Source of the DNA: Kiritimatiellia bacterium
GTDB lineage: Bacteria; Verrucomicrobiota; Kiritimatiellia; RFP12; UBA1067
Direction: 5' to 3'
Length of the DNA stretch: 64,000 nt
Assembly: GCA_017403825.1 (NCBI GenBank)
Contig: JAFRDO010000014.1
Coordinates: 629-64,628 of the forward strand
The notes beneath the pieces are model-generated. The model saw only the letters and a list, made by a program, of their open reading frames with translations. It was not told where the DNA came from and ran no database searches. Each line of letters begins with the position of its first letter. Positions within the stretch are counted from its first letter, which is position 1. The translations under genes were made by a program, and so were the position numbers. Shown in pieces: positions 1 through 64,000 of the stretch.

Positions 1-2894
1 TCGGCCGAACGGATGCCCCTGGAATAGCGGCACTCGTCAACCCAGCCGTTCAACGCACCAGTGCCGAGCTCCTGACCTCCGATCACGAGGTTGTCGTACA
101 CTGCCGTGTCGTCGTTCGCGACCGGATGCTTGAGCGTAATGGTTGACTGAAGGTTTCCATTGAGATAGGCGCTGGCGGTCTGGTTGCTGAACACAAACGT
201 CCAGCAGGCCCACTTTTCGTGCGAATAGCCGTTCACATTGAACAGTGCGTACTCGTTCTTGACCGTGCTCCCGCCGTACGCGCGAATCTGGCTTGCGGAA
301 TTGCCGTCATGGTACTGGACGCCCCAGCCGTTGCTTGCATCTTCGCTCTTGCGGCTCACGAGATACGCCCAGCCGGGCTTGGAGTCCGCCAACTTACTCC
401 AGCAGGAGTACGTGAACACGTTCCCGACACTTGTGCGGAGAATGTCGTCATGGTCGTACACGACGATGTTTCCGTAGGTGGAGGACGTGCCGGCTTGCTG
501 CGCCACACGACGGCAGTAGCCGATACGCCCGTTGCTGTTTGCCAGCGAATTCGCGTGCGTCTCGCCGACGAGGTTGTTGGTCGTGGAGTCGACGACATCT
601 ACGATCCCGTCCGACTTCTCGTTCATGTGCCACACGCCGACGTACTTCTCGAAGACGTTGCCGGGGTCGGCGGGCGGATCGATGAGCGGGCTGCGGTAGC
701 ACATCGTGAACGTCGTCCCGTTGTTCATCTCCGGGAGGCGCACCCAGATGAGCGTCTGGCCGTTCGGATTCCACGTGTCGATCTCGTGCGGAATCACGTG
801 CCCCTTGTCATCGACGAACGCGATGTCCTCGCCGTGGAAGCGATAGAAGTCGTCGTAGGTGAAGCCGTTCGTATCGTTCTTGCGGACATCGACCAGAACC
901 GGGAAGCTCGTGAGCGTCTCCGTTCCCGTGTAGCCCGTCACCGTGAACGGCAGGTAGCGCTCGAAGTCGTTCGCCACCCAGTAGGCGTTGGTGCCGTCCG
1001 TGAAAAAGTGCGTCTCCGACGTGCCGATCGTCTCTCCCGTCTCGCCGCGGGTCGTGAACGTGCCGGTGACAGGCGTTGTCTCGACCCCGCTGTTTCCGAC
1101 CGCGCGGAGCGCGTAGCTGTACGCCGTGCCCGCCGTCAGGTTCGTGACGACAGCCGCGAAATCGTCATTCAGCCCAAGGCCCGCCTTGAGTGTCGTCCAG
1201 TTCTCCGGCTCGCTCTCGCCAGTCGGCCAGAACTTGCCCTGGACGTCACAGGTCGTCGCACCGCCGATAGCCGTGACCGTGCCGCCGATCTTGACGAAGT
1301 CGTACGCAATCGTCTGGATGCCCGCCGTGCCAGAGACCGAAGACCATTCGACGTCAAACCAGCTTTCTGTCGTGAACGTGCCGGAGACGGAATTCGTATC
1401 CGCATTGTCGACGCCGACGGCCTGAAGCTTGTAGTTGTAGGCGGTGGAAGGGGCCAACTCCGTGAAGGTGGTCTCAAACGTATCGGCCAGCACAAGTCCA
1501 TTCGTAAGCGATGTCCAATTCTCCGGCTCGCTTCCGCTTGTTGGCCAGACCTTGCCTTCGATGGCGCACGAGGTGGCCTCGCCCAAATTCAGCACCGTTC
1601 CGCCAAACGTCACGGAATCGTAGGTCGTCATCGCAACGCCAGGGGTGGCGCCGGAGTCGTTCACCCACGTTACGTCAAGCGCGTCCGACGGCACAACCGT
1701 GACGAAGTTCGGATTGTTCACCGTGTCATAGTCGGCCTTGACCCAATCGGCGCTTGCGGGGCCGGCGCTCAAGCGAACTTCGTCGATCCAACCGTTCCAG
1801 GCATTTTCGCCAACACCATCACCAATGCCAGCTACATTGTTTCCGAAACAAAGCGGCTGATTATTGTCAACAACTGGCGTGAAACTGACCGCTTCCGCAC
1901 ATTGGAACCCATTCGTGTAAACAGTACACATATGGTTATCACCGTTGTACGAGAAGGTTAGGTATGCCCATTTGTTGAACACGACGCCTTGAAGGTTGAC
2001 CACAGAGGTGTTGTCATTGCCAGTACCGTAAATGCAGACCGAGCTCTTGTCTTTATTCTTATCGTTCATCTGGATGGCGAACGATCCCTTCTGTCCAGAG
2101 GCATTGTTGGCAACAGATCTCTTGAAAAAGACCTTGTCATAACGATACATCGTCGTGCCATGTCTGTACTTGAACCACCCGGAAATCGTAAAAGACGATC
2201 CGAGGTCAAGGGGGCCGTTGTCCCCGCTGTCAGGGACAAAAACGCCACCATAGATAATCTTGTCCTTGGCAGAATTCTTCCAATTATCCTCGTTCTTGGC
2301 GACACAAACCGATTTCCCGATGACGCCTGATTCATTTGCAATGGAACGGCATGCTTTCTGGCCGTCAATGCCTGCTGTGGCCGTCGAATTCGGATAGGTT
2401 CCGTAGGCGCTCGCATTGTTCGTTTCATTCAGGTGCCAAACGCCGACATACTTGCTCCAGGGGTTGGTGTCGTTCGTGACATACACACCGTCCGCGACGT
2501 TGTAACACATGAAGAATCTCGTGCCCTTCGTCATGGTCGGAAGCTTTACCCATACAAGCATCTCGCCTGTGTTTCCGACGGTTTTATTGATATCCCAAGT
2601 GTCCTTTTCAAGTGCAAGGCGCGTACCGTCTTCGGCAAAGAAAGCCAAGTCATAGCCAAGGGCCTTGCCATACCTGTTTGTTGCGGACATGTCGGCAAAG
2701 TGGAAGCCGGGAATGCCCGCTTCCGATACGCGCACCAGCACGGGGAAGTTCGTAAGGGTAGACGTTCCAGTATAGCCATCGACCTTCAGCTTGATTGAAT
2801 GGGCGAAGTCGGCCATCGTCAATGAGTCCACCGCCTTCGCGCTGGATGCGGCAAGGCAAATCGCCGCTGAAAGAATCAGGGTAATCTTTTTCAT
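1..2894 (-). CDS. Secreted DUF2341 + LamG/concanavalin-like repeat protein (C-terminus runs off the left edge; not in the ORF track because there is no stop in the window)
   Basis: Manual reverse translation from ATG 2894..2892 (AGGAGG-type RBS just upstream) stays open to position 3. It begins with the signal peptide MKKITLILSAAICLAASSAKA. Two DUF2341-like blocks are present (TNFPVLVRVSE...MLVWVKLPTM and TSFPVLVDVRK...TLIWVRLPEM), each followed by a LamG-like module ending NGW(I/V)DE(V/C)R(L/Y)S. Two ~105-aa FN3-like repeats lie between them. The + ORF 219..1961 is its codon-register antisense shadow. Confidence 0.75.
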   Translation of the reverse strand, partial: MKKITLILSAAICLAASSAKAVDSLTMADFAHSIKLKVDGYTGTSTLTNFPVLVRVSEAGIPGFHFADMSATNRYGKALGYDLAFFAEDGTRLALEKDTWDINKTVGNTGEMLVWVKLPTMTKGTRFFMCYNVADGVYVTNDTNPWSKYVGVWHLNETNNASAYGTYPNSTATAGIDGQKACRSIANESGVIGKSVCVAKNEDNWKNSAKDKIIYGGVFVPDSGDNGPLDLGSSFTISGWFKYRHGTTMYRYDKVFFKRSVANNASGQKGSFAIQMNDKNKDKSSVCIYGTGNDNTSVVNLQGVVFNKWAYLTFSYNGDNHMCTVYTNGFQCAEAVSFTPVVDNNQPLCFGNNVAGIGDGVGENAWNGWIDEVRLSAGPASADWVKADYDTVNNPNFVTVVPSDALDVTWVNDSGATPGVAMTTYDSVTFGGTVLNLGEATSCAIEGKVWPTSGSEPENWTSLTNGLVLADTFETTFTELAPSTAYNYKLQAVGVDNADTNSVSGTFTTESWFDVEWSSVSGTAGIQTIAYDFVKIGGTVTAIGGATTCDVQGKFWPTGESEPENWTTLKAGLGLNDDFAAVVTNLTAGTAYSYALRAVGNSGVETTPVTGTFTTRGETGETIGTSETHFFTDGTNAYWVANDFERYLPFTVTGYTGTETLTSFPVLVDVRKNDTNGFTYDDFYRFHGEDIAFVDDKGHVIPHEIDTWNPNGQTLIWVRLPEMNNGTTFTMCYRSPLIDPPADPGNVFEKYVGVWHMNEKSDGIVDVVDSTTNNLVGETHANSLANSNGRIGYCRRVAQQAGTSSTYGNIVVYDHDDILRTSVGNVFTYSCWSKLADSKPGWAYLVSRKSEDASNGWGVQYHDGNSASQIRAYGGSTVKNEYALFNVNGYSHEKWACWTFVFSNQTASAYLNGNLQSTITLKHPVANDDTAVYDNLVIGGQELGTGALNGWVDECRYSRGIRSA
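1041..1690 (-). repeat. Two tandem ~105-aa FN3-like coding repeats inside the DUF2341/LamG gene
   Basis: The two translated units align by eye: ...VTWVNDSGATPGVAMTTYDSVTFGGTVLNLGEATSCAIEGKVWPTSGSEPENWTSL...GTFTTE versus ...VEWSSVSGTAGIQTIAYDFVKIGGTVTAIGGATTCDVQGKFWPTGESEPENWTTL...GTFTTRG. Confidence 0.7.
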
Positions 2895-2915
2895 CGCTCT
2901 CTTCCTCCTTTCCCC

Positions 2916-3752
2916 TTACTCGGCCCTTATCACCCTGAAGAACCGACAGTCGGCGGACTGCGCCGTCCCGATCGATATCTTCGCGCCGCTCTTGCCATCG
3001 ACTACTTCCGCACAGCTGTCTTCCTGAAGATTACCAGGATCCGAGCCAGAAATTATGGTATAGGAGAGGAATGGCACGGTATCCGCCACCTCAAGCCAGA
3101 CCTCGCCGGCAGTATCCAACAGGTCAAGCCTAGTGATTCGCGGCGGCATCACCGAATCTGGCACCGCAGAAAGGGTGCTTGCGCAGGATCCCTCGTCGGC
3201 AAGGCCGGCAGACGACACAGCGGCGAGGCTTGCGCTGGAAGAAGCCTTTTTCGCTACTACCGAAGGAAGCGTCAGGGCAGAAGCCGATGCAGGCTCAACC
3301 GTCACGCCGCTCCTGACGATGCCCCAGCGGTTGACGCGGAGCGGAACGTTGTCCTTGACTCCCGCCGGAATGCCGGACGCCGTGCGCGTGTCAACAAGGC
3401 ACACGGCCCACTCGCCGCCCTCAAGCTCCGCATATTCATCGGCAGGAACCTGAAAGAGCGTGTCGCGGCATTTGCCGCCGCTCGCAAGCGGAGCCGCAAG
3501 TACAACACGGTCTTGCGAGGAAATCGTCGAGCCATCGGCATTGAAACCGGAGAAAACAGAGCCCTTAGGCGACCAGACAAGCGCATAGCACTCGCCGTCC
3601 ACGACTGCAGAACCATCCGCATAGCGGTCGGTTCCAGATGTCGAGAACCGCAGCACCTTATCCTCAATTGACGAAAACGCAACGCCGGACAGCATGATTA
3701 CACACGCCACCCACGTCATCCGCCACCGGAAAACTATATCGTGCCCATTCAT
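2916..3752 (-). CDS. Hypothetical secreted protein, first gene of a two-gene unit with the DUF2341/LamG gene
   Basis: 278-aa ORF with a signal-peptide-like N-terminus (MNGHDIVFRWRMTWVACVIMLSGVAFS) and normal amino-acid composition. It ends 21 nt before the next start. No recognisable domain. Confidence 0.6.
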   Translation of the reverse strand: MNGHDIVFRWRMTWVACVIMLSGVAFSSIEDKVLRFSTSGTDRYADGSAVVDGECYALVWSPKGSVFSGFNADGSTISSQDRVVLAAPLASGGKCRDTLFQVPADEYAELEGGEWAVCLVDTRTASGIPAGVKDNVPLRVNRWGIVRSGVTVEPASASALTLPSVVAKKASSSASLAAVSSAGLADEGSCASTLSAVPDSVMPPRITRLDLLDTAGEVWLEVADTVPFLSYTIISGSDPGNLQEDSCAEVVDGKSGAKISIGTAQSADCRFFRVIRAE

Positions 3753-3763
3753 AGGAACGCGAC

Positions 3764-3772
3764 ATTATAGCA
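3764..3772 (-). promoter_or_regulatory. Extended -10 promoter element TGCTATAAT (minus strand) for the 3752 gene; transcript nearly leaderless
   Basis: The reverse complement of 3764..3772 is TGCTATAAT. The hexamer ends ~11 nt from ATG 3752. Confidence 0.4.
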
Positions 3773-3907
3773 TTTCTGAACTATTGTTGCAACCGGGGGC
3801 TGCTGAGCCGCACGAAAAATCCTTCCCCTATTGAATTGGGTACACAATTAAGCCAAACTGCGCCTATCGAGAATTGAGAGGTTCCGATTCCACTACCCAT
3901 TCAGATT

Positions 3908-3916
3908 TGCTATAAT
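3908..3916 (+). promoter_or_regulatory. Extended -10 promoter element TGCTATAAT for the hybrid kinase at 3938
   Basis: GATTTGCTATAAT at 3904..3916, with RBS GAAGG at 3926..3930 and ATG at 3938. The same 13-mer recurs at 59638..59650. Confidence 0.45.
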
Positions 3917-3937
3917 ACGGACCGTGAAGGTGATAAA

Positions 3938-6900
3938 ATGAAAGAAGGCGAAAACACTGTTGAAAGATATATCCGCGACGACCGGATGCTGTTCAGTTCG
4001 ATTGTGAAGCATATCGCTCAAGCCGCGCCGAATGAGGATCCTTCGGATTTCATTCTTGCCTCAATCGGGCAGAGCGTGGGGGCGGACCGCTGCTATGTCT
4101 ACCGGTTCTGGAATCCCGGCAAGTCCTCCATGTGCACAAATACGCATGAGTGGTGCGCCGAGGGCATCAAGCCCGAGATCGGCGGACAGCAGACGTGCAA
4201 CCTCGCAGACCTCGTCGAGTTCAACGCCCACATCATGTCGGGGCGCGACTTTTTCTTCACGGACATCAACGCCATCGACTCCGGCTCGCGCGAATGGCTC
4301 GCGCCGCAGGGCATCCAGTCGCTCATCGTGACCCCGCTCGTGGGAGCCAACAACACGATCTGCGGGTTCGCGGGGTTCGACTTCGTCAAGGCTCCGTGCA
4401 AAGAGTTCACGGAACGCATCGTCTTCAACATCCACCAGGCGGCGGATCTGCTCCTCAACTGCCAGCGGATGCACGAGCATGGCCTGGCGCGTCGGGACAT
4501 CCCGCAGCAGGAGGACGAGCACCAGAAGTACGACCTCGATTTCGAGAGAGCGCTGGCCGCGCTCCATGGCGACGTACACACCATGCGCCCGGCGCAGATG
4601 CTGGAGATCGTGCGTAAAAGTCTGGACGCCGACTTCTGCGACATCATGCGTGACATACGCCCGGAAGGCGGCGGAACGATTTTTGCGGGCCATGCGCTGA
4701 CGCGCGACGGCGTGACGAACACGCGGGACTTGGCAATCAACCAGAAGGCCGCGCGCGCCCTCAACATGCGGCTCCTGACAAGTTCCGTCGTCACGCTCCG
4801 CGAAAGCGAGATTTCCTGGCTGGAGGAGAACATCGAGGCCGAAGATTTAATGTCCGACCTCGCGGGAAAGCTAAAAACGCTCCATTTCACCGGCGTCCAC
4901 CAGGATGGAAAGCTCGTCGGCATCATGTGCGCCGGCTTTGTTGCCGACGATCACCCGCTCACGCCGCTCCAGATCGGCTTCCTGAGGCGTTCGGCCTTCG
5001 TCATCGTCTCGGCCCTGGAACGCATCTCGACCTACCATGAACTGTCCGTCGCGCTGAACGTCGCCAACCTCAAGGCCGAAGTCGTGGAGTTCATCTTCAA
5101 GCATGAGGACTACACGGAGATCATGGAATTCCTCGGCTCGAAGGTGTGCGCGATCACCGGCGCGCAGCATCTCATGCTGAGTTCCGACGACGGGTCGCGC
5201 AGCGACTGGTTCGGCGCGGACGCTCCGGAATGCTGCCGCAACTGCGTGAAGGCATCCACATGCGCCGGCAAGCAATTGCCGCAAGACTTCCTCGCGGATC
5301 GCGAGACGATGATATTCCTGGACGGGGATCCGCTGCCGGACATGAATCGTCCTCCATACTGCCCGATGACGTCGGCCGCCGTCGCGCAGTTCAAGAAAGG
5401 CGCCGGCTGGTGGCGCCTGGTGGCCGACTATACGCACCCGCACAAGCACAACATGGACATGGTCGCGCGCGGTCTGCGTACCGCGCTGGAGTTTCTGGCC
5501 ATTGCGTATGACAGGGAGTGCCGCGAAAAGACGATCAAGCAGATGCAGGTGCATCAACAGTTCAGGGCTGACGCGCTCGCCTATGCGCTTTCAAGGGACA
5601 ACTTGCCGGGCCTGATCGACCTTACGCTGCATCGGCTGCTCGAACTGACCGCATGCGACTACATCGCGATCCACTCCGTTGACGGAGACCATAAAATGCT
5701 GTATCCCGGCGAAAAGCTGAAGACATGTCCGGGGCGTTGCGAGGCCTGTTCGTTCTACAAGCTGACGATCCCGCCTGTAGAGGACGCCGACCATGTCATC
5801 GAGCTGAACGACACGAAGCACCAGGCCATCACGTCGCTTCCGACCGAATGTCCGGCGAAGTCACTTGAGGTCATCATAGTATATTGCGAAGGGAAACCCT
5901 GGGGCGGCATTGCGCTCCACTATACCAACCGGCAGCACAGGATTTCGGAGAACGACCGTCAAACGCTCAAAATCGCCGCCAACGTGCTGACGCTGGCCCT
6001 TGAACGCCACGCCGCCGCCGTCAGACTGAAGACCGAACACGACCGAGTGGTGGAGGCCGAGAAGACCAGAAGCTACTTCTTCTCGGCGGTTTCTCACGAC
6101 ATCCGCACACCGCTCAACGCCATCATCGGCTTTTCAGAGCTCCTGCAGGCCGGCGATGTTCCGCCGGAGGAGGCGAAGCAGAATCTCGACATGATTGTGT
6201 CGAGCAGCAAGATGCTCCTGCAACTTGTGGATGACGTCCTTGACCTCTCGAAGATGGATCTCGGAAAGCTCAATTTCAACCATGAGCCGACCGATGTCGG
6301 CGAACTTCTGCGTGAAGCCGTGTTGGCCTTCCGGCCGATGATGGCCAAGAAAGGCCAGACCTTCGTCCTTGAGATTGCCGACATGCCGCGCCTCATGGTC
6401 GACTCCTTCCGGTTCCGCCAGATGATGTTCAACTACATCAACAATGCGGTCAAGTACGCGGGGCCGTGCACAATCCGCATCACGTCCACCTACGAGGATG
6501 GTCGGCTCAAGCTGACGGTCGCAGATAACGGCAAGGGCGTTTCGCCCGATAAGGCCAAGCGTCTCATGCAGCCTTTCGTGCAGGCCGACATCAAGAACCG
6601 CACGGAGGGAAGCGGATTGGGCCTTGCGATCTGCAAGCGTCTTGTGGAACTTGCGCATGGCACGCTTGCGATCGACACCGCCCCCGGCAAGGGCTTCGTG
6701 ATCCATGTCAAAGTGCCGATTGACCTCGCGCCCGAGGAGCAGGCGAGCGACAAGGTCGGCGCTCTATCGACGATTGAGGTGTCCCATCTACCCAAACGAA
6801 TCCTTTTGGTGGACGATTCGCCCGTGAACCGCGCTGTGCTGAAGGCCATGTTGAAGAAGATCAACATCACGGACATCGAACTCGCGGAGGACGGCAAGGT

Positions 6901-7159
6901 GGCGCTTGACAAGCTCAAACGTGACCCAACGTTCGATTTGGTCATGTCCGACATGTGGATGCCCGTCATGGACGGTGCCGAACTCGTCAAACGCATCCGG
7001 GCGGACGAGCGTCTCGCAAAGCTGAAGGTGTGTTCGATCACCGCAGACGTGGAATCCTGCACGACCTACAGGGAAAAGGGCTTCGATTCGTTGCTCCTGA
7101 AACCCGTGACCATCAAGAAGCTGATGGATCTCTTTGCCGGCGCTCGTTTCCAAAACTAA
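3938..7159 (+). CDS. Hybrid sensor histidine kinase (cytoplasmic GAF-type sensor region - HisKA - HATPase_c - REC)
   Basis: 1073-aa ORF. H-box SYFFSAVSHDIRTPLNAIIGFSELL, ATP-binding G-boxes (DNGKGV..., GSGLGLAICKRL), and a C-terminal receiver (ILLVDDSPVNRAVL...SDMWMPVMDG...LLKP). No TM segments are obvious. Confidence 0.9.
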   Translation: MKEGENTVERYIRDDRMLFSSIVKHIAQAAPNEDPSDFILASIGQSVGADRCYVYRFWNPGKSSMCTNTHEWCAEGIKPEIGGQQTCNLADLVEFNAHIMSGRDFFFTDINAIDSGSREWLAPQGIQSLIVTPLVGANNTICGFAGFDFVKAPCKEFTERIVFNIHQAADLLLNCQRMHEHGLARRDIPQQEDEHQKYDLDFERALAALHGDVHTMRPAQMLEIVRKSLDADFCDIMRDIRPEGGGTIFAGHALTRDGVTNTRDLAINQKAARALNMRLLTSSVVTLRESEISWLEENIEAEDLMSDLAGKLKTLHFTGVHQDGKLVGIMCAGFVADDHPLTPLQIGFLRRSAFVIVSALERISTYHELSVALNVANLKAEVVEFIFKHEDYTEIMEFLGSKVCAITGAQHLMLSSDDGSRSDWFGADAPECCRNCVKASTCAGKQLPQDFLADRETMIFLDGDPLPDMNRPPYCPMTSAAVAQFKKGAGWWRLVADYTHPHKHNMDMVARGLRTALEFLAIAYDRECREKTIKQMQVHQQFRADALAYALSRDNLPGLIDLTLHRLLELTACDYIAIHSVDGDHKMLYPGEKLKTCPGRCEACSFYKLTIPPVEDADHVIELNDTKHQAITSLPTECPAKSLEVIIVYCEGKPWGGIALHYTNRQHRISENDRQTLKIAANVLTLALERHAAAVRLKTEHDRVVEAEKTRSYFFSAVSHDIRTPLNAIIGFSELLQAGDVPPEEAKQNLDMIVSSSKMLLQLVDDVLDLSKMDLGKLNFNHEPTDVGELLREAVLAFRPMMAKKGQTFVLEIADMPRLMVDSFRFRQMMFNYINNAVKYAGPCTIRITSTYEDGRLKLTVADNGKGVSPDKAKRLMQPFVQADIKNRTEGSGLGLAICKRLVELAHGTLAIDTAPGKGFVIHVKVPIDLAPEEQASDKVGALSTIEVSHLPKRILLVDDSPVNRAVLKAMLKKINITDIELAEDGKVALDKLKRDPTFDLVMSDMWMPVMDGAELVKRIRADERLAKLKVCSITADVESCTTYREKGFDSLLLKPVTIKKLMDLFAGARFQN

Positions 7160-7165
7160 ATGCGA

Positions 7166-7190
7166 CCTTCCCCGGGGAAGGCACTTTTAT
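7166..7190 (+). terminator. Putative intrinsic terminator after the first kinase
   Basis: Perfect palindrome CCTTCCCCGGGGAAGG (7166..7181) followed by CACTTTTAT, 7 nt after the stop at 7159. Confidence 0.45.
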
Positions 7191-7369
7191 CGTCTGTCTA
7201 TCGCCAACATGCCGTGAAACCTCGCCATCCATTCGGAACAACTAAATGCCACCAATCCCATCCACCACCTTCGGAACAAGTAATTGCGACTACCATAGTC
7301 ACATTGAGTTTGGGAAGAAAGCAAATGACCTTCCAACGCACTTCCGGCTTTACGGGAAAGGCGTGATGA

Positions 7370-7378
7370 TGATATAAT
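7370..7378 (+). promoter_or_regulatory. Extended -10-like element TGATATAAT upstream of the Hpt gene
   Basis: Exact TGATATAAT lies in the AT-rich 7160..7529 spacer, ~150 nt upstream of ATG 7530. Confidence 0.35.
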
Positions 7379-7529
7379 ATTCGCCAAACAATTCAGAGAA
7401 TAGAGCGAGCAGAGACATGGAGAATGAAGATTCGTTGGCGAACAGCACGGATATGCATGGAAAGACGATGATTCTCCTCAATGATTCTACCATGTCAAAC
7501 TGGGTGATTACAAGGAAAAGGAGCAAGTC

Positions 7530-7838
7530 ATGAAGGAATGTTGCAGGAAATACCTGATTGAACAGTTCGGAGATGATGCGGAGGTCGTGGATGCGATCTA
7601 CGCCGAGTATGTCTCCTCTGTCGGCGTCAAGCTAGCCGAAGCAGATGCGGCGCTAGTCGCAGACGCGTGGGACACGCTGGACAGGGTGGCCCACACCGTC
7701 AAGGGCAACTCACTCTCTGTTGGCGACCAGCAGATGGCCGATACGGCCATTGCGCTTCGAAGCGCCGCCAAATTGCAGGAACGCGACCAGACGGCACAGC
7801 TCATCGCAGACATGAAGGCGCTCGCGGAACAGCTCTGA
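7530..7838 (+). CDS. Stand-alone histidine phosphotransfer (Hpt) protein
   Basis: 102 aa with RBS AAGGAG upstream. Contains the Hpt signature around the phospho-His ([14 protein letters not shown]) in a predicted helical context. Confidence 0.75.
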
Positions 7839-7854
7839 CTACTACTACGTAGCC

Positions 7855-8064
7855 ATGGCAAGTTTCCTTGAAAGATCTAAGGGCGGCGTGATCTTCAAGA
7901 TGAAGGACGATCCGCGCATCACGAAGGTGGGCCGCTTCCTCAGGCGCACGAGCATGGACGGGCTGCGGAACGTGTTCATCGGCGACATGAGCCTCGTGGG
8001 GCCGCGTCTGCCCGTCCCGAGCGAAGTGGACAACCTATTTCACATAGGAGGTGGAATGGCATGA
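7855..8064 (+). pseudogene. Relic of a polyprenyl-phosphate sugar transferase (Bac_transf core only, 69 codons)
   Basis: The ORF contains [36 protein letters not shown]. The intact paralog at 43546..44877 has [38 protein letters not shown]. The relic lacks the PQL residues, all TM segments and the C-terminal part. Its stop overlaps the next start (ATGA). Confidence 0.55.
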
Positions 8065-11000
8065 AGGCGATCTTGACGGTGGTGTTCGCCGCCATTGAGC
8101 TTATGGTCGGTGCCGCGCCGATAAAGGTGACGGACTGTGTTCGCAACGCAGAGTTCGACTATTGGGCAGCGGCGGACGTGAAGTTCTGCCACATAGTTCT
8201 GCAACAGCTGTTCCGTGATGTCGGCGTGGAAACCGAGCACGTGCCGTTCGGCAAGGACGGGCACGTCGTCGAGACTAACGCGATCGTTATCGCTTCGGCG
8301 TTCCGCACCCCAGACCTGCTCGAGAACTACAACTTTCCCCTGCAGCCGCTTGGGCGCATGCACTATGCGCTCTACGCCACGCCGGCCCATGCCATGTCGA
8401 TGATGTCAATGAAGATCTCCGACTGGCCGCGCATGCGTGTGGGCTACTCGCCCGTCTCGCAGGGACAGAACCAGGATCGGCAGAACTATTTCAAGCACGC
8501 GAATCTGTCGCCGGAATACGTCGAATATCCTACGAGCAAGGGGGCCGTAAAGGCCCTGCTCGACGGCGAGATCGACGCGCTCTTCCTGTACACACCGTTC
8601 AGCAAGCGTCCAGAAGGTCTGGTGGAGGTGGTGCCCATCGGCGAGAGAAACGTGTATTTCGCCGTGCGCAAGGACAACCCAGAGTTGTTCGCCAAGCTTT
8701 CAAAGGCATGGAGAGACTTCTACATCGACCACATCGACCTCATCGACAAGTGGCGCGAGGAAATACTGGGCTTCCAAAAGCCGAAGAACCGCGTGCGCGT
8801 CGCGGCCTACGAACGCGGCGACATTTTCGAAATTTCGCCTGACGGCGTGATGTCCGGGGCCCTGGCCTTGTGGATGAAGACGATTTGCGGCCATACGCGC
8901 TGGACGGCAGACTACGTGTACGGCAGTTACGACGAGAGCCTTGAGGATGTCCGCAACGGCAGGTTGGATCTCATCGGCGGGCTGGGCTTCACGTCCTCGC
9001 GCCGCAGCAGCTTCTACTATCCCCACACTTCCATCGGGATGCTGCGCGTCTACCTGTGGGCGCATCCGGGCAGCAAGTACAAACCAGGCCAACCTTCCAC
9101 GTGGGACGGAATGAAGGTCGGCATGCTGTCCGGCGCGGTCAGCTCGGAGCGCGCGAAGCGCCAGTTCGAGCACGATACGATCAACGTGTCGTACGTCGAG
9201 TATCTGTCCGACACGGCAATGATCGCCGCCTATTTCAAGGGTGAGGTCGATGCGTGCATCGACGTGGATATGCCGGATCTGGCTAACGAGGTGGCCCTGC
9301 ACCTTTATGCCTCCCATCCGATGTACATCTGCGCGTCGCTGAAGCGTACAGACCTGTTCGACGACCTCGAGCACGCTCTTGACTTGGTGTGCGATGACTT
9401 CCCGAAATACATGCGCATGATCAGCGAGCACCACTACGGCCACAGGAGCGAAATGGCCGCGCTCACCATGAGAGAGGCCGAATGGCTCAACAAGCGCATC
9501 GCATCGGGCAAGCCGATCACCATCGACTTCTCGCCGTGGCCGTTTCCCGTCATGGACGCCCAGGGGCATCCGATGGGGCTTATCGGCGCGTTCACCACGG
9601 AACTTTCGCGGAAGACGGGGCTTAGGGTCGTCCCGCAGGCGCAGACCGGCATCATGACGGCCGAAGCGAAGTTCATGCGAGGGGAGACCGAGCTGTGGAT
9701 ACCGTTCCCCGCCGAGGCGAAAGACGCCACATACGGTGCGAAGAGCGTGTTCGCCTTGCCAGTGCCGCAGTCCGTGGCGGAATTCTACGGCGCAAAAGAC
9801 GAGTACCTCGACTTCGAGATGTTCGCCAACAAGCACGTGCCGCCCGAGCTCGTCTCCATCCTGCACAAGGTGGCCATGGGCATTGATGCGTCCCGCGCGC
9901 AGGAAATGTTCATGGGTGCCGTCGCCGAGCGTAAGGTGGTCCACAAGATATTCGGCATGACGCACGACGAGCTCCTGTACGTCATCTGGGCCGTGTCGCT
10001 CTTTCTGATGTTCGTGTTCGCGGCCTACGGGTTTGTCATGATCTGGCTCCTCAAGAAAGAGGCGCGCCGCGCCAACGCCGCCGCCGCGGTGGCCGAGGAA
10101 CACGCGCATGCAAAGACGCGCTTCCTCGCGATGATGTCGCACGAGCTCAGGACGCCGCTCAACGCCGTCATCGGCTTCGCGGAATTCATGTCCAAGAAGG
10201 ACCTTGAAGAGAAGCTCCGCGACGAGTACATCAAGGGCATTCTGTTGAGCGCGAACGCCCTGTTGAAGCTGATCAACGGCATCCTTGACCTCTCGAAGCT
10301 CGATGTCGGCGCCATGAACATGCGGTCGGGGGTGTGCGACATGCGTCAGCTCATGAACGAGTTGCCGGCCATCTTCGGCTACCAGATACGTCGCCATGGC
10401 GTGAAGCTCAATGTCGAGATGCCGAAGGACAAGGCGATTCCACTCCTGGAGCTGACGCAGCAGGGTATGCGCCAGATTCTCCTCAATCTTGTGGGTAACG
10501 CCGCCAAGTTCACGGAAACGGGAGCGATAACGATCCGCGCGGGATGGGATGACGCCACGCGTACCCTGCATTTGGAGGTGGCGGACACCGGTTGCGGCAT
10601 CTCCGAGGAGAAGATGAAGAAGTTGTTCGACCCGTTCGTGCAGGATATTGCCAGCCGCATGAGGGCAGGCGGGAGCGAGATCAAGGGCACGGGGTTGGGC
10701 TTGCCGATTGTCCATCGCATGGTGGAGTCCGCAAAAGGGACCATTTCGGTCAAAAGCGAACTTGGTCGCGGCACGGTGTTCACCATCGACATCCCCGGTC
10801 TGGTGGTGCTGGAGAACGTGCCGCAAACGCCGCGTCCGGCGGAGAAGCTCGTCCAGACGGTACTACCAGAACACATCCTGGTGGTGGACGACATAATGAT
10901 GAACCGCAAGATACTCGGCATCCACCTTCACAACATGAAGATCAAGGACATCCGCTATGCGGAGAACGGGGAAGAAGCCCTCGACATGATGAAGGAATGG

Positions 11001-11228
11001 GTGCCGGACATTGTCCTGACCGACATGTGGATGCCAAAGATGGATGGCTCGCAGCTCGCCGAGGCGATGCGCAAGGACGGGAGACTCTCGGAGATTCCCA
11101 TCGTCGCCATCACGGCAGACGTCGATGTGGGCGCCACGTACGACATAAGCCTTTTCGCAAAGGTCATCGCGAAGCCTGTCAACGGCGAGAAGCTTCGCGC
11201 CCTCTTTGGAGACATCGCATCGTCATGA
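8061..11228 (+). CDS. Hybrid sensor histidine kinase with two periplasmic solute-binding (SBP_bac_3 / Venus-flytrap-like) domains, TM, HisKA, HATPase_c, REC
   Basis: 1055 aa with a strong RBS AGGAGGTGG. N-terminal signal/TM, two SBP-like halves, TM segment [25 protein letters not shown]-box [35 protein letters not shown], and receiver [14 protein letters not shown]...[10 protein letters not shown]. Confidence 0.9.
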
Positions 11229-11440
11229 AACTGCTTGTTTCCAGCCTCCCTTACGATGGCGGCAAGAGCGACATCTCGGTCTATGTCCGGGAAGTCGTGC
11301 GGGCGTTGCTGGAGCGCGTCCCTCCCGTCATCTACGCCCCTCGCTGGACGCGCCGGCCGGGGAGGCTCTGGAAGCGGTATGCATACGGACTGGTCAAGTC
11401 TTCGTGGCTGTCCATAAGGACGGTCTGTGGAGGGTGCTAG
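11225..11440 (+). other. 71-codon ORF resembling the N-terminus of a GT4-type glycosyltransferase (possible gene relic)
   Basis: The ATG overlaps the kinase stop (ATGA). The product begins [31 protein letters not shown], like GT-B glycosyltransferase N-termini, then degenerates into Arg/Trp-rich sequence and stops. The resemblance is by eye only. Confidence 0.25.
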
Positions 11441-14292
11441 TGGAAAACACATCTTCAAAACGGCATCTATCGGCATTCGCCGCATGGGCGTTCTCGTTCG
11501 GGACTGCGGTTGGTTGGGGCGCGTTCGTCATGCCCGGCACGACGTTCCTGCCGCTTGCCGGACCGTTGGGAACGGTCTTGGGCATCCTTGCGGGCGCGGC
11601 GGTCATGATAATCCTTGCATGGAATTACCACTACATGGTTCGCCGCATGCCGAGCACGGGGGGGACGTTCACGTTCGTCTTGCGAACGTTTGGTGGTGAC
11701 CACGGGTTCTTCTGCGCCTGGTTCCTATGCCTTTCCTACGTGGCTATCGTCTGGGCGAATGCGACCGCGTTGACGATTGTGGCACGATGTCTGTTCGGCG
11801 ATGCGCTTCGATTTGGATTCAGCTACAGCATAAAAGGTTTTGAGGTGTCGCTGGGCGACATCATGCTCTCGGTGGCGGCGATCGTGTCAGCAGCCGTCAT
11901 CTGCTGCCGGAGGCGCACGGCGGGAGGGGTGCAGGCTGTGCTCGCGACGATATTCGCGGTGGGCGTTGCCGTGTGCTTCGCCGCGAGTCTCTTCTGCCAC
12001 GGCGGTGGGCTACAGTCTATGGCGCCGGCGTTTTCACCTGACGGCGGGAAACCGCTCGCGCAGGTGTTGAAGATCGTCGCTCTTGCGCCGTGGTTCTTCG
12101 TGGGGTTCGAGTCCATCTGCCACCTCTCCAGGGAGTTCCGGTTCCCCCTGAAGCGGACGTTCGGCGTGCTGGCGGTTGCAATCGCCGCGTCCGTGGCCGC
12201 ATACGCGTTTCTCGCTCTGCTGCCCGTCCTGACGCCCAGCGCGGGCGGCGCGGACTGGGTCGATGGCCTCGCCCGCCTCGACCACGAGAAAGGCCGCCTC
12301 GCGCTGCCGACGCTTGAGGCTGTAAGCTGTACGCTGGGGAAAGCCGGAACCGCGCTTTTCGTCGCCACCATCCTCGGAGCCGTATTCACGAACCTCGTGG
12401 GCGACATGTTTGTCGCGAGCCGTCTGGTGTGCGCGATGTCGGACGAGCGCGTGTTCCCGGAATGGCTGGGGCGGCGCGATGGGAACGGCGAGCCGAGCCG
12501 CGCCATTTTCTTCCTTGCCGGGATCTCATGCCTCATCCCTCTGCTCGGTCGCACGGCGATCGGCTTCATCGTGGACGTGGCAACCGTCGGCACGGTGATC
12601 GCCTACGCCTATACCTCGGCGGCCGCTTTCCACCGCGCGCGTGCCGACGGCAACGGCCCCACGAAGGTGACCGGCGCGTGCGGCCTCCTGCTCTCCGTCG
12701 TCATCTTCGCCATCTTCATTGTACCGAACTACTTCTCTGGGACGATGATGTCCACGGAGTCGTATCTCATCCTCGTCCTATGGTGCATTCTCGGCTTCCT
12801 CTACTACCTCTACGTGCTCAGGCGGGACAACCTCCAGCGCTACGGGCGTTCGCTGGTCGTGTGGGTTGCCCTGATCGTGCTGATTCTCGTGATGTCGCAC
12901 ATGTGGATGCGCCAGGGAATGCACGAGGCGATGACGCGGGCGTTCGACTCAATCGGCAAGTTCCAGGACAGCGTGCCCGACGTCGACGCCGCCGTCCAGG
13001 ACGAGATGTGGAATGCACACCTGGACGGGCAGCTTGCGGACATGAACCGCTCGCTCGTGCAAAGCGGGCTTGTCCAGGCGGGCCTCATGATCGTGACGCT
13101 CGCCATCATGTTCACCCTGTTCACGATCGTGCGGCGCCACGAACGGCGCCTGGAGCGCGAAAAGGCGGCGGCCAAGAGCTACTTCTTCTCCACCGTGAGC
13201 CACGACATCCGCACGCCGCTCAACGCGATCATCGGCTACTCGGAGATGCTCAAGACGGGTCTGGACACCAAGGAGGAACGCGAGCAGGCCGTCGATTCGA
13301 TCCTCGTGAGCGGAAAGACACTTTTGGGACTCGTCAACGACGTGCTGGACCTGTCGAAACTCGAGTCCGGAAAGATGAAGATCGCCCCGGAGCCCACGGA
13401 CTGCCCGCGTCTCCTCCACGGCGTCATGGACGCCTTTCGCATCTCGGGCAAGAAGCCGGGGCTGGAGCTGCGCTGCGAAATCGGGGAGATGCCCGCGCTG
13501 ATGTTCGACCCGCAACGCCTAAGGCAGATCGTGTTCAATCTCGTCGGCAACGCCGTCAAGTTCACGGAGATGGGCCATGTGACGCTACGCGCCGACTACG
13601 AATGTGCAAAGGACGCCGAGACGGGCGTGTTCAGCCTGTCGGTCGAGGACACTGGCTGCGGCATCTCCGAAGAGGACCAGAAGCGCATTTGCTCGGCATA
13701 CGTGCAAGTGGGTTCAAAGCTCGCGCGCAACGGCGGCACGGGGCTCGGCCTCTCCATCTGCAAACAGCTCGTGAAAGCCATGGGCGGCGAACTGAAGGTG
13801 AAGTCTGCCCTCGGGCAGGGCTCCACGTTTTCGGTGGACATACCCGATGTGAGGATGGAGGGGGCGGTGCCAGACGCGCAGGAGCACGTACCTCCCGTGC
13901 AGAAGGCGGTAGGGCCGCACCGCATCCTCCTCGTCGACGACTCGAAGATGAACCTCATGGTCCTCAAGGCGCTTCTGAAGAAGGCCGGCGACTACGAGAC
14001 CACGATGGCGATGGACGGGCAAGAGGCCTTGAAGCTTCTGGAGGAGTCTGACGCCAGGCCGTACGACCTTGTCCTCACAGACATGTGGATGCCGAACCTG
14101 GACGGCGAGGGGCTCGTGAAGAACATCCGCGCGAACGCGTCGCTCGCGTCGCTGCGCGTTCTCGTGGTGACGGCCGACGTGGAGGTCCGCGACAAGGCCG
14201 CCGAGATGGGATTCGATGGCATTCTCCTGAAGCCCGTCACACCTGATGCGCTCAAACAGACCTTGCTGGGGAAAGAGGGGGACGTAACGTGA
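11440..14292 (+). CDS. APC-superfamily permease-like 12-TM domain fused to HisKA-HATPase_c-REC (hybrid 'transceptor' kinase)
   Basis: The reading frame is that of ORF 11206..14292. The likely start is GTG 11440 (or 11434), after GGAGG at 11428..11432, by alignment with the paralog at 14289. N-terminus: RHLSAFAAWAFSFGTAVGWGAFVMPG... with multiple TM helices. Then SYFFSTVSHDIRTPLNAIIGYSEML, GTGLGLSICKQL, and receiver ILLVDDSKMNLMVL...TDMWMPNLDG. Confidence 0.85.
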   Translation: MENTSSKRHLSAFAAWAFSFGTAVGWGAFVMPGTTFLPLAGPLGTVLGILAGAAVMIILAWNYHYMVRRMPSTGGTFTFVLRTFGGDHGFFCAWFLCLSYVAIVWANATALTIVARCLFGDALRFGFSYSIKGFEVSLGDIMLSVAAIVSAAVICCRRRTAGGVQAVLATIFAVGVAVCFAASLFCHGGGLQSMAPAFSPDGGKPLAQVLKIVALAPWFFVGFESICHLSREFRFPLKRTFGVLAVAIAASVAAYAFLALLPVLTPSAGGADWVDGLARLDHEKGRLALPTLEAVSCTLGKAGTALFVATILGAVFTNLVGDMFVASRLVCAMSDERVFPEWLGRRDGNGEPSRAIFFLAGISCLIPLLGRTAIGFIVDVATVGTVIAYAYTSAAAFHRARADGNGPTKVTGACGLLLSVVIFAIFIVPNYFSGTMMSTESYLILVLWCILGFLYYLYVLRRDNLQRYGRSLVVWVALIVLILVMSHMWMRQGMHEAMTRAFDSIGKFQDSVPDVDAAVQDEMWNAHLDGQLADMNRSLVQSGLVQAGLMIVTLAIMFTLFTIVRRHERRLEREKAAAKSYFFSTVSHDIRTPLNAIIGYSEMLKTGLDTKEEREQAVDSILVSGKTLLGLVNDVLDLSKLESGKMKIAPEPTDCPRLLHGVMDAFRISGKKPGLELRCEIGEMPALMFDPQRLRQIVFNLVGNAVKFTEMGHVTLRADYECAKDAETGVFSLSVEDTGCGISEEDQKRICSAYVQVGSKLARNGGTGLGLSICKQLVKAMGGELKVKSALGQGSTFSVDIPDVRMEGAVPDAQEHVPPVQKAVGPHRILLVDDSKMNLMVLKALLKKAGDYETTMAMDGQEALKLLEESDARPYDLVLTDMWMPNLDGEGLVKNIRANASLASLRVLVVTADVEVRDKAAEMGFDGILLKPVTPDALKQTLLGKEGDVT

Positions 14293-17156
14293 ACAAAGGC
14301 ACCGTCAAATCTTCAATGCGGCATCTTTCGCTTCTGGGCGCGTGGGCGCTCGCCTTCGGCTGCGCCGTGGGTTCCGACGCCTTCGTCATGCCTTGGAACG
14401 ATTTCCTGCCAAAGGCCGGACCACTCGGCACGGTGATCGGCATATTCATCGGCGGGCTAGTCATGGCCGTTGTCGCATGGAACTTCCATTACATGATCAA
14501 CCGCCTGCCCGGACCGGGCGGTACGTATGCATACGCGGCGGAGGTTTTTGGCAACGACCATGGATTCCTCTGCGGCGTCTTTCTCGGATTTGCCTACTTG
14601 GCGATCGTCTGCCTTGACGTGACGGCGTTGGTGGTCGTGGCGCACTACACGTTGGGCGACGTATTCAGCTTCGGGTTCAGCTACACGATCGAGAAAAGCA
14701 ACGTCTACCTTGGCGACATTCTGCTCTCCGTCTTCGCCATTGCCGTTGCGTCGGTCATCTGCTGCCGTCATCGCCTTTCGGGCGTCGTGCAGATCGTGAT
14801 GGCGGTCGTCCTTGCCGCCGGTATTCTCGTGTGCTTCGTGTCGACGGCGCTGAACCACGACGGCGGATTCGGGACGATGGGCCCGGTTTTCGCTCCAAGC
14901 AACGGCAATGGCATTTTCCAGACCCTGAACATCCTCGCCATTGCGCCGTGGCTCTTCGTAGGTTTCGAGTCCATATCGAATTCGTCCTCGGAATTCCGTT
15001 TCCCCGTCAGCAAGTCATTCATGGTCATGCTCGCCGCGCTCGTCACGGCGGTGATTGCCTACGCGCTTCTGACCGCCATCCCGGTGCTCTCGTTCGGCGG
15101 AGCTTCTTCTGCCGGCTGGACTGGCGCCGTGGCCGATCTGGCCAACTCTGGAGTCGAGCCGGATTACCACGCATTTGACGTGGCCCGCCGGTTTCTTGGA
15201 AAGGCGGGCGGTGTAATCATCGGCGTGACGCTGGTATGCGCCATCTTCACGAACCTCGTCGGCAACACCGTCGCGGTGAGCCGCTTGGTGGCGGCGATGG
15301 CGGACGATGGCGCGTTGCCGTCGTTTCTTGGGGGGAGAAACGTAGACGGCGCCCCTCGCAATGCCGTTCTTGCCATTGCGGCGCTGGTTGCCCTCGTGGT
15401 GCCTCTCGGGCGGTCGGTCATCGGCGTGGTCGTGGACATCTCGATTCTCGGCGCGGCGGTGGCCTACGCCTACACCTCGGCTGCGGCGTTCAAGACCGCG
15501 CGCAAGGAAGGCAACAAGGGCACGCAGGTGACGGGACTCCTCGGGCTTGCGATTTCACTCGTGGTCATTTTCCTTTTCGTCATGCCGTTCGTTTCGCTCG
15601 ACACCACCATGATTGCGACGGAATCCTACCTCGTCCTGATCATCTGGTGCATTGCCGCGCTCGCCGCCTTCTTGGCCGTCTTCCATCGCGACAGTGCTCG
15701 CCGGTTCGGCAGGTCGCCCGTCGCGTGGATATCCATCTTCATCGTCATCATGCTCCTGTCTGCGATGTGGACGCGCCAGAAGACCCTCGAAACGACGGAT
15801 CAGGCGTTTGACACCATCATCAACCACCATGTCACGGCGTGCGAGGCCGGCGAGAAGGACGGCGGCGACTGGCGCACGATCCTGCGGACGAATCTGTCCC
15901 GTGTGAACAGCTCGATTTTCCACGGCAACCTCGTCCAGGGCGGGCTCAATCTCCTCGCCCTTGTCCTCATGTTTGGAATCTACTCCATCCTTCGCCGTCG
16001 GGAGCGCGATGCCGAGCGGGAGAAGTCCAAGGCAAAGAGCTACTTCTTCTCCACCGTCAGCCATGACATCCGCACGCCGCTCAATGCCATCGTGGGGTTC
16101 TCGGAGATGCTTGAATCCGGTTTCAAGACCGAAGCCGAGCGCAAGGAGGCGATTGACTCCATCGTGATGAGCAGCAAGACGCTACTGAGTCTTATCAACG
16201 ATGTGCTGGATCTGTCCAAGCTCGAATCTGGCAAGATGAAGATAGCCCTGGAGCCGACCGATTGCCCGAAGCTCATGCACAAGCTCTTAGAAGCATTCCA
16301 CGCCTTCAGGACAAATCCGGAGGTGAAGCTGCGCTACCGCGAGAGTCCCATGCCGAGGCTTATGTTGGACCCGCAGCGCATACGGCAGATCGTGTTCAAC
16401 CTCGTGGGTAACGCCCTGAAGTTCACGGAGAAGGGCCATGTGGAACTTCGAGCCTTGTATAGCCGCGCCAACGGTGCAAATACGGGTACGTTTCAAATAG
16501 AAGTCGAGGACACCGGTTGCGGCATTAGCGAGGACGACCTGAAAATTATCGGATCGGCATACGTGCAGGTGGACTCGCAACGTTCCAGACATGGCGGCAC
16601 TGGACTCGGGCTCGCCATCTGCAAGCAGCTCGCCATCGCCATGGGCGGCAAGCTCAAGGTGGAATCCACGCTGGGGAAAGGATCGACCTTCTCCATCGTA
16701 GTTCCCGGCGTCAGCGTTGCTGCGGCCGAATGCGCCGCTCAGGCGGAGACCTCAGAGAAATCCGTACCCGAAATCAAACACGCCGACTGGCCGAAACGCC
16801 TGCTGATCGTTGACGACTCGAAGATAAATCTCTTGGTCCTGAAGGCCCATCTGAAGAAATTGGGTGACTTCGACGTGGTAACGGCCAACGACGGGAAAGA
16901 GGCCCTAGACATATTATCGAGTCCCGAGACGAAGCCATTTGACCTCGTGATGACGGACATGTGGATGCCTAACTTGGACGGCGAGGGACTGGTCAGGGCA
17001 ATCCGACAGACACCATCTCTTGCAACCCTTCCAGTGCTAGCTGTAACTGCTGATGTGGAAGCCTGCGGCAAGGCTGCGGGAATGGGGTTCAGCGGCATTC
17101 TTCTCAAGCCTGTCACCATCGACACGCTTGGCAAGGCTCTTTCAGGTGGTTTGTGA
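14289..17156 (+). CDS. Second APC-permease-like - HisKA - HATPase_c - REC hybrid kinase (tandem paralog)
   Basis: 955 aa. The GTG start overlaps the previous stop (GTGA), with RBS GAGGGGGA. It is collinear with the previous protein over its whole length (e.g. FLPKAGPLGTVIGIFIGGLVMAVVAWNFHYM vs FLPLAGPLGTVLGILAGAAVMIILAWNYHYM). Confidence 0.9.
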   Translation: MNKGTVKSSMRHLSLLGAWALAFGCAVGSDAFVMPWNDFLPKAGPLGTVIGIFIGGLVMAVVAWNFHYMINRLPGPGGTYAYAAEVFGNDHGFLCGVFLGFAYLAIVCLDVTALVVVAHYTLGDVFSFGFSYTIEKSNVYLGDILLSVFAIAVASVICCRHRLSGVVQIVMAVVLAAGILVCFVSTALNHDGGFGTMGPVFAPSNGNGIFQTLNILAIAPWLFVGFESISNSSSEFRFPVSKSFMVMLAALVTAVIAYALLTAIPVLSFGGASSAGWTGAVADLANSGVEPDYHAFDVARRFLGKAGGVIIGVTLVCAIFTNLVGNTVAVSRLVAAMADDGALPSFLGGRNVDGAPRNAVLAIAALVALVVPLGRSVIGVVVDISILGAAVAYAYTSAAAFKTARKEGNKGTQVTGLLGLAISLVVIFLFVMPFVSLDTTMIATESYLVLIIWCIAALAAFLAVFHRDSARRFGRSPVAWISIFIVIMLLSAMWTRQKTLETTDQAFDTIINHHVTACEAGEKDGGDWRTILRTNLSRVNSSIFHGNLVQGGLNLLALVLMFGIYSILRRRERDAEREKSKAKSYFFSTVSHDIRTPLNAIVGFSEMLESGFKTEAERKEAIDSIVMSSKTLLSLINDVLDLSKLESGKMKIALEPTDCPKLMHKLLEAFHAFRTNPEVKLRYRESPMPRLMLDPQRIRQIVFNLVGNALKFTEKGHVELRALYSRANGANTGTFQIEVEDTGCGISEDDLKIIGSAYVQVDSQRSRHGGTGLGLAICKQLAIAMGGKLKVESTLGKGSTFSIVVPGVSVAAAECAAQAETSEKSVPEIKHADWPKRLLIVDDSKINLLVLKAHLKKLGDFDVVTANDGKEALDILSSPETKPFDLVMTDMWMPNLDGEGLVRAIRQTPSLATLPVLAVTADVEACGKAAGMGFSGILLKPVTIDTLGKALSGGL

Positions 17157-17191
17157 ACAAGAAGAGCGGGGTGCCGTTGGGGAACTGGCCT

Positions 17192-17692
17192 CTAATGGCT
17201 GCTGAGCAAGGCCTCTAAATCATTGCGGGTGGAGACGGAGGCAAGGCGGGATGCCATGTCGTCGGAAATGAGGCATCTGCACAATCGCGCCAGGAACTGA
17301 CGGTATCCCGCATGGTTGGGACTGGAGCAGACGATCACGACAAAGACGTGCGTTCTGGAACCGTCTATGGCGTTGAAATCAATCGAACAGCCATCTCGGA
17401 AAACGCCGATGCCCACAAGCAGCTTCTCCAATCCGGGAACGTATCCGTGCAGAATCGCAAAACCGTGCATTGCGGCGAAGCCGATGTCGCCCAGAGAGTG
17501 CGAAATGACGGTCGAGACCATGCCGTCAAGCTTGTCCATGGGCATGCCGTTCTTCTCGAAAACGGACGCGAGAACCTGGCGGACGGCGCCTTCGGCGGTC
17601 GTCTCGGTGATGTCGCAGACAACGGGAATGGAGTTGACGATCTTCTGCCACTCTGCATTGTCCATTGGAATGCCTTCGTTTGTATCGCTCAT
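17192..17692 (-). CDS. PTS EIIA type-2 (PtsN / EIIA-Ntr-like) domain protein
   Basis: The frame is that of ORF 17192..17707. ATG 17692 is preferred (RBS GGAGAAG). PTS_EIIA_2-like layout: GFAILHGYVPG (putative phospho-His), ...SIDFNAIDGSRTHVFVVIVCS..., C-terminal LISDDMASRLASVSTRNDLEALL. Confidence 0.6.
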   Translation of the reverse strand: MSDTNEGIPMDNAEWQKIVNSIPVVCDITETTAEGAVRQVLASVFEKNGMPMDKLDGMVSTVISHSLGDIGFAAMHGFAILHGYVPGLEKLLVGIGVFRDGCSIDFNAIDGSRTHVFVVIVCSSPNHAGYRQFLARLCRCLISDDMASRLASVSTRNDLEALLSSH

Positions 17693-17732
17693 TTGACTCT
17701 TCTCCATATTGTAGTTGTAGTTGAGTGTTGTA

Positions 17733-19547
17733 TTAGGGTTTGACGTCCGTATAGCCGCACAGCGCGCCCAGCGCCCAGTCGAGGGCGAAGAAGGAAACGC
17801 CCTTCAGGGCGTCCGCCGCCTCGAGCTGCGCACGCACGGAGTCCCGGTCGGGACTCGCCTCGTCCGCGCAGGCGGCAATTCCCGGGACGAGGGCGCACGC
17901 TGGCACCGCCGCCTTGCACAGCGCAAGGTCGCGTTTGAAGGCGATTGGGGACTCGGTGTAGATCATGGGCGAGACGAAATCCACCCACTCCTCCTTCACC
18001 CACCGGGGCCAGTCCTGGCCACGCTTCGCCGCCGCTTCGGGGGTGGGAAACACCGCAGCGGAAAGCGCGCAGCCCGGACGCGCGCGGCGAAACATCCGCG
18101 AGAAAGTCCGGACGAAAAGCGAGATGTCGTCCATCTTCTCGGCGGTCGCCTCCTCAGCGGACGGCACGCGCACGTAGTCGAGCTGGACGCCGACGACATC
18201 CTGCGGGATTGAATCCAGGAGTTCCTGCGCGCGCCTGCCGCGTGCTTCTCCGCCGTGAGGAACGGTCCACCGGCCGTCCGAAGACTGTTCGAACGCATTG
18301 AGCCAGAGATGGACGCCGACGCCCGCTTTGCCAGCCAGCCAGAAAAATCGCCTGACGCCTGTCTCCCCGGAGCCCAGCGCTTCGCGGCGGACGAAGAGCG
18401 CATTCAGGCCATGCCCCTTCATCCATTCCGGCAGCGCCGGCATTCCACCCGGAAAGCCGGGAGGATTCTGCAGCCATGCTCCGCGCAACTCGAACTTGGC
18501 GAGTTCCGTGACAGAGATGGGCTTCATGGGGCCAGGAGGATCCTGACAGGCCATGTTGGGCGACACCTTCTGGACGATACTCCTGAGATGCCTTGCCGCC
18601 GCAGGCGATGGAAGCGGCGGGATGTGCGAGAACCACGCACCGGCGGGCGTGAGCGTCACGGCCGGCGAACCGGCCGAGCCGTCGGGAGAGAGGAACCGGG
18701 CCACCACCTTGGCGGAAGCCGAGCCGTCGAAGAACGGCACGATGGTGTTGTCGGTGCGGTGGGGATATGGCGGAACGGCCTCGTCGAGGGGCTTGATGGC
18801 GCACCACGGCTGTCCGCCGTGCCAGGCGCCGGGCCGCAGGCCGAACGCCTCCGAGAGGACGGGGTCGGCCGAATAGTAGACGATGGCGCGGCCGCCTTTG
18901 CGAATAAACCCGGCGAGGAGCTCGGCATCGTCGGCGGGAAGCGACGAGGCATCAGGGACGATGACGAGCCGCGGGGCGGATTTCACGGCGGCGGAAACGG
19001 AAGGATAGAGGTCGCAATCAAGCCGGCTGCGGGAGAGCGTGGAGGCTACGCGGCGCGCAAGAGTTTCCATCCACGAGCCTGTCGGGCCCGACAGAACGGC
19101 GATTTCAGAGACGGGGGCGAGCGAGATGGAATTGACGACGAGCCTGCCCGCACCGGGCGAAGGCGAGCGCCACACGCTCACGCGCACCTCGCCTATCTTC
19201 GGCTCCTCGCCAACGGTCGGCACGAAGTTCCCGAACGGAACGCGCAGGCGCGACGTGGCGAGCGCGGCAGCGTCGACTTGGGCGGCGGCAAGCCAGTCGC
19301 CGCCGATTTTCAAGTGGAACGTTGCGGCCCTGACGGAAGCGGCCCCCTCGAAAAGCTTGATGTCGAGCGCGATGGCGCCCGCCGGCACGCCGGGGCGGGA
19401 TGGCATCGGCTTCACGTCCACGAAGGCCCGGTCCTCCGCCGTTTTCGCGAAGTCCCACTCGAGCGACGACACGGCGGCCGGCGCCACCAGGGCAGCAAGG
19501 GCGCAGGCGAGCGACAGGAGCCTTTCCATGGCCCTTTGGAAAATCAT
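17733..19547 (-). CDS. Secreted glycoside-hydrolase-like protein (GHL10 / DUF187-type TIM barrel at the C-terminus)
   Basis: ORF 17733..19553. ATG 19547 forms an ATGA overlap with the upstream stop (alternative ATG 19529). Signal peptide MERLLSLACALAALVAPAAVSS. The C-terminal half carries GHL10-like motifs (GLNALFV..., VGVQLDYVRVP, GQDWPRWVKEEWVDFVSPMIY). Confidence 0.65.
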   Translation of the reverse strand: MIFQRAMERLLSLACALAALVAPAAVSSLEWDFAKTAEDRAFVDVKPMPSRPGVPAGAIALDIKLFEGAASVRAATFHLKIGGDWLAAAQVDAAALATSRLRVPFGNFVPTVGEEPKIGEVRVSVWRSPSPGAGRLVVNSISLAPVSEIAVLSGPTGSWMETLARRVASTLSRSRLDCDLYPSVSAAVKSAPRLVIVPDASSLPADDAELLAGFIRKGGRAIVYYSADPVLSEAFGLRPGAWHGGQPWCAIKPLDEAVPPYPHRTDNTIVPFFDGSASAKVVARFLSPDGSAGSPAVTLTPAGAWFSHIPPLPSPAAARHLRSIVQKVSPNMACQDPPGPMKPISVTELAKFELRGAWLQNPPGFPGGMPALPEWMKGHGLNALFVRREALGSGETGVRRFFWLAGKAGVGVHLWLNAFEQSSDGRWTVPHGGEARGRRAQELLDSIPQDVVGVQLDYVRVPSAEEATAEKMDDISLFVRTFSRMFRRARPGCALSAAVFPTPEAAAKRGQDWPRWVKEEWVDFVSPMIYTESPIAFKRDLALCKAAVPACALVPGIAACADEASPDRDSVRAQLEAADALKGVSFFALDWALGALCGYTDVKP

Positions 19548-19891
19548 CGCCACACGTACACCTCGCCGTCATTGGCAGGCGCCTTGACGGACTGGCCCGT
19601 TGGATTGTCGGCGGCGACAACAGTTGCGGATGCCGGAACGGGCGTCTGGGCAGAGGTCGGCGCGGGCGTTGGAGCCGCTGCCGCAGGTTTCAGCGCGGCA
19701 AAGGGATTTTCCAGCCTTACGGGAGCGTGTTCGTCGCCCATGTTGCCGTTGTTCTTGATGATGCGGGCGGTCTCGCGCCGGTTGTTCCGGATGCGCGAGC
19801 GGATCGCGTTTACCAGCGCGCTCAGAAGGAAGATGGCGGCAAGAATGCCGAACACCAGATGGAAAAGGTCGTTCTGAAGCAAGTCCTCCAT
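19544..19891 (-). CDS. Small bitopic membrane protein with Pro/Ala-rich tail (ExeB/GspB-like by architecture)
   Basis: ATG 19891 is preceded by GAAGGAGGG. One TM (LFHLVFGILAAIFLLSALV), then a basic stretch, then AAAAPTPAPTSAQTPVPASA. It lies immediately after the ExeA-like gene and is tightly coupled to both neighbours. Confidence 0.5.
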   Translation of the reverse strand: MEDLLQNDLFHLVFGILAAIFLLSALVNAIRSRIRNNRRETARIIKNNGNMGDEHAPVRLENPFAALKPAAAAPTPAPTSAQTPVPASATVVAADNPTGQSVKAPANDGEVYVWR

Positions 19892-19896
19892 ATCGG

Positions 19897-20724
19897 TCAA
19901 CCCTCCTTCGGCGAGATGTCCACGTCCTCGGCCGCCTGCCGCACGATCGCGGCGTCTATTTCGGAAGCCTTGGCCACATAGCCGAGCATCAGCGCGGTGT
20001 CGCAGATGTTAGTGATGCTTCTGGGCACGCCGCCGGAAAGGCGGTAAAGCTCGGACAAGGCCTCTTGGTTGAAGATCCACATGTCGCCGCCCGCCGCCAT
20101 GACCTTGTGCTGGACGAACTCGATGGTCTCGGTGTGCGTGAGGGGGGCGAGCGTCCAGGTAAGCTGCACCCTGGCGCGCAGGGACTGGTAGGAACGCACC
20201 ATGTCCAGAAGCTCCGGAATGCCGGCCATGATGACCGTGGCGAGCTGCTGTTCGCGTCCGTCGCTGGAGGCCAGGCGCAGGTTGCTCAGGTAATGGATGA
20301 GATAGAGCCCGTCATCGTCACCAAGATACTGCGCCTCGTCGATGAGAATCGCGTGGCGTTTCAGGGCGCCCGGCTTGCGGGAGAGCTCCTGAAGCGTCAT
20401 GAGGCCGTCCGCGATCGAGGCGACCGTCCCCTTCACGCCCAGGCCGGCGATGACATGGCGAAGCAGCGCTAGGTGCCCCTTGGGGATGGCGTCGATGCGG
20501 ATGTACGGAATGTCTGACTGGGTGATGCGCTCGGCCAGGTTGGACAGGAGGAAGGACTTGCCCATGCCGAACTGACCGGTGAGGATGCCGGCGACCCTTC
20601 CTTCCGAAACCAGGTAGAAGAGCCGTGCCACGCCCTCCTCGAACTGGCTCGAGAGGTAGAGCTGCTTAGGGTTGTATGAGTTGACGAACGGCGCTTCCCT
20701 GAGGTTCCAATATTTTTTGTACAT
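19897..20724 (-). CDS. ExeA/GspA-family AAA ATPase (AAA_22)
   Basis: 275 aa. N-terminal YWNLREAPF motif typical of ExeA/MshM, Walker A GQFGMGKS, Walker B AILIDEAQYL, and the C-terminal GG(V/I)PR motif (SGGVPRSITNICD). Confidence 0.8.
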   Translation of the reverse strand: MYKKYWNLREAPFVNSYNPKQLYLSSQFEEGVARLFYLVSEGRVAGILTGQFGMGKSFLLSNLAERITQSDIPYIRIDAIPKGHLALLRHVIAGLGVKGTVASIADGLMTLQELSRKPGALKRHAILIDEAQYLGDDDGLYLIHYLSNLRLASSDGREQQLATVIMAGIPELLDMVRSYQSLRARVQLTWTLAPLTHTETIEFVQHKVMAAGGDMWIFNQEALSELYRLSGGVPRSITNICDTALMLGYVAKASEIDAAIVRQAAEDVDISPKEG

Positions 20725-20725
20725 G

Positions 20726-21694
20726 TCAATCTTCTTCCTTCATTGCGGTGGCAAACGAATATTTCGCGCGTTTTTTCGTTTCTGTCTCGGCGGCGGCGAA
20801 CGAGAATTTAGCACGGTCGCTCCTTTCGGGCACGGGCGCGGGGCTGGGCTTGGGCTGCGGCACGGAATGCGAAATCTGGCCGAGTATGGACTGCGTCATG
20901 TCCATAATCACCGGATCTGCCCCATGGGAGAAGGACTCCGCGGCCTCTGGCGCCTCCTTTCGTTCGGCAGAAGCCAGGAATTCGCCAGACGACGTTGGGA
21001 CAGCCTCGGGCTCCACGTCCTTCACGAACCCTTCCCGCGGCACGAACTTCAGCGGCATCTCGTATGGCAGGCGGACGTTCGCCGTCAGTCCCATGTAGGC
21101 TAGCACCTTCATGAAGTAGTTGCCCAGCCTGTCGCGGTGGAACTGGATCGCGACCGAGGACCTGTTCAACACCTCCCCCCACACCGTCTTCGCGGCGGCG
21201 GAGACTGGTTCCGGCAAGGCCACGATGGTGGTAAGCCCGGATTCTTCGAGTGTCGAGATGAATTCCGCGACGCGCTCTGGAGCGGCAGAAACAGGATGGA
21301 CTTCGAGCCAGGGTCGGGCGTCCTGGATGAAGAGGACGGACGCCGAGACGCGGTGGGCCTCCGCGATGATCTCCTCAATCGATTCCCTGACGGGCAGTGC
21401 CTCACCCGGCTTGTAGGCATGGTAGAGGGCCGAGAGAGCGCCGATTTCAGTGGCCTTCTCCAGATCGTAGCCGACTTCGCGCGCCCGCAGCGTGACATAG
21501 TCTTTGGACTCGGTGAAGACGGCCAGGACCTGCTCTTCCAGCCGGTAGTAACTGTTCAGTATCGTGCCCGCAGCCACTTCGCGGCCTTCGTTCGAGGCGC
21601 CCATCAGAAACGTCACGTGGCCGACGTAGATGCCGGAGAACTTGTCATCCAGCGCAGGAATCCCGATGGGAACCTTCATGATCCTCTTTGTCAT
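20726..21694 (-). CDS. KaiC/RecA-superfamily-like protein with degenerate Walker A and a disordered repeat tail
   Basis: 322 aa. KaiC-like N-terminus GIPALDDKFSGIYVGHVTFLMG, but the P-loop reads GASNEGRE instead of GxxGxGK(T/S). The C-terminal ~100 aa are low complexity and end with two RAK(F/Y)SFA(A/T)A repeats. Confidence 0.6.
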   Translation of the reverse strand: MTKRIMKVPIGIPALDDKFSGIYVGHVTFLMGASNEGREVAAGTILNSYYRLEEQVLAVFTESKDYVTLRAREVGYDLEKATEIGALSALYHAYKPGEALPVRESIEEIIAEAHRVSASVLFIQDARPWLEVHPVSAAPERVAEFISTLEESGLTTIVALPEPVSAAAKTVWGEVLNRSSVAIQFHRDRLGNYFMKVLAYMGLTANVRLPYEMPLKFVPREGFVKDVEPEAVPTSSGEFLASAERKEAPEAAESFSHGADPVIMDMTQSILGQISHSVPQPKPSPAPVPERSDRAKFSFAAAETETKKRAKYSFATAMKEED

Positions 21695-22537
21695 TTAGGC
21701 TCTCCTCCCCGCCGCCACGGCAGCTTCAAGCTCGCGCAGACGTTTCGCCATCGCGGTGATGTCCATCAGCGTGCCCACCACCATGTCGTGGCGAGCGCCC
21801 GAGCTCTTCATCAGCTCGCAGAAAAGCACGTCCACGCGGTCGGGCTTGAGCGAGTCGACCAGGATGGGTCCTCCGGAACCGGAATCAACCGCGTTCTTGA
21901 CAACCCCGTTGAAGAGCCCGGCGTTCTGCCCCACGACTTCCGCAAGCGTGAAGCCGACCGTCTGCGGGCAGCCGACCAGCGCGTTGAAGTGGCCGTTGGC
22001 ACGCACGATCTTCCCCGTAGCGGCGTCGACCGCGAAGACGGCGGCGGCGGTCCCCTCGAGGACGGCGTTGAGCTCCCCGCCCACGGAGGCGATGGCGGCG
22101 GCGGCGGCGCTTGCCCGCTCGCAGACGGACTTCACCAGCGCCAGCAGCACCTTTCCGTCGAATGGCTTGCCGATCACTTCCCACGCACCGCATTCATAGA
22201 GCTCTGTGACCGTCTGAAGATCGATGGCCGAGGCGGTCTCCACCACCACTGGCACCATATTGACGATGCCGCTTTCGCGCAGAAACTTCAGCACTTCCCA
22301 TCCGTCCACCTCCTGCATGACGAGGTCAAGTATGATGGCGGAGTAGTTGTACGCGCCCATGCGCAGCATCTCGATGGCTCGGGTGCCGTCCGAAGCCTCG
22401 TGAACCTCGAAGTCGTTCTGGAATATGCTGCGGACGATTGACCGCACGACATTCGAATCGTCGATGATCAGGATCGGGGGTTTCGCGCTCCTGCGGGCTA
22501 CATCATGCGTGCTGGGGTGATGACTTGGGATTATCAT
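21695..22537 (-). CDS. Response regulator: receiver domain + PAS-like domain (no DNA-binding output)
   Basis: 280 aa. ILIIDDSNVVRSI...AIILDLVMQEVDG...GKPFD (intact receiver residues), then a PAS-like region (AAVFAVDAATGKIVRANGHFNALVG...). Confidence 0.8.
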   Translation of the reverse strand: MIIPSHHPSTHDVARRSAKPPILIIDDSNVVRSIVRSIFQNDFEVHEASDGTRAIEMLRMGAYNYSAIILDLVMQEVDGWEVLKFLRESGIVNMVPVVVETASAIDLQTVTELYECGAWEVIGKPFDGKVLLALVKSVCERASAAAAAIASVGGELNAVLEGTAAAVFAVDAATGKIVRANGHFNALVGCPQTVGFTLAEVVGQNAGLFNGVVKNAVDSGSGGPILVDSLKPDRVDVLFCELMKSSGARHDMVVGTLMDITAMAKRLRELEAAVAAGRRA

Positions 22538-22800
22538 AGGTATGTTCCTTTACCATGTCGTGGATAATCGGAGTTGCGTCAGAAATGGCTTAAGAGGTAG
22601 AGAAGCACCATGTGGTCAATGTAGGACCTCATGGCCAGGATGTCGAATTCCACCGAAACCGTCAGCCAGTCGGTGATGTCGTAGCTGTAGAGGCCGCCAA
22701 AGCCCCAGATGGCCTTCCAGTCGGTGTCTAGGTCGTATACGGACCTGAAGGAAGATGAGGGGATGGAAGAGGATTCTTCGGAGGAGTCGGAGGATTCCTT

Positions 22801-22836
22801 GGCTCTCTCAATCTCCCTGGCTCTCTCAATCTCCCG
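22801..22836 (-). repeat. 18-bp tandem duplication (2 copies, 1 mismatch) inside the barrel-coding part
   Basis: GGCTCTCTCAATCTCCCT followed by GGCTCTCTCAATCTCCCG. In frame it encodes the AREIER AREIER duplication. Confidence 0.9.
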
Positions 22837-23400
22837 GGCGACGTTCTTGTCGTCCAGCGAAAAGCCTCCGCGCCCGTCGCTCTTAGCGAAGCCGCCAACG
22901 ATGTCGGCCCGGAACCGCATCTTGTCCGAATCCGTCTCGTAGCGCAGCACGCCCAGCGCGCGCTTGTCCCAGTAGGGCGTCCAGTAGAAGTCGCTGGCTT
23001 CGCTCGTCGTGGTGGTGTTGAATCTCAGGCCGTACCAAACCGTCGGCATGGACTCGGAGGACCACATGGACTCGAGGTTTATGAAGTACATCGCGTTGTC
23101 GTCACTGTAGGTCCAGTACTGCGTACGACCGGACAGCTTCCAGTAGTCGGACGGCAGCCACTCAGCCATGAGGGCGAGGGAGTCGTACGTGACGTCCTTT
23201 ACGGCCGAGGCCACGTAGTCGTGGTCGAAGAGCGACATGACGGAGAAATTGTCCTCGGGGTTCCACCGGGCACCGAAGGAAAACACCACCTCGTCGTTCC
23301 TGCGCATCGGCGTGAAGATGCCGCTGTTGCGGTGATCCTGCAGGTTCGCGTAATCCACGTACGCGTAGCTGCCGGAGTAGTCGGGCTTGCGCGCCGACAG

Positions 23401-23408
23401 CCCCCCCC
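23401..23408. repeat. Homopolymer C8 (G8 on the coding strand) at the frameshift site
   Basis: Read directly: ...gccgacag cccccccc gagccg.... Confidence 0.95.
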
Positions 23409-26404
23409 GAGCCGAAGAGAAACACCCCGGAATCGAGGCGCCAGTTCATGCCCAAGCGCCAGTCGTCGGTGTCGGCCTTGAACTTGTATATCGACTCCCC
23501 GTAGGTCACGTCGGTCATCGTCCGCGCGTTCCAGTAGGGCCGGACGGTCTGCTTGATCTCGCCCTTGTGGTATTCGCCGTACAGACCGACCCGGTCGTTC
23601 CAGTTGGCCCCGGCCTTCCCGCCGTACCTGACGATCTCCACCTGGTCGTTGGCCTTGGTGTGGGAGATGTCGATCTGCCCGTAGGGATGGGCGGGATCGA
23701 ACCAAGGCTTTTCCTTCTCCTCGGACATCTGCCACTCGAGCTCCGACTCGCGCAAGTTGCCCGCGACCTGCTTCGCCCCCACGTCTTCGCCAGGATCGTT
23801 CCGGCGGATCGTCGTGTCGTTGCGGTCGTCGCGCTCCGCGTCGTGCGCGGACGTCCCGCCCGAGACCGTCTCCAGCAATGGGCGCATGCTGGCGGAGACG
23901 CGGTTGCGGAAGCGGTGGCGGATATTGTAGTCAAGCTTGGTGCACAGGTCTTCGGGATAGCCGTCCTTGCGCAGGCTGGCCACGATCTTGTTCGCCTCGT
24001 TCGGCTGGTTGAGGAGCATCGCCAGCTCGGCGCGCATCCGGCGGCCGAGGAAGTAGGGATGGAACTCATAGGCGTGCCGGACGACGTCCTCGCCCTCGTC
24101 CGCCCAGCCGGGCTCGTAGCGGCGCGCGATCATCGGGTCGTCGCCGGTCACGGTGAAGCCGGTGGTGCTCTGCACGAAGCCGAGGCTATAGGAGCAGGCG
24201 GCCTCGGAGATGATGCTGTCGCTGATCGAGCGCTTGGCGCTGATGTTGCACGCGCCAACCTGCCCCACCGAACCGAGGGGGTAGGCCACCATGGCCACGG
24301 CACAGTCGTTCGAGCCCATCTCCCTGCGGATCTTAGCGCGGCTATCGCGGAACTCGTGGCGTATGCGCCGGTCCCATTCGTTCATCGACTCGATCCGGTT
24401 GCGGTCGGCCTTCCACAGGCGGTTGTACAGAGGGTCTCGCATGTCGTCGCCCTCCTTGTCCACGGGCGCCTTCTTGTCGCCGGAGCGGAGCGAGGATCCG
24501 ACGATCCAGTTGCCGGTGTCGGCGTACTGGCGTATCTCATCCCACCCAGGCCTGCTTGGCTCGAAAGATTCCGGTTCATCGGATGGGGTGAACAGCGCGA
24601 AAGGAACGCCGAACTCCTCCGCGACACGGGTGCCCAGCACCATTTGCGAGCGGCGGGCGGTGTCGAACGTCACCGCGAAGGTCAACCGGGGGCCAAAGGA
24701 ATCCTCGTCATCCATGCCTTCTTCGTCCTCGTCGCCGGCATCGTCGTCTTCATCCTGCCCGGATCGCTTGCGCGCGCGGGCCTTTCCCGTCTCCTGAGTT
24801 TTCTTCTTGAGGTAATGCCGGCCCGTGATCATCCAGCCGATATGGTCGAAGAACTTCGCCGGGAGAGGCGCTTCCTCCTCGTCATCCTGCTCGTCGACGA
24901 GATGCCGCACTTTCCGGCGACCGTCCTTGGCGTTTTTTGCGGGGTTCCTCGCGGCGCCGATGATCCGGGGGATCTCGTCCGCCGATACCAGCTCCCAGCC
25001 GGCTCGCTGCAGCGAACGGATGTGCTCCGTCAGGCGTCTCACGCTCGTCTGCGGCATCCAGTCGCTCTCGGTGAGGTTGGAGTACTTGAGCGTCAACACG
25101 GAGCCCTTCGAACCCGCCTCTTCGAGCCGTTTCGCCTCCGCCAACGCCTTGGCGTATTCGCCCTGTGCGGAATAGAGGCGCGCGCGGTAGTAGTGTATCA
25201 TCGGGTCGTCGCGGTCGAAATACTTGAACCACTCGCGCAGGACGCGCTGCGCGGCATCGAAGTTCCGCTCCTTGACCTCCACCTCGAAGAGCATCGCAAG
25301 CGCCCGCACGTCCTGGTGGTTGTACTTGAGCAGGACGTCCTCGATCTGGCTGCGGCAGATGTTCAACCGATCGGACTGGTAGCAAAGCTCGGCCAGGAGC
25401 TCGCGCGCCTGCATGTTCAGGGGATCGGCCTCGACCGCCTCCTGCAGCCAGTCGATGATCGTGTCGGTCTTGTAGCGCTCGGGGTTGTCCCGGTTGATGG
25501 CCACACACCGGCCCGCGAGCCGGGTGAGGTACTCCGCGCGCATGAGGCGGTTGGTGGTCGCCTCGATAAGCGTCATGAGCGGGGTCACGTCCTCCTGGCC
25601 CGAGATCTCCGCGATATCGGCCCGGAGCCGCATGGCCGCCATGTTATCGGGATCCAGCTCGAGAATCTCCCGGCAAAGGCGGTCGGCTTTCTCCAGCTCG
25701 CCCACCCGCAGCTCCAGCGTGGCCTGCTCGAGTTTTATGAGGGGGTTGTCCGAGACGAGTTCCGCGATGTCGTGGTATATCTTGAGCGACTCCTCGTCCT
25801 GAAAGCGGTTCGCAAGCATCTGGGCGTAGGTGCGCTGGATGTCGACGCGGTCGGGGTTCTCCTTGACGAGCCCCTTCAAAACCGCTTCGGACTCCTCGAT
25901 CTCGCCCAGTCGCATCAGGTTCTGCGCGAACGAGTATTTGAGGTCGTAGTCCCGCGGATTGATGGCAAGGGCCTTGCGGAAGGCCTCGTCCGCCTTCACC
26001 CAGTCCTTCTCGAGGATCTCGTACTGCGCGACGAGCGCGTGGGGCTTGGCCTTCTCGGGCATCAGGTCGCGCATCCGGAACCACAGGTCGCGTGCGCGTT
26101 TCTGCTGGCCGGTCCGCACGTAGCACCAGCCGAGGCCCTCCCAGCCGGCCTCCAGCGCGGGGTCGCGCGAGATAGCCTCCTCCAGGTAGGGGATGGCATC
26201 GGCGAACTCCTCCTCCTGAACGCGCTCGAGTCCGTGATACAGGAGCGCCTGGGCGGGCGTTACCTCCGAGACGTCCGTCCGGCGGGACTCTTCGATCACG
26301 CGATTGAACTCGTCCTGGATGGTAGCGGCGCAAGCCGAACCGGCGGCCAGGAGCAGCGCCATCGCGATTGTCCGTCCAATTATCCTCATCGTGCCTCCTG
26401 CGGG

Positions 26405-27139
26405 TTACTTCTTGTCGGGCCAGTAGGTCCTTAGCACGTCCTCCGCGACGACTTTCGCGCCAGGGAAGGTCAGGTGGATGCCGTCCGTGTCGCGCACCGT
26501 GACCGCCGTACCCGTCTTGGAGATGATGGTCTGGGTGTAGCGTCCCGGCCGGATCGTGAGCACCTTGCCCATGTCGTACCTGTGGAACCGGTCACGGTAC
26601 TTCTCGTCGCCCGCAATCTCGGCGACGATGCCGGCGACGAGCTGCAAGTGCTGATCGTTGGTCTCGGACCTCATCGGCGGCGTAAGCATCCACACGATGT
26701 GGGTTACGCCGCTCGCGTAGAGGGCGTCGAGAAGCTCCTCGATGCGGCACTTGTACTCGACGCGCCACTCGTCCGTCCCCACCACGGCCATGCTGCCCGT
26801 ACGGCTCTCGAGGCTCTGCCTGTCGTTCGTACCCAGAGAGATGAACGCTGTCTTCGGCTTTATCCGCCCGCAGAGTTCCTTTGCCTTCGACGGCCAGTTG
26901 AAGACCGACGGCCGGGCAAGTCCGGAACCGAGCGACGAGAATGACTCGGCCGGGGTCACTTCCTTCGCCTTGAAGGCCTTCTCCATGCCCTTGCCGAGCA
27001 TCTTCATCATCGAGTCGCCGATGAAAACGACGGGCGTGTCGAGCTTGACCGGCTCCCCAATCTTCGGAGTGTCCGTCTCCGCGCCAGTCGCCGTAATCGC
27101 CGCCATCAGGACGGCCGCAGCCATGAGTCTCCTTGTCAT
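26405..27139 (-). CDS. Periplasmic SGNH/GDSL-family hydrolase/acyltransferase (DUF459-like; AlgX/AlgJ/PatB-type role)
   Basis: The frame is that of ORF 26405..27160. ATG 27139 is preferred (RBS AAGGAAGG). Signal peptide MTRRLMAAAVLMAAITATGA. SGNH blocks: FIGDSM, SLGSGL, ISLGTNDRQ, DTDGIHLT. Confidence 0.7.
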   Translation of the reverse strand: MTRRLMAAAVLMAAITATGAETDTPKIGEPVKLDTPVVFIGDSMMKMLGKGMEKAFKAKEVTPAESFSSLGSGLARPSVFNWPSKAKELCGRIKPKTAFISLGTNDRQSLESRTGSMAVVGTDEWRVEYKCRIEELLDALYASGVTHIVWMLTPPMRSETNDQHLQLVAGIVAEIAGDEKYRDRFHRYDMGKVLTIRPGRYTQTIISKTGTAVTVRDTDGIHLTFPGAKVVAEDVLRTYWPDKK

Positions 27140-27172
27140 TTTACCTTCCTTGTTTTTCATTGCATGTTTTTG

Positions 27173-27433
27173 TTATTGCGGGTCATCCTTCTGGTCGAGC
27201 CACCGCCCGCGAACGCACGCGGCTCCCCGGCGGAGAAAATCAAGCCGGAGCATCGCCGAGAGACGTGCGACAGGACGCACGAGCGACTTCGTCGCGTCGC
27301 GGGCAACTCCGTAGTCCATGTTCTCGGCGTTCTTCTCCATCGCCGGCGCGTTCATGAGCACCGCAAGCGCGTAGAACACGGCAAGGCCGGCCGCCGCCCG
27401 CCAAGTCGCATTTTTTCCTTCAGAGTCCTTCAT
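27173..27433 (-). CDS. Small membrane protein between the MBOAT and SGNH genes
   Basis: ATG 27433 is preceded by GAGGGAGG. There is one hydrophobic segment (AAAGLAVFYALAVLM). Its position matches the small partner proteins of MBOAT systems (positional inference only). Confidence 0.45.
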   Translation of the reverse strand: MKDSEGKNATWRAAAGLAVFYALAVLMNAPAMEKNAENMDYGVARDATKSLVRPVARLSAMLRLDFLRRGAACVRGRWLDQKDDPQ

Positions 27434-27446
27434 GTCCACGCCTCCC

Positions 27447-28931
27447 TCAGAACTGGAAATAGATGAACGGAGCCACGCCTTCGGGGGCGAGTCCCAGGAT
27501 GATGGTAAACACGACCGCCGCCAGGCCGCCCTGCACCCACGCGGGCCATCTGCGCACGCGGTCGGTGAGCCAGGCGAGCCGCGCTCCGTCGCAGAGCTGC
27601 AGGGCGAAGCCAGCCGCCAGCACCACCGCGCCGGCCGTCACCGGCAGCGTAGACTCCGCGCCTACGGCCCTGAACGCATTGAGGACCCCCTTGAAGGTCT
27701 CCATGCCGCCTGCGGAACCCGCCCTGAAGAGTATCCACAGGAAGGCGACCACGTGGAACACGAATATCCGCGCAAGCCACTTCGGCGGGCGGAAGGAAAC
27801 GATGCGGCCGAGCATGCGCTCCACCGCCAGCAGCGCGCCGTGCAGGATCCCCCACAGCGCGAACGCCCAGCCCGCCCCGTGCCAGAGTCCGCCCAGGAAC
27901 ATGGTGAGCATGAGATTCGCGTAGGTTCTCGCCTTCCCCCTGCGCGAGCCGCCCAGGGGGATGTAGAGGTAGTCGCGGAGCCACGACGAGAGCGAGATGT
28001 GCCAGCGGCGCCAGAACGTCTTGAAGCTGTCGGAGAAATAGGGCGCGTCGAAATTGATCGGGAACTCGAAGCCCAGCAGCAGTGCGCAGCCGATCGCGAT
28101 GTCGGAGTAGGCCGAGAAGTCGCAGTAGATCTGCAAGGTGTAGGCGTACACGCCCATGAGTGCGTCGATGGCGCCGAATTCCTCCGGCATGGCGAAGAGC
28201 GGGTCCGCGAGGTTCGTGGCGAGGTAGTCCGCGATGACCATCTTCTTGATGAGCCCCAAAAGGATGAGCACGCCCGCACGCGCAGTATCCAGCCTCGTCT
28301 CCGTCCCCGGCAGGTTTTCCATCGCCGGGATGAGGTGGCCCGCACGGACGATCGGCCCGGCAACGAGCTGCGGGAAGAAGGCAAGGTAGTTCGCGAAGTC
28401 GATCCAGCGCCTCGCGGGCTTGACCTCTCCGCGCGACACGTCGATCACGTAGCTCAGCGCCTGGAAGGTGTAGAAGGATATGCCCACAGGGAGGACGATC
28501 ATGTCCAGAAACGGCTGCGCCGACTCCAGGAAGGCGATCCACGCATCGCCTCGGCCAAGCCAGCCGGCCACCTTCACCCCCAGCGGGGCGACCGCCCCGT
28601 TGAAGAGGAATCCCGTGTACTTGAAGAACACGAGCACCCCGATGTTGAGCGAGACTGCCAGCACCACCGGCAGTCGGCCCGCCTGCGCCCCTCTCCCGGC
28701 CATCCACAGGGCGAAACCATGGTTGATGACGGAAGACGCGAGCAGCATCAGCGCAAACGGCCAGCTCCACCAGCCGTAGAACACAAGACTGGCGGCGAGC
28801 AGCACCAGCTTCCTCAGCGAGACGAACCCGTTTTCGCTGCCTGCATGCCGCTCCGCCAGTGCCGCCAGGCCCCAGTTGAGGCCGAAGACGACCGCGAAGA
28901 ACACGGCGAACGTCAAGGTCGGGAACAGCAT
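27447..28931 (-). CDS. MBOAT-family membrane O-acyltransferase (AlgI/DltB/PatA-like)
   Basis: The frame is that of ORF 27447..29012. ATG 28931 (MLFPTLTFAVFF...) overlaps the upstream stop by 1 nt (TGATG). MBOAT hallmarks: GISFYTFQALSYVIDV, FWRRWHISLSSWLRDYLYIPLGG, GGLWHGAGW. Confidence 0.85.
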   Translation of the reverse strand: MLFPTLTFAVFFAVVFGLNWGLAALAERHAGSENGFVSLRKLVLLAASLVFYGWWSWPFALMLLASSVINHGFALWMAGRGAQAGRLPVVLAVSLNIGVLVFFKYTGFLFNGAVAPLGVKVAGWLGRGDAWIAFLESAQPFLDMIVLPVGISFYTFQALSYVIDVSRGEVKPARRWIDFANYLAFFPQLVAGPIVRAGHLIPAMENLPGTETRLDTARAGVLILLGLIKKMVIADYLATNLADPLFAMPEEFGAIDALMGVYAYTLQIYCDFSAYSDIAIGCALLLGFEFPINFDAPYFSDSFKTFWRRWHISLSSWLRDYLYIPLGGSRRGKARTYANLMLTMFLGGLWHGAGWAFALWGILHGALLAVERMLGRIVSFRPPKWLARIFVFHVVAFLWILFRAGSAGGMETFKGVLNAFRAVGAESTLPVTAGAVVLAAGFALQLCDGARLAWLTDRVRRWPAWVQGGLAAVVFTIILGLAPEGVAPFIYFQF

Positions 28932-31900
28932 CAGTCTTCCCGCCCCCTTGGCATGACCACTATGATCGGCTTCGCTCCCGTGCGGCCCGTGCCGGCGGGA
29001 GCGGCCTTCCACTTCTCGAATTTCTCAGCCTGGGTCGCCCAGGTCGCCTTGCCCGTCTGCAGATAGACACTGCCGCGCTGGAGCTCGTGCAGCACCACCT
29101 TGGCGTCGGCCTGCACGGCCTCCGCGAGCGGCTTGTCGCTCTGGATCAGGATGACGTTCGCGAACATGGCCTCGAGCGCCTTCTCCATCTTCGCGCACCA
29201 CTCCTCCTCGGGGAGCCGCCTCACCCGCAGGCACAGGCCATCGAAGCCAGCCTTCTTTATGTAGGCGATGACGTCCGCAGGTTCGGGGTCGTTGTAGTAG
29301 CCGAGGTCCACGACCGGCATGAGCCGCAGACGGTGGTAGCGCGTGAAGACGCGCAGACTGTCTAGCGCGCGAGCGTCTGGAGAAGAGAGGGACCGATCCA
29401 CCGCCTGCTGGCCGACGACCGGCGCAATCACGCCCACGTCGCCCGCCCGCCCGCGCAGGGCCTCGAGAACGTCGTGCGTCGGCGCGGGGTCGGAGGTGCC
29501 GTCCTCCCTGACGGTCGGCAGCAGGTCCATGACGACGATTGTCGGGTTCATCGGGCCGGACGACAGCACCTTGATGCGCGTCTGAGCCATGCCCGTCTCG
29601 GATGCGGAGGCCGCCACCCCCCACCAGCCATAGCCGAGCGCGCGCGGAATATCGAGGGGCGTGGAGAACGCGGGATTGCCGTTGACATAGCCGATCGCAC
29701 CGTCGCCGCGGATCTCCAGCCGGAGCGTGAGGTCGTCTTTCGGACGGACCCACAGGACGCTGTCCAGCACCCGTGGCTCGCCGTTCTGCCATGCCTGAAT
29801 GCGCAGGAATCCGTCGCTGTCGAACCCGAAGCGCACCATGCCCTGCGTCGAGCGCCGCGCATAGAGCCAGAACGCGCCGAGCGACTCGCCGATCCTCGTC
29901 TCCAGGAACCCGTCGCGGAAGAGGTCACTGCGCTTGAGCCTCAGGTTGGTCTCGGATGGGTCGGGCAGGCCCGGCAGCAGGTATTCGCCGCCGATCAGCG
30001 CCCCGTTGTTGCCGAAAACCTCCCAGCTGTCGGAGAGACCGGACTCCGAGAAATTCTCGGTAACGGGCTGTTCGAGCGGCATCAGCGACATGTAGTTGCG
30101 CCGCACCAGGCCGTTCTTGGAATCCCTCGCCACGCGCCGCAGGAAGTCGAACGCCGCGCTCGACTCCGGGAACGTCAAGATCCCGGAGTCCTCGATTTTG
30201 CGGCGGAACCACATCAGGTTCTGGCTGTTGGGCGCGACCATGCCGATGATGTGCAGCAGGTTGTCGTAGCGCTCGGACGCCTCGTTGAGGTAGTTGTGCA
30301 GTGCCACCCTGATGTCGATGTTGCCGGGCTGGCGTCCGACCCAGTCCTCGAGAATCGCGCGCGCGTCCGCGCGCAACCCCTTGTGGTCGAGCCAACGCGC
30401 CTGCGCGAGGGCGATCTCGCGGTTGAGGGGGAAGGCCTTCGCGTACCTGTCCAGCATCTCGCGCGCCTCGTCCTCGGCCTTGCCGGTCGTCATCAGGTAG
30501 TCGGCGAAGGCCGTCACCACGCCGATTCGCCCGGGGTCGAGTTCGAGGGCCTTCCGGTAGGCCTCCGCCGCCTCGTCGCCACGCGTCTCGCGGACGTTCA
30601 GCCTCGCCTTGTATTCCCATGCGTCCGCGCTCGTCGGCATCGCCTCCGTCCAGCGCTTGGCGACGGCGTCAGCCTCAAGGAAACGGCGTTCGGACAGAAG
30701 CCGCTCGGCCCGGACGGCGAAGTCCGGATCGCCGGGGTTCGAATCCTGCGGCTTCGCGTCGATCGTCGCGAGCTGGTAGTAGTTGACGGCGCCGTCCTTA
30801 TCGTTCGGCACCACCGGCAGGAGCCCGTGCATGCGCTTCCTGAGGGCGGGCGTGACCTCCGAGCCGTCCGCAGCCACCACGATCACGCCCGGCAGCGTGT
30901 CAAGAAAGCCCACCGCCAGGCTCCCCGCCACGAACGACGCCGGGAACCTGACCGCTACCGGCATGTTGGTACACTCCGTATCCTTGCGGAACGACGCGAT
31001 CCAGCTGCGCATCAACGGCAGGCTCGTCTCCTCCAGTTCGCTCGCGTCTACGTAAAGCCCCGCGAACCCGCCGTCCTTGAACGCCTCCGCCGACGTCTCC
31101 CGCGGGATGTTGCCGAACGGGTTCTTCCCGGAAAGCTTCAGCCGCGGCCATACGCCGCAGAACGCCTTGGCCGCCTCGATCTTGATGACGTCGAGATCCT
31201 CCACGAGCTGGAAGCCGGCCATGCCGTCGCTCGCCGAAAACCACGGCGGCGCGATTCCGTCGTACCTGAAGGCCTGCCGTTCAAGCTCCGCGAAGACGTC
31301 CGTCTTGTCGCGTATCGACTCTGCATCCCAAAACGCGAAACGCGGCAGCGGCGCCCTGAGACGCGCGGATATGATCTCCACTTCCGCCTCGCCGGGATGG
31401 CCGCTCCATACGCCCGCGCCGACGAATCCTGGCCTGGGCCGAGGGTTCCCAAGGCTCACGCCCCCGCCGAAGAGCACCCGCCCGTCCAGCATCGAGAAGA
31501 GCGCGCCGCTGCGCGTGATGAGAACGAGCGAGTGCTCGCGGCCCGTACCGATGGGGGATTCCAGGAATTCAACGGCCAGCCTTTCGCCGGCCGTGCGTCC
31601 CGGCTGGTTGCGCGTCAGGATGACCGAGCTGTCCGTTCCGAACGTGAGCATCACCGCGTCGTCTTCGGCCACGTAGTTCAGGAGCACGGTGAAGCCGCCA
31701 CCATCCATGCGGAACTTGATTTCAAACGAGCCTTCCGCAAAGGCGTTGGATCCCATCACCAGCGCCTTCGAGCCGGTGGTGGAGCCTTTGTCTGAGACGA
31801 TCGGGTCGTCCGGGGCCTTTGCCCGCAGGTAGACGGAGGGGCTGTTGGCGTCTGGCATGCACTCGCCCCAGATCGCGCGCCACCTTTCCTTTCCCACGTC

Positions 31901-32944
31901 ACCCGCCTTCGGCGGGTCGTTCCAGCCGCCGGGTATCTCGCGCGGCCACACGCCGTCAAGGATGCGCACCAGCTCGTCGGCGCTCCACGCGGGATCCACC
32001 TTGAGCCGCGCGAGGCGGCGCGGGTCGGAGAGAGCGTCGTTGTAGCCGAAGCCGTCGATGATGAACCCCATTTCGTAGAAGTCCTCCACCGCCTTGAGGT
32101 TGGCTTCCCGCAACGGCTTGTTGTGCGCCTCGAACTGTCCGTAGTTCCCCATGGGGAAGAAGAACGCCCGCGCCGCGCATCCGAGCGTGTTCGTGAAAAA
32201 CGAAACCGCTGCAGCATGGTCGGCGCGGATGCGCCTGTCGAACTCCTCCGGGGTTTCAAATCGCGAAAGATCCGGCAGCCATGCGGGCGCGGAAAAGAAC
32301 ATCGCCGTTCGCCCGTCCGCGCCCGCAGTGACCTCTCCCGTGCCGTGGTCGGACTCCGCCGCCAGGTCCCACGTGGGGTTTGATTTCATGCGCTCCAGGT
32401 ACGGCGCGAGGATGACCCCTTCCGACTCCTTGCGCACGTCGTCCGTCACCACCCCCATGACGGCATGCCAGCGCCTCTTCTCCAGCAGGCCGCCGGCGGT
32501 GAAATACGAGCTTCGCCGCGAGTTCTCGAACGTGATCAGCAGCGACTTGGCGGGAAGGAGGCGCTTCTCCTTGTAGAACCTCGCCACGTCGTCGAGCGTG
32601 ATCGGGGTGTACCCCGCCGCCATCAGCGCGTCTAGCTGCGAATTGAACTCCTTCGTCGAGACGAAGTCCCCGCCGGCTTCCGGATTTGTCGTGACGCCGC
32701 CGTAGGCGATGGCCACGAACGAATCGCTCGCGCGCTTTGCCATGTCCAGCGCCGCCCGCTCCGTGCGCTCACGCTGCTTCCAGTAGATGCTGTTGATCAC
32801 GCCCCATGTCGCCACCCCCAGACACACGAGGCCAAGCAACACGAGCCAGGCGGTGCGGTTCTGGTCCTTGCGCATCGCCTGCGGACGCGCCCACCCGCTG
32901 CCCGGCATATTGGCGGAACTGGTTTTTTCCGGATTCTCGCTCAT
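28931..32944 (-). CDS. Giant (about 1337 aa) membrane-anchored periplasmic protein: PgaB-like CE4 domain with variant motif, beta-sandwich/LamG-like regions, TPR block, hydrolase-like C-terminal region
   Basis: The frame is that of ORF 28931..33052. ATG 32944 (MSENPEK...) forms an ATGA overlap with the GT2 stop. TM segment AWLVLLGLVCLGVATWGVI. PgaB-like N-domain (STKEFNSQLDALMAAGYTPITLDD...SLLITFENSRRS). TPRs (AEAYRKALELDPGR...). The C-terminal fold call is inference only. Confidence 0.7.
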   Translation of the reverse strand: MSENPEKTSSANMPGSGWARPQAMRKDQNRTAWLVLLGLVCLGVATWGVINSIYWKQRERTERAALDMAKRASDSFVAIAYGGVTTNPEAGGDFVSTKEFNSQLDALMAAGYTPITLDDVARFYKEKRLLPAKSLLITFENSRRSSYFTAGGLLEKRRWHAVMGVVTDDVRKESEGVILAPYLERMKSNPTWDLAAESDHGTGEVTAGADGRTAMFFSAPAWLPDLSRFETPEEFDRRIRADHAAAVSFFTNTLGCAARAFFFPMGNYGQFEAHNKPLREANLKAVEDFYEMGFIIDGFGYNDALSDPRRLARLKVDPAWSADELVRILDGVWPREIPGGWNDPPKAGDVGKERWRAIWGECMPDANSPSVYLRAKAPDDPIVSDKGSTTGSKALVMGSNAFAEGSFEIKFRMDGGGFTVLLNYVAEDDAVMLTFGTDSSVILTRNQPGRTAGERLAVEFLESPIGTGREHSLVLITRSGALFSMLDGRVLFGGGVSLGNPRPRPGFVGAGVWSGHPGEAEVEIISARLRAPLPRFAFWDAESIRDKTDVFAELERQAFRYDGIAPPWFSASDGMAGFQLVEDLDVIKIEAAKAFCGVWPRLKLSGKNPFGNIPRETSAEAFKDGGFAGLYVDASELEETSLPLMRSWIASFRKDTECTNMPVAVRFPASFVAGSLAVGFLDTLPGVIVVAADGSEVTPALRKRMHGLLPVVPNDKDGAVNYYQLATIDAKPQDSNPGDPDFAVRAERLLSERRFLEADAVAKRWTEAMPTSADAWEYKARLNVRETRGDEAAEAYRKALELDPGRIGVVTAFADYLMTTGKAEDEAREMLDRYAKAFPLNREIALAQARWLDHKGLRADARAILEDWVGRQPGNIDIRVALHNYLNEASERYDNLLHIIGMVAPNSQNLMWFRRKIEDSGILTFPESSAAFDFLRRVARDSKNGLVRRNYMSLMPLEQPVTENFSESGLSDSWEVFGNNGALIGGEYLLPGLPDPSETNLRLKRSDLFRDGFLETRIGESLGAFWLYARRSTQGMVRFGFDSDGFLRIQAWQNGEPRVLDSVLWVRPKDDLTLRLEIRGDGAIGYVNGNPAFSTPLDIPRALGYGWWGVAASASETGMAQTRIKVLSSGPMNPTIVVMDLLPTVREDGTSDPAPTHDVLEALRGRAGDVGVIAPVVGQQAVDRSLSSPDARALDSLRVFTRYHRLRLMPVVDLGYYNDPEPADVIAYIKKAGFDGLCLRVRRLPEEEWCAKMEKALEAMFANVILIQSDKPLAEAVQADAKVVLHELQRGSVYLQTGKATWATQAEKFEKWKAAPAGTGRTGAKPIIVVMPRGRED

Positions 32945-34488
32945 CCTCTCGTACCCCATTTCTTGCCGTCCAAAGTCAGGAAGCCCCAGTAGGTCTGCCA
33001 GCCGAAGAAGAAGATGTAGGAAAGCGTGAACAGGATTCCGGCATACCACCACCTACGGCCGCTCGTGATCCAGAAGTGGAGACACCACACCATCGTGATC
33101 GTGAGCACGCCGATCACATACGACGGATGCAGTGCCCCTTCCTGCAGGGGCGCAATGATAAGCGCCTGCACCATCACGACGGGCTCGGCGATCGGCATCC
33201 ACATCATGGCGTACCACGAAAGCGCGGGAACGGGGTGCTTGCGCCACATGAACTTGCCCGTCTTCCAGATTTCGCGCAGATAGGACCTCACCCACCGCGC
33301 CTGCTGGCGTGCGTACTGCTTCCACCCCTCGGGGCAGATCGTCGTCGCGAGCGCCTCGTCGTCGTAAATGATCTTGTAGTCCTTCAGGATGAGGTTCGTG
33401 AGCGAACGGTCGTCGGCGTAGTTCCCGTGCTCGCCCCAGACGGTCGCGTTGATCCAGTCGTCCATCACGGCGAGGACGCACGTCCGCCTGTACGCCGAAA
33501 AGCATCCGGGCAGGCAGCTCACGGTGCCGAATACGCTTTCGGCCGCCTTCATGATCTTGTACGAGAAGTAGTACCTCACGTCCTGCATCCGCGTGAGCAT
33601 GTTGACGTTCGCGTTCTCGATGTCGCAGTGGCCGGAGATTCCGCCCACCGTCGGGTCCACGAAGCCTTGCATCAGCTTGTGGAGCGAACCAGGGAAGACG
33701 AAGGTGTCCGAATCCACGCACACCATGAACTCGCCGCGCGCGAGGAACGTAGCCACCCCCCAGCCGTGGCAGAGGCCTCGGTTCTTCTCGAAATTCACCA
33801 GCACGAGCCCCGGATGGTTCGTCTGCGCCTCCTGGATGTGGACGAGCGAATCGTCCGAGGAGCCGTCGTTGACGCACACGACCTCAAGCTTGTCCAAGGG
33901 ATAGCCCGAGGAGAAGATGCGCTCCAGGGTCTTGCGGATCGCCTGGCCCTCGTTGAAACACGGCACCAGCACCGTCAGCGTCGGCTCGAAGTCGGCTTCA
34001 GCCGGCGCCTTGTAGAAGGCGGCGAAAATGAAGCGCGTGATCACGAAGGCGCCGGCGATGATGGAGTAGATCGACACGAGCGGCTGGTAGAAGTAGTTCT
34101 CGATGCTGTTCAGCTGCAGCGTCACCGCCCACGCCAGCAGACCCACCGCGCCGATCGCCACGATGATGCCGAATATGAAATGCGGGGGATGGTAGATCGC
34201 CTTCAGACGCGCCTTCACCTCTTCCGGCGAAGGCGGCTCCATCGACGGGGCGACCGGGCGCTCCAGCGTGCTCTGCACCATCGCCTGGCGGCAGTAGGGA
34301 CAGATCGTTGGCGGGGCCGTCCCCACGGTCTGGACGTCAATCAAACAGTGCGGACACCGACTGGAACGCACCTCCACCGAATCTCGGCGGCGGCTCCCGG
34401 AGACGGCGGGGCTGGGACTGGAACGCGTAAAAAAACTGCGCGTTCCCTCTCCCCCTGCCGTTGCCATCGATGTCATGCCGGTTGTCAT
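32941..34488 (-). CDS. Processive family-2 glycosyltransferase of the hyaluronan-synthase / NodC / chitin-synthase type, with an N-terminal C4 zinc ribbon
   Basis: 515 aa. CPHC...CPYC at residues 45-66. GT2 core: VLVPCFNEG, VCVNDGSSDDS, CVDSDT. HAS/NodC-type signatures: ADDRSLTN and QQARWVRSYLRE. Multiple C-terminal TM helices. Confidence 0.85.
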   Translation of the reverse strand: MTTGMTSMATAGGEGTRSFFTRSSPSPAVSGSRRRDSVEVRSSRCPHCLIDVQTVGTAPPTICPYCRQAMVQSTLERPVAPSMEPPSPEEVKARLKAIYHPPHFIFGIIVAIGAVGLLAWAVTLQLNSIENYFYQPLVSIYSIIAGAFVITRFIFAAFYKAPAEADFEPTLTVLVPCFNEGQAIRKTLERIFSSGYPLDKLEVVCVNDGSSDDSLVHIQEAQTNHPGLVLVNFEKNRGLCHGWGVATFLARGEFMVCVDSDTFVFPGSLHKLMQGFVDPTVGGISGHCDIENANVNMLTRMQDVRYYFSYKIMKAAESVFGTVSCLPGCFSAYRRTCVLAVMDDWINATVWGEHGNYADDRSLTNLILKDYKIIYDDEALATTICPEGWKQYARQQARWVRSYLREIWKTGKFMWRKHPVPALSWYAMMWMPIAEPVVMVQALIIAPLQEGALHPSYVIGVLTITMVWCLHFWITSGRRWWYAGILFTLSYIFFFGWQTYWGFLTLDGKKWGTRG

Positions 34489-34536
34489 CTAATCCACTTG
34501 TAACTTACCCTTCTTTGTGAATTCATTGAGGATATA

Positions 34537-34545
34537 TTATATCAA
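34537..34545 (-). promoter_or_regulatory. Extended -10 element TGATATAAT (minus strand) for the exopolysaccharide operon
   Basis: The reverse complement of 34537..34545 is TGATATAAT, ~49 nt upstream of ATG 34488, in the only AT-rich spacer upstream of the operon. Confidence 0.4.
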
Positions 34546-34585
34546 ATTTGATGCAAAAGCGTAATAGTGGAAATTCCCTGGAATA

Positions 34586-34594
34586 CCCCCCCCC
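34586..34594. repeat. Homopolymer C9 (G9 on the operon strand) upstream of the operon promoter
   Basis: Read directly: ggaata ccccccccc accttc. It lies ~45-55 nt upstream of the putative -10. Confidence 0.95.
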
Positions 34595-34682
34595 ACCTTC
34601 GGAGTTAACACAAAAAGCACGGAAAACAAGCAATTTCATTCCGTGTATTCTGTGTATTCAGTGGTTTTGCAATTACCTCCTA

Positions 34683-35471
34683 CTACTGCGCGAGGTAACC
34701 GCCGTCAACAGGCAGGCAGACGCCCGTGACAAACGACGCCGCTCCGCTAAGGAGGAAGCAGATTGCCGACGCGACCTGCTCCGGATCGCCCAGCCCAAGA
34801 GGCTGCCTTGCAGCGAGGGCCGCCTTTGCCGATTCGCCGGCTCCAGCCGTCAGAGACTCGAAAAGCGGCGTGCGGATATGCGACGGGCAGACTGCATTGA
34901 CGCGGATCCGGCGAGGCGCAAGCTCGACCGCCAATGCGCGGACCGCCGCGTTCACCGCGCCCTTGCTCCCGGCATAGGGGGCGCCGCCTGGCCAACCGGC
35001 CTCGGCCGAGACGGACGACACCGCGACAGCGGAAAAGCCGTCGTTGGAAGACCCCTTCCGCGTCAGCCGCCGCATCAAAAGCATAAACGCTCCGTAGCCG
35101 ACGGACATGGAATCGGCGAGCACGGCCGGGCTGACGACGCCAACGGGCACTACCGTGCAGGCGCCAGCCGCATGCACGAAGCCGTCCAACCGGCCGCCGT
35201 CGACAGCGCTGGCGGCAAGCTCATCGACGAATGCGGCGTCCTTCAGGTCGCCGGCGACAGCCATATGCGCGTCGGGACGCGCCATCAAGCCGCGCGTGCG
35301 CTCCAGCTCTTCGCTCCGGCGACCGGTCAGCACCACGTCCGCACCGAGCGCCGCCGCAAGAACAGCCGTCGCACGGCCAATGCCCGACGATGCGCCGGTA
35401 ACCAGCACGCGCCGGCCGACAAGGCTCATCGGATTGCATGCAGTCGCGTCCATGTCGCCCAAGCTCCTCAC
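34683..35471 (-). CDS. Short-chain dehydrogenase/reductase (SDR) family oxidoreductase
   Basis: VLVTGASSGIGRATA (TGxxxGIG) and the YAGSKGAV catalytic motif. The start is uncertain (GTG 35471 overlapping the upstream stop, or ATG 35429). Confidence 0.85.
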   Translation of the reverse strand: MRSLGDMDATACNPMSLVGRRVLVTGASSGIGRATAVLAAALGADVVLTGRRSEELERTRGLMARPDAHMAVAGDLKDAAFVDELAASAVDGGRLDGFVHAAGACTVVPVGVVSPAVLADSMSVGYGAFMLLMRRLTRKGSSNDGFSAVAVSSVSAEAGWPGGAPYAGSKGAVNAAVRALAVELAPRRIRVNAVCPSHIRTPLFESLTAGAGESAKAALAARQPLGLGDPEQVASAICFLLSGAASFVTGVCLPVDGGYLAQ

Positions 35472-36508
35472 GCCTGCCTCAGAAGGTTGTTGCGGTAAAG
35501 CGCCCGGACGGCATCGCAGTCAAGCGTATGCCCGGCGCGGAAAGAGACAACGGTGCCGCAGAAGCGGTGCTCCCCGGTAAGGGCGAGCGCCGCCATCAGG
35601 TCCAAGGCCGCCCGGTGCCAGACCGGCTCCAGGAACTTGTCGCCTACTGGGAAGCGCGGTTCGGTATAGTAGCGCTTCGGACCGTGAATAAGTATGTTGC
35701 GCTCATTGTAGCCCCAGTTGCGCGTCGCGGCAAACAGCTTGCCGATAGTCTTAACGAAAAGATACTGGCGGTGGGTCGCGTTCGTGCGTGCCAAAGCCGC
35801 ATACCGAAACGTCTCGGGCGTTACGTCGAACAGCACGCGCTGGCGGCCGATCACCGTGTTCCAGGAGATGGCGCAGTCAATGCGCAGACGGCGGTCGCCG
35901 CCTTCCGCCGGAAAGAAAAGGAGAAAGTCGCCGCGGTTGCCGCCGAAGGCGACCGGCTCGCGAACAGTTACATAGGTCGCGTCGTCGGTCCCCTCCACGA
36001 TGCCGGCGCGCTCAACCGTCTCGATCAGCGGCATCGACGACTGGTCGAAGAGCGGAGGGTCGCCGGAATAGACCTTCAGCAGCACGTCGTCAAGCCCCAG
36101 GCCGCACTTGAGCGCGATTATGTGCTCGACCATGCGCAAGTAGTTGTGCGGCGAGCCAGACCTCAGCACCAGGTTCTGCGCACTGGTCCAGAGGTTGGCG
36201 ATGTCCACCTTTGTGTCAAGCTGCTCCGGCTGGTCCATGCGGCGGATCCACCAGCCCGGGCGCTCGCTCGGCGCGAACGTGATAGTCTGCCGTTCGCTGC
36301 CCTTGAAAGTTCCGATACCGGCGACCCGGGCTTCCCCGGCCAAAGCCTGCCGCCGCGCAAGAAACGGCGAAGGCGCACCCGCCTCCGCCAGCCGTGTCTC
36401 GTCAATCGGTTGATCCCTAAAAAGTCGGTACGCCGCATCAACCGATGCGGCGCTGCCGAACACGATCCTGCCGATCGCGTATTCGGGCATCTCGCCCTTC
36501 ACCGTCAC
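35468..36508 (-). CDS. LpxC-family (UDP-3-O-acyl-GlcNAc deacetylase-like) protein with N-terminal extension
   Basis: [45 protein letters not shown] parallels E. coli Lpx[50 protein letters not shown]...FRAGHTLD parallels HKMLDAIGDL...KSGHALN. The start is GTG 36508 (GTGA overlap with acpP) or ATG 36490. Confidence 0.65.
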
Positions 36509-36798
36509 TGCGCAGGCGCAGCAGCGGCGTTGCCGCCAGAGGGCTCAGCACCATCGTCACCGTAGCCCTTGGCCTTCAGATAATCGACAACCTTGCCGAT
36601 CGTGGTAAGCTTCTCGGCGTCTTCCTCGGGAATAGCCGCTCCAAATTCTTCCTCAAACGCCATGATAAGCTCAACGCTGTCAAGCGAATCGGCACCGAGA
36701 TCGTCGATAAACGAAGCCTCCGGCGTAACCTGATCGGCGTTGACGCCAAGCTGCTCGACGATGATGTCTCTCACGCGTTCTTCAAGTTTTCCTGCCAT
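36505..36798 (-). CDS. acpP: Acyl carrier protein (with ~18-aa Gly/Ala-rich C-terminal extension)
   Basis: [21 protein letters not shown] phosphopantetheine-attachment motif. Located downstream of fabD-fabG. Confidence 0.9.
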
Positions 36799-36831
36799 GT
36801 TCTTTTCAACTCCTTTGTTGTTGGTGCTATT

Positions 36832-36840
36832 ATTTTACCA
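36832..36840 (-). promoter_or_regulatory. Possible extended -10 element TGGTAAAAT upstream of acpP
   Basis: The reverse complement of 36832..36840 is TGGTAAAAT, in the 70-nt fabG-acpP spacer. Confidence 0.3.
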
Positions 36841-36868
36841 AATTTCCCGATGAGTGCGCAAGGGGGTA

Positions 36869-37600
36869 TCAGACCATACCCCCGTTGACGCTTATGACCT
36901 GCCCGGTCACATACGAGGCAGCGTCCGACGCAAGCCATGCGACGGCGTTGGCGACGTCCGTTGCTTCCCCGAACCGCTTCAGCGGAATGGTCTGGGCATA
37001 CTGGTTCTTGACGTCCTCGGGCAGCACGTCCGTCATCTGCGAACGTATGAACCCCGGGGCGACCGCATTGCAGCGTATCTGCCGCGAGCCAAGCTCCTTG
37101 GCTACAGTCTTCGTCAGCGCGATGACGCCACCCTTGGACGAAGTGTAGTTCGCCTGCCCGGCGTTGCCGGTGATGCCCACGACCGACGCGATGTTGACGA
37201 TTGCGCCGCCGGACGGCTGCCCGTCCGCCCCCTTGTTCTTCATCATCGGACGCGACACCGCGCGAGTGAAGAGGAACGTGCCCTTGAGGTTGATGTCGAT
37301 CACCTGGTCCCAGTCGGCGTCGGACATCCTCATCAGCAGCCCGTCCTTCGTTATGCCGGCGTTGTTGACTAGGATATCGACCCGGCCGAACTTCGCAACC
37401 GTCTCCTTCACGCAGGCATCTACTTGCTCGGCGTTCGACACGTCAACCTTAAGGCAAAGCGAAGCGCCCGGACACGACTCGATGGAGCGCGCGCAGGCGA
37501 CGACCGTGGCCCCCTCCGCGGCAAGCTTGCCCACTATCGCCGCGCCGATTCCGCGCGACGCGCCGGTGACTATCGCTATGCGGCCATCAAGCGTACCCAT
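36869..37600 (-). CDS. fabG: 3-oxoacyl-[ACP] reductase
   Basis: IVTGASRGIGAAI, NNAGITKD, YTSSKGGVIALTK, and the C-terminal YVTGQVISVNGGMV. Classic FabG, located between fabD and acpP. Confidence 0.9.
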   Translation of the reverse strand: MGTLDGRIAIVTGASRGIGAAIVGKLAAEGATVVACARSIESCPGASLCLKVDVSNAEQVDACVKETVAKFGRVDILVNNAGITKDGLLMRMSDADWDQVIDINLKGTFLFTRAVSRPMMKNKGADGQPSGGAIVNIASVVGITGNAGQANYTSSKGGVIALTKTVAKELGSRQIRCNAVAPGFIRSQMTDVLPEDVKNQYAQTIPLKRFGEATDVANAVAWLASDAASYVTGQVISVNGGMV

Positions 37601-37601
37601 T

Positions 37602-38522
37602 TCACAGCCCTCCTGCGGTTTCTTCCAGCGACGTGACGTCGGAGACGTTGAACGTAGCCAACGTGGCGTCGATCTTCTTCACCAGGCCCGACAGCACCTT
37701 GCCGGGGCCGAACTCCACGAACGCCGTGCAGCCAAGCGCCTTGGCCGCCTCGACGTCTGCCGCCCAGTTCGTCGTGCCGGTGACCTGCTCTAGCATCGCC
37801 GCCTTGATCGCCCCAGGGTCGGACGAGTGGGGCTGGCCGGTCACGTTGGAGAGAACCGGGAAACGCGGCACGCCAAACGTGACGGAATCCAGCACGGGGG
37901 CCAGCTTCTCGCGGGCGGACGCCATGAACGGCGAATGGAACGCCCCGGCCGTAGCCAGCGGAATCGCCCGCTTGATGCCAAGCTCCTTGGCGGCAGCGGC
38001 GGCGGCGGTTATCGCGTCCTTCGAGCCAGACAGCACCTGCTGTGCCGCAGAATTAACGTTTGCGACTGTGCAGCCGGTCCGCTCGCAGAGCGCCTTGAGC
38101 TGGTCGGGCGACGCGCCGACGATGGCGATCATGCCGGACGGGGTTGCCTCGCAGGCCTCCTGCATGAAGCGTCCGCGCGCCTCCAGCACCTTAAGGGTGG
38201 AGTCAAAATCCAGCACGCCGGCGGCGCAGAGCGCCCCCCACTCGCCAAGCGACAGCCCGGCGGCGCAGGCGAAGTCAATTGCCTTGCGCTTGCGCAAGGC
38301 CGTGTACGCAGCATAGCTCACGACGAAAATCGCGGGCTGGCAGACGTTCGACTTCACGAGCTCCTCGGCCGGGCCCTCGAAGCAAACCTTCTTGAGGTCG
38401 AAGCCGAGGACGGCGTTAGCCTTGTCGAAGAACCCCATCGCCTCGGCATCCGCCTCGGCGAAGTCCTTGCCCATGCCGGGAACCTGGGCGCCTTGACCGG
38501 CAAACATGCAACAGTAACTCAT
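37602..38522 (-). CDS. fabD: Malonyl-CoA:ACP transacylase
   Basis: FAGQGAQVPGMG and the active-site GLSLGEW motif; 306 aa; typical synteny. Confidence 0.9.
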   Translation of the reverse strand: MSYCCMFAGQGAQVPGMGKDFAEADAEAMGFFDKANAVLGFDLKKVCFEGPAEELVKSNVCQPAIFVVSYAAYTALRKRKAIDFACAAGLSLGEWGALCAAGVLDFDSTLKVLEARGRFMQEACEATPSGMIAIVGASPDQLKALCERTGCTVANVNSAAQQVLSGSKDAITAAAAAAKELGIKRAIPLATAGAFHSPFMASAREKLAPVLDSVTFGVPRFPVLSNVTGQPHSSDPGAIKAAMLEQVTGTTNWAADVEAAKALGCTAFVEFGPGKVLSGLVKKIDATLATFNVSDVTSLEETAGGL

Positions 38523-38529
38523 AGGTTCT

Positions 38530-38538
38530 ATTATATCA
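38530..38538 (-). promoter_or_regulatory. Extended -10 element TGATATAAT upstream of fabD
   Basis: The reverse complement of 38530..38538 is TGATATAAT, 8 nt from ATG 38522 (near-leaderless geometry). Confidence 0.4.
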
Positions 38539-38543
38539 TACTT

Positions 38544-39422
38544 TCAGGCTGCGCGCTCGCGGGCGTAGAGGAGCACGGCCATGGATACGATGGTTGCGAA
38601 GCCGAGGCAGCTCCAGGCGTCCGGTACCTGCCCGAACGCCATGAAGCCGAACGCGGAGACGAATATCAGCCCCGAATAGTCGTAGACGGCGATCTGCCGC
38701 GGCTCGGCGAACCGATACGCCCAGGTTATGCCGAACTGCCCGAGCGCCGCGCCTGCCCCCGCCCCGCCCAGCGCCGCCAGCTGTGCGCCGTTCATCGGCT
38801 TGCTTCCCACCGCAATGAACGGCAAGCACGCCAGGCAGGAGAACACCGAGAAGAACAGGACAATGAATGTTCCGCTGACGCCGCGGCGCCCGAGCCGGTG
38901 CAGCAGGGCGTACGCAAAACCGGCGAACGCCCCGCTCGACAACCCGACCAGCGACGGGAGCGTAAGGCCGCCCGAGAAGCCTGGCTTCACCACGAGCATC
39001 GCCCCCAGGAACGCCCCCATGACGCACAAGAGCTGCCTCGGGCGCATGCGCTCGCCTAGGAACACCCAGCAGGCGAGAAGCGTGAAGAACGGAGCCGTCT
39101 TGTTCAGCGCCATCGCGTCACACAGCGGAATGACTGAAATCGCATAGAAGTTGGTGAAGACGCCGAGCGTGCCGCAGAGGGCGCGCAACACGAGCGCCAG
39201 CCAGTCGCCCGCCGACATGGGGCCGCCGCGCCGCAGCGCAGGGTCGCGGCGACGCATCCGCAGGAACGCCGGCAGAGCCAGCGCCACCGCGACAAGATTG
39301 CGGAAGAACGCCTTCTGGATCGCAGGCAACGGCTCGCCCACGACGTCCGCCATGCGCACGAACATCGCCATCAGCGCGAACCCGAACGCGCTCAGGCAGA
39401 TGCAGACGATGCCGCGACGCAT
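38544..39422 (-). CDS. EamA/DMT-superfamily transporter
   Basis: 292 aa with ~10 hydrophobic helices and a two-EamA-repeat organisation. Confidence 0.75.
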   Translation of the reverse strand: MRRGIVCICLSAFGFALMAMFVRMADVVGEPLPAIQKAFFRNLVAVALALPAFLRMRRRDPALRRGGPMSAGDWLALVLRALCGTLGVFTNFYAISVIPLCDAMALNKTAPFFTLLACWVFLGERMRPRQLLCVMGAFLGAMLVVKPGFSGGLTLPSLVGLSSGAFAGFAYALLHRLGRRGVSGTFIVLFFSVFSCLACLPFIAVGSKPMNGAQLAALGGAGAGAALGQFGITWAYRFAEPRQIAVYDYSGLIFVSAFGFMAFGQVPDAWSCLGFATIVSMAVLLYARERAA

Positions 39423-39423
39423 G

Positions 39424-41094
39424 TCAGATGTGCTGCGGCGTCTCTATGCCTAGCAGGTTCAGGCCGGTGCGCAATATGCGGCCGAAGAGGGCGCACAGCC
39501 CGAGCCGCGCCTCGCGCACCGCCGCCTCGCTCTTCAGGATCGGCGAGTTCTGGTAGAAGCTCGAATAGAGCTGCGCCGTCTGGAAGAGATAGTCGGCCAG
39601 TACGGACGGCTTGTACGCCTCGGCAGCCCTGACGACCGCGCCGGGGAACTCCAGCAGCTGCAGGGCGAGACGCTTCTCGCTCGGCGTCTCGACCGCGAAC
39701 GTTCCGCCGGACGGCCCCGACGCATCCGCGCCGGCCTTCGCCATCAGGGAACAGACGCGCGCATATGCATACTGCAAGTAAGGGCCCGAATTGCCCTCCA
39801 GCGCAAGCGCCTTGTCCCAGCTGAAGTCAATGTCCGTCGCAGGATCGTGGGAAAGGTCGGAGTACTTCACGGCCCCGTAGCCTATCTGCTCGGCGAGCTT
39901 CTCGTCACCGCCGCGGTCCTGCACGATCTCGAGCGCCCGGCGCTTCGCCTCAGTCAACAGGTCGTCAAGGCGTATCAAGTTGCCCTCGCGGGTCGAGATC
40001 GCCTTGCCCTGGTAGGACATGAGGCCGAAGGGAACGTGCACGAGCTTGACGTCCGTGTAGCCCATCTTCGCCGCAATCGAGAACCACTGCTTGAAATGCA
40101 GCTGCTGACGCGCGTCCGTCACGTATATGATGCGCTCGGGGACGTATTCCTCGACGCGCGTCTTGACGCACGCGAGGTCGCTCGTCGTGTAGTTGTAGCC
40201 GCCGTCGGACTTCCTGACTATCGCGACGCCAAGCTTCTCAGCCTCGAGGTTGACGACAAGCGCGCCCTCGCTTTCCACGGCAAGACCCATCTCTTGCAGC
40301 CTTGCGACGACGCCGGGCATGACGTCGTTGTAGTAGGACTCTCCGCGGTATGTGTCGAACTTCACGCCCAGCTTCGCGTACATGCGCTCGAACTCGCCTA
40401 TCGAGATGTCGATGAACCGCTTCCAGAGCGCAAGGTTGTCGGCATCGCCCTGCTGGAGCTTCACCAGCTCGGCGCGGCAGGCGTCTTTCCAGGTTTCGTC
40501 GGCCTTGGCCTTCGCGGCGGAAAGCACGTAGCACTTCTCAAGCGCGGCGACGGTGAGGTTGGCGCGCTCGTCGTCGGAAAGGCATTCGCGGTAACCCTTG
40601 ATGAGAATGCCGAACTGCGTTCCCCAGTCTCCGAGGTGGTTGTCGGCGATAACCTCATAGCCGAGTGCGCGAAAGATGCGGTCAAGGGCTCCTCCTATCA
40701 CGGTAGAGCGGATATGGCCGATGTGCATCTGCTTCGCCGCGTTCGGAGACGAGTAGTCGATGACAACCCTCTTGCCCGCGCCGTTCTGCGGAATGCCGCA
40801 ACCAGGCTTGGCGGCGAGGTCCGCAAGCGCGGCGGCCAGCCAGGCGGCGGATACCGTAAGGTTGAGGAAGCCGGGTCCTGCAACCTCCGCCTTGAGCGAC
40901 GGATCTATGTTGGCGGCGACCTTTGCTGCGACTTCGCGCGGCGGCATTCCGAGCCGTTTTGCGATCTTGAGAGCGTCGTTGCACTGGTAGTCGCCGAACT
41001 TCGGATCCGTCGCGGGCGTCACCCTGACAAAGCCGAAGTCTTCCCCCGGAAACGCCTTCTCGAAGGCCGACCTCACGGTTGCGTCAAGTTTCAT
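39424..41094 (-). CDS. argS: Arginine--tRNA ligase
   Basis: 556 aa. Class-I HIGH motif (NAAKQMHIGHIRS), typical ArgS N-terminal and anticodon-binding regions, and the C-terminus ...LLGIETPQHI. Confidence 0.95.
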   Translation of the reverse strand: MKLDATVRSAFEKAFPGEDFGFVRVTPATDPKFGDYQCNDALKIAKRLGMPPREVAAKVAANIDPSLKAEVAGPGFLNLTVSAAWLAAALADLAAKPGCGIPQNGAGKRVVIDYSSPNAAKQMHIGHIRSTVIGGALDRIFRALGYEVIADNHLGDWGTQFGILIKGYRECLSDDERANLTVAALEKCYVLSAAKAKADETWKDACRAELVKLQQGDADNLALWKRFIDISIGEFERMYAKLGVKFDTYRGESYYNDVMPGVVARLQEMGLAVESEGALVVNLEAEKLGVAIVRKSDGGYNYTTSDLACVKTRVEEYVPERIIYVTDARQQLHFKQWFSIAAKMGYTDVKLVHVPFGLMSYQGKAISTREGNLIRLDDLLTEAKRRALEIVQDRGGDEKLAEQIGYGAVKYSDLSHDPATDIDFSWDKALALEGNSGPYLQYAYARVCSLMAKAGADASGPSGGTFAVETPSEKRLALQLLEFPGAVVRAAEAYKPSVLADYLFQTAQLYSSFYQNSPILKSEAAVREARLGLCALFGRILRTGLNLLGIETPQHI

Positions 41095-41129
41095 ATCTCC
41101 ATTGTCTTTCTGCCATACAGGATTTTGGT

Positions 41130-41138
41130 ATTATAACA
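41130..41138 (-). promoter_or_regulatory. Extended -10 element TGTTATAAT upstream of argS
   Basis: The reverse complement of 41130..41138 is TGTTATAAT, ~36 nt upstream of ATG 41094. Confidence 0.4.
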
Positions 41139-41198
41139 TAATCTAGGGAGGAGGTCGCGGGCGCCGCCACGGCACTACTTGCCGTACGGGCTGTCGTT

Positions 41199-41207
41199 TG
41201 ATACACT
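41199..41207 (+). promoter_or_regulatory. Possible extended -10 element TGATACACT for the metallophosphoesterase gene
   Basis: The element lies ~50 nt upstream of ATG 41256, with RBS GAAGG before the start. Confidence 0.3.
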
Positions 41208-41255
41208 ACAGTCATCTGTCCAAACCTGTTCCAACATGCAAAGAAGAAGGTTGTA

Positions 41256-42809
41256 ATGAGCATCAAGGTATCGCGCAGATGGTTTATCGGCGGACTCGCC
41301 TCATACGGCGCGTTCGGCGGCAACCGGGTGTTCTGCGCACACGCCGGAAAATTCACGGGCGGCAAGCCCAACCTCACGTTCGGCGTCGTGAGCGACGTGC
41401 ACGTGCGCCTGGGGCCGACCGGCGAAGGCTTCGCCAAGGGCAGCGACACCACAACCTTAATCCACACCCTCGAATGGTTCCGCGACCAGAATGTGGATGC
41501 CGTGATGATCGTGGGCGACATCGCCGACAAGGGCCTCGTGGACGAGCTACAGGCCGTGGCGGGCGCCTGGTTCAAGGTGTTTCCGGACGACAAGGCTCCC
41601 GACGGACGCCACGTCCAGCGTCTCTTCGTCTACGGCAACCACGACTACGAGGGCTTCAACTACGGCGGCTACGCGAAGAAGATCTGGGAAGACGAGACGG
41701 AGCGCGCCAAGCATGTCCTGCGCACCGACCAGAAGGCGAACTGGGAGAACATCTTCCACGAGGAATATTCTCCGATAATGAGCTGGAACGTAAAAGGATA
41801 CGCCTTCGTGGGCGGGCACTGGACGGCCGACAAGTGCCGTGGCTGGGAGGAGACCGGCATCGGCGGAGTGGAGGAGTTCTTCGACGCGCACCGCAGCCTG
41901 CTCGATCCCAAGAAGCCCTTCTTCTACTTCCAGCACCCGCACCCCAAGGACACTTGCTACGGCTCGTGGGCCTGGGGTCACGACGACGGCCGGGCGACGC
42001 GCGCCCTCTCCGCGTTTCCGAACGCCATCGCGTTCTCCGGCCACTCGCACACTACGCTCACGCACGACCAGTCCATCTGGCAGGGCGCGTTCACGTCGCT
42101 CGGCACCAGTTCGCTCCGCTACACGGGCGGGGCCTACGCCAAGGCGCGCCTTCCCATGGGCTACGAGAACGGCGGAGGTGCCGCGGCATACGACGCCTGC
42201 AAGATCACGGGCGGCTACGGCAGCACGATGGACGGGCGCCAGGGCATGCTCGTGCGCGTGTACGACAGCCATGTCGCGTTCACGCGCCGCGAGTTCGTCT
42301 ACGACCAGTCCCTCGGCGAAGACTGGGTGCTGCCCCTGCCGGCGGCGGAGCCAAAGCCCTTCTCGTTCGCCGAACACGCCAAGCGGTCGATCGCGCCGGA
42401 ATTCCCGGCAGGCGCCGCGCTCCTCGTCTCGCGGGCGCGCGGCAAGAACCGTGGCGCCGCCGCAAAAGGCACAACCCCCGCCGTCCCGTCCGAGGAAAAG
42501 CCCATCTTCGTGCTCGACTTCCCGGCGGCTGATGCCGTCAGGGGCGGACGCGTGTTCGACTACGAGATCGTAGCCGCTCCTAAGGACGGCGGCGGGAAAG
42601 TGAAGCGCTACCTGATGGCGGACGGCTACAACATGTCCGAAGACAACCCGCGCACGCACCGTCCGCAGACGGTCCGCATAGCGGCCGACCAGCTGCCGCA
42701 GGGCGTCAAGTTCCGCTTTGCGGTGCGCCCGGTCAACTCGCTCGGCAAGCCCGGCCGCCCGATCGTCAGCGACTGGCAGCAAGCCGTCATCGCCGCTGAC
42801 AAGTCATAA
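41256..42809 (+). CDS. Tat-exported calcineurin-like metallophosphoesterase
   Basis: Twin-arginine signal SRRWFIGGLASYGAFGG. Metallophosphoesterase motifs: GVVSDVH, GDIADKG, GNHD, GHWT, GHSH. The C-terminal part looks like a beta-sandwich. Confidence 0.8.
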   Translation: MSIKVSRRWFIGGLASYGAFGGNRVFCAHAGKFTGGKPNLTFGVVSDVHVRLGPTGEGFAKGSDTTTLIHTLEWFRDQNVDAVMIVGDIADKGLVDELQAVAGAWFKVFPDDKAPDGRHVQRLFVYGNHDYEGFNYGGYAKKIWEDETERAKHVLRTDQKANWENIFHEEYSPIMSWNVKGYAFVGGHWTADKCRGWEETGIGGVEEFFDAHRSLLDPKKPFFYFQHPHPKDTCYGSWAWGHDDGRATRALSAFPNAIAFSGHSHTTLTHDQSIWQGAFTSLGTSSLRYTGGAYAKARLPMGYENGGGAAAYDACKITGGYGSTMDGRQGMLVRVYDSHVAFTRREFVYDQSLGEDWVLPLPAAEPKPFSFAEHAKRSIAPEFPAGAALLVSRARGKNRGAAAKGTTPAVPSEEKPIFVLDFPAADAVRGGRVFDYEIVAAPKDGGGKVKRYLMADGYNMSEDNPRTHRPQTVRIAADQLPQGVKFRFAVRPVNSLGKPGRPIVSDWQQAVIAADKS

Positions 42810-42827
42810 CCGAAAGCGGCGCCGCCG

Positions 42828-43529
42828 CTACTGCTGCGGCTGGGCCGGCGACTCGTCCGGCAGCTGCTTTGTCACGTCAAGGATCCAGGCGGCATCCTTC
42901 CAGCATGGGTGCTTCGTGTCCTTGATGACCTCGCGCAGCACGGGCAGTTTCACTGCCTCTTCGCGGTTGAGTATGTCGCTGAACACGGTGTCGATAGTCT
43001 CCGGATCCTGGCCCTTGTCCATCAGCACGCCCGCAAGCAGCATGACGTTCTCGTCGGGTATGAGGTTCAGGGCGCGGTGAATGCACTCGTCCTTGCGGTC
43101 GGCGGGAACCTTGCGGAACAGTTCCACGAAGGCGTCGACCTCGGCGAGCGTCGGCGGATCCCCGGACGACGTCTCCATCCACTTGTCCGTCAGCGCGTCA
43201 AACTCCTCGACAATCTTTTCGGCCTCTGCCTCGGCCTTTTCCTCCTCGGTCGGCTCTTCGGCGGGCTCGTCGTCCCCGTCGGCAGCCGCCTTGCCGGCCT
43301 TCGCCCTGGCGGCCCGTGCGCCAGCCTTGCCCTTCTTGCCGGGCGCGACTTCCAGCGGAATGTCGCCCTTGAAGTCGTCCAGCAGCTCCTTGTCGTTCGG
43401 CTCCATACGCTCGAACTCGCGTTCAAGGTCCGCCTGCCCCGTCGCCGGACTGCGGACGGCAGTGCAAATCCACAGCGCCACGGCGGCAAGTGCCACGGCG
43501 ACCAACGTCAATACGGCCAGTTTCTTCAT
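42828..43529 (-). CDS. N-terminally anchored hypothetical protein with acidic/basic linker and helical-repeat C-domain (last gene of the long minus-strand operon)
   Basis: 233 aa, RBS AAGGAGAGG, signal/anchor MKKLAVLTLVAVALAAVALWICTA. No recognisable catalytic motif. Confidence 0.5.
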   Translation of the reverse strand: MKKLAVLTLVAVALAAVALWICTAVRSPATGQADLEREFERMEPNDKELLDDFKGDIPLEVAPGKKGKAGARAARAKAGKAAADGDDEPAEEPTEEEKAEAEAEKIVEEFDALTDKWMETSSGDPPTLAEVDAFVELFRKVPADRKDECIHRALNLIPDENVMLLAGVLMDKGQDPETIDTVFSDILNREEAVKLPVLREVIKDTKHPCWKDAAWILDVTKQLPDESPAQPQQ

Positions 43530-43545
43530 CTTATGCCTCTCCTTG

Positions 43546-44877
43546 TCAGCGGGCGCCGCGCATGAACACGACGGCGGCGAACGTCTTCTTCAGAATCCAG
43601 AGGTCGAGCCAGGGCGACCAGTTTAGTATGTAGTGCACGTCAAGAGCGACACGGCGCACGTAGTCGGTGTTGCTGCGGCCAGACGCCTGCCACAGTCCGG
43701 TTACGCCGGGCTTGACGGACGAGAACGTGGCGTAGTCGTCGCCGTAGTAGTGCACCTCCCCCTCCACGATGGGGCGCGGGCCGACAAGCGTCATGTCGCC
43801 GGCGAACACGTTGAAGAGCTGAGGGAACTCGTCGAGCGACGTCCGGCGCAGGAACCGGCCGAGCGGAGTCACGCGCGGGTCGTCCGCCAGCTTGAAGTTC
43901 GCCTCCCATTCGGCCTTCTTCACCGGGTCGGACGCAAGAATCGCCGCCAAACGGTCGTCCGCGTCAACGTACATCGTGCGGAACTTCCAGACGCGCAGGG
44001 GCCGTCCCCACTTGCCGAGCCTGTTGTGGCGGTAGAACACCGGGCCGCGCGAGGTCAGCTTTATCAGCACGGGGATTATGACGAAGAGCGGCAGGGAGCA
44101 GATGAAGACGAACAGGGCCAGCGACTTGTCAAGCAACCACTTCTCGAACCGAAGAAGACGCATGCGGCGCTGGCTGGCGAACTCGATGCCGCCGCGTCCA
44201 TCCACCGAGGTCGAGCGAGCCCCGGCCAAGGGCAGCGCGCCGGAAGGCGGAATGTACTCTATGTACGAATAGCGCTGCGCGTATTCGGGGTAGCGGGTGC
44301 GGAAATCGGTCATCTCCTCGCACGAGAACAGCACATGCGGCCTGGCGGACGCAGCGACGGCGCGGAATCCCGCGTAGGCGTCATTGTCCAGCGCCACAGA
44401 GAGCCGCCGCACTGCATCCTCAGGCCCGACGACTGCGGCGGGTATGCGAAAGATGCGGAAGCGCGAGATCACAATGCGCACCAGGTCTCGCATCGGCTGC
44501 ACCAGAATGGCGGTGAACACGCCGGAGAACACGGTCACCACGCGGGAAGTCTCCTTGAGCGTCTGGTTGGTCAACGCTATGTAGGCGACCAGGGCCATGT
44601 GCGTAAGGAGCGCCGAAGCGATAAGCCTGCGCATCTCCTCAACCGGCGACACGGGCGCAGCCGGATAGGCGAAGCGGCCCTGATAGAGCCGAAACGCCAC
44701 GTTCACAATGACGAACGCCACGAGCGCCGGCCAGAGCCGCAGGTAGAAAGTCCATCCGTAAAGGTAGCGCCCGACGCCAATGGCCCAGTAAGCCCAGACG
44801 TCGAACGCCCAGACCGCCGCCATCGTCACGACGTCGGTCAGCACGAGAACGAGAACGCGAAGCCTCGCCTCCGTCAC
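43546..44877 (-). CDS. Polyprenyl-phosphate glycosyl-1-phosphate transferase (WbaP/EpsL-type bacterial sugar transferase)
   Basis: The frame is that of ORF 43546..44949. GTG 44877 overlaps the upstream stop (GTGA). N-terminal TM helices and a C-terminal Bac_transf core: RPLRVWKFRTM...[38 protein letters not shown]. Confidence 0.85.
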   Translation of the reverse strand: MTEARLRVLVLVLTDVVTMAAVWAFDVWAYWAIGVGRYLYGWTFYLRLWPALVAFVIVNVAFRLYQGRFAYPAAPVSPVEEMRRLIASALLTHMALVAYIALTNQTLKETSRVVTVFSGVFTAILVQPMRDLVRIVISRFRIFRIPAAVVGPEDAVRRLSVALDNDAYAGFRAVAASARPHVLFSCEEMTDFRTRYPEYAQRYSYIEYIPPSGALPLAGARSTSVDGRGGIEFASQRRMRLLRFEKWLLDKSLALFVFICSLPLFVIIPVLIKLTSRGPVFYRHNRLGKWGRPLRVWKFRTMYVDADDRLAAILASDPVKKAEWEANFKLADDPRVTPLGRFLRRTSLDEFPQLFNVFAGDMTLVGPRPIVEGEVHYYGDDYATFSSVKPGVTGLWQASGRSNTDYVRRVALDVHYILNWSPWLDLWILKKTFAAVVFMRGAR

Positions 44878-46673
44878 TTGCCGCCTCCTATCACGTAGTC
44901 GGTCCAGTTGGGTATGTACAGCTCGGCCCCCTTGACGAGCGTCACCCACTCGGGGTGCGGGCCTTCGCCGTAGACGTCGACGTATCTCGCCGCGAACTCA
45001 CCGAGAAGCACACCCACCCGCGTTACGGCGAAAAGCTCTTTTGGAAAGTCCTTCGGGCCGAACGGAGGAGAAAGGAAGACTATCTCGCCGGCGGAGGGCG
45101 CACGGCCATGGCGGAAGAGCGCGAGATACCGCTCGCCCTGACGGCCAGGCAGCACAAGTCGTCCAACGCGCCCCGGGACGTCCGCCAGGCTGCGGCAGTA
45201 GACGCAGGCCGACACGGCGTTCGACGCCGAGGAAGAGGTCATGTAGTGGCGGCGTATCAGGTTCTGCGTGTAGATTCCGCCAAGGGTTTCGCCGTCATCG
45301 ACTATCCAGACCGACGGCTCCCCCTCGCCTACCGTCACAGTGCCTCCGGCATGGCGGATACGCGGACTGGACGGCCCTACGGCGCGGCAGACGGCATAGA
45401 GCGCGGCAACAGCGACGACGCTGGCGGCGGCGGCAATGCCGAGGGCGGCAATGTAGCCGCGCCAGGCCCTCCATTCGCCACGGCAGAGTCGCCAGGCCAT
45501 AAGGCCGATGAAGGACGCCGGCAGTATCCAAAGCGCAAGCTGCGACAGCATCACGTTGAAGAGCGCGGCGGCGAAGAGCGAAACCCATACCGCGACGCCT
45601 GCGGCCGTGAAGCCGCGCCGGGCATGATGCCAGAGAAGTGCGATTGCCGCGAACCACCCGAGAATCCACAGCCAGCGCCCGGTCCATCCGTAGCCGACCA
45701 GATGCGTGAGATGATCGCTCACGAGCGTCATCTGCCAGGTGTCGCCACCCATCGACTGGTACCAGTGGGAATAGGCCGGCCCTGCCTTTTTTACGCCCCA
45801 GCCGTCTGGCGCATCGGCCATCATCCGCGCACCTGCGACGAAGATGGCGCTGCGGTCGCGTCCCTCGCCGCGACCCTCTATCGTACGGACCAGCCCCTTG
45901 GTGAACCTGGAGGAGCCCTGCGTGGCTACGGCGAACACTCCTGCCAGGACGAGGCAGCCCGCAAGCACCAGCACTCGCTTCAGCACGGGCCGCCCGGCCC
46001 GACGCAGGAACGTCGCCGCGAGAAGCACCGCGAATCCTGCAAGGAACGCCAGCATGCCGCCGCGAGAACCCGTCATGGCTAGGCCAGCTAACGACGCAAG
46101 CATCGAAACCAACCCGACCGACAGCCATACGACGCCACACGAAAGGAACAGCGCCGCGCCGACGAGCGCCGTGCCCGCCAGGAACGCCGCCGCCACATTC
46201 GGACTCCTGAACCAAAGCGAGAAGCGACCGGTCATGCTCCAGATGTCCGTCAGACGGTCAAGACGCTTCTGCATCTTCTCGCGATCCATCTGCTCCGGCT
46301 CGATTCCCCACAGCGAAGCAGGCTTCCCGCCGTATGCCGGCTCGAACGGGTAGGTGATGGAATGCCTGTTCTTGCCGCGCTGGTACGTCACAAGCCGTCC
46401 GTCGACGTACGTGAAGCGCCGGTGCCCAGGCGCCCGCACCACAACCTTGCCGTCCACGGCCTCCGCCGACCATCCGCGCGGCCCGCTGAAGCTCCCCTCG
46501 TCAAGCTGACGGAATTCGCGCAGTTCGCCGTCTGGCCCCATCATGCGGTAGTAGAACGGACAGACAGGCGCGAAATACGTGATTCCGGCAAGGTCAGTTT
46601 CAGACGGCGCGTCCGCAGCCATCGAGACAGCCGCGGACGATACAGCGAAAAGAAGGCTAAGCAGCCGGCGCAT
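44874..46673 (-). CDS. Wzy_C / O-antigen-ligase-family membrane protein with extra N- and C-terminal soluble domains (WaaL or PglL/PilO-like)
   Basis: The frame is that of ORF 44874..46682. ATG 46673 is preceded by AGGGAGGA. Wzy_C-like motifs: LAMTGSRGGMLAF, RSAIFVAGARMMADAPDGWGV, SDHLTHLVGYGWTG. Many TM helices. Confidence 0.65.
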   Translation of the reverse strand: MRRLLSLLFAVSSAAVSMAADAPSETDLAGITYFAPVCPFYYRMMGPDGELREFRQLDEGSFSGPRGWSAEAVDGKVVVRAPGHRRFTYVDGRLVTYQRGKNRHSITYPFEPAYGGKPASLWGIEPEQMDREKMQKRLDRLTDIWSMTGRFSLWFRSPNVAAAFLAGTALVGAALFLSCGVVWLSVGLVSMLASLAGLAMTGSRGGMLAFLAGFAVLLAATFLRRAGRPVLKRVLVLAGCLVLAGVFAVATQGSSRFTKGLVRTIEGRGEGRDRSAIFVAGARMMADAPDGWGVKKAGPAYSHWYQSMGGDTWQMTLVSDHLTHLVGYGWTGRWLWILGWFAAIALLWHHARRGFTAAGVAVWVSLFAAALFNVMLSQLALWILPASFIGLMAWRLCRGEWRAWRGYIAALGIAAAASVVAVAALYAVCRAVGPSSPRIRHAGGTVTVGEGEPSVWIVDDGETLGGIYTQNLIRRHYMTSSSASNAVSACVYCRSLADVPGRVGRLVLPGRQGERYLALFRHGRAPSAGEIVFLSPPFGPKDFPKELFAVTRVGVLLGEFAARYVDVYGEGPHPEWVTLVKGAELYIPNWTDYVIGGGK

Positions 46674-46678
46674 GCGTG

Positions 46679-47413
46679 TCAATCCTCCCTGAACCTCGCC
46701 TCGTACTTAGTGGACTTCTTGACCTTGACCCTATAATCGGTTTTCTTCGAGACAAGCTTGCCATTCGCGTCATACCAGCCGATCAGGCTGCAACCGCGCT
46801 TCGGCTTGGCCGTAAGCGTCACCTTCTTGCCGATCTTCTGCCAGCGCACCTGCACGACTTCGCCGTACTTGTCGCTGACAGTGCCATTCTCGTCGCAGGC
46901 CTTCAGTTTGATCCTCGCATATTTCTTGATGACGGACTTTGCCTTGCTGCGGAAGGATTTGGCCGTCAGCCCGCTGCCGGTAAACACCTTCTTCACCGTC
47001 GGCGACACCGAGCCGCGCGGATTCAGGTAAACGGCGCAGAAAGGATATTTGCGCAGAGTGGAACTTCCGTCCGACTTGGCGAACTCCTTTGACCGCGCTC
47101 CTGCCTTGGTTTTCGTTCCTATGCCAAGCACGAAGACATAGCCGCAGGACTTGCGCCATTCCTCAAAATCCGAAGAGGCTGCTATGTCGTTGCAGAGGGA
47201 TTTGCAATGCCCGCAACCCGGATTCACCCACAGGACGACAAGCGGTACGCCAAGCTTTTCCGCATGTTTCTTGCACTTGGAGAACTGCGTCGACCAGACG
47301 CCAGTCTTCACCGCAGTCGTGGAATAGCTGAGCCCCTCATGCGTCTTCGTGGCACCGGAACCAACGAGACAAAGCCCCGCGCACACGGTGAAAATCAGCG
47401 CTTTGCGGAACAT
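46679..47413 (-). CDS. Secreted thioredoxin-fold protein with CGHC active-site motif plus C-terminal beta-rich domain
   Basis: The frame is that of ORF 46679..47437. ATG 47413 is preceded by AGGAGG. Signal peptide MFRKALIFTVCAGLCLVGSGA. VPLVVLWVNPGCGHCKSL is paralogous to the N-terminal domain of the 1567-aa protein (VPVLVFWANNGCGHCAAT). Confidence 0.6.
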   Translation of the reverse strand: MFRKALIFTVCAGLCLVGSGATKTHEGLSYSTTAVKTGVWSTQFSKCKKHAEKLGVPLVVLWVNPGCGHCKSLCNDIAASSDFEEWRKSCGYVFVLGIGTKTKAGARSKEFAKSDGSSTLRKYPFCAVYLNPRGSVSPTVKKVFTGSGLTAKSFRSKAKSVIKKYARIKLKACDENGTVSDKYGEVVQVRWQKIGKKVTLTAKPKRGCSLIGWYDANGKLVSKKTDYRVKVKKSTKYEARFRED

Positions 47414-47438
47414 GGCAACACCTCCTGGCTGGGACACG

Positions 47439-48362
47439 CTATTCCTCTATGACGTCCGGGTTTTCCTTGCCGTACTGGATTATGTCCTCTCGGGTCTGGA
47501 TCTTGCCGGCGAAGTCGTCGAACACGAATGCCATGTTGTCGCCCAGCGCGTCGATTGCCGTCTGGTTGCCGCTGTCGAGAATGACAAGGGCCGTCTCGAC
47601 CTTGATGGAGTTCGGCATTCCGTTCATCTCAAAGATGAAGGGGTTGAGTATCTGGCCGTCAGTCGTCATATTGACGAGCAGGCCGATGGCTTCGGAAATC
47701 TGCTGCGGCGTGGTGTCAAAATCCCACAGCAGTTCCTGTATCGCCTCGAGCGACACCTCCGCAACCTCCTGGTTCTCGTCCGCCGCGAGCTGGACCAGTT
47801 CTGGCAGCACCTCTAATACGCCGCCTCCGCCACCGCCGCCTTCGCCGTCACCGCCACCGCCGGCAGACTTAAGCGCCTCGACGATCTGACACTTCGCATA
47901 AGACGACACCTTGGCACCCCCGCTCATCTTCGCAAGCAACTTACGGACTGCCGCCATCACGCCTCGGTGATCGAAATTCACCTGAGCGCGACGCATCTCG
48001 GTCAAGATGTCGCGCACAGCCTTCGACATCTCGACAGCGACCTCGCCCTCCAGGGTGAAGTCGATGTCCATGTCAAAGTTCCCCTTCTCGTCATCGAACG
48101 GATTCCAGTCCTCGTCAACCTTGGCATTTTTATTCTTGACCTCGCTTCCAGGCTTCGAAAGGCCCTTCTCGCGACGCTGCTTCGCCGCGATGCGACGGGC
48201 AGTCGCCTTGGAGGCGGGCTTCTCCTCGCGTATGACGCGGGAGCGCAGCACGCGGCCAGGCTTGCCGTCCGGCTCGTCGGCCTTCGGCGCAGACAGCCAC
48301 CAGCCGCCTATGCAAAGGCCGACGAGAACGACCGTCAGGGTTATCAGTTTCCAGAGTTTCAT
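47439..48362 (-). CDS. N-terminally anchored hypothetical protein (basic linker, poly-Gly tract, helical-repeat domain)
   Basis: 307 aa, RBS GGAGAA, anchor MKLWKLITLTVVLVGLCIGGWWL. A GGGGDGEGGGGGGG run is encoded at ~47820..47870. Confidence 0.5.
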   Translation of the reverse strand: MKLWKLITLTVVLVGLCIGGWWLSAPKADEPDGKPGRVLRSRVIREEKPASKATARRIAAKQRREKGLSKPGSEVKNKNAKVDEDWNPFDDEKGNFDMDIDFTLEGEVAVEMSKAVRDILTEMRRAQVNFDHRGVMAAVRKLLAKMSGGAKVSSYAKCQIVEALKSAGGGGDGEGGGGGGGVLEVLPELVQLAADENQEVAEVSLEAIQELLWDFDTTPQQISEAIGLLVNMTTDGQILNPFIFEMNGMPNSIKVETALVILDSGNQTAIDALGDNMAFVFDDFAGKIQTREDIIQYGKENPDVIEE

Positions 48363-48384
48363 CTGTTCTCCGTCATTGTGTCAT

Positions 48385-51300
48385 TCAGTCGGCATAGACC
48401 TCGAACGGGAGCGAGAACGTCCAGGTGCGCACCCCGATCTTGACAGGCTTGACGATCGCGCCGCTGATCAGCACGTCTTCGCCGAGGCCGCCCGCGATGC
48501 CGCTACGCGTGTCGCGGTCGATCGTAAGCACGCCGAAGTGCTCGAAGCCGGCAATCTGCTTCTGCACGCCCTCTGCCTCGCTGGCAATCCATGCCGAGCA
48601 CGATCCCGAAGAGACGCCCGTCGCGCGGTTAAAGGCGATCTTGACGTTGCAGGGGTTGACGCTCGCCACCAGGTCGTACTGCGTCGCGTCGTCCGCTTCG
48701 GCGACAAGCTTCCTGGATACGGCGGCGAACTTGTTGCCGACGAGCGTAACCGGCACCGCGCTCGGCGTGGCCGCATACGCGTAGCCTGCGCCCAGCAGCT
48801 CCGCCGGGAATGCGTTGGGCGCACCGGCCGCGAACGCCTTGGCCTTCGAGTTGTAGTAGCCCTGGAGGTTCGCCAGGAGGTCGTACCATCCGCCGACCGG
48901 GACAAATTCCATGCGCCAGCCCTGTACGCCGTCCTCCGTGGCGGAGGCGTCGTCGGAATTCCAGCAGACCGTCTTCTTGGAATCGACGATGGTCTTGTAT
49001 TTCTTGCCGTCCAGATGGCTCTTGTCGGACTGCATGAACAGATGGAGTTCTGCAGCAAAGCAGCTGGAGGCGTTCGCCTGGTAGACGGGGATTACCATTT
49101 CGTAGCCCGTCTTCGACGACGAGTTAGGCACGACCGCGCAGGCCGTGGCCGACGCCGCGACCGCAGTCTTGTCGGCCAGGAGACCGGCGATCTTCGCCGC
49201 GCCCTTGTTGTCCACCGTGACCGTCAGGTAGCCGTTGCCGGCGGGAACGCCCGCTCCGGGCGCACCGCGGTCGGTTCCATCGACCGCGCCGGCGACGAGC
49301 GCCACCGTGTAGTAGCCGTCGAAGAGGAACGCAGTGTCGAGGTACTTCTGTATCTTGGCGTTGTTGCGGTAGAGCGAGCCGGCATACGAGATGCCGGTCT
49401 GGGCGCCGGCGCCCGAGGCGTCAGGCACGCGAAGCAGCAGGCTGGCCTTGCAGCCCGACTTGGCCCAGTCGGAATACTTGCCGTCGGTCACCGCGACAGT
49501 CAGCTCATTAGTGTACGGCGGCTCCTCGCCGCTGCCGGGCCAGACGTTGACAAGCGTCTTCTTCTTGGCGCCGTCAGAAGTCGTGCCGTCCCACCCCGCG
49601 CCTGCGGTGAACGAATACGTCTTCCCGGCAAGCTGGACCTTTGCGGACATCGACTCCGGCGAAGAGCTGGAGGAAGCGGAGATCGTCAGCGTGACGGCGG
49701 CGAACTCGGGGGCGCCGTTCGTGAGCTGCGTGCCGCTCTCGCGCACCAAGCCGTAGAACGTGCCGATGCGCAGGTTGCTCTTGTCCTCCTTCTTCTGCTT
49801 CGCGGCCTTGTCCTTGTAGACCGACGCGTATGCCGCCGCCGCATCCTTGTACTTCGCCGTGTTCACGATCTTGACAGTCGCCTGCACCGAGGTCTTGTAG
49901 TTCGGGAACGCCGCCTGGACCACGTCCTTCAGCCCGTCGCCGGCGGACGCCGACGAGGCATCCTTCAGCACGACCTTGAACGACAGGTCCTTGCTCTTGA
50001 CAGGAATGGTCTTCGGGACGAGGGCAATCTTGATCTTCTTCTTGCCCTTGTCGCCGTTCTTCCAGCTGACGTAGCCGGAGGCGTTGATGTAGTTGACCCC
50101 TGCCTTCGCCGTTCCCGCCGAGAGGGTGTACTTCACGCGGCACGCGCCCGTCGCCTTCGTGCGGACGGCGGTGACGGTCACGGACGTCGCGCTGTCCTTG
50201 GCCTTGAACGTCGCATTGCTGAACTTCACCACGCCGAGGTCCTCGTAGCGGCCCTTCAACTTGTAGGCTCCGCCGTCGTTCGTGGAGGTCTTGTGCGAGA
50301 CGATGAGGTAGTACTTCTTAGACGACTTGGGCAACAGCAGCCGCGTCACGGAAGTCACCTTCTTCGCGTAGTACGTGCCGTTCTCGTTCTTGATGGTGAA
50401 CACCTGGTCGCCCTTGCCGTTGCCGTAGAGGCTGAACGTGTAGTGATAACCCTTCTTCGAGTAGAAGGAGAAGCAGTCGTTCTTGTCTGTCTTCCAGAGC
50501 GTGTGCTTCGTCTGCGTGGTGTACTTCGACTTCAGCGTCCATGCCGTCGCCTTCTTCGTCGAGTCGTCCTTCGGGTCCCACTTGTCGGTGTAGTAGATGT
50601 CGCTGACTTCCGTGGTCTTGCCGTTGGAAACCGTGGCGCTTGCGTTCTTGGGCGTCGTGTAGCCCTTGACCGACGTGAAGTACAGGGTCTTCTTGCCGGC
50701 CGACATGATGACGCTCACGCCGCTCGCGTACTGGGTGCCCTTCTTGGAGAGCATCCACTTGCCGCTCGCGCCCTTGATCGTCACCTTTAGCGCACCGCAC
50801 TTCTTGCCGTTAGAGAAGTAGCCGACCGAATGAATGCGGATCGGCTTGTAGTCGAGACCCTCGCCGGCGGCCGGACGGACGACCACGTAGTACATTCCGT
50901 CGACGTTCGCCTTGAACGTGAACGTCTTGCCGGGCGCGAACGTCACGGCCTTGACCAGCGTCTTGTCAGACACCTTGCCGCTGTAGATCTGCGCGGCAAG
51001 CCGGTTGGTCTCGGTGTTCGCCGCATCGGCGAAGCTCGTTGCCAGCGCATATGTGACGCCGCTTGCCGCGCCAATCACGCACTTGGCCGACCAGCAGTCC
51101 TTCCCCAGCTTGAAGGCCGAGCTCCCGGCGGCGTCCGCCGCCTGCGGCTTCGAGTCCTTCGTGCCGGGAACAGGCGAGAGCTTCACGGTCTTGACCGTCG
51201 TCGAAACGGTGGAGGCCTTTATGCTGACCTTGTGGTACTTCGGCGTAAACTCGTCAAAGACCCCGTGGTCCTCGCAGACGCCCACGTAGTAGGTCGCCGA

Positions 51301-52494
51301 CTTCGACGGAGTGAACACGACGCGAACGTCCGCGCTGCCGCTGCCCTTGGAGCGGTTCGTCTTGATGACGGTGCCCTTGGAGTCATAGAGATACGCTACT
51401 ATCGGCACCTCGTTGGTCGCCCCGCTCGTCTCCACCACATAGTTCTTGCCCTTCTTGGCGGCTATCGAGAAGAGCTGCTGGTCGGCTACCATGTCAAAGT
51501 AGCCGGACCCGGGCTTGTTCAGGTAACCGGGCTTGAAATCCACGGACTTGCCGAGCGCAAGAGCCGTGGGCTTGTGCTTGGCCGGCGTCCTCGCCTTCTC
51601 CAGAAGGAAGCGCAGCTTGCCCTTGGCCTTGTAGCCCTTCGAGGACCTGATGCGCATCAGTACCGTCTGGTCGCCGTCCGGAATGAACGAAATCGCCTGG
51701 TTGTTCGCCTTGGCCCACGTCTTGTAGGGACCAAGTATGCCGAGGTTGAGGTTGTACTCCTCGTCGAACGAGAGCACGTTAGACGCCGTGCCGTCCAGAG
51801 TGCCGAAGCGATAGCACGAACCGCCCTTGAGCACGACCTTCACGTAGTAGAACTCGCCCATAAAGCCGTCCTTGAGGGTCACGGTCTGGGCCTTGTTCTT
51901 CGGCTTGATCACGAGCGGATTGGCCGCAACGCCCTTCGGTATCTTGTTCGCCTGCACGTAGTTGAGCGTCGCAGTCGCCCCATTGTCGCCCTCGACAAGA
52001 ATGTAGTACGTCCAGCTGTTGGGCGTCTTGGACTTGCCCCAGTCGCCCCAGTTGTCGTCAGAGACGATGTCCGTCCAGGCCGAGGTGTCCCAGTCGTCGT
52101 TCCAGTCGTTGGACCATTCCTTGCCCGTGACGAGCCAGCGCGTCTCGATGCCGCAGTCTACGCTGTCGAAATGGGCGAGCGGCTCGTTGGTGTTCCAGTC
52201 GGTGGACTCCATCCCGTAGGCCGTGCGGATCCTGATGTTGCTGTTCGTGGAGTTGACGCCGGTAAGCCACACGGTGTACGCCTTGCCCTTGGACAGCGTC
52301 ATCTTGTAGTAGCACCGGTAGACGGTCTTATTCTGATCGTCCTTGGTCTTGTAGAGCTTGACCGTCTTCTTCTGCACGGAAGACTTGGCCGACAGGCCCA
52401 GCGCGTACTTCTCCTTCACGGGATTGCTCGCGCCGAAGACCGAACCCGCAAGACACAGCACGCCAAGCGCCGCCGTCACAATCTGTTTCATCAT
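48385..52494 (-). CDS. Giant secreted protein (about 1369 aa) built of repeated beta-sandwich (PPC/pre-peptidase-C-like) modules and a Calx-beta-like module
   Basis: The frame is that of ORF 48385..52500. ATG 52494 is preceded by AAGGAG. Signal peptide MMKQIVTAALGVLCLAGSVFGA. Recurrent K-G-x-x-Y-x-(V/F) motifs. Calx-beta-like stretch VTVTAVRTKATGACRVKYTLSAGTAKAGVNYINASGYVSWKNGDKGKKKIKIAL. Confidence 0.75.
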   Translation of the reverse strand: MMKQIVTAALGVLCLAGSVFGASNPVKEKYALGLSAKSSVQKKTVKLYKTKDDQNKTVYRCYYKMTLSKGKAYTVWLTGVNSTNSNIRIRTAYGMESTDWNTNEPLAHFDSVDCGIETRWLVTGKEWSNDWNDDWDTSAWTDIVSDDNWGDWGKSKTPNSWTYYILVEGDNGATATLNYVQANKIPKGVAANPLVIKPKNKAQTVTLKDGFMGEFYYVKVVLKGGSCYRFGTLDGTASNVLSFDEEYNLNLGILGPYKTWAKANNQAISFIPDGDQTVLMRIRSSKGYKAKGKLRFLLEKARTPAKHKPTALALGKSVDFKPGYLNKPGSGYFDMVADQQLFSIAAKKGKNYVVETSGATNEVPIVAYLYDSKGTVIKTNRSKGSGSADVRVVFTPSKSATYYVGVCEDHGVFDEFTPKYHKVSIKASTVSTTVKTVKLSPVPGTKDSKPQAADAAGSSAFKLGKDCWSAKCVIGAASGVTYALATSFADAANTETNRLAAQIYSGKVSDKTLVKAVTFAPGKTFTFKANVDGMYYVVVRPAAGEGLDYKPIRIHSVGYFSNGKKCGALKVTIKGASGKWMLSKKGTQYASGVSVIMSAGKKTLYFTSVKGYTTPKNASATVSNGKTTEVSDIYYTDKWDPKDDSTKKATAWTLKSKYTTQTKHTLWKTDKNDCFSFYSKKGYHYTFSLYGNGKGDQVFTIKNENGTYYAKKVTSVTRLLLPKSSKKYYLIVSHKTSTNDGGAYKLKGRYEDLGVVKFSNATFKAKDSATSVTVTAVRTKATGACRVKYTLSAGTAKAGVNYINASGYVSWKNGDKGKKKIKIALVPKTIPVKSKDLSFKVVLKDASSASAGDGLKDVVQAAFPNYKTSVQATVKIVNTAKYKDAAAAYASVYKDKAAKQKKEDKSNLRIGTFYGLVRESGTQLTNGAPEFAAVTLTISASSSSSPESMSAKVQLAGKTYSFTAGAGWDGTTSDGAKKKTLVNVWPGSGEEPPYTNELTVAVTDGKYSDWAKSGCKASLLLRVPDASGAGAQTGISYAGSLYRNNAKIQKYLDTAFLFDGYYTVALVAGAVDGTDRGAPGAGVPAGNGYLTVTVDNKGAAKIAGLLADKTAVAASATACAVVPNSSSKTGYEMVIPVYQANASSCFAAELHLFMQSDKSHLDGKKYKTIVDSKKTVCWNSDDASATEDGVQGWRMEFVPVGGWYDLLANLQGYYNSKAKAFAAGAPNAFPAELLGAGYAYAATPSAVPVTLVGNKFAAVSRKLVAEADDATQYDLVASVNPCNVKIAFNRATGVSSGSCSAWIASEAEGVQKQIAGFEHFGVLTIDRDTRSGIAGGLGEDVLISGAIVKPVKIGVRTWTFSLPFEVYAD

Positions 52495-52560
52495 CTTCAA
52501 TCTCCTTGATCTTGTCTTGTCAGCCTGTCAGCCAATCTTCTTTCCACACGGTCTCCTGCG

Positions 52561-55500
52561 TCACTTCTCCGGGAATGCAGCCCCGGAGTAGATTCGCCCG
52601 CCGGAGAGCGCCGTGTCCTTGCTCGACTTGCCGACCTGGTCCTTGAACGAGAACGCGCCGCAGATGAACGGCATCTGAAGCTCCTCGCCCTCGGAGCAGT
52701 CGCACTCCGCGCTCCAGCCAGTCAAAAGCACCCCGTTCCAGGTTGCATCGATGTAGCTGGTCTTGCCGCCGGCAACGTAGTTGAGGCGGAGCGAACCGCT
52801 CAGGATTCCCGTGGCGCGGTCGATCGACAGCTTGAACTTGTTGGTCGCCTTCGTCACGCTGATCGAGTTCTTCCCGACCGAGACCGTCTGCACAGGAATC
52901 GCCTGCGCCTTGCCGCGGCCAGCATAACGGTCGTAGCCAGCGTACTCAGGAACCTCTACCTGGAGCTTCATCGCGGAGGGGTTCATCGACGACTCCGTGC
53001 AGCAGTCCTTCAGGCTCTTCGCCGCGTCGTAGAGACCGCCCATGAGGTGAATGTCCATGCTGTAGCCCGTGCCGTTGTCGCCACTGTGCGTCCACGTGCC
53101 GAGCGGCAGGACGGGCGAGAGGTCCGGGCAGCCGAGCAGGCTCCTGTTGCCGCCGTTGTCGCCGGCCGCGTTGGCCTTGATCTCCGCCACGATCGAGAAA
53201 CGGTCGGCGGAAAGCTTCTTGAAGATCGGCAGGTATGCGTAGCCGCCGCGGCCGACCCAGTTGTTCACGCCCTTGGACAGGACGGCCGAACCGGAGATCG
53301 CCTGGCCGTTGGGCAGCTTGCCCGCCCACGTCATCTTGCCCTTAGAGGCAGCCTTAGAGGTCAGCTTCAGCGACACGTAACCGTAGCCGATGGGCGCCGC
53401 GAACTTATCGTTCGTCGGCTGCACGATCTCGCCGGTGAATGCACCGTAGACACCGTCGCCGCGGTAGTACGGCGTTCCGGACGGCACGATCGCGCCATTG
53501 TAGATGCCGACCCACGACTTGGCCGACGCGCTGCTGCTCCAGACCGTTCCGGAGGACTTCGCCGTCAGATCCTGATCCTTGAACGCCTTGTCTATGACAG
53601 TCGCCTCGACACGCCCGTTGGAGTATGCCTTCACCTCCAGGGCGTAGCCTTCCTTGGACGGCGTCAGAGTCGCCGTCAGCGTGCCGTCGGCGGCGGAAAG
53701 GTCCTTCGCGTTCCAGCTCTTGGACGAGAACGAGACCGTGCCGCCGTTGCAGGCGTACTTCGCGCTCACCTTGCCGGAGCGCGGGATCGTCACGTCCAGC
53801 GTGCCGGCAAGCCGCTTCGGGTCGCCGCCGGAAAGAACCATCAGGCTCGAAAGCGTCCGCGACGTCTTCACCGCAGTGTTGGAAAGCTTGCCGTACGTCT
53901 TGTCGGACGGCTTGACCGTGGTCGGATCGACGACCCGGAAGCTGACCTTGACCGGCATTCCCTTCACCAGCTTCTTGCTGCGCGTCGCGCATGCGCGGAA
54001 GTAGGCGGTGTAGGAACCGGCCGCCGTCGGAATGCCCGTCAGCTTCAGCTTCTGCCCGCTCACCTTCGCCTTGATGCCCTTCGGGAGAGATCCCTTGAAC
54101 AGCTCGACGGAAAGCACGTCGCCCTTCTGGATATAGGCAGGATCGAACGCAACGGACGCGCTGCACGTCGAATACGTCACCATCTTAATCTGGGCGATCT
54201 TGTCCGAGACGAAGGCAGGCGCCTTGTCGTCAACGACCACGATGACTATCGACTTCGCGTTCTTGTCGGCCTTGAAGCTGCCAGACGTGGCGTTCAGCGA
54301 CACCGTGGCCTTCTTCTCAGCCTTGGGCAAGCCCTTCACCAGAACCGCCTTGTCGGCGTAGTCGTCGGCGCCCCAGCCCACTTCCGACCCAAGTATGGTC
54401 TCGCCGGAGAACGAGACCGTGCTGACGGACGACTTGAGCCCGATGCTGTTGGCGAGCGGCTTGCCGTCGTTGGAACGGTGGAGCGTCATGGTGACGCCCG
54501 CGCTGCGCCGCGCGTAGACTGTCGTGTCGAACGTGGCGGTTGGCTCTGTGCCGGATATCGACACTGTGCTCTGGGTCTTTCCAGACTCGTCCTTGACCTT
54601 CAGCGTGTACGACGACTTGCCGAGCGTAGCGTCGCCGTTGTCGCTCGCCAGGCCTTCGAGGGCAAGCACGATTTGTCCGTCGCCGAAGTACTTGGACAGC
54701 TCCGCGCTCTTCTCGACCGTAATCACGAGGCTCTTGGGCTCGTTGTCGCCGTCCAGCCACGTCAGCTGCTTCGACATGAAGCCCCACTCGTCGTCAATGG
54801 CGAAGCGTGGCAGCAGCTTCGTCTTGTGGTCGTAGTAGAACGTGGACTTGTCGACATCCACGACGACGGTCGCCGAAACCGAACCGGAAACGCCGCCGCT
54901 GCGCATGACCGTCACCGTCCACTTGCCCACGCTCTCGCCAATGCCGTCTTTCGGCTCGTTGTCGTTGAAGGCGACCTTCGACGGCACCCACTTCTGGTAC
55001 CCGATTTCGCCGTCGGCCGACGCAACAAGCGCGACGTCGCCGTTCACGGTAGCCTCGAACATTCCGTCATCCCTCTTCTTAAGCCCTTCGGGAAGCGGAT
55101 CCGTCACGATGCCGGTGATGCGGTAGACCTTGCCGGCGTCAACGGACATATGGATGGAAGAGCCCTCGGCAAGAGGCACGGACGCGAAGTCCTCCTGCGG
55201 GTCAAGGGACTTAACGGAAGCCGTCAGAGTGAACTCCGCAAAGTGATTCGCGGTTGCGCTCCCGATGGCGAATGCAGCAGAAGCGATGTCCGCACCGGCA
55301 ACCCGCAGATAGCACGTGCCCACTTCGTCGAACTCCCCGAGAAGCGCGGTGTTGGCATTGATTGCAGTCGTTACGGGCTTGCCGACAAGCTCGAACGCCC
55401 CGTCCTTCTCAATCATGAACTGCGCTACGACCTTGGCATCGGACGAGCCGGTGATCGTGACGTTCACGTCCGCCGCGCCCTTGAAGTTCGTCAGCTTGAA

Positions 55501-57264
55501 CGTATCGCGCATGTCGGCGTGGCAGAGACGTCCTTCCACGGCCGTCCTGGTGCCGACCGGCAGTTCAGTGGTCTTGGCGGAAGGCGTGTTGTTACCGATT
55601 TCGTTCGCGTCAGCCGTCCCGGCTTCGGCGTCGGCAATCGCCAGCATCTCCTCGAAACGCTTGATGAAGTTGTTGAAGTTCGCCTGGTCGGCCTTCATCG
55701 GACTCGCCACGGCGCCAAAGTACGTCAGGCGCGCAGCAACGGTACCGTCGCTCTTCAACAGCACGAAGATCGGAACGTTGGTGCGATTGGGGTTTTTGTC
55801 CTCGTTGCGCGGGTCGTCCGCTCCGTAGAACAGGTGGAAACCACCCTGCTCAGGCGTCTTGTAAGCCAGGTCGTGGAACTTCTTGAGCGTCGCGAGCGCA
55901 TCCGCGTCCGAAATGCCGTTGCGCGTCAGGTAACCGAGACCGCTGCGTACCACAGCATTGGTCAGCTTGGCCGGCGCACCGGACGCCGGATACTCCCATG
56001 CGCGCGCCAGCGTCGTCGCATAGGCATCTCTCGAGAAAAGCGTCGGGGACTCGCGGTCGTCGACGGTGGGCCCCTTGTAGTTCGGAACGTCCATCGCGAC
56101 GAGCGCCACGTTCTTCGACTTCGCCCACGCCTGGAAGCGGTTCTTGCCGGTCGCATCCTTGAGGTCTAGGAAGTTGCGGTCGGTGTTTGCGCAGTCGGGG
56201 CACCAAAGCGATCCCTGCACGCTTACGAGCGTATAAGCTTTCGTCGAGCCGGTAGTCGCCGCCGCCTTGCCCGCCGCGGACGCGCCGCCGGCCTTCGCCT
56301 TCACCAGCGCCTTGGCCGCATCGATGTCGGCCGTCCACTCGCCGAATTCGGCACCCTTCCACCGCGGATTGCCTGTGCCGTTCTCCTTCTCCACGAAATA
56401 GATGGTGTTCCTGTACTTCGCCGCAGACTCGCCGTTAATGACCGCGATGAGCTTGTCGCCGGACGCGAGACCGGACGGAATCGCCACCACGAGATCAAGC
56501 ACGGTCGCGCCCTTCGTCCAGCTGGCGGTGTACGTCTTGACAAGGTTGGCGTCTTTCACCGCATTCTTGTAGAGCTTCACGGAATCCGTTCCCACGACCG
56601 ACTTCTTGGCACTGCTGCGCGTCATCCTGAGCGCCACTTTCTTCGTCGACGCATCCACCTCATAACGGTTCCCGTCCGAAGCGTCCGTCAACTCAAACCA
56701 CCCGCCGACGGCCGGGGTGTAGCCCTTCAGGATGCTCTCGACCTTCTTTATGAACGTAGGGGCATCCATGCCGTTGCCGGAGAATGCGCCGCGCCACTTA
56801 TTGCTGTATGACTTACTCTCGTAGTCGTATTTTTTTCCGTCACCCCAGTAGACGCCAACATACGGGAACGATGTACTGCCACCATCACGTTTTGCAACCT
56901 GTTTGGCTACAGCGGACTCGTTCTTGGCAGGCCCCGGATAGCCGCCACAAGAAAAGACCATGTAAATCTGGTACTTCTTCTGCCAGTTGGTGAACGTCTT
57001 GGTGCACAGTTCAACCTCCGTTGCCGCGCAGTGACCGCACCCGTTGTTCGCCCAGAAGACAAGCACGGGGACATCCTCCTCCAACGCCTGCTTCATCGCC
57101 TTGTCCAGCTGGCTGGTCCATTCGCCGCGAACGATAGCCCCCTTCGAATTATAAGGTATCTTCGCCCCCTTAGAATTCTCAAAGACAGAATCCGTTGCCG
57201 CAATGACCGTCAACCCCGCCATCGCGGCAAGGCAGACTACCACTTTCTTTAGCATTTCCTTCAT
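52561..57264 (-). CDS. Giant secreted protein (1567 aa): N-terminal CGHC thioredoxin-fold domain, second CxxC (CPDC) thioredoxin-like domain, many beta-sandwich modules
   Basis: The ATG overlaps the PPIase stop (ATGA). Signal peptide MKEMLKKVVVCLAAMAGLTVIAA. WANNGCGHCAAT (residues 71-82) and SLWCPDCANT (~residue 355). It shares a C-terminal module with the 1369-aa protein (KLSIDRATGILSGSL vs KIAFNRATGVSSGSC). Confidence 0.75.
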   Translation of the reverse strand: MKEMLKKVVVCLAAMAGLTVIAATDSVFENSKGAKIPYNSKGAIVRGEWTSQLDKAMKQALEEDVPVLVFWANNGCGHCAATEVELCTKTFTNWQKKYQIYMVFSCGGYPGPAKNESAVAKQVAKRDGGSTSFPYVGVYWGDGKKYDYESKSYSNKWRGAFSGNGMDAPTFIKKVESILKGYTPAVGGWFELTDASDGNRYEVDASTKKVALRMTRSSAKKSVVGTDSVKLYKNAVKDANLVKTYTASWTKGATVLDLVVAIPSGLASGDKLIAVINGESAAKYRNTIYFVEKENGTGNPRWKGAEFGEWTADIDAAKALVKAKAGGASAAGKAAATTGSTKAYTLVSVQGSLWCPDCANTDRNFLDLKDATGKNRFQAWAKSKNVALVAMDVPNYKGPTVDDRESPTLFSRDAYATTLARAWEYPASGAPAKLTNAVVRSGLGYLTRNGISDADALATLKKFHDLAYKTPEQGGFHLFYGADDPRNEDKNPNRTNVPIFVLLKSDGTVAARLTYFGAVASPMKADQANFNNFIKRFEEMLAIADAEAGTADANEIGNNTPSAKTTELPVGTRTAVEGRLCHADMRDTFKLTNFKGAADVNVTITGSSDAKVVAQFMIEKDGAFELVGKPVTTAINANTALLGEFDEVGTCYLRVAGADIASAAFAIGSATANHFAEFTLTASVKSLDPQEDFASVPLAEGSSIHMSVDAGKVYRITGIVTDPLPEGLKKRDDGMFEATVNGDVALVASADGEIGYQKWVPSKVAFNDNEPKDGIGESVGKWTVTVMRSGGVSGSVSATVVVDVDKSTFYYDHKTKLLPRFAIDDEWGFMSKQLTWLDGDNEPKSLVITVEKSAELSKYFGDGQIVLALEGLASDNGDATLGKSSYTLKVKDESGKTQSTVSISGTEPTATFDTTVYARRSAGVTMTLHRSNDGKPLANSIGLKSSVSTVSFSGETILGSEVGWGADDYADKAVLVKGLPKAEKKATVSLNATSGSFKADKNAKSIVIVVVDDKAPAFVSDKIAQIKMVTYSTCSASVAFDPAYIQKGDVLSVELFKGSLPKGIKAKVSGQKLKLTGIPTAAGSYTAYFRACATRSKKLVKGMPVKVSFRVVDPTTVKPSDKTYGKLSNTAVKTSRTLSSLMVLSGGDPKRLAGTLDVTIPRSGKVSAKYACNGGTVSFSSKSWNAKDLSAADGTLTATLTPSKEGYALEVKAYSNGRVEATVIDKAFKDQDLTAKSSGTVWSSSASAKSWVGIYNGAIVPSGTPYYRGDGVYGAFTGEIVQPTNDKFAAPIGYGYVSLKLTSKAASKGKMTWAGKLPNGQAISGSAVLSKGVNNWVGRGGYAYLPIFKKLSADRFSIVAEIKANAAGDNGGNRSLLGCPDLSPVLPLGTWTHSGDNGTGYSMDIHLMGGLYDAAKSLKDCCTESSMNPSAMKLQVEVPEYAGYDRYAGRGKAQAIPVQTVSVGKNSISVTKATNKFKLSIDRATGILSGSLRLNYVAGGKTSYIDATWNGVLLTGWSAECDCSEGEELQMPFICGAFSFKDQVGKSSKDTALSGGRIYSGAAFPEK

Positions 57265-58484
57265 TTTCTTCCTTGTTTTGTTGTTTTAGAATCAGTTTTG
57301 TTTCCCTTTTCCTTCAAATCTGCTTTCGGCTGCTTGACTTCGGCACTCTTTTTTGCCGCTCCACCCTTCTTCGCCGCTCCCTTAGAACGCGATTGTTTGC
57401 CAGAATCTACAGCCTTGACGCCTTTTTTCCCCGATTTGTCCTTCTTGTGCGCGTTCTTCTTCGTCTTCGGCTTTACAACATCAGCCGCCTTGACAAGGGC
57501 CGCAATCTCCTTGGACAGAACCTGCTGCTCGTGCTGCTGGCGTTTCCTCTTCAAAAGCGTATCTTCGTCAACGATCTCCTGAAACATCGGCAACCTGAAG
57601 TAGATACGTGAAAGAGCATAGTCATCGCCCTTCTTGGCATTCACCTTCAAGATCATAAGCCCGTTGTCGCCCTCGATTGGAGGGGAGAATTGACCTGGCT
57701 GAAGTTTCTGGGCCCATTTGACGAGATCCTCGTCCGGCTCAAGCTGCTGAAGGCCAAGCGTGCCCCAGTCTCCTCCCTCCTTCGCCTCTCGCGGCACTTC
57801 CGAGAACTGCCGTGCGACCAGCTTGAAGTCCTCCCCAGCCTTCAGCTTCTCCCACGCATTAGTCGCCCGTGCGTAAACAACCGCATTCGTAAGCGCCATC
57901 TCGGCGTTGTACGCAGTAATTCTCTTTATCTGCTCCTTCGCGTAATTTGCCGGCAGGTTCGGCGGATTCTTCTCAAGAATACGCTGACGGACGGCGTCCT
58001 CCATCGCCTGTATGCGCACAAATTCATCCATTGCCGCCGCGAACGACCCGACTTTGCGGCGCAGATTGTCGTAGGTCATGCGACCTCCGAATCCCGACAG
58101 AAACTTCTTCCTCGCCTTTTCAATCGCCGCCTTGTCAACCTTGATCTTCTCATTCCTGACAAACTCTTCGAATACGACCTCACGGACGAACATCTTCGGC
58201 AAAGCCGACCTAAGACGCTTGCGAAGCTTCGGTATGTCGCTCAACGTCATCTTGGGATTCGCAATCGTGCTAACCTTGACAAGCATCTCCACCCGCTCGT
58301 TCAGGTTCGTCGAATGCAATTCACGCCCGTTGACCGTAATAACAACGCGGTTACGCACCGGCTTTTCGTCCTTCGCCGACTTGTCGGCAGCCGAAGATGC
58401 AGGCTTAACGTCAGGCTCGCCGTTGTCCCAACAGCCAACCAGCACCAGCGCAAGCGACGCCAGAATATACCACTTGATTTTCAT
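57261..58484 (-). CDS. SurA/PrsA-like lipoprotein peptidyl-prolyl isomerase (parvulin domain) with ~70-aa lysine-rich C-terminal tail
   Basis: Lipobox LVLVGC. SurA_N-like helical region. Parvulin-like GGDWGTLGLQQLEPD...FSPPIEGDNGLMILKV. The tail reads KPKTKKNAHKKDKSGKKGVKAV...KTTKQGRK. Confidence 0.7.
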   Translation of the reverse strand: MKIKWYILASLALVLVGCWDNGEPDVKPASSAADKSAKDEKPVRNRVVITVNGRELHSTNLNERVEMLVKVSTIANPKMTLSDIPKLRKRLRSALPKMFVREVVFEEFVRNEKIKVDKAAIEKARKKFLSGFGGRMTYDNLRRKVGSFAAAMDEFVRIQAMEDAVRQRILEKNPPNLPANYAKEQIKRITAYNAEMALTNAVVYARATNAWEKLKAGEDFKLVARQFSEVPREAKEGGDWGTLGLQQLEPDEDLVKWAQKLQPGQFSPPIEGDNGLMILKVNAKKGDDYALSRIYFRLPMFQEIVDEDTLLKRKRQQHEQQVLSKEIAALVKAADVVKPKTKKNAHKKDKSGKKGVKAVDSGKQSRSKGAAKKGGAAKKSAEVKQPKADLKEKGNKTDSKTTKQGRK

Positions 58485-58495
58485 AGTACTACTTT

Positions 58496-58501
58496 ATTAT
58501 A
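58496..58501 (-). promoter_or_regulatory. Possible -10 hexamer TATAAT for the PPIase-led operon (near-leaderless geometry)
   Basis: The reverse complement of 58496..58501 is TATAAT, 11 nt from ATG 58484 and just downstream of the terminator at 58538..58579. Confidence 0.3.
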
Positions 58502-58537
58502 GATATGCCGCGCACTGATGACAATGACAATTTTTTC

Positions 58538-58579
58538 AAAAAAAGAAGGGGCTGCGCAGTCGCGCAACCCCTCTTTTTC
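58538..58579 (-). terminator. Intrinsic (bidirectional-looking) terminator after the Cys-rich protein gene
   Basis: AAAAAAA-GAAGGGGCTGCGC-AGTC-GCGCAACCCCTC-TTTTT. The stem is 10 bp with one mismatch, the loop is 4 nt, and U-runs are present on both strands. It lies 18 nt after the stop at 58597. Confidence 0.6.
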
Positions 58580-58596
58580 GCAATCACGTTAAGTGA

Positions 58597-59403
58597 TTAG
58601 TCCTGGCAGACGCTGCAAGTAACATCCGAGCAAGCGCGCTTGTCGGCGAGCTTGACAGCGGTGGCAGTGCCCCAACCGGTCTTGGCCTGAGTCTCGGTGA
58701 GATTCGTGCCAACCTTGTCGGTGATGCCAGCATCCCACACGAGCGTCCACTTGCCATAGGCGGCCGTGTACGCGCAGGTGTAGGAGGTGTTGCAGCAGAG
58801 GTTCCACACATAGTTGCCGCAGACGGTCGTCGGATCGGCGCAGGGACCATTGCTGATCACAGCACCAGCCGGGAGCTGACCAGCGCAGTAGCCGGAAACA
58901 GCACCGAGCGTGATCTTGCCGTCGTGGTTGCCAACGAGGCCGAAGCCAGCGAACGTCATCTGAGCGACGTTCTCGCTGCACTTGTAGCCAACCGTGAAGG
59001 CCATCTCGGCCTTGTTGCGGTCCTCAGCCTTGCAGCCGATGCGGTTGAGCTGGATGAGCTCAGTCGTGTCAGCGTCGAGCTCCATCGGGCCGGCGTTGTC
59101 ATAATCGAAGAACGCGACATAAGCCGTGTCCTTCCAATCATTGCACTTGCAACCCTGATCGCCGCAGGTTCCTTCCTCGACGTCAGTGGTGCCATAGACC
59201 ATGCCCATGAAGCGACGGATCACCGGACCACGATAGGTGGCGGTGGAGCACTCATTGCACGCATCCTTGGCGACAACACTGCAGCTGGCGGTCGTGCGAA
59301 CCATCACCTTCAGGCGATAGCCGAACGGGCAGTCAGTGCAGGAGGCAGCGGAGGCGATACCGGCAACAGCCGTGATCGCAAGCGCTATAATAACCTTCTT
59401 CAT
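58597..59403 (-). CDS. Secreted cysteine-rich protein (19 Cys in 268 aa), function unknown
   Basis: Signal peptide MKKVIIALAITAVAGIASAAS. Cys occur in CxxC-like pairs (SCTDC, ACNEC, GCKC, LCC, TCSVC). Monocistronic, lying between the putative promoter at 59543..59551 and the terminator at 58538..58579. Confidence 0.6.
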   Translation of the reverse strand: MKKVIIALAITAVAGIASAASCTDCPFGYRLKVMVRTTASCSVVAKDACNECSTATYRGPVIRRFMGMVYGTTDVEEGTCGDQGCKCNDWKDTAYVAFFDYDNAGPMELDADTTELIQLNRIGCKAEDRNKAEMAFTVGYKCSENVAQMTFAGFGLVGNHDGKITLGAVSGYCAGQLPAGAVISNGPCADPTTVCGNYVWNLCCNTSYTCAYTAAYGKWTLVWDAGITDKVGTNLTETQAKTGWGTATAVKLADKRACSDVTCSVCQD

Positions 59404-59542
59404 TGTTTTTGTTCTTTCTGTTTTTCCCTCGGCGCCTTCGGCAAACGGTCCGTCAACGCTTCAGGAGGTTAACCTTGCCCCTTCCTCAGAATCAAGGTAG
59501 CAGACACCATGTCTGAAACCCTTCCTCGGTCAAGACACGCGT

Positions 59543-59551
59543 ATCATACCA
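59543..59551 (-). promoter_or_regulatory. Possible extended -10 element TGGTATGAT for the Cys-rich protein gene (implies ~135-nt 5' UTR)
   Basis: The reverse complement of 59543..59551 is TGGTATGAT. Confidence 0.3.
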
Positions 59552-59641
59552 TATTTTCCCTTCACTTTGCAAGGGGGTATTTTAAAAAATTTTTTCGCCC
59601 CTCTCTAACCCGCCTCCGCCTTGTGCCGCAATGGTCCGATT

Positions 59642-59650
59642 TGCTATAAT
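59642..59650 (+). promoter_or_regulatory. Extended -10 element TGCTATAAT for the GH20 gene
   Basis: GATTTGCTATAAT is identical to the 13-mer at 3904..3916. TTGTGC lies 18 nt upstream as a possible -35. ATG at 59698. Confidence 0.45.
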
Positions 59651-59697
59651 CACGACGGGCAAGCACCTACATATAAACGGAAAGGAACCAACATACC

Positions 59698-61284
59698 ATG
59701 TCAAGTCATGCAAGCCAAATGGGAAATGCCGAACAGCGGCGCAACCGCATCGTCGCGCTGGCCGTCGCACTGGCATGCATCACAGCGTTCGGCGGCGGGA
59801 TGCCCGTCCTGGTGCCTGCGCCGCGTCACATGAAAACGGACGAAGGCGAATTCCACGACAAGGCCGCCGACGCCGACGGGATTGCAGTGCAAGAAACGCA
59901 TGACGCATCGCTGCCGCCGGAGAGCTACCGGCTCTCTGTCACGACCAGCAGTGTGTCGATTGCGAGCGCGGACGCCGCCGGCGCATTCTACGCCCGGCAA
60001 ACGATAAGACAACTGGCGACGTGCGGCAAGACAGGAACTGACGGCACTGCCGACATCGCGATTCCCTGCGTGGAGATAGAGGATTCGCCGGCCTACCGCT
60101 GGCGCGGCGTTCATCTCGACGAAGTGCGTCACTTCTTCGGCAAGGAGAACGTGATGCGCATACTCGACCTGATGGCATACCACAAGCTGAACGTCTTCCA
60201 CTGGCACCTCACCGACGACGAGGGGTGGAGACTTGAGATACCAAAGTATCCCGAGCTGACGCGGATCGGCGCGAAGCGTCCCAACTCATGGAAGCGCGGC
60301 GGCAAGCCGCACAAGGTGAACGGCAGGAGCGTCATCGACCGCAACACCGAAGCGTATGGTCCTTATTTCTACACGGCGGACGACGTACGCGAGATCCTCG
60401 CCTACGCGGCGGCGCGTTACATCACCGTAGTGCCCGAAATCGAGCTGCCCGGCCACGCCGGCGCGGCGGTCACGGCCTACCCGCAACTCGCATGCAAGCC
60501 GGAAGGCGTGCGCGAACGCATCTGGGACGCCGGCTGGGGCAACACCATCGACGTGTTTTGCGCAGGCAACGACGAGACGATCCGATTCCTGGAGGGCGTG
60601 CTCGACTGCGTGTGCGAGCTGTTCCCGTCAAAGGTCATACATATCGGCGGCGACGAATGTCCGCGCACTCGCTGGAAGGAATGCCCGAAGTGCCAGGCCC
60701 GCATGAAGGCTGAGGGACTGAATGACGCGAACGACCTTCAGGCGTGGATTACGCGCCACTTCGCGGACTATCTGGAGAAAAAGGGACGCCGCATCATGGG
60801 CTGGGACGAGATCCTGAGCGGCGACGTGCCGCGAAGCGCCATCGGCATGAGCTGGCGCACAAGCCAGAAGAACGGCACCGGCGACAAGCTGACGAGCGGC
60901 GCAGAAGGCGCACAGCGCGGACACGACATGGTGATGACCCCGCACCTGATCTGCTACTACGACTACAGCCAGGACCTCCCAGACGACCCGTTCCAGTACA
61001 TCGGCGGACACGTCCCGCTGGAGAAAGCGTACTCGTTCGACCCTTGCGACGGCGTTGCGGACGATGCCCGGGCGCACGTGCTGGGAGGCCAGTGCAACAA
61101 CTGGTCGGAGTTCACCTGGAACGAGCACGACCTCGCCTGGAAGATGTGGCCGCGCACCTGCGCGATGGCAGAGGCGCTGTGGACGGCGCCGGCGCCACGC
61201 GACTTCAAGGACTTCTTAAAGCGCATGGAGGTTCACCGCAAGCGACTTGTGTCGATGGGCGTGAACTGCGCTCCGTTGCGCTAG
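59698..61284 (+). CDS. Secreted beta-N-acetylhexosaminidase (GH20)
   Basis: Signal-like N-terminus. GH20 motifs: YRWRGVHLDEVRHF, HKLNVFHWHLTDDEGWRLEI, VVPEIELPGHAGAA, IHIGGDECP, GWDE. Confidence 0.9.
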   Translation: MSSHASQMGNAEQRRNRIVALAVALACITAFGGGMPVLVPAPRHMKTDEGEFHDKAADADGIAVQETHDASLPPESYRLSVTTSSVSIASADAAGAFYARQTIRQLATCGKTGTDGTADIAIPCVEIEDSPAYRWRGVHLDEVRHFFGKENVMRILDLMAYHKLNVFHWHLTDDEGWRLEIPKYPELTRIGAKRPNSWKRGGKPHKVNGRSVIDRNTEAYGPYFYTADDVREILAYAAARYITVVPEIELPGHAGAAVTAYPQLACKPEGVRERIWDAGWGNTIDVFCAGNDETIRFLEGVLDCVCELFPSKVIHIGGDECPRTRWKECPKCQARMKAEGLNDANDLQAWITRHFADYLEKKGRRIMGWDEILSGDVPRSAIGMSWRTSQKNGTGDKLTSGAEGAQRGHDMVMTPHLICYYDYSQDLPDDPFQYIGGHVPLEKAYSFDPCDGVADDARAHVLGGQCNNWSEFTWNEHDLAWKMWPRTCAMAEALWTAPAPRDFKDFLKRMEVHRKRLVSMGVNCAPLR

Positions 61285-61324
61285 CCCGACGCCGACGACA
61301 AGACCAGAGCAAGAGGAACGACAG

Positions 61325-62290
61325 ATGGAAAAACATGACAAGGATACGATCTGGGCCGCGTTGTTGCACTTCGGCATAAACATGTGGTGCGACCAGCCGG
61401 TAAAAGCATACAAGGACTACTCTCCGGAAGACCTTGCTATGCTCGCGTCGGCGGATCACCTGCGGTTCGACGAGGACGTCTGGCGGCGCGTCACCGGACG
61501 CATGGCCGAGGTCGGCATGAACATGATCGTCATCGACGTCGGCGAGGGCATCCAGCTGAAGAGCCATCCCGAACTGGCGGTCAAGGGCTCGTGGACCATC
61601 GACCGCTTCCGCGCCGAGCTGGGCCGTCTTCGCAAGATGGGGCTTGAGCCCATTCCGAAGCTGAACTTCTCGTCGGCGCACGATATCTGGCTGAAGGATT
61701 ACAGCCGCATGCTCTCGACCCCGGAATACTACCGCGTCTGCGAGGACGTTATAGCCGAAGTCGGCGAGATATTCGACAGGCCGCGGTTCTTCCATCTCGG
61801 CTACGACGAGGAGAACTGGAAGTGCCAGCGGTTCTGCGCATACGCCGTGGTGCGGCAGGGCGACCAGTGGTGGACCGACTTCCTCAAGATATCCGGATTT
61901 GCCGAGAAGCACGGCATGCGTCCGTGGATATGGAGCGACTACGCCTGGGACCACGAGGAGGAGTTCATGCGCAGAATGCCGAGAAGCGTCCTGCAGTCGA
62001 ACTGGTACTACGGCACGCATTTCGAGTCCAGCAAGAATGCGCACAGGGTGATCCGCTGCAAGACTTTCGGACGGCTATCGGACGCCGGGTTCGACGAGAT
62101 ACCGTGCGGCTCCAACTACGAGAGCGACGATAACTTCGGCACGCTGGTGGCCTATTGCGGAAAGACCGTTGCGCCGGAACGCCTGAAAGGATTCCTGATG
62201 GCCCCCTGGTTCGTCACCGTGCCGAGCAAGGAGAAGAAGCTCCTCGATGCCGTCAATCAGGTCGGCGCAGTCATCAAGACCCGCGCCTAG
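61325..62290 (+). CDS. Cytoplasmic hypothetical protein, probably a TIM-barrel glycosidase-like fold
   Basis: 321 aa, RBS AGAGGAA. FFHLGYDEENW resembles the H-x-G-x-D-E acid/base motif of GH20-type barrels. The call rests on this resemblance only. Confidence 0.4.
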   Translation: MEKHDKDTIWAALLHFGINMWCDQPVKAYKDYSPEDLAMLASADHLRFDEDVWRRVTGRMAEVGMNMIVIDVGEGIQLKSHPELAVKGSWTIDRFRAELGRLRKMGLEPIPKLNFSSAHDIWLKDYSRMLSTPEYYRVCEDVIAEVGEIFDRPRFFHLGYDEENWKCQRFCAYAVVRQGDQWWTDFLKISGFAEKHGMRPWIWSDYAWDHEEEFMRRMPRSVLQSNWYYGTHFESSKNAHRVIRCKTFGRLSDAGFDEIPCGSNYESDDNFGTLVAYCGKTVAPERLKGFLMAPWFVTVPSKEKKLLDAVNQVGAVIKTRA

Positions 62291-62353
62291 CCGCCGCATC
62301 TGCGCCCGGAACCAGATTTTTCGTGTGGGTGCGTCCGCAAGCGCGGGATTTTT

Positions 62354-62361
62354 TGTATAAT
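62354..62361 (+). promoter_or_regulatory. Extended -10 element TGTATAAT 7 nt before ATG 62369 (leaderless geometry)
   Basis: Read directly. It is preceded by a weak GC hairpin plus a T6 run that may terminate the upstream gene. Confidence 0.35.
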
Positions 62362-62368
62362 ACGCCAT

Positions 62369-63496
62369 ATGAACATGAAGCTGACGTTGCGTACCGGAAC
62401 GATCGTTTCCGCCTTCGCCGTAATGCTGGCTCTCCGTGCAGAGCCTGTCAAGGTAATCTTCGACACCGACATGCTGACCGACTTCGACGACGTCGGCGCA
62501 CTCGCCTGCCTCCATGCGCTCGCCGACGCAGGCGAGTGCGAGATACTCGCGACAGTCAGCTGCACGCGCGGCAATGCGTCCGTCGGCACAATCGAAATCA
62601 TCAACCGATACTACGGCCGTCCCGACATTCCGGTCGGCGCGCCTAAAGGCATCGGCGTCCTGGGCGCGTTCGCAGGGGCAAGCGCAAAGGTCGATCCCAC
62701 GGCACCGCTCGGCGAGCGCAAGGGCGTTGACGGCGGACACTACAAATACCGCAAGCTGCTCGCGGACTATCCCGGCTGGTACCGCTACGCCGATTCGGAC
62801 GACGCGCCGGACGCGAACGAGGTCTACCGGAAAGCCCTTGCCGCGCAGCCGGACGGGAGCGTAGTGATATGCTCCGTCGGGTTCCTGACCAACATCCGCC
62901 GCCTTCTCGAAACTCAGCCCGACGCCATTTCGCCGCTGGACGGTAGGGCGCTCGTAGCCAAGAAAGTGAAGAAGTGGGTCGCGATGGCATGCCGGTATCC
63001 GAACGGGAAGGAGTACAATTCACAGTGGGACGCCGAGTCGTCGCGCATTGCGCTCGAACACTGGCCGACGCCAGTCGTGTTCTCCGACTGGTCCTACGGA
63101 TTTGACATCTTCGCTGGCAGGGCCCTGGCAGAGTCGGACGCCTCCGGACGCAATCCAGTGCGCGACGTGTTCGCCGGGAACATCCCTTCGCGGGACGAGG
63201 TGCGCCGCGACCCCGCAAAGTGGCTTAGGGCCTGCTACGGAATGGGCGGACGAAGTTCGTGGGACGAGACAGCCGTGCTCGCGGCGGTCCGCGGCGAGAC
63301 CAGCTACTTTAACGTCGTGCGCGGCACATACCGCATGGTCGGCAACGACGGCACCGACGAATGGGCGCCTTCGGAGGACGGCCCGCACATCCGCATCACA
63401 GAGAAGCTTTCAAAGACCGAGGTCGGCCGCACAATCGACGAGCTCATGTGCCGTCCTCCGGCAAAGGCAGTCACGGCGAGGAAGACGACGAAATGA
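62369..63496 (+). CDS. Secreted inosine-uridine-preferring nucleoside hydrolase-family protein
   Basis: Signal peptide MNMKLTLRTGTIVSAFAVMLALRA, then the IU_nuc_hydro aspartate cluster VIFDTDMLTDFDDVGAL. Confidence 0.7.
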   Translation: MNMKLTLRTGTIVSAFAVMLALRAEPVKVIFDTDMLTDFDDVGALACLHALADAGECEILATVSCTRGNASVGTIEIINRYYGRPDIPVGAPKGIGVLGAFAGASAKVDPTAPLGERKGVDGGHYKYRKLLADYPGWYRYADSDDAPDANEVYRKALAAQPDGSVVICSVGFLTNIRRLLETQPDAISPLDGRALVAKKVKKWVAMACRYPNGKEYNSQWDAESSRIALEHWPTPVVFSDWSYGFDIFAGRALAESDASGRNPVRDVFAGNIPSRDEVRRDPAKWLRACYGMGGRSSWDETAVLAAVRGETSYFNVVRGTYRMVGNDGTDEWAPSEDGPHIRITEKLSKTEVGRTIDELMCRPPAKAVTARKTTK

Positions 63497-64000
63497 AGAA
63501 AATAGTAGTCTTGGGTTCCACGAACACCGACATGGTGATTTCGGGCAGGAAGATTCCCGTGCCCGGCGAAACGGTGTCAGGCGGGCATTTCATGATGAGC
63601 CCCGGCGGCAAAGGCGCAAACCAGGCAGTAGCCGTTGCGAGGCTTTCGGCGAAGCGCGGCGCGTGCGTGTTCATGGCGAAGGTCGGCGACGACCTCTTCG
63701 GACGCGACACGGCGCGACGAATGAAGAAGGAAGGAATAGCCGCGCGGCTGGTCATAGACAAGAAAGAGCCTTCCGGCACGGCCCTCATCCTCGTCGATGC
63801 GAAGGGACAGAACGTCATTTCCGTCGCGCTCGGCGCGAACGGGACGCTTTCATCGGCAGACATCGCTCCATTCAAGGACGAGATCAAGGGTGCAGCGGCC
63901 CTGCTTATGCAGCTCGAAACGCCGCTCGACACAGTTGCATGGGCGGCGAAGGTCGCGCACAGCGAAGGAGTGCCGGTGATACTCAACCCGGCCCCGGCGC
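63493..64000 (+). CDS. rbsK: Ribokinase (PfkB family), 3' end beyond the window; not in the ORF track
   Basis: The ATG overlaps the previous stop (ATGA). Manual translation: MKKIVVLGSTNTDMVISGRKIPVPGETVSGGHFMMSPGGKGANQAVAVARL.... This is the canonical ribokinase N-terminus (GSxNxD, GGKGANQA). The frame is open to the window edge. Confidence 0.8.
   Translation, partial: MKKIVVLGSTNTDMVISGRKIPVPGETVSGGHFMMSPGGKGANQAVAVARLSAKRGACVFMAKVGDDLFGRDTARRMKKEGIAARLVIDKKEPSGTALILVDAKGQNVISVALGANGTLSSADIAPFKDEIKGAAALLMQLETPLDTVAWAAKVAHSEGVPVILNPAPA

Follow-up and report, generated by a model that had tools for sequence, protein, structure and literature searches.

The described systems closest to the locus analysed here are the pgaABCD operon of E. 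coli (PNAG), the class I hyaluronan synthases (HAS) of Chlorella virus and streptococci together with NodC and the chitin synthases, the Bcs (bacterial cellulose) and Wss (acetylated cellulose) systems, the XrtA/PEP-CTERM exopolysaccharide loci, and the O-acetylation modules for alginate (AlgI/J/F/X) and peptidoglycan (PatA/PatB), in which an MBOAT protein has a periplasmic SGNH protein as its partner. NodC is an oligosaccharide synthase. To our knowledge, synthase-dependent systems always include a periplasmic glycoside hydrolase. The locus compared with these systems lies in a 64,000-nt window, the whole stretch of DNA analysed, from an uncultured rumen Kiritimatiellae bacterium. Its features, all on the minus strand, are:

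34489..34682, minus: putative leader/promoter region, AT-rich, 194 nt (sequence reading and folding)
about 34607-34645, minus: leader hairpin with U-run (sequence reading and folding)
34586-34594, minus: G9 tract in the leader (sequence reading)
about 45 nt upstream of the g1 ATG, minus: leader element TGATATAAT (sequence reading)
32941..34488, minus: g1, membrane GT2 synthase of the HAS/NodC/chitin-synthase type, 515 aa (Pfam and NCBIfam profiles, PDB match)
28931..32944, minus: g2, inner-membrane-anchored periplasmic giant, 1337 aa (profiles, AF2 model, Foldseek, HHalign)
27447..28931, minus: g3, MBOAT acyltransferase, DltB/AlgI/PatA-like, 494 aa (Pfam MBOAT, 115.5 bits)
27173..27439, minus: g4, small protein of 86-88 aa with a single hydrophobic segment (position between the MBOAT and SGNH genes)
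26405..27160, minus: g5, secreted SGNH/DUF459 protein, PatB/AlgJ-like O-acetyltransferase or esterase (DUF459, 148.8 bits)
22579..26389, minus: g6, outer-membrane exporter, frameshifted (TPR matches, HHalign, AF2 model of a relative, Foldseek)
23401..23408, minus: G8 homopolymer with a +1 insertion, C8 on the plus strand (comparison with related species genomes)
21695..22537, minus: g7, response-regulator receiver (REC) with a weakly PAS-like C-terminal part, 280 aa (Response_reg, 72.4 bits)
20726..21694, minus: g8, KaiC/RecA-like protein, 322 aa (Pfam KaiC, 27.3 bits)
19897..20724, minus: g9, AAA_22 ATPase, ExeA/MshM/TIGR03015-like, ATPase domain alone, 275 aa (AAA_22, 56 bits)
19544..19891, minus: g10, small bitopic protein, about 115 aa (translation, position)
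17733..19553, minus: g11, secreted protein of 604-606 aa with a DUF4350/GH42M-like N-terminus and a GHL10/DUF4015 C-terminus (family profile)
17192-17707, minus: g12, PTS_EIIA_2-like protein, 171 aa (Pfam PTS_EIIA_2, 31.8 bits)

The GT2 protein encoded by g1 is homologous to PgaC (HHalign 99.7%), PgaB-like domains are common to both systems, and PgaA, an outer-membrane protein with N-terminal TPR and C-terminal barrel like g6, is among the best folds for the latter. In contrast to pgaABCD, g1 bears HAS/chitin-synthase motifs and stays at 119.5 bits against the 422-bit cutoff of the PgaC model, PgaD is lacking, and the PgaB-like domains are fused into the giants g2 and g6 and have no Asp-His-His triad. 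A GH153 domain was not detected by HHalign, the 18 predicted strands of the g6 barrel show no sequence similarity to PgaA, and the operon adds MBOAT/SGNH, GHL10 and ATPase genes.

Among solved structures, g1 matches the Chlorella-virus HAS best. The motifs DxD (DSDT in g1), C-x-G-x-x-x-AY (CLPGCFSAY), (G/A)DDRxLTN (DDRSLTN), QQxRW (QQARW) and WGTRG align, and g1 shares the two N-terminal and several C-terminal hydrophobic helices. The match covers only the part of g1 that begins near residue 213-235 and extends to the C-terminal end; it scores roughly 90 bits and does not reach equivalog level. Whereas the viral enzyme runs about 110 aa further, g1 ends at WGTRG; it has an additional N-terminal Cys4 ribbon and is located in a diderm export operon, which has no UDP-glucose dehydrogenase gene (hasB).

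With Bcs, the locus shares a synthase, a large periplasmic partner, a TPR-barrel exporter whose top fold is BcsC and a periplasmic hydrolase, and with Wss the MBOAT-based O-acetylation (WssH/I). Unlike in Bcs, the synthase lacks a PilZ domain, g2 has no BcsB homology detectable by HHalign, the hydrolase is of the GHL10 rather than the GH8 type, and the ATPases are KaiC-like and AAA_22 proteins rather than BcsQ. The twofold succession of sandwich and alpha/beta domains in g2 presumably recalls the twice-repeated CBD-FD plan of BcsB. The g9 protein aligns end to end with TIGR03015, the model for the locus-specific ATPase of XrtA/PEP-CTERM loci (124.7 bits over the full model length; cutoff 324.5), and the TPR parts of g2 and g6 match PrsT, TIGR02917, all scores being under cutoff; the operon differs from these loci in having no exosortase, PEP-CTERM proteins, Wzx/Wzy or tyrosine kinase. 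The MBOAT-SGNH pair resembles the Alg and Pat modules and differs from them in the DUF459 family of its SGNH protein and in the conserved ~88-aa TM protein encoded between both genes. The preliminary description had not recognised this combination as any characterised locus; consistent with this, the searchable literature holds no characterised locus collinear with the operon and no described counterpart.

Operon arrangement and distribution

Eleven co-directional reading frames run on the minus strand from position 34488, the start of g1, to 17733, the end of g11. Gaps between them are at most 41 nt and the other junctions are overlaps: -4 for g1/g2 (ATGA), -1 for g2/g3 (TGATG), then +7 (g3/g4), +12 (g4/g5), +15 (g5/g6), +41 (g6/g7), 0 (g7/g8), +1 (g8/g9), +5 (g9/g10) and an overlap for g10/g11 (ATGA, given the ATG at 19547 as the g11 start). 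Terminator-like sites in the operon interior did not exceed the shuffled-sequence level. Measuring each junction thus bore out the extent, shared direction and tight spacing described before. The count of eleven genes holds for the frames in tight series, but g6 is not one open frame, and the co-directional g12, which begins 25 nt past g11, had been missed. A g12 homologue with 78% identity lies downstream of g11 in the related locus L093 too, and g12 is probably the final gene of the unit. Downstream of it follows a convergent gene ending at 17156. On the other side, a co-directional SDR gene (34683-35453) is separated from g1 by the 194-nt spacer, the putative leader, which matched no Rfam family.

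The part list is not confined to the source genome: the gene set was found in about 70 species genomes of the PVC superphylum, all uncultured MAGs, belonging to Kiritimatiellia, Lentisphaerae and Verrucomicrobiota. The usual layout among these relatives is two divergent units, and the ATPase/GHL10 block occurs divergent upstream, co-directional upstream or co-directional downstream. Counting only loci with sufficient flank, g2 follows the GT2 gene in 51 of 54 loci, and MBOAT (36/43), SGNH (30/41) and exporter genes (27/37) are found near it; upstream of the GT2 gene lie KaiC-like (27/43), AAA (25/40) and GHL10 genes (16/28). Because the neighbourhood is kept across loci, the genes cluster beyond chance, and the recurrence of the set with its ATPase/GHL10 block in three arrangements argues for a functional link rather than chance adjacency. 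Every operon gene is under purifying selection, with dN/dS of 0.15-0.54 in comparisons with L009 and L104, of which values of 0.3-0.5 are rather relaxed.

Synthase, periplasmic giant and exporter

The g1 protein scores 86.6 bits with Chitin_synth_2 and 83.4 bits with Glycos_transf_2 in Pfam; its top named NCBIfam model is NodC (146.5 bits), and both this and the PgaC score stay far under the curated cutoffs. A zinc-ribbon-like CxxC...CPYC motif is conserved at the N-terminus, and identities within the family are 60-96% among PVC MAGs. Profiles, motif alignment and ribbon together support the earlier assignment to the HAS/NodC/chitin-synthase-type GT2 proteins with an N-terminal ribbon. We infer its putative processivity solely from the export apparatus.

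In g2, a TM segment is followed by a degenerate PgaB-like CE4 domain (about 75-340), a beta-sandwich (345-540), an alpha/beta domain (540-710), TPR (740-950), a second beta-sandwich (960-1140) and a second alpha/beta domain (1155-1331). The internal duplication is evident from HHalign for both the alpha/beta (97%) and the sandwich pair (98%). The AF2 model (pLDDT 84, pTM 0.71) matched CBM66/GH16-like beta-sandwiches and TPR folds in Foldseek. The anchor, the PgaB-like domain and the TPR of the preliminary description are therefore retained, but not its hydrolase-like part: AlphaFold2 and Foldseek yielded sandwiches, TPR and alpha/beta domains outside the CE4 region, and the duplicated alpha/beta domain shows no profile similarity to GHL10, PgaB-C or BcsB. 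PilZ and GGDEF matches were absent from the operon, as stated before; the accompanying statement that a BcsB-like partner is lacking is doubtful because g2 may be the counterpart of BcsB in role.

The CE4 assignment of g2 comes from the PgaB deacetylase profile (5e-29) and from Polysacc_deac_1 matches in 17 of 22 homologues. The PgaB residues D114, D115, H184, H189 and H55 are replaced by E, N, E, T and G, in the window as well as in the family consensus. The middle domain of g6 is homologous to this domain (99.6%) and to PgaB (96.5%, both HHalign), with the motifs TFDT, GSSL and YSNL in the window clade versus TFDD, GSHL and YHGL in the wider family. A partly de-N-acetylated product, as predicted previously, is not supported, since in the window both PgaB-like CE4 domains are devoid of the catalytic and metal-binding residues.

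As described before, the exporter unites TPR, PgaB-like and barrel parts in one polypeptide, which is intact in relatives; its order is signal peptide, TPR (about 40-430), PgaB-like domain (about 430-800) and 18-strand beta-barrel (about 900-1269). In the relative P0121, 88% identical to g6, AF2 modelled the barrel with pLDDT 80-96, and the top Foldseek matches were BcsC (9b8a/6tzk) and PgaA (4y25) with a TM of 0.71. Intact single-ORF versions exist in L089, L104 and 26 protein clusters (84-88% identity; 1232-1264 aa, about 1245). In the window, however, g6 consists of two ORFs: 23162-26389 (1075 aa) slips out of frame, with the barrel continuing in 22579-23358. In four related species the genome is one base shorter at the G8 site, with an interrupted tract of 7 nt, and the frame stays open. 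This copy of the operon may therefore be in an OFF state or damaged, unless the additional G is a sequencing error.

This frameshift, together with the lost CE4-like sites and the dead P-loop of the KaiC-like g8, raises the question whether the operon is of the described kind but decaying or non-functional in the source bacterium, which we consider unlikely. The G8 frameshift is present in two assemblies of the source population, with an identical run in L001 and L002, the g8 Walker A (GASNEGRE; GRxGSGK[ST] in the wider family) and the g6 catalytic residues are degenerate compared with the wider family, and dN/dS values are comparatively high (0.3-0.5). Yet G[AT]SGEGRE is common to 18 rumen-clade g8 relatives, and the g6 variants occur in the rumen-clade relatives checked (L009, L012, L089 and L104), two of which have an intact g6 frame. 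These motifs therefore predate the source strain and have been maintained, as stable states rather than recent decay. Furthermore, the remaining genes are all intact with dN/dS below 1, and g6 is one base away from an open frame, a difference that could stem from phase variation to an OFF state or from a sequencing error in the homopolymer.

Acylation, hydrolase and ATPase genes

The MBOAT protein g3 contains RWH and GLWHG motifs, and g5 a signal peptide and the GDS, GTND and DGIH blocks, so that the catalytic motifs of both are intact; their top named models, DltB (169 bits, NCBIfam) and PatB (62 bits), stay under cutoff. The g4 protein between them matched no family in Pfam or NCBIfam, and homologues occupy the equivalent position in 22 loci. 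The C-terminal domain of g11 is of the TIM-barrel type and glycoside-hydrolase-like. By itself the window protein matches GHL10 weakly (E = 0.0036), and 22 of 23 family members match GHL10 (best 2.6e-20) and DUF4015; the family profile matches Cwp19 (5oq2), its sole solved relative, at 2.4e-9.

Among the remaining genes, g7 is present solely in the window clade, L004 and L017, its PAS_8 match (E = 0.002) being under the Pfam cutoff. Walker A and B of g9 are intact across all homologues. In g10, an N-terminal TM is accompanied by a basic stretch, a tail rich in Pro and Ala, and a VRLENPF motif, and the profile search gave no family match. At least 12 of 22 loci encode a similar small TM protein, marked by an xDPF/NPY motif, between their AAA and GHL10 genes; for this conserved protein the earlier label ExeB-like is a tentative one. 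The ATPase module gave no anti-phage defence matches. Scores and motifs agree with the earlier identification of the MBOAT, small TM and SGNH trio and of the REC, dead-P-loop KaiC-like, AAA_22 and GHL10 genes.

These genes could also point to a cell-envelope polymer or a peptidoglycan-directed remodelling system instead of a free exopolysaccharide. The MBOAT/SGNH pair would then O-acetylate wall glycan like PatA/PatB, GHL10 would cut peptidoglycan like Cwp19, and the ExeA-like protein would aid insertion of the large outer-membrane protein through the sacculus. PatB and DltB are indeed the best named models for g5 and g3, the one solved g11-family relative is a peptidoglycan hydrolase, and GspA/ExeA ATPases are known to function in peptidoglycan-linked secretin assembly. 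We regard this reading as less probable still than decay: these matches are all far under the family cutoffs, g9 has neither the TM nor the peptidoglycan-binding portion of ExeA, and synteny ties the genes to a HAS-type synthase and a BcsC/PgaA-like porin. We know of no role of chitin/HA-type GT2 proteins in peptidoglycan synthesis.

A third reading, in which a NodC-like pathway makes short, modified chito-oligosaccharides as signals, with the GT2 as NodC, the CE4-like domain as NodB and the acyltransferase as NodA analogue, would fit the top NCBIfam model of g1 and the adjacent CE4-like and acyltransferase genes. It is very improbable, as the CE4-like domains are without catalytic residues, MBOAT/SGNH pairs act on polymers, which they O-acetylate in the periplasm, and do not N-acylate cytoplasmic oligomers, an exporter of 1269 aa with TPR and barrel and a CBM/TPR scaffold of 1337 aa in the periplasm are typical of polymer secretion, and the C-terminal membrane region of g1 aligns with hyaluronan synthase up to WGTRG.

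Predicted function of the family

For the synthase-dependent secretion of an exopolysaccharide, the following route can be proposed. Judging by its motifs, g1 would polymerise a HexNAc-containing beta-glycan from UDP-sugars and thread the chain through the inner membrane. In the periplasm, g2 would take up the chain via its two CBM-like sandwiches, degenerate PgaB-like domain and TPR block, acting as a binding and scaffold subunit with a function comparable to that of BcsB, AlgK or PgaB rather than as a deacetylase. The MBOAT protein g3, its TM partner g4 and the periplasmic SGNH protein g5 would O-acylate the polymer, comparable to PatA/PatB, AlgI/J/X and WssH/I. The TPR and PgaB-like modules of g6 would bridge the periplasm, with the polymer leaving through the 18-strand BcsC/PgaA-like barrel, and g11 would be the periplasmic glycoside hydrolase of the system. 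The REC protein g7, the pseudo-ATPase g8, the active-looking AAA_22 protein g9, the bitopic adaptor g10 and g12 may form a cytoplasmic and inner-membrane module for control or assembly, which would substitute for c-di-GMP receptors. The roles of the g2 alpha/beta domains and of g4, g8, g9, g10 and g12 are guesses.

The locus probably belongs to a family of synthase-dependent exopolysaccharide secretion systems that is uncharacterised and spread across the PVC superphylum, and its predicted product looks like a chitin- or hyaluronan-like polymer that would be made, O-acetylated and exported.

Operon layout, leader and neighbouring genes

Listing and translation of the open reading frames delineated eleven same-direction frames on the minus strand, running from 34488 down to 17733, and a further co-directional gene behind them.

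Genes of the operon, in order of transcription
32941-34488, minus strand: g1, GT2 synthase, 515 aa
28931-32944, minus strand: g2, anchored periplasmic giant protein, 1337 aa
27447-28931, minus strand: g3, MBOAT protein, 494 aa
27173-27439, minus strand: g4, small one-TM peptide, 88 aa
26405-27160, minus strand: g5, SGNH protein, 251 aa
22579-26389, minus strand: g6, TPR/PgaB-like/barrel exporter, split by a frameshift
21695-22537, minus strand: g7, REC protein, 280 aa
20726-21694, minus strand: g8, KaiC-like protein, 322 aa
19897-20724, minus strand: g9, AAA_22 ATPase, 275 aa
19544-19891, minus strand: g10, bitopic protein, about 115 aa
17733-19553, minus strand: g11, predicted GHL10-like hydrolase, 606 aa
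17192-17707, minus strand: g12, PTS-EIIA-2-like protein, 171 aa, beginning 25 nt past g11

From g1/g2 to g10/g11, the junctions measure -4 (ATGA), -1 (TGATG), +7, +12, +15, +41, 0, +1 and +5 nt, followed by an overlap. The junctions of the 11-gene operon in the preliminary description stand, but g12 and a convergent gene had been missed. An EIIA-like gene likewise follows g11 in the related contig L093. The convergent gene, on the plus strand and facing the operon end, terminates at 17156, and the unit therefore probably ends at 17192. It belongs to three tandem genes of ~950-1055 aa (8061-17156, plus strand), at least two of which fuse an amino-acid permease to HisKA, HATPase_c and REC domains as hybrid histidine kinases, an unusual transporter-sensor fusion in triplicate.

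At the other side, g1 lies 194 nt from an upstream co-directional SDR gene, and the AT-rich spacer between the two is a plausible start of the operon, since it carries a G9 tract, a TGATATAAT element and a hairpin followed by a U-run. An Rfam scan of the leader and operon returned one chance-level match, none within the spacer, and no c-di-GMP riboswitch. Known RNA elements, riboswitches included, were rejected for both regions, and the leader folds no better than its shuffles (z = -1.3). Scanning for sigma-70 promoters and terminators, a method ill-suited to PVC promoters, gave counts not above those of shuffles.

Further upstream, the minus strand encodes a Bac_transf phosphoglycosyl transferase and a membrane protein of Wzy_C/O-antigen-ligase-like type (43546-46682), which suggest that another glycan pathway, dependent on a lipid carrier, is encoded close by. 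Two very large frames of 1371 and 1567 aa (48385-57264, minus strand), which match only Calx-beta/PPC and thioredoxin-like fragments and are followed by a PPIase gene, may encode giant surface proteins. A GH20 beta-N-acetylhexosaminidase (356 bits) is encoded at 59698-61284 on the plus strand; enzymes of this class could degrade a HexNAc polymer.

Synthase, exporter and giant periplasmic protein

The g1 protein matches Chitin_synth_2 and Glycos_transf_2 (Pfam), possesses HAS/CHS/NodC motifs and TM helices that make it a candidate processive synthase of the inner membrane, and has the Chlorella-virus and Xenopus hyaluronan synthases as its closest solved structures. Its family profile is in register with CvHAS (7sp7) over DSDT, C-x-G-x-x-x-AY, DDRSLTN, QQARW and the C-terminal WGTRG, at which the g1 polypeptide terminates; all the motifs of the HAS/chitin-synthase-type clade (DxD, (G/E)DDR, QxxRW, WGTR) are aligned. 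A CxxC...CPYC ribbon ahead of the first TM helix is kept in relatives called from the full N-terminus. Motifs and ribbon together support the initial assignment as a HAS/NodC/chitin-synthase-type GT2 with an N-terminal ribbon. The scores nevertheless lie far below the cutoffs for NodC (TIGR04242; 146.5 bits versus an equivalog cutoff of 550) and for the PNAG synthase PgaC/IcaA (TIGR03937; 119.5 versus 422.3 bits). One Kiritimatiellae clade (P0008/L004 and ~30 other clusters) has GT2 proteins of 704-781 aa with a ~200-aa, hydrophobic-helix-rich insertion in the C-terminal membrane region, otherwise 70-76% identical to g1.

TPR matches were found in both g2 and g6. For the exporter, an AF2 model of residues 425-1246 of P0121, a protein 88% identical to g6, yielded a confident 18-strand barrel (pLDDT 80-96) with BcsC and PgaA as best Foldseek matches (PgaA TM 0.71). 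The barrel was rejected as a sequence relative of PgaA because no sequence similarity was detected, so the likeness is at the level of the fold only. With the TPR parts of g2 and g6 and this barrel, the locus has the TPR periplasmic scaffold and the beta-barrel outer-membrane porin of synthase-dependent exopolysaccharide systems, the exporter gene being frameshifted in the window.

There, a 1075-aa frame (23162-26389) covers the 5′ part and terminates in an out-of-frame Arg-rich tail, while the true continuation lies in another frame (22579-23358), ending in ...LLSHF. Eight consecutive G (plus-strand C8, 23401-23408) mark the point of the frame change. Four related species genomes have one base less at this site and read through; in the rumen metagenome contigs L089 and L104 the exporter is a single protein of 1245-1246 aa, and 26 protein clusters 84-88% identical to g6 are 1232-1264 aa long. 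The earlier view of PgaA and PgaB features joined in one polypeptide thus applies to the intact frame of the relatives, but not to the gene as it stands in the window.

Because two further assemblies of the same population (L001 and L002) also have the G8 run, three readings of the extra G are left: slipped-strand phase variation, a homopolymer error that recurs between assemblies, or a true allele that is OFF or a pseudogene. Another run, a G9 tract (34586-34594, plus-strand C9), lies in the leader ~100 nt 5′ of g1, and two related species (L011 and L012) carry C14-C16 tracts upstream of the GT2 gene. The G8 and G9 runs are the only G/C homopolymers of at least 8 nt in the 64-kb window; their shared location in or at the operon involves too few events for significance, and an i.i.d. 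model expects more such runs than observed. The G tracts near the GT2 gene and in g6 may be a sign of slipped-strand switching, but the case is not statistically compelling.

Both giant proteins, g2 and g6, contain PgaB-like domains. The N-terminal domain of g2 matches PgaB at 5e-29 (family profile), and 17 of 22 g2 homologues match Polysacc_deac_1. The corresponding PgaB sites are the metal triad D115, H184 and H189 and the catalytic D114 and H55. In the alignment of g2 to PgaB, the D-D of TFDD is replaced by E-N, the two metal histidines by E and T, and the catalytic histidine by G; the family consensus here is TFEQ/AAES, with TFEN in g2 itself. The middle domain of g6 is homologous to the CE4-like domain of g2 (HHalign 99.6%) and to PgaB (96.5%). 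Most members of the g6 family, including distant ones, retain YHGL/TFDDG/GSHL, while the exporters of the window, L009, L012, L089 and L104 read Y(S/T)xL/TFDT/GSSL (YSNL in the window itself). The CE4 deacetylase set, an Asp-His-His triad with catalytic Asp and His, is consequently absent from g2 and incomplete in the g6 proteins of the window clade. Because of these losses, the partial de-N-acetylation of the product predicted at the outset is unsupported for this organism. Judged from sequence, glycan binding appears the more likely role of both domains here.

For the remainder of g2, an AF2 model (residues 345-1337; pLDDT 84, pTM 0.71) gave a beta-sandwich and an alpha/beta domain, then a TPR block, then again a beta-sandwich and an alpha/beta domain. 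The sandwiches have CBM66/GH16/lectin-type folds according to Foldseek and are mutually homologous (98%), as are the two alpha/beta domains (97%). GHL10, PgaB-C (GH153) and BcsB were rejected as relatives of the alpha/beta domains (HHalign probability ≤7%). No profile similarity to E. coli BcsB was detected in g2, and BcsB is absent from the top 50 Foldseek matches. The duplicated sandwich-alpha/beta plan in the model recalls the CBD-FD plan of BcsB, which is likewise in two copies.

Predicted modifying enzymes and hydrolase, and the ATPase module

Translation of g3 revealed an MBOAT protein with both His motifs (RWH and GLWHG), and the secreted product of g5 belongs to DUF459/SGNH and shows GDS, GTND and DxxH blocks. 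With the catalytic His and blocks I, III and V present, the two have the features of an MBOAT-SGNH O-acetylation pair; between them lies g4, a conserved one-TM peptide. By itself, g11 matches GHL10 weakly; matches to both GHL10 and DUF4015 are, however, found in 22 of 23 homologues, and Cwp19, a GHL10 structure, is recovered with the family profile at 2.4e-9, in agreement with the GHL10-like hydrolase first proposed. A signal peptide is seen in its translation, and the locus thereby encodes a predicted periplasmic glycoside hydrolase.

The g9 protein is an AAA_22 ATPase with intact Walker A and B motifs. It covers the full length of TIGR03015, the ATPase model of PEP-CTERM loci (124.7 bits, below cutoff), and resembles the TIGR03015/MshM-type short forms. 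Compared with ExeA/GspA, its 275 aa comprise the AAA_22 domain only, so that of the suggested ExeA likeness this domain remains, but not the TM segment and peptidoglycan-binding domain. In g8, GASNEGRE occupies the Walker A position in place of the KaiC/RecA GxxxxGK[ST]. The wider, distant family has GRxGSGK[ST], and 18 rumen-clade relatives share G[AT]SGEGRE, from which we conclude that the dead P-loop noted before is real, lineage-specific and maintained. In 12 or more of 22 loci, the AAA and GHL10 genes flank a gene for a g10-like protein with a TM segment, a basic stretch and an xDPF/NPY motif; g10 matches no Pfam family at E ≤ 0.01, and only its bitopic, Pro-rich character fits ExeB/GspB. 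The g7 protein consists of a REC domain and a weak PAS-like tail. An anti-phage defence role of the KaiC/AAA module was rejected, as PADLOC gave 0 matches for five products (g7-g10 and g12).

Distribution, conservation and classification of the locus

We found >1800 metagenomic homologues of the g1 GT2. A scan of species-representative genomes identified 80 loci, the closest of them in Kiritimatiellae of the sheep and cattle gut; apart from two in Planctomycetota and one in Hydrogenedentota, they belong to Kiritimatiellia, Lentisphaerae and Verrucomicrobiota (Opitutia and Spartobacteria among them). No cultured carrier was present: every one of the 80 genome loci comes from a MAG, and the named cluster members are without exception MAGs or metagenome proteins. 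Synteny was counted for the 72 loci with a GT2 at least 50% identical, including only those with enough flank.

Conservation of gene neighbourhood around the GT2 gene
g2, following GT2: 51/54 loci
MBOAT, downstream of GT2: 36/43 loci
SGNH, downstream of GT2: 30/41 loci
Exporter, downstream of GT2: 27/37 loci
KaiC-like, upstream of GT2: 27/43 loci
AAA, upstream of GT2: 25/40 loci
GHL10, upstream of GT2: 16/28 loci

In the commonest layout, a GHL10/small TM/AAA/KaiC-like unit diverges from a GT2/giant/MBOAT/small protein/SGNH/exporter unit. In L004 and L017, the GHL10-to-KaiC-like block lies upstream and co-directional with the GT2 unit, and in the window's rumen clade it lies downstream, co-directional, and joined by REC and EIIA genes. 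The occurrence of the same genes in three arrangements argues for a functional unit. All genes are under purifying selection (dN/dS 0.15-0.54 versus L009 and L104).

The operon flanks (below 17192 and above 34682) hold no genes detectably common with any fetched relative, so that flanking housekeeping genes give no yardstick for these dN/dS values. In four loci (L009, L014, L021 and L048) the operon genes are 88-96% identical (dS about 0.1-0.2) and the flanking genes are unlike those of the window, with different genes ending directly 5′ of the GT2 gene in several of them. Unshared flanks around such similar genes indicate that the operon sits in variable contexts, via rearrangement or transfer. 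A distant sister system (L079-L087) keeps only a GT2 with 35-41% identity to g1 and, behind it, a protein of 635-654 aa that matches no part of g2 except the anchored CE4-like N-terminus; four of these loci (L082-L084 and L087) also have at least one GHL10 gene nearby.

By its logic of synthase, periplasmic scaffold, modifying enzymes, TPR-porin and hydrolase, the locus belongs to the synthase-dependent secretion systems. To our knowledge, only a handful of these are understood (alginate, cellulose, PNAG and Pel), almost all from Proteobacteria or Firmicutes. Compared with pga, bcs, alg, nod and has one by one, the locus falls outside each, and it has no c-di-GMP receptor: consistent with the first reading, none of the 12 products gave a PilZ or GGDEF/EAL-type match. 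In databases the proteins go by "hyaluronan synthase", "glycosyltransferase", "TPR protein" or "polysaccharide deacetylase family" and nothing more specific. The literature searched yielded neither an account of the locus nor a characterised equivalent, and its incomplete coverage makes this absence of evidence only; to that extent the combination of parts is, as proposed, unlike any characterised locus. A survey of bacterial chitin synthases (PMC5122149) does not describe it, nor does the description of Kiritimatiella (PMC5148204), which reports an extracellular polymer.

We tentatively propose, giving the idea slightly less than even weight, that the locus represents a distinct, PVC-specific class of synthase-dependent secretion, which would make an O-acetylated chitin- or hyaluronan-like polymer in diderms. 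In its exporter, a PgaB-type domain would be joined to TPR and porin parts of PgaA type, a pseudo-deacetylase/CBM giant would take a BcsB-like role, and a KaiC-like/AAA_22 pair with REC and EIIA inputs, not c-di-GMP, would exert control, with G-tract on/off switching possible. Such a class would include a secretion-control module independent of c-di-GMP and would bring a route through diderm bacteria to polymers like chitin or hyaluronan, which are of biotechnological value. The PgaB-like domains and the KaiC-like ATPase, which look active in certain clades but are dead elsewhere, provide natural experiments in enzyme-to-scaffold conversion. Rumen, gut, sediment and wastewater all harbour Kiritimatiellia, Lentisphaerae and Verrucomicrobiota in abundance, and a further conserved system of this kind, if true, could account for the way in which these bacteria form matrices and aggregates.

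Follow-up and report, generated by a model that had tools for sequence, protein, structure and literature searches.

In the archaellum protein ArlH (FlaH), a lone RecA/KaiC domain has a P-loop and is impaired in catalysis; its gene adjoins that of the separate hexameric ATPase of the envelope machine (ArlI), of which ArlH is a proposed modulator. In cellulose systems, BcsE, BcsF, BcsQ and BcsR jointly act on the synthase: between them they bring a RecA/KaiC-like domain whose Walker A is degenerate, a REC* domain, an ATPase and a small recruiter in the membrane (PMC7439463). In the ExeA/ExeB (GspA/GspB) pairs of type II secretion (T2SS), some GspA proteins have no periplasmic part, and GspB of E. 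coli is small and without an HR domain (PMC9239104). Here, we compare these systems with a four-gene cassette from a Kiritimatiellia bacterium, found in the 64,000-nucleotide stretch of DNA that was analysed (the window). The cassette is most likely a control/assembly unit of an exopolysaccharide (EPS) machine, not a type II secretion pair.

Layout of the locus

The cassette occupies 19544-22537 on the minus strand, which also carries the other operon genes described here. An earlier note on this DNA had called the four genes tightly coupled, and the spacing between them is indeed only 0-1 nt; the ORF coordinates are exact. They encode, in order: a receiver (REC) protein of 280 aa with a ~140-aa C-terminal extension and no output domain (21695-22537); a single-domain KaiC/RecA-fold protein of 322 aa (20726-21694); a soluble ExeA-superfamily AAA+ ATPase (AAA_22) of 275 aa (19897-20724); and a small bitopic membrane protein, which has 115 aa if translation starts at the ATG of position 19888 (19544-19888) or 118 aa with an alternative TTG start (19544-19900). 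The small gene ends in an ATGA overlap with the start of the following gene, which encodes a putative secreted glycoside hydrolase with weak GHL10 and DUF4015 matches (17733-19547). A PTS EIIA(Ntr)-like protein closes the operon (17192-17707; PTS_EIIA_2, 31.8 bits); its gene is confined to the window's clade, where it is found in loci L001, L002 and L055.

On the other side of the cassette are the polysaccharide genes. The GT2 processive synthase (32941-34488) is NodC/PgaC-IcaA-like, with Chitin_synth_2 and Glycos_transf_2 matches and model scores of 146 bits (NodC) and 119 bits (PgaC), both under cutoffs; a profile scan found no PilZ domain in it. A 1373-aa protein (28931-33052) combines a PgaB-like N-deacetylase region (TIGR03938, 70 bits, under cutoff) with TPR repeats. 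An AlgI/DltB-like membrane O-acyltransferase (MBOAT, 115.5 bits; DltB model, 169 bits, under cutoff; 27447-29012) and a DUF459/SGNH protein, a PatB/AlgJ-like O-acetyltransferase partner (DUF459, 148.8 bits; 26405-27160), lie on either side of a small conserved ORF (27173-27439), which is 85% identical to a 93-aa gene of L001 and whose cluster (c12) is at the same position in other loci. The exporter (22579-26389) has TPR matches, a C-terminal outer-membrane domain and sub-threshold PrsT-, BcsC- and PgaA-like matches. A run of eight G (G8; 23401-23408) holds a +1 frameshift that breaks the gene in the window; the homologue is one uninterrupted ORF of 1244-1284 aa in L001 and L005. From these matches, with all Pga scores under cutoffs, we infer that the product may be an O-acetylated GlcNAc polymer made by a Pga-like machine. 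Four hybrid histidine kinases adjoin the operon. Kinase proximity to the cassette is not conserved (L001 differs), and a search for an Hpt domain found none.

The four cassette proteins

The first protein had been described as a REC-PAS protein with intact phospho-acceptor residues and no DNA-binding output. Most of this holds: the receiver spans residues ~20-140 (Response_reg, 72.4 bits in a profile search, cutoff 30.2), D26, D27, D71 and K124 are invariant, and no DNA-binding domain was found in the protein. However, PAS_8, PAS and PAS_9 all fall under the Pfam cutoffs, and AF2 models the REC domain confidently but the C-terminal 140 aa with pLDDT <50, so that a PAS identity for this part is plausible only. 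The extension is clade-specific; in other PVC genomes the cassette REC is 120-150 aa long.

A KaiC fold for the second protein, with the degenerate Walker A GASNEGRE, is confirmed. PF06745 gave 27.3 bits (cutoff 26.6); phmmer matched KaiC in the PDB at 1.6e-8, with GASNEGRE aligned to GTSGTGKT; and the AF2 core (pLDDT >90) had KaiC CI as its top Foldseek match (target-normalised TM ~0.8). The term "pseudo-KaiC" suits the window's clade but not the family at large. In the window's gut clade the P-loop Lys and Thr are lost, and 22 homologues (74-93% identity) all share G32, G37, R38 and E39 of the degenerate motif. The relatives comprise >100 related clusters with full-length ORFs, and most members of the wider family keep a canonical Walker A, GxxxxGK[ST]. 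The pseudo-KaiC state is specific to the window's gut clade. KaiC's catalytic Glu pair is absent even where the cassette protein has an intact P-loop. Tandem [KR][YF]SF motifs, conserved across PVC genomes, close a disordered, Pro-rich C-terminal tail. Constraint on the REC and KaiC-like genes is relaxed, as their dN/dS of ~0.5-0.6 indicates.

The ATPase (AAA_22, 56.1 bits) has Walker A (GQFGMGKS), Walker B (ILIDEAQ), Arg and sensor-2 motifs and an ExeA-like N-terminal motif. Walker A, Walker B, the Arg motif, GxPR and the N-terminal MYxxYWxLxxxPF are conserved in ~45 loci. With all catalytic motifs kept and a dN/dS of 0.18, the lowest of the cassette, it is the most constrained member. Its non-PVC relatives lie in signalling contexts, one being fused to FHA and another located in a Che cluster. 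In a single protein (P0263; n=1), KaiC-like and AAA_22 domains are fused, although this could be read-through or an assembly error.

The small protein has a single TM segment (residues ~12-30) followed by a Pro/Ala-rich tail. Averaged over 31 homologues, the flanks of this segment have a charge of ~0 N-terminally and +3.8 C-terminally; because a basic cluster follows the TM segment, the positive-inside rule, taken by itself, predicts an N-out/C-in protein with a cytoplasmic tail. The tail carries conserved short motifs, ..NP[FY].. and a C-terminal Y[VI]W[ERD]. In many loci hydrolase cluster c5 comes directly after the small gene, and in rearranged loci the small gene moves with the hydrolase gene and not with the ATPase gene.

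Distribution and possible roles

We propose, with a probability of about one half, that the cassette is a cytoplasmic, membrane-tethered control/assembly module dedicated to a PVC-specific, Pga-like, synthase-dependent EPS machine. The REC, KaiC-like, AAA_22 and small TM genes occur together in 45 PVC-group genomes (Kiritimatiellia, Lentisphaerae, Victivallales and Verrucomicrobia). The order REC-KaiC-AAA_22 is seen in ~38-40 of the 45 loci, with a small TM ORF ending Y[VI]WE next in at least 30. When the count was restricted to the 18 loci with ≥5 kb on both sides, EPS genes adjoined the cassette in 15. The recurrent neighbours are the PgaC/NodC-like GT2, the PgaB-like deacetylase-TPR protein, MBOAT, DUF459 and the TPR porin, which bears out the link, suggested in the earlier note, between the four genes as a unit and a synthase-dependent polysaccharide system. 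One Victivallales MAG has the ATPase alone within an EPS operon, between TPR proteins, and REC-KaiC elsewhere.

A less probable explanation is that the cassette is a general-purpose PVC signalling/positioning module that gives two-component output via ATPases and can be plugged into various envelope machines or other targets, the EPS link being one among several and not intrinsic. This would fit the cassettes found beside a CsgG-like cluster and not EPS genes (L006, L007, L010 and L011), the cassette of L042, which has no clear partner and has SpoIIE-GAF and SNF2 neighbours, the Topo VI or isocitrate dehydrogenase genes that adjoin some REC-KaiC pairs, and the Che and FHA contexts of the non-PVC ATPase relatives; REC-KaiC pairs without the ATPase also lie beside housekeeping genes (L043, L051 and L053). 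It fits poorly with the same EPS genes recurring at 15/18 well-flanked loci, with an ATPase that stays within an EPS operon even when parted from REC-KaiC, and with the translational coupling of the small and hydrolase genes to the cassette.

That the ATPase and small protein are an ExeA/ExeB-type pair, aiding the exporter across or into peptidoglycan under phospho-control, is unlikely. The cassette lies directly after the porin gene, the ATPase is of the ExeA superfamily by AAA_22 and its N-terminal motif, a small bitopic protein follows it as in gspAB, and the published GspA and GspB variants leave room for reduced forms (PMC9239104). However, E. coli GspA has a TM segment, PG_binding_1 and a C39-like domain, and the ATPase has none of these; BLASTP gave no significant similarity to E. 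coli GspA and no significant alignment with its AAA domain (the best segment, E 0.022, was outside that domain). The 115-aa protein had no significant BLASTP similarity to E. coli GspB and no Pfam match, T2SSB/HR included, at E<=1; the predicted cytoplasmic tail and the relocation of its gene with the hydrolase gene also count against a GspB role. In favour of the earlier note, no secretin, T2SS or MSHA genes were found in the window, and none of the nearest non-PVC relatives of the ATPase lies in a T2SS locus; with the KaiC-like protein above its profile cutoff, neither of the two outcomes that the note had named as counting against its idea was obtained. We rejected a canonical GspA, for want of a TM segment and a peptidoglycan-binding domain, and a GspB-like small protein, for want of an HR domain and given its predicted topology. 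What survives of those earlier assignments is AAA_22 with its GQFGMGKS and ILIDEAQ motifs, and a bitopic protein with a Pro/Ala-rich tail, predicted to be cytoplasmic. With no periplasmic or peptidoglycan-binding domain in any of the four proteins, the analogy with a porin passed through peptidoglycan by ExeA/ExeB fails.

Decay to a non-functional locus in this genome, suggested by the exporter frameshift, the dead KaiC-like P-loop and the dN/dS of the REC and KaiC-like genes, is improbable given the invariance of the degenerate motif, the many related clusters with full-length ORFs, the intact remainder of the operon, a frameshift in a homopolymer (typical of assembly error or phase variation) and dN/dS <1 throughout.

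The control/assembly module is supported by the gene order, the EPS neighbourhood and the ATPase inside the Victivallales operon; by a Pga-like synthase, deacetylase and porin without PilZ; by a KaiC fold whose P-loop, degenerate in the window, has the canonical form in relatives; by the motifs and constraint of the ATPase, the topology and motifs of the small protein and the KaiC tail motif; and by the P0263 fusion, the FHA and Che contexts and the BcsE/F/Q/R precedent (PMC7439463). It is weakened by the cassettes away from EPS genes, REC-KaiC pairs without the ATPase, non-conserved kinase proximity and the lack of an Hpt domain, by a topology taken from the positive-inside rule alone, by the possibly artefactual P0263 and by relaxed constraint on the KaiC-like and REC genes. 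The frameshift in the window's exporter gene means that the EPS system may be off in this genome.

In such a module, with three soluble proteins and a single-pass membrane protein, receiver D71 would be phosphorylated by a histidine kinase, the four adjoining hybrid kinases being candidates, and the receiver would act on the KaiC-like protein. The latter may be a nucleotide-binding switch in most lineages and a nucleotide-blind scaffold in the window's lineage, where the PAS-like domain and the EIIA-like protein may have been added as alternative inputs. It would in turn modulate the ExeA-type AAA+ ATPase, with ArlH acting on ArlI as a precedent. The small N-out/C-in protein would bring the complex to the inner membrane beside the GT2 synthase via short linear motifs in its cytoplasmic tail, the role that BcsF has for BcsE and, in comparable form, PgaD/IcaD have for PgaC/IcaA. 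ATP hydrolysis by the AAA+ protein would then promote assembly or activation of the synthase/export complex, and control by the ATPase would stand in for the c-di-GMP/PilZ control absent from the synthase.

Comparison with known systems

The cassette shares with ExeA/GspA-ExeB/GspB, and with MshM of MSHA pili, an AAA+ domain of the AAA_22/ExeA superfamily and its N-terminal motif. As in T2SS, a small single-pass membrane protein comes next and there is an association with an outer-membrane export channel; unlike T2SS, the TM/periplasmic C39-like/PG-binding region and HR domain are missing, as are secretin and T2SS genes in the window. The best-scoring curated family for the ATPase is the XrtA/PEP-CTERM ATPase (TIGR03015), which is likewise short, soluble and ExeA-like and belongs to exopolysaccharide loci that also encode TPR proteins (PrsT); PrsT is the best match of the TPR proteins in the window, too. 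However, this NCBIfam score (124.7 bits) is far under the cutoff of 324.5, REC and KaiC-like partners are foreign to the XrtA system, the window encodes a synthase-dependent, Pga-like EPS system, and the window ORFs that were scanned included no exosortase or PEP-CTERM component.

ArlH would be comparable as a single RecA/KaiC domain beside a separate ATPase. The differences are that the partner here is AAA_22 and not of the secretion-ATPase superfamily, that the hosts are PVC bacteria and that the window's version has no P-loop Lys/Thr. In PgaABCD and IcaADBC we find the best-scoring counterparts of the GT2, deacetylase domain and TPR porin (NodC/PgaC, PgaB and PgaA/PrsT), and a small membrane protein that accompanies the synthase (PgaD and IcaD). 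Nevertheless, all window scores are under equivalog cutoffs, the proteins are fusions of much greater size, neither a PgaD homologue nor a c-di-GMP element is present in the window, and the locus has in addition an MBOAT/DUF459 pair for acetylation and a hydrolase of GHL type.

By analogy, the closest functional parallel would be BcsE/F/Q/R. A sequence relationship is undetected, as profile searches found no GIL/BcsE or BcsQ family among the window proteins. The BcsQ-type ATPase is SIMIBI/MinD-like whereas that of the cassette is AAA+; REC* is degenerate whereas the cassette receiver keeps its phospho-acceptor residues; and the cassette has no GGDEF*/c-di-GMP site and carries its domains on separate proteins. 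In both cases, however, a synthase-dependent EPS machine has an accessory unit in the cytoplasm that comprises a RecA/KaiC-like domain (its Walker A degenerate), a receiver(-like) domain, a separate P-loop ATPase and a small inner-membrane recruiter (PMC7439463).

The cassette and its genomic setting

Four open reading frames (ORFs) exactly fill 19544-22537 on the minus strand, with junctions of 0-1 nt. They encode a receiver (REC) protein (21695-22537, 280 aa), a KaiC-like protein (20726-21694, 322 aa), an AAA_22 ATPase (19897-20724, 275 aa) and a small transmembrane (TM) protein, whose gene starts either at a TTG (19544-19900, 118 aa) or at the ATG at 19888 (115 aa) that was the gene caller's choice in a 99%-identical contig; the stop of the small gene and the start of the next gene overlap as ATGA. 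On the same strand, this cassette is preceded in an exopolysaccharide (EPS) operon by, in order, a GT2 synthase gene (32941-34488; best curated matches NodC at 146 bits and PgaC/IcaA at 119 bits, both sub-cutoff), genes for a 1373-aa protein that combines TPR repeats with a region like the PgaB deacetylase and for an MBOAT protein, a conserved 88-aa ORF, and genes for a DUF459/SGNH protein and a TPR exporter with a C-terminal outer-membrane part (22579-26389). To its 3' side lie genes for a secreted GHL10/DUF4015-like protein and then a PTS EIIA(Ntr)-like protein (17192-17707), the last of the operon. At a minus-strand G8 homopolymer (23401-23408) a +1 frameshift divides the exporter gene into ORFs of 1075 and 259 aa, which could reflect an assembly error, phase variation or a pseudogene; the orthologue of this gene at the related locus L001 is one intact 1244-aa ORF and reads GGCGGGGG.

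Four consecutive hybrid histidine kinases (HisKA-HATPase-REC) on the plus strand (3938-7159, 8061-11228, 11206-14292 and 14289-17156; together spanning 3938-17156) point head-on at the end of the EPS operon, a neighbourhood that is not kept in L001; a GAF domain is present in one of them, at least one carries a fused membrane domain resembling amino-acid permeases, and no Hpt domain was seen. Directly upstream of the GT2 synthase (34683-36508, minus strand), a homologue of LpxC-family deacetylases is encoded together with a short-chain dehydrogenase, with FabG-, FabD- and EamA-like genes beyond (36869-39422); the products may modify a sugar-nucleotide substrate, or the genes may belong to lipid metabolism and have no link to the operon. 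A second polysaccharide locus (43546-46682 and 48385-57264, minus strand) is of the Wzy type: its priming transferase matches Bac_transf, and it also encodes a Wzy_C-like protein. Beside it are genes for two giant proteins, 1371 and 1567 aa long, that gave Calx-beta, PPC and thioredoxin-like matches. A GH20 beta-hexosaminidase (59698-61284, plus strand), the family to which the PNAG-degrading dispersin B belongs, lies ~25 kb away from the PNAG-like operon.

Homologues carry Kiritimatiellae or Kiritimatiellia names and are of metagenome origin. Searched exhaustively as a profile, the KaiC-like protein gave ~85 distant cluster representatives (22-34% identity), all with the motif hhhD[TS]hhPW. 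Scanning one genome per species for this motif yielded 45 loci, which we analysed with local HMMs and ORF clustering; every one is from the PVC group (Kiritimatiellia, Lentisphaerae, Victivallales or Verrucomicrobia). A REC gene is upstream of the KaiC-like gene in ~40 and an AAA_22 gene downstream in ~38 of these, at least 30 have a small TM ORF whose product ends in Y[VI]W[ED], and a GHL-like gene comes next in many. Where there was at least 5 kb on both sides, the GT2, large TPR, MBOAT, DUF459 and TPR-porin genes adjoin the cassette in 15 of 18 loci, often transcribed divergently from it.

Three rearranged loci (L046, L050 and L052) keep the small gene beside hydrolase, TPR and GT2 genes. 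Other loci are exceptions. In four wastewater Kiritimatiellia (L006, L007, L010 and L011), the full cassette follows not an EPS operon but a CsgG-like lipoprotein cluster, which also has 800-900-aa proteins of unknown function, and one cassette (L042) has no clear partner genes. Three further loci have a REC-KaiC-like pair without AAA_22; the genes that come next encode topoisomerase VI in L051 and probably also in L053, and isocitrate dehydrogenase in L043. The Victivallales genome that holds L043 carries its AAA_22 gene instead in an EPS operon, between two TPR proteins (L008). Together with the other exceptions, this split makes the ATPase the part of the cassette tied closest to the EPS genes, and the REC-KaiC pair looks like a separable input pair.

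The ATPase and the small membrane protein

The ATPase matches AAA_22 at 56.1 bits, with Walker A GQFGMGKS and Walker B ILIDEAQ, and the Walker A, Walker B, Arg and GxPR motifs are conserved. To this extent it agrees with the earlier note's ExeA/GspA assignment, but "canonical" overstates the likeness: the protein is soluble, with no C-terminal TM segment and no C39-like or PG-binding domain in its 275 aa. The typical GspA form has a C-terminal TM and a periplasmic C39-like and PG-binding domain (PMC9239104); E. coli GspA carries GspA_C39-like and PG_binding_1, and in BLASTP against it the AAA domain of the window's protein gave no significant alignment. The best curated family is TIGR03015 (XrtA/PEP-CTERM system-associated), which is matched full-length (positions 1-267 of 269) at 124.7 bits against a cutoff of 324.5, i.e. 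~40% of it. A sequence search of the PDB returned P-loop-level matches and nothing more.

The small protein has the single TM helix and Pro/Ala-rich tail on which an ExeB/GspB-like assignment had been based; its predicted orientation is the reverse. Across 31 distinct homologues the mean charge is ~0 in the N-flank versus +3.8 in the 15 residues past the TM helix, and by the positive-inside rule the tail is therefore predicted to be cytoplasmic (N-out/C-in). In GspB a single N-in TM leads into a linker and an HR domain in the periplasm (PMC9239104). Three homologues of the small protein had no Pfam match at E<=1, T2SSB/HR (PF16537) included, and BLASTP against E. coli GspB gave nothing significant (E 0.02).

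With a soluble ATPase, a predicted cytoplasmic tail and the HR domain unmatched, the proposal that an ExeAB pair acts through peptidoglycan is the least supported part of the earlier note. Membership of a T2SS/MSHA locus is rejected as well: none of the window's large ORFs matched a secretin, T2SS or T4P family, no such gene lies beside the cassette in the 45 loci, and the GspB HR domain had no match. A TniB-like role in transposition is at odds with the synteny across phyla and with a cassette that has no adjacent transposase or integrase in the window. A role in anti-phage defence can be set aside, PADLOC having given just a 16.5-bit P-loop match to mad8.

The closest ATPase relatives from outside the PVC group are in signalling contexts, not secretin loci. 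They are FHA fusions; at one locus (L056) the FHA-AAA_22 gene adjoins an FHA-guanylate cyclase gene. Another relative (L057) lies between CheA and CheW in a CheA/CheW/CheR/CheB cluster with a PatA-type response regulator. A 651-aa library protein, P0263, combines a canonical KaiC-like domain, a Pro-rich tail and a full AAA_22 protein, very similar to the window ATPase, in one polypeptide. As a natural fusion it is weak Rosetta-stone evidence for the KaiC-like/AAA_22 pairing, since it could also result from loss of a stop codon or from faulty assembly.

The receiver and the KaiC-like protein

A profile search matched the receiver to PF00072 (Response_reg) at 72.4 bits; the D26/D27 acidic pocket, phospho-acceptor D71, T101 and K124 are all conserved, and the REC fold is confident in an AF2 model. 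DNA-binding and enzymatic output domains are absent. The REC half of a proposed REC-PAS protein is secure. The C-terminal 140 aa may be a PAS domain, matching three PAS models below their cutoffs: PAS_8 (19.5 against 21.8), PAS (18.6 against 22.6) and PAS_9 (16.2 against 27, yet spanning positions 4-103 of 103). AF2 could not fold this part (pLDDT <50) because the alignment is shallow, every homologue being at least 81% identical. The sole PDB sequence matches to the C-terminal domain (21698-22120, minus strand) were weak ones, over residues 186-260, to segments of bacterial L-lactate dehydrogenases (E 3e-4 to 1e-2), a likeness that we regard as chance. The ~140-aa extension is confined to the window's clade, and other cassettes have a bare REC of 120-150 aa.

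The KaiC/RecA fold is well founded. The KaiC-like protein scores 27.3 bits against PF06745, slightly over the 26.6 cutoff, and its relatives score 36-78 bits. KaiC was matched by phmmer in the PDB at 1.6e-8, with GASNEGRE aligned to GTSGTGKT and FTES to FEES, and Foldseek with the AF2 model placed KaiC CI best (E 1e-15, target-normalised TM ~0.8). The confident core (residues 1-225) is a single domain of ~225 aa, without the double-domain autokinase architecture of KaiC. The remainder is disordered and Pro-rich, with two [KR][YF]SF motifs at its end.

Whether this is a pseudo-KaiC depends on the lineage. In the window Walker A, GASNEGRE, Lys is replaced by Arg and Thr by Glu, so that it does not fit GxxxxGK[ST], and G32, G37, R38 and E39 are invariant among 22 homologues (74-93% identity) of the window's clade. 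However, almost all other cassette members have GxxxxGK[ST]; the only deviants are the window's clade (GA[ST]xEGRE) and the locus L005 (GRHGTEKS), although SGTS or SGRD variants occur in other KaiC-like sub-clades of the library search. The degenerate state therefore describes the window's clade and is derived. The KaiC Glu pair (FEES, after strand 2) is reduced to one Glu in the window (FTES) and is replaced by a Glu-less LLS... in other cassette members. None keeps the pair, and even members with a canonical Walker A probably serve in binding or switching and not in rapid hydrolysis.

The same clade also gained the PAS-like receiver extension and the EIIA-like gene, and these gains and the P-loop loss would fit rewired inputs. 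The EIIA-like gene, like the extension and the degenerate P-loop, is confined to the window's gut clade (L001, L002 and L055). In a single pairwise comparison of the window with L001, dN/dS was 0.18 for the ATPase, ~0.5 for the KaiC core and ~0.6 for REC; the regulators evolve faster than the ATPase but are still under constraint. The KaiC-like tail has conserved short [IV][RK]F[SA] motifs and the small-protein tail KPYxVxNP[YF], FRQF and a C-terminal Y[VI]WE, in both cases with Pro-rich linkers between them, as would be expected of docking peptides.

Proposed control of a Pga-like synthase, and known systems

In the best-supported reading, the cassette would control or assemble a Pga-like synthase complex from the cytoplasm, as a unit tethered to the membrane. 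Its conserved linkage and domain content are observed; the binding partners and the action of the ATPase are inferred at every step. The activity of the AAA+ ATPase would be set by receiver phosphorylation and, in most lineages, by the nucleotide state of the KaiC-like protein; the small protein, as an N-out/C-in adaptor, would keep the complex at the synthase. In the fullest form of this reading, which we consider tentative (probability roughly 0.3), c-di-GMP would have no part in the control of a PNAG-like synthase by PVC bacteria. The ExeA-type AAA+ ATPase would be gated by the phospho-receiver and by the KaiC-like protein as a nucleotide switch; docked on the synthase by an adaptor with a tail anchor, it would assemble or activate the EPS machine that spans the envelope. 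The gut Kiritimatiellae would have turned the switch into a scaffold blind to nucleotide and rewired it so that its inputs are PAS-like and EIIA-like.

Exopolysaccharide loci repeatedly contain short ExeA-like AAA+ ATPases, TIGR03015 being one example, and as far as the literature was searched none has been assigned a mechanism. In the cassette such an ATPase has three constant partners and a particular EPS machine alongside, which makes the question of its role testable. If the proposal is true, it would be the first assigned role for short soluble ExeA-like ATPases in EPS loci. It would also reveal how matrix production is turned on and off in a large, little-studied group of bacteria from gut, rumen, wastewater and sediment, which apparently do not use the c-di-GMP/PilZ logic known from model systems. 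Canonical and degenerate KaiC-like P-loops in otherwise identical cassettes would offer a natural pair for the conversion of a RecA-fold NTP switch into a scaffold.

All four components fall in known superfamilies. ExeA-like ATPases in EPS loci (curated as TIGR03015) and cytoplasmic accessory regulators of synthase-dependent systems are likewise already known. In the searchable literature on the cassette, on ExeA-like ATPases in EPS systems and on Kiritimatiellota EPS, we found no description of the module: neither the fixed four-gene cassette nor its PVC restriction, its pairing with a Pga-like operon for acetylated EPS or the loss of the KaiC P-loop in one lineage. The most similar logic in print is that of BcsE/BcsF/BcsQ/BcsR (PMC7439463), in which cellulose synthase is acted on by a RecA/KaiC-like domain whose Walker A is degenerate, together with a REC* domain, an ATPase and a small recruiter in the membrane. 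The GIL/BcsE, BcsQ and BcsF families were unmatched among the Pfam/NCBIfam results at E<=0.01, and the likeness is architectural and functional only. A second possible parallel, to the pairing of a KaiC-like protein with an AAA+ ATPase, is the ArlH-ArlI pair of the archaellum.

Follow-up and report, generated by a model that had tools for sequence, protein, structure and literature searches.

A one-base difference in a short G tract separates split and intact forms of a polysaccharide exporter gene in Kiritimatiellia

In the 64-kb stretch of DNA analysed here (the window), which stems from a metagenome-assembled genome (MAG), a run of eight G coincides with a frame break that splits the gene of a single-chain polysaccharide exporter, and near-identical strains carry seven G at the same place. 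Eight G occur only in a single clone, which was seen in two samples from the same study. The mutation is real and recent and is probably disabling, and the explanation that we prefer, with somewhat more confidence than doubt, is a loss-of-function allele of recent origin with one additional G, placed at a slippage hotspot from which it could revert, and not an evolved, conserved switch.

The G8 run and the frame break

The gene lies on the minus strand, and its break is described by three features:
22579..26389, minus strand: full exporter gene, split in the window strain, encoding a signal peptide, a TPR region, a PgaB-fold domain, a linker and a beta-barrel
23401..23408, minus strand: G8 homopolymer (C8 on the plus strand), formed by the third base of Ser994, two GGG Gly codons and one extra G, the frameshift site
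23162..23400, minus strand: 79 Arg-rich codons read out of frame at the end of the truncated product, with the stop at 23162..23164

The coding strand reads TTC GGC TCG GGG GGG GCT at the tract. The upstream open reading frame (23162..26389, minus strand) encodes 1075 aa, of which the 79 residues that follow Ser994-Gly995-Gly996 are Arg-rich nonsense, while dropping one G leads into a frame that stays open between 23400 and its stop at 22579. Removal of one G gives 1269 codons and a stop, and over 100 homologues, all of them full length at 1185-1315 aa, are colinear with this repaired reading. Calculated for each absolute phase, GC3 takes values of 0.49/0.91/0.41 to one side of the tract and 0.39/0.55/0.93 to the other; the phase with the high value thus switches at the run, which means that the strongly coding frame shifts by one base exactly at the tract. 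The frame downstream of the tract is still fully open, with a GC3 of 0.85-0.93.

The original prediction, made from the sequence alone, had described the G8 run, both frames, the 1269-codon arithmetic and the Arg-rich decay towards a stop at 23162, all of which the sequence, the reading frames and the GC3 phase bear out. It had also pointed to the rarity of long runs, and the only runs of at least eight in the window are indeed this one and a C9 at 34586..34594, which lies at the operon's promoter.

A single-chain exporter and its operon

The intact protein and the genes around it comprise the following features:
25100..26272, minus strand: TPR region (about residues 40-430; Pfam TPR_19, TPR_16 and TPR_14), preceded by a signal peptide at residues 1-22
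23891..25081, minus strand: PgaB/BpsB-fold (CE4-like) domain with an acidic low-complexity insert (about residues 437-833; Foldseek and motif alignment)
22579..23689 including the stop codon, minus strand: C-terminal outer-membrane beta-barrel of roughly 16-18 strands (about residue 901 to the end; AF2 and Foldseek)
26405..34488, minus strand: upstream operon genes, all intact, encoding a GT2 synthase (NodC/PgaC-like), a 1373-aa PgaB-like and TPR protein, an MBOAT protein, an 88-aa membrane protein and a PatB-like SGNH acyltransferase
34586..34594, minus strand: G9 tract (C9 on the plus strand) in the operon promoter region, 98-106 nt before the start codon of the synthase gene

In E. coli, PgaA consists of TPRs and a 16-strand porin, and PgaB is a CE4 deacetylase. 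The TPR region of the window protein gives weak partial matches to the PgaA, BcsC and PrsT models, and the protein falls outside the PgaA and BcsC families by sequence, with scores that come from the TPR part only and stay far below the curated cut-offs (PgaA, 24.6 and 19.1 bits with cut-offs of 1043 and 366; BcsC, 25.9 bits with a cut-off of 858). For the middle domain, Foldseek retrieved BpsB (5bu6, E 5.5e-8) and PgaB (4f9j, 4f9d and 3vus), which places it in the NodB/PgaB-like fold. The CE4 catalytic and metal-binding residues, namely TFDD and the two His of motif 2, are missing from the window clade: in the motif alignment it has TFDT in place of the TFDD(G/A), and GSSLRSGD in place of the GSHL(Y/H)xAH, that distant members of the family retain. 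PF01522 does not reach its gathering score in the window protein or in its 91% orthologue, and it is passed by the distant members P0078 (34.2 bits) and P0117 (33.3 bits; cut-off 23.1). Judging from these motifs, the PgaB-fold domain appears to be catalytically degenerate in the window clade.

With regard to the C-terminal part, an AF2 model of the intact L023 orthologue (pLDDT 81) has a barrel for which Foldseek found BcsC (9b8a and 6tzk) and the PgaA barrel (4y25), and a weak OMP_b-brl match was obtained. Searches of PDB sequences with the middle domain and the barrel were uninformative, with noise from the single-sequence search and TPR matches dominating the search with the full-length profile. 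A signal peptide, TPRs and a PgaA/BcsC-fold barrel together make up an exporter architecture. In the AF2 model the GSGG motif lies in barrel strand 5, so the break had been misplaced when it was put exactly between the periplasmic part and the barrel. The accompanying view of the OFF product holds for the loss of the pore; it fails for a clean periplasmic TPR/deacetylase, as the product would carry 4.5 barrel strands and the nonsense tail, and the CE4 metal-binding residues are gone. With the frameshift in strand 5 and 4.5 strands left, the truncated protein is predicted to form no pore. A second barrel gene is absent from the 91%-complete genome, and without a paralogue nothing would take over export. 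Polymer export is therefore most likely off in the 8 G lineage, as far as the modelled fold can indicate.

As in PgaA and BcsC, the TPRs are followed by a C-terminal export barrel, there is agreement in fold with PgaB/BpsB, BcsC and the PgaA barrel, and the operon includes a PgaC/NodC-like GT2. Unlike the E. coli Pga and BcsC proteins, the TPRs, the PgaB-fold domain and the barrel are fused in one 1269-aa chain, and the CE4 metal ligands have been lost. The operon also adds an MBOAT and PatB-like acylation pair to what is found in the E. coli system. This single-chain TPR/PgaB-fold/porin exporter is a conserved, uncharacterised architecture in PVC-group bacteria. The GT2 gene (32941..34488) has the same orientation as the exporter gene, and the genes are tightly spaced, as in a processive-synthase operon. 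The operon is a synthase-dependent, PNAG/chitin-like, O-acylated exopolysaccharide system, with the split gene as its only outer-membrane exporter.

The 88-aa ORF and the SGNH gene share one frame and are separated by a stop. A second operon frameshift was considered at 27166, where X2 shows a 1-nt difference, and was rejected since the site is intergenic between these two. The G9 tract in the promoter region also differs in length between strains (9 vs 6), and the synthase orthologues of L024 and L026 are preceded by tracts of C14 and C16, the only G/C runs of at least eight in all related loci fetched. These variable promoter tracts, G9 here and C14/C16 in two species, suggest selection for variable polymer expression.

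Tract length among strains, orthologues and the genome

Tract lengths in other samples were read from assembled Logan contigs, which drop minority variants. In X1, the likely source run, the independent Logan contig (25.9 kb, depth 34) is a perfect match to the window and has eight G; eight G are also found in X3, a second sample of the same study, which is nearly identical to the window over 7 kb. Every contig that spans the tract outside these two runs has seven G, across eight further DNA runs (X2, X4, X5 with two contigs, X7 with two, X8, X9, X10 with two and X13 with two) and the metatranscriptome run X36; lengths other than 7 and 8 were not seen among the contigs examined. A census of runs with a 91-nt query over the tract found all tract-spanning 31-mers only in X1 and X3. 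The run X9 comes from another study and is a near-perfect match over 7 kb, yet it has seven G, and the flanks of the 7 G strains in X5, X7, X9 and X10 are locally identical to those of the 8 G allele. Since both alleles occur on near-identical haplotypes and the relatives are in frame, the 8 G allele appears to be a private and very recent +1 slippage allele, in line with the recent frameshift that had been proposed as one option.

A comparison of orthologous loci had been suggested as a check, and the loci for it were drawn from other MAGs and metagenome contigs. All 14 are in frame, with no break in any of them; the exporter gene was found in none of the 24 same-genus GTDB representatives. 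A contingency locus would be expected to combine a mutable repeat inside the reading frame, differences in its length between close relatives and upkeep of the tract as such. The first two are seen here, as the G8 coincides exactly with the frame break and the length is 8 in X1 and X3 and 7 elsewhere. The third is not seen among the orthologues, where G7 is present in three of the 14 loci and is interrupted or replaced in the other 11 (G6T in L025, GGGTGGG in L023 and L027, GGGAGGG in L014, and in the remaining seven GGCGGGG, which includes an Ala codon). With regard to relaxed selection on the barrel, the dN/dS of the part after the tract is 0.40-0.92 against the orthologues and about 0.5 among them, so that the barrel evolves fast everywhere, and the lesion is too young to have left a trace.

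In the 3.9-Mb genome, G/C runs of 7, 8 and 9 number 27, 15 and 8, respectively, and five have a length of 10 or more, a heavy-tailed distribution given that shorter runs fall tenfold per base. Several other genes, some of which encode secreted proteins, are interrupted by a frame break at G/C tracts 7-15 long. Among them are a recC-like gene split at a C10 and the gene of a Flg_new protein split at a G9; the contigs of X1 reproduce both tracts, and the two regions are absent from X9 and X2 and without coverage in X3. A mutator strain was considered and found unsupported, since the genome encodes MutL as well as MutS1, the latter with domains I and V in a single 795-codon frame.

Competing explanations and the meaning of the allele

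The mechanism that we propose begins with replication slippage in an ancestral G7 tract (TCG GGG GGG, Ser-Gly-Gly), which would have added one G, after which the 8 G strain would make the 1075-aa product. An alternative is that the true sequence has seven G and that the eighth stems from homopolymer miscalling. Homopolymers are the commonest site of indel errors, and this explanation could also cover the other genes of this MAG that are split at G/C tracts. The X1 contigs, however, reproduce two of those tracts, and eight G are obtained by two assemblies of the source run, one of them by an independent assembler at a word depth of 34, and again in a different sample. A platform-wide bias can hardly be the cause, because X4 and X8, of the same study, give seven G, and the adapter remnants in X3 and X7 indicate Illumina chemistry for those runs, with an indel error rate far below a majority. 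A sequencing or assembly error, which had been among the options first listed, is thus disfavoured and seems very improbable. Recoding, in which the frame would be restored often enough on the G run, by slippage of RNA polymerase or by a +1 shift of the ribosome, to yield both truncated and full-length products, deserves just as little credence. By analogy with homopolymer slippage, eight G would let tRNA-Gly re-pair perfectly after a +1 shift, or let one G be lost from the transcript, and the downstream frame has stayed open; this openness can be put down to the youth of the mutation, and recoding would not be a conserved programmed event, as all relatives encode the exporter in one frame. 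Furthermore, G/C runs of eight rank as poor sites for slippage next to long A/T runs. A strain that carries the loss-of-function allele could nonetheless leak some full-length protein, through low-level slippage on the G8 during transcription or translation.

More weight, though still well short of an even chance, is due to a true phase-variable (contingency) locus, in which G7 and G8 would flip the exporter ON and OFF reversibly and at high frequency, together with the promoter tract. Both states might then be favoured under different conditions, for instance phage or host antibody pressure as opposed to adhesion or protection, a proposal that we regard as tentative. The 7/8 polymorphism on near-identical haplotypes fits such a locus, as do the length differences of the promoter tract, the long C tracts that precede the operon's orthologue in two further species, the heavy tail of G/C runs and the several other genes split at such tracts; a surface-polysaccharide gene, moreover, belongs to the classic class of targets for switches, and there are precedents for G6 and G7 tracts. 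Against this stand the single OFF lineage compared with about 13 ON contigs at strain level and 14 in-frame orthologous loci, the restriction to lengths of 7 and 8, the G7 kept in so few orthologues and the intact mismatch repair genes. Additionally, the excess of coding tracts of at least eight is in part an ascertainment effect, since a +1 insertion itself creates them. A 7 G minority may be present inside X1 or X3, which would favour phase variation, and the 8 G allele may be adaptive and reversible. On this evidence a recent loss-of-function allele remains our preferred explanation, with a reversion from G8 to G7 as a possible later step.

The precedents resemble the window to different degrees. 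In Mycobacterium tuberculosis, a 7-bp poly-G tract in glpK gives rise to reversible frameshift phase variants (PMC11898584). As in the window, this is an in-frame G7 in the coding region of a GC-rich bacterium that slips by one base, with OFF alleles as a natural polymorphism among near-identical strains; however, the glpK indels recur on the phylogeny and revert experimentally, whereas the window has one OFF clone, and mycobacteria are devoid of the MutS and MutL that the window genome has. Slipped-strand mispairing in Staphylococcus aureus icaC acts as an ON/OFF switch of PNAG (PMC4117637), and there too the polymer is turned off by a frameshift at a repeat within a gene of an operon of the poly-N-acetylglucosamine type. 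The icaC repeat is a tetranucleotide in an inner-membrane modification gene of a Gram-positive bacterium, and its reversibility and fitness trade-off have been shown in staphylococci, whereas the window has a mononucleotide run in an outer-membrane porin of a diderm. The wxoA variants of Xanthomonas oryzae, which slip from a G-hexamer to a G-heptamer (bioRxiv 10.1101/2023.04.27.538605), share with the window a surface-polysaccharide gene that has gained one G in a short run of G, the GC-rich host and the premature stop. They were selected in stationary-phase cultures and revert, while the window is a metagenomic snapshot. Lastly, contingency loci with poly-G/C tracts are known from the capsule and LOS genes of Campylobacter, Neisseria and Haemophilus (e.g. 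PMC8355987, PMC5084427), where G/C homopolymers likewise lie within or upstream of surface-glycan genes and genome-wide tract lengths are heavy-tailed. Conversely, those tracts are usually longer (8-13), conserved and variable in single cultures, and the ON length in the window is 7 and is not conserved. In the literature searched, no paper linked Kiritimatiellota with phase variation.

A wider proposal is a two-tier contingency system in rumen Kiritimatiellae, with the promoter tract as one tier and the intragenic G7/G8 in the sole pore as the other, amid a larger set of tract-bearing genes in a genome where G/C runs of at least eight are over-represented; we hold it possible but rather doubtful. 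If it were true, the phylum would gain its first described repertoire of SSR-based phase variation, and this in an uncultured livestock gut commensal. A true switch at the exporter would extend repeat-mediated phase variation, mainly known from pathogens, to the Kiritimatiellota, and would place a PNAG-like polymer under fluctuating selection in the rumen, e.g. by phage, host antibody or adhesion. As a recent loss-of-function allele, the split gene carries a practical warning, in that the frameshift in this MAG is the real biology of one strain and not the state of the species, and it represents a clean natural case of an exporter of surface polysaccharide disabled by a short homopolymer, in a single clone of an uncultured gut bacterium.

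The broken frame and its orthologues

On its coding (minus) strand, the exporter gene (22579..26389) reads TTC GGC TCG GGG GGG GCT at the homopolymer, which corresponds to C8 on the plus strand at 23401..23408. The ORF at 23162..26389 (minus strand) encodes 1075 amino acids, and past Ser994-Gly995-Gly996 its product consists of 79 residues of Arg-rich nonsense; the adjacent frame, which reads LSARKPDYSGSYAYVDYANLQDH..., stays open from 23400 as far as the stop at 22579. By absolute phase, GC3 equals 0.49/0.91/0.41 to one side of the run and 0.39/0.55/0.93 on the other, showing that a strongly coding frame shifts by one base precisely at the run, and the homopolymer does not coincide with the ORF end by chance. 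The sequence, both frames and the GC3 phase jump agree with the original prediction of a gene split by a G8 run, and the reading recomputed with one G removed gives the single gene proposed, of 1269 codons plus a stop. The run count also agrees in that the only other run of at least 8 in the 64-kb window is the C9 at 34586..34594; G/C runs of exactly 8 number 15 in the whole 3.9-Mb genome.

Full-length homologues (more than 100, of 1185-1315 aa) are found in Kiritimatiellae and Lentisphaerae metagenomes, and the protein motif at the site is (V)FLFGS[GA]G. All 14 orthologous DNA loci (85-89% nucleotide identity around the site) are in frame, which makes the 7-base equivalent the ancestral, normal state.

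Bases at the tract site in orthologous loci
G7: three loci (L015, L017, L018)
G6T: L025
GGGTGGG: L023, L027
GGGAGGG: L014
GGCGGGG (Ala codon): 7 loci

Comparison of orthologues thus upheld the intact frame, but it found no G8 and a tract often interrupted or replaced; judging by these loci, the homopolymer itself is not conserved. None of the 24 same-genus species representatives searched among the related genomes (G001-G040) has the gene, and seven other rumen MAGs carry it (87-91% amino acid identity), so that the operon is patchily distributed, as an accessory element.

Origin and age of the 8 G allele

The window comes from an organism of a ruminant-gut metagenome, whose relatives are labelled as Kiritimatiellae MAGs. 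Tract states in sequencing runs were taken from assembled contigs. A census was taken with the sampled 31-mers of a 91-nt query, some of which span the tract; all of these words were held only by X1, the likely source run, and X3, other holders reaching at most 0.6.

Tract state by sequencing run
X1: 8 G; 100% of sampled words present; single 25.9-kb contig that matches the window exactly, at word depth 34
X3: 8 G; second sample, same study as X1
X2, X4, X8, X9: one base fewer; one contig each
X5, X7, X10, X13: one base fewer; two contigs each
X36: 7 G; bovine metatranscriptome contig

An assembly artefact is a highly improbable source of the 8 G, given its presence in both the X1 contig and X3, and X4 and X8, which share the study of X1 and carry one base fewer, argue against a systematic platform miscall. 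Among the options first proposed (switch, pseudogenisation or error), error is therefore disfavoured and a recent, real frameshift is supported. X3 agrees almost perfectly with the window across 7 kb and is thus the same clone. X9, from another study, is nearly identical to the window (many pieces, 0-1 differences), yet has 7 G; X2, also 7 G, diverges by ~0.6%, and several 7 G contigs equal the window over about 120-150 nt around the tract. The 8 G is a real +1 slippage allele of very recent origin, confined to one clone. The remaining operon genes are all intact. With regard to selection, dN/dS of the barrel is ~0.5 across orthologues; since the barrel evolves fast in all of them and a lesion this young leaves no trace, this value does not discriminate between switch and pseudogene.

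Two in-frame strain polymorphisms were also seen in the exporter gene, a TTC insertion in X9 at 22794, within the Ser/Glu-rich loop of the barrel, and a 3-nt deletion at 26263 in the strains of RNA runs X36, X38 and X40.

The exporter, its operon and the promoter tract

Genes of the operon, all on the minus strand
GT2 synthase, NodC/PgaC-like
1373-aa membrane-anchored protein, PgaB-like domain (motif TFEN) and TPRs
MBOAT, DltB/PatA-like
88-aa membrane protein
SGNH acyltransferase, PatB-like
Exporter
Receiver protein
KaiC-like protein
AAA ATPase, PEP-CTERM-type

Transcripts of the exporter gene occur in ruminant gut metatranscriptomes, and its product carries a signal peptide and TPRs. The intact orthologue in L023, which is 91% identical, was modelled with AF2 over residues 540-1265 (mean pLDDT 81). 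The model shows an alpha/beta domain matching the BpsB and PgaB deacetylase domains (Foldseek, E 5.5e-8 to 2.6e-7), together with a disordered linker and a barrel of ~16-18 strands matching BcsC and the PgaA barrel 4y25. The GSGG motif is located in the fifth barrel strand, which places the frameshift within the pore and not, as had been proposed, at the periplasmic/barrel boundary. The truncated product retains four and a half barrel strands plus the nonsense tail, and the 91%-complete genome has no other copy of the barrel; the 8 G allele most likely abolishes polymer export in one clone.

The CE4 motifs TFDD and GSHL(Y/H)xAH persist in distant family members, which pass PF01522; the window clade has TFDT and GSSLRSGD there and does not pass. 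The "deacetylase" domain of the exporter most likely survives as a relic that binds polymer but has no catalytic activity, and the polymer may be O-acylated (MBOAT and PatB-like SGNH) instead of N-deacetylated. The PgaB-fold domains at 23891..25081 (exporter) and 28931..33052 (1373-aa protein) both lack the CE4 catalytic/metal motif.

The G9 tract at 34586..34594 lies in the operon promoter region, 98-106 nt ahead of the start codon of the synthase gene, and is G9 in X1 and X4 and G6 in X2. Upstream of the orthologous synthase gene of two related species, in a non-homologous region, are C14 (L024, 1046..1059) and C16 (L026, 419..434, about 150 nt before the ATG), the sole G/C runs of at least 8 among all related loci fetched. 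Long homopolymers thus recur at the operon promoter.

The synthase upstream region also contains a ~40-nt multi-copy element (34638..34679; AAAACCACTGAATACACAGAATACACGGAATG...). In X1 the depth of the contig climbs there from 34 to about 240-275, and many other contigs, differing in their flanks, connect to it. The element may represent a dispersed repeat of promoter-associated or REP-like type.

Possible phase variation and the genomic G/C tracts

Genome-wide, G/C runs of 5, 6, 7, 8, 9 and 10 or more number 2105, 235, 27, 15, 8 and 5. Counts drop about tenfold per base up to 7 and then flatten, leaving runs of at least 8 far commoner than extrapolation from the shorter runs would suggest, an excess that is partly an ascertainment effect, since a +1 insertion itself lengthens the run. 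Some tracts are located at the ends of contigs. The interior tracts of at least 8 total about 21: about 10 fall between genes, at least three of them shortly before genes that encode secretion signals, and five split genes.

Gene-splitting tracts (outside the window given as contig:position in the genome)
C8 (plus strand), 23401..23408: exporter
C10, C14:73158: recC-like gene, Exonuc_V_gamma domain spanning the tract
G9, C24:2838: Flg_new surface protein
C8, C48:18089: secreted repeat protein
C15, C90:140083: 1379-aa membrane/NTPase-like protein
C7 (tract of 7), C94:50433: FGE-sulfatase-domain protein

The recC-like and Flg_new tracts are reproduced in independent contigs of X1, and relatives within the order also have many G/C runs of at least 9. 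The pattern is suggestive of a tract-based variation repertoire but falls short of proof. Among the tracts at C24:38701..38708, C16:46396..46405, C62:58133..58141 and C51:57343..57350, several abut start codons at the RBS position and others encode Gly-Gly-Gly inside Sec or TAT signal peptides of secreted proteins.

An evolved G7/G8 switch would suit a surface-polysaccharide exporter, a gene class classic for phase variation, and is consistent with the 7/8 polymorphism on near-identical backgrounds, the G9/G6 difference at the promoter and the C14 and C16 tracts of the two related species. Equally short tracts have precedents in the 7-bp poly-G of Mtb glpK (PMC11898584) and in Xoo wxoA, where G6 to G7 slippage reverts (bioRxiv 10.1101/2023.04.27.538605), and slippage in icaC switches PNAG (PMC4117637). 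However, the OFF state is found in one clone among about 13 strain-level contigs and at 0/14 orthologous loci, only lengths of 7 and 8 are seen, orthologues do not maintain the tract, and the genome encodes MutS1 and MutL. True phase variation is accordingly less likely, though far from negligible, and recoding that bypasses the frameshift has very little probability; the allele is probably a loss of function at a slippage hotspot. The 8 G could revert, and the recurrence of long G/C tracts at the level of the operon merits attention.
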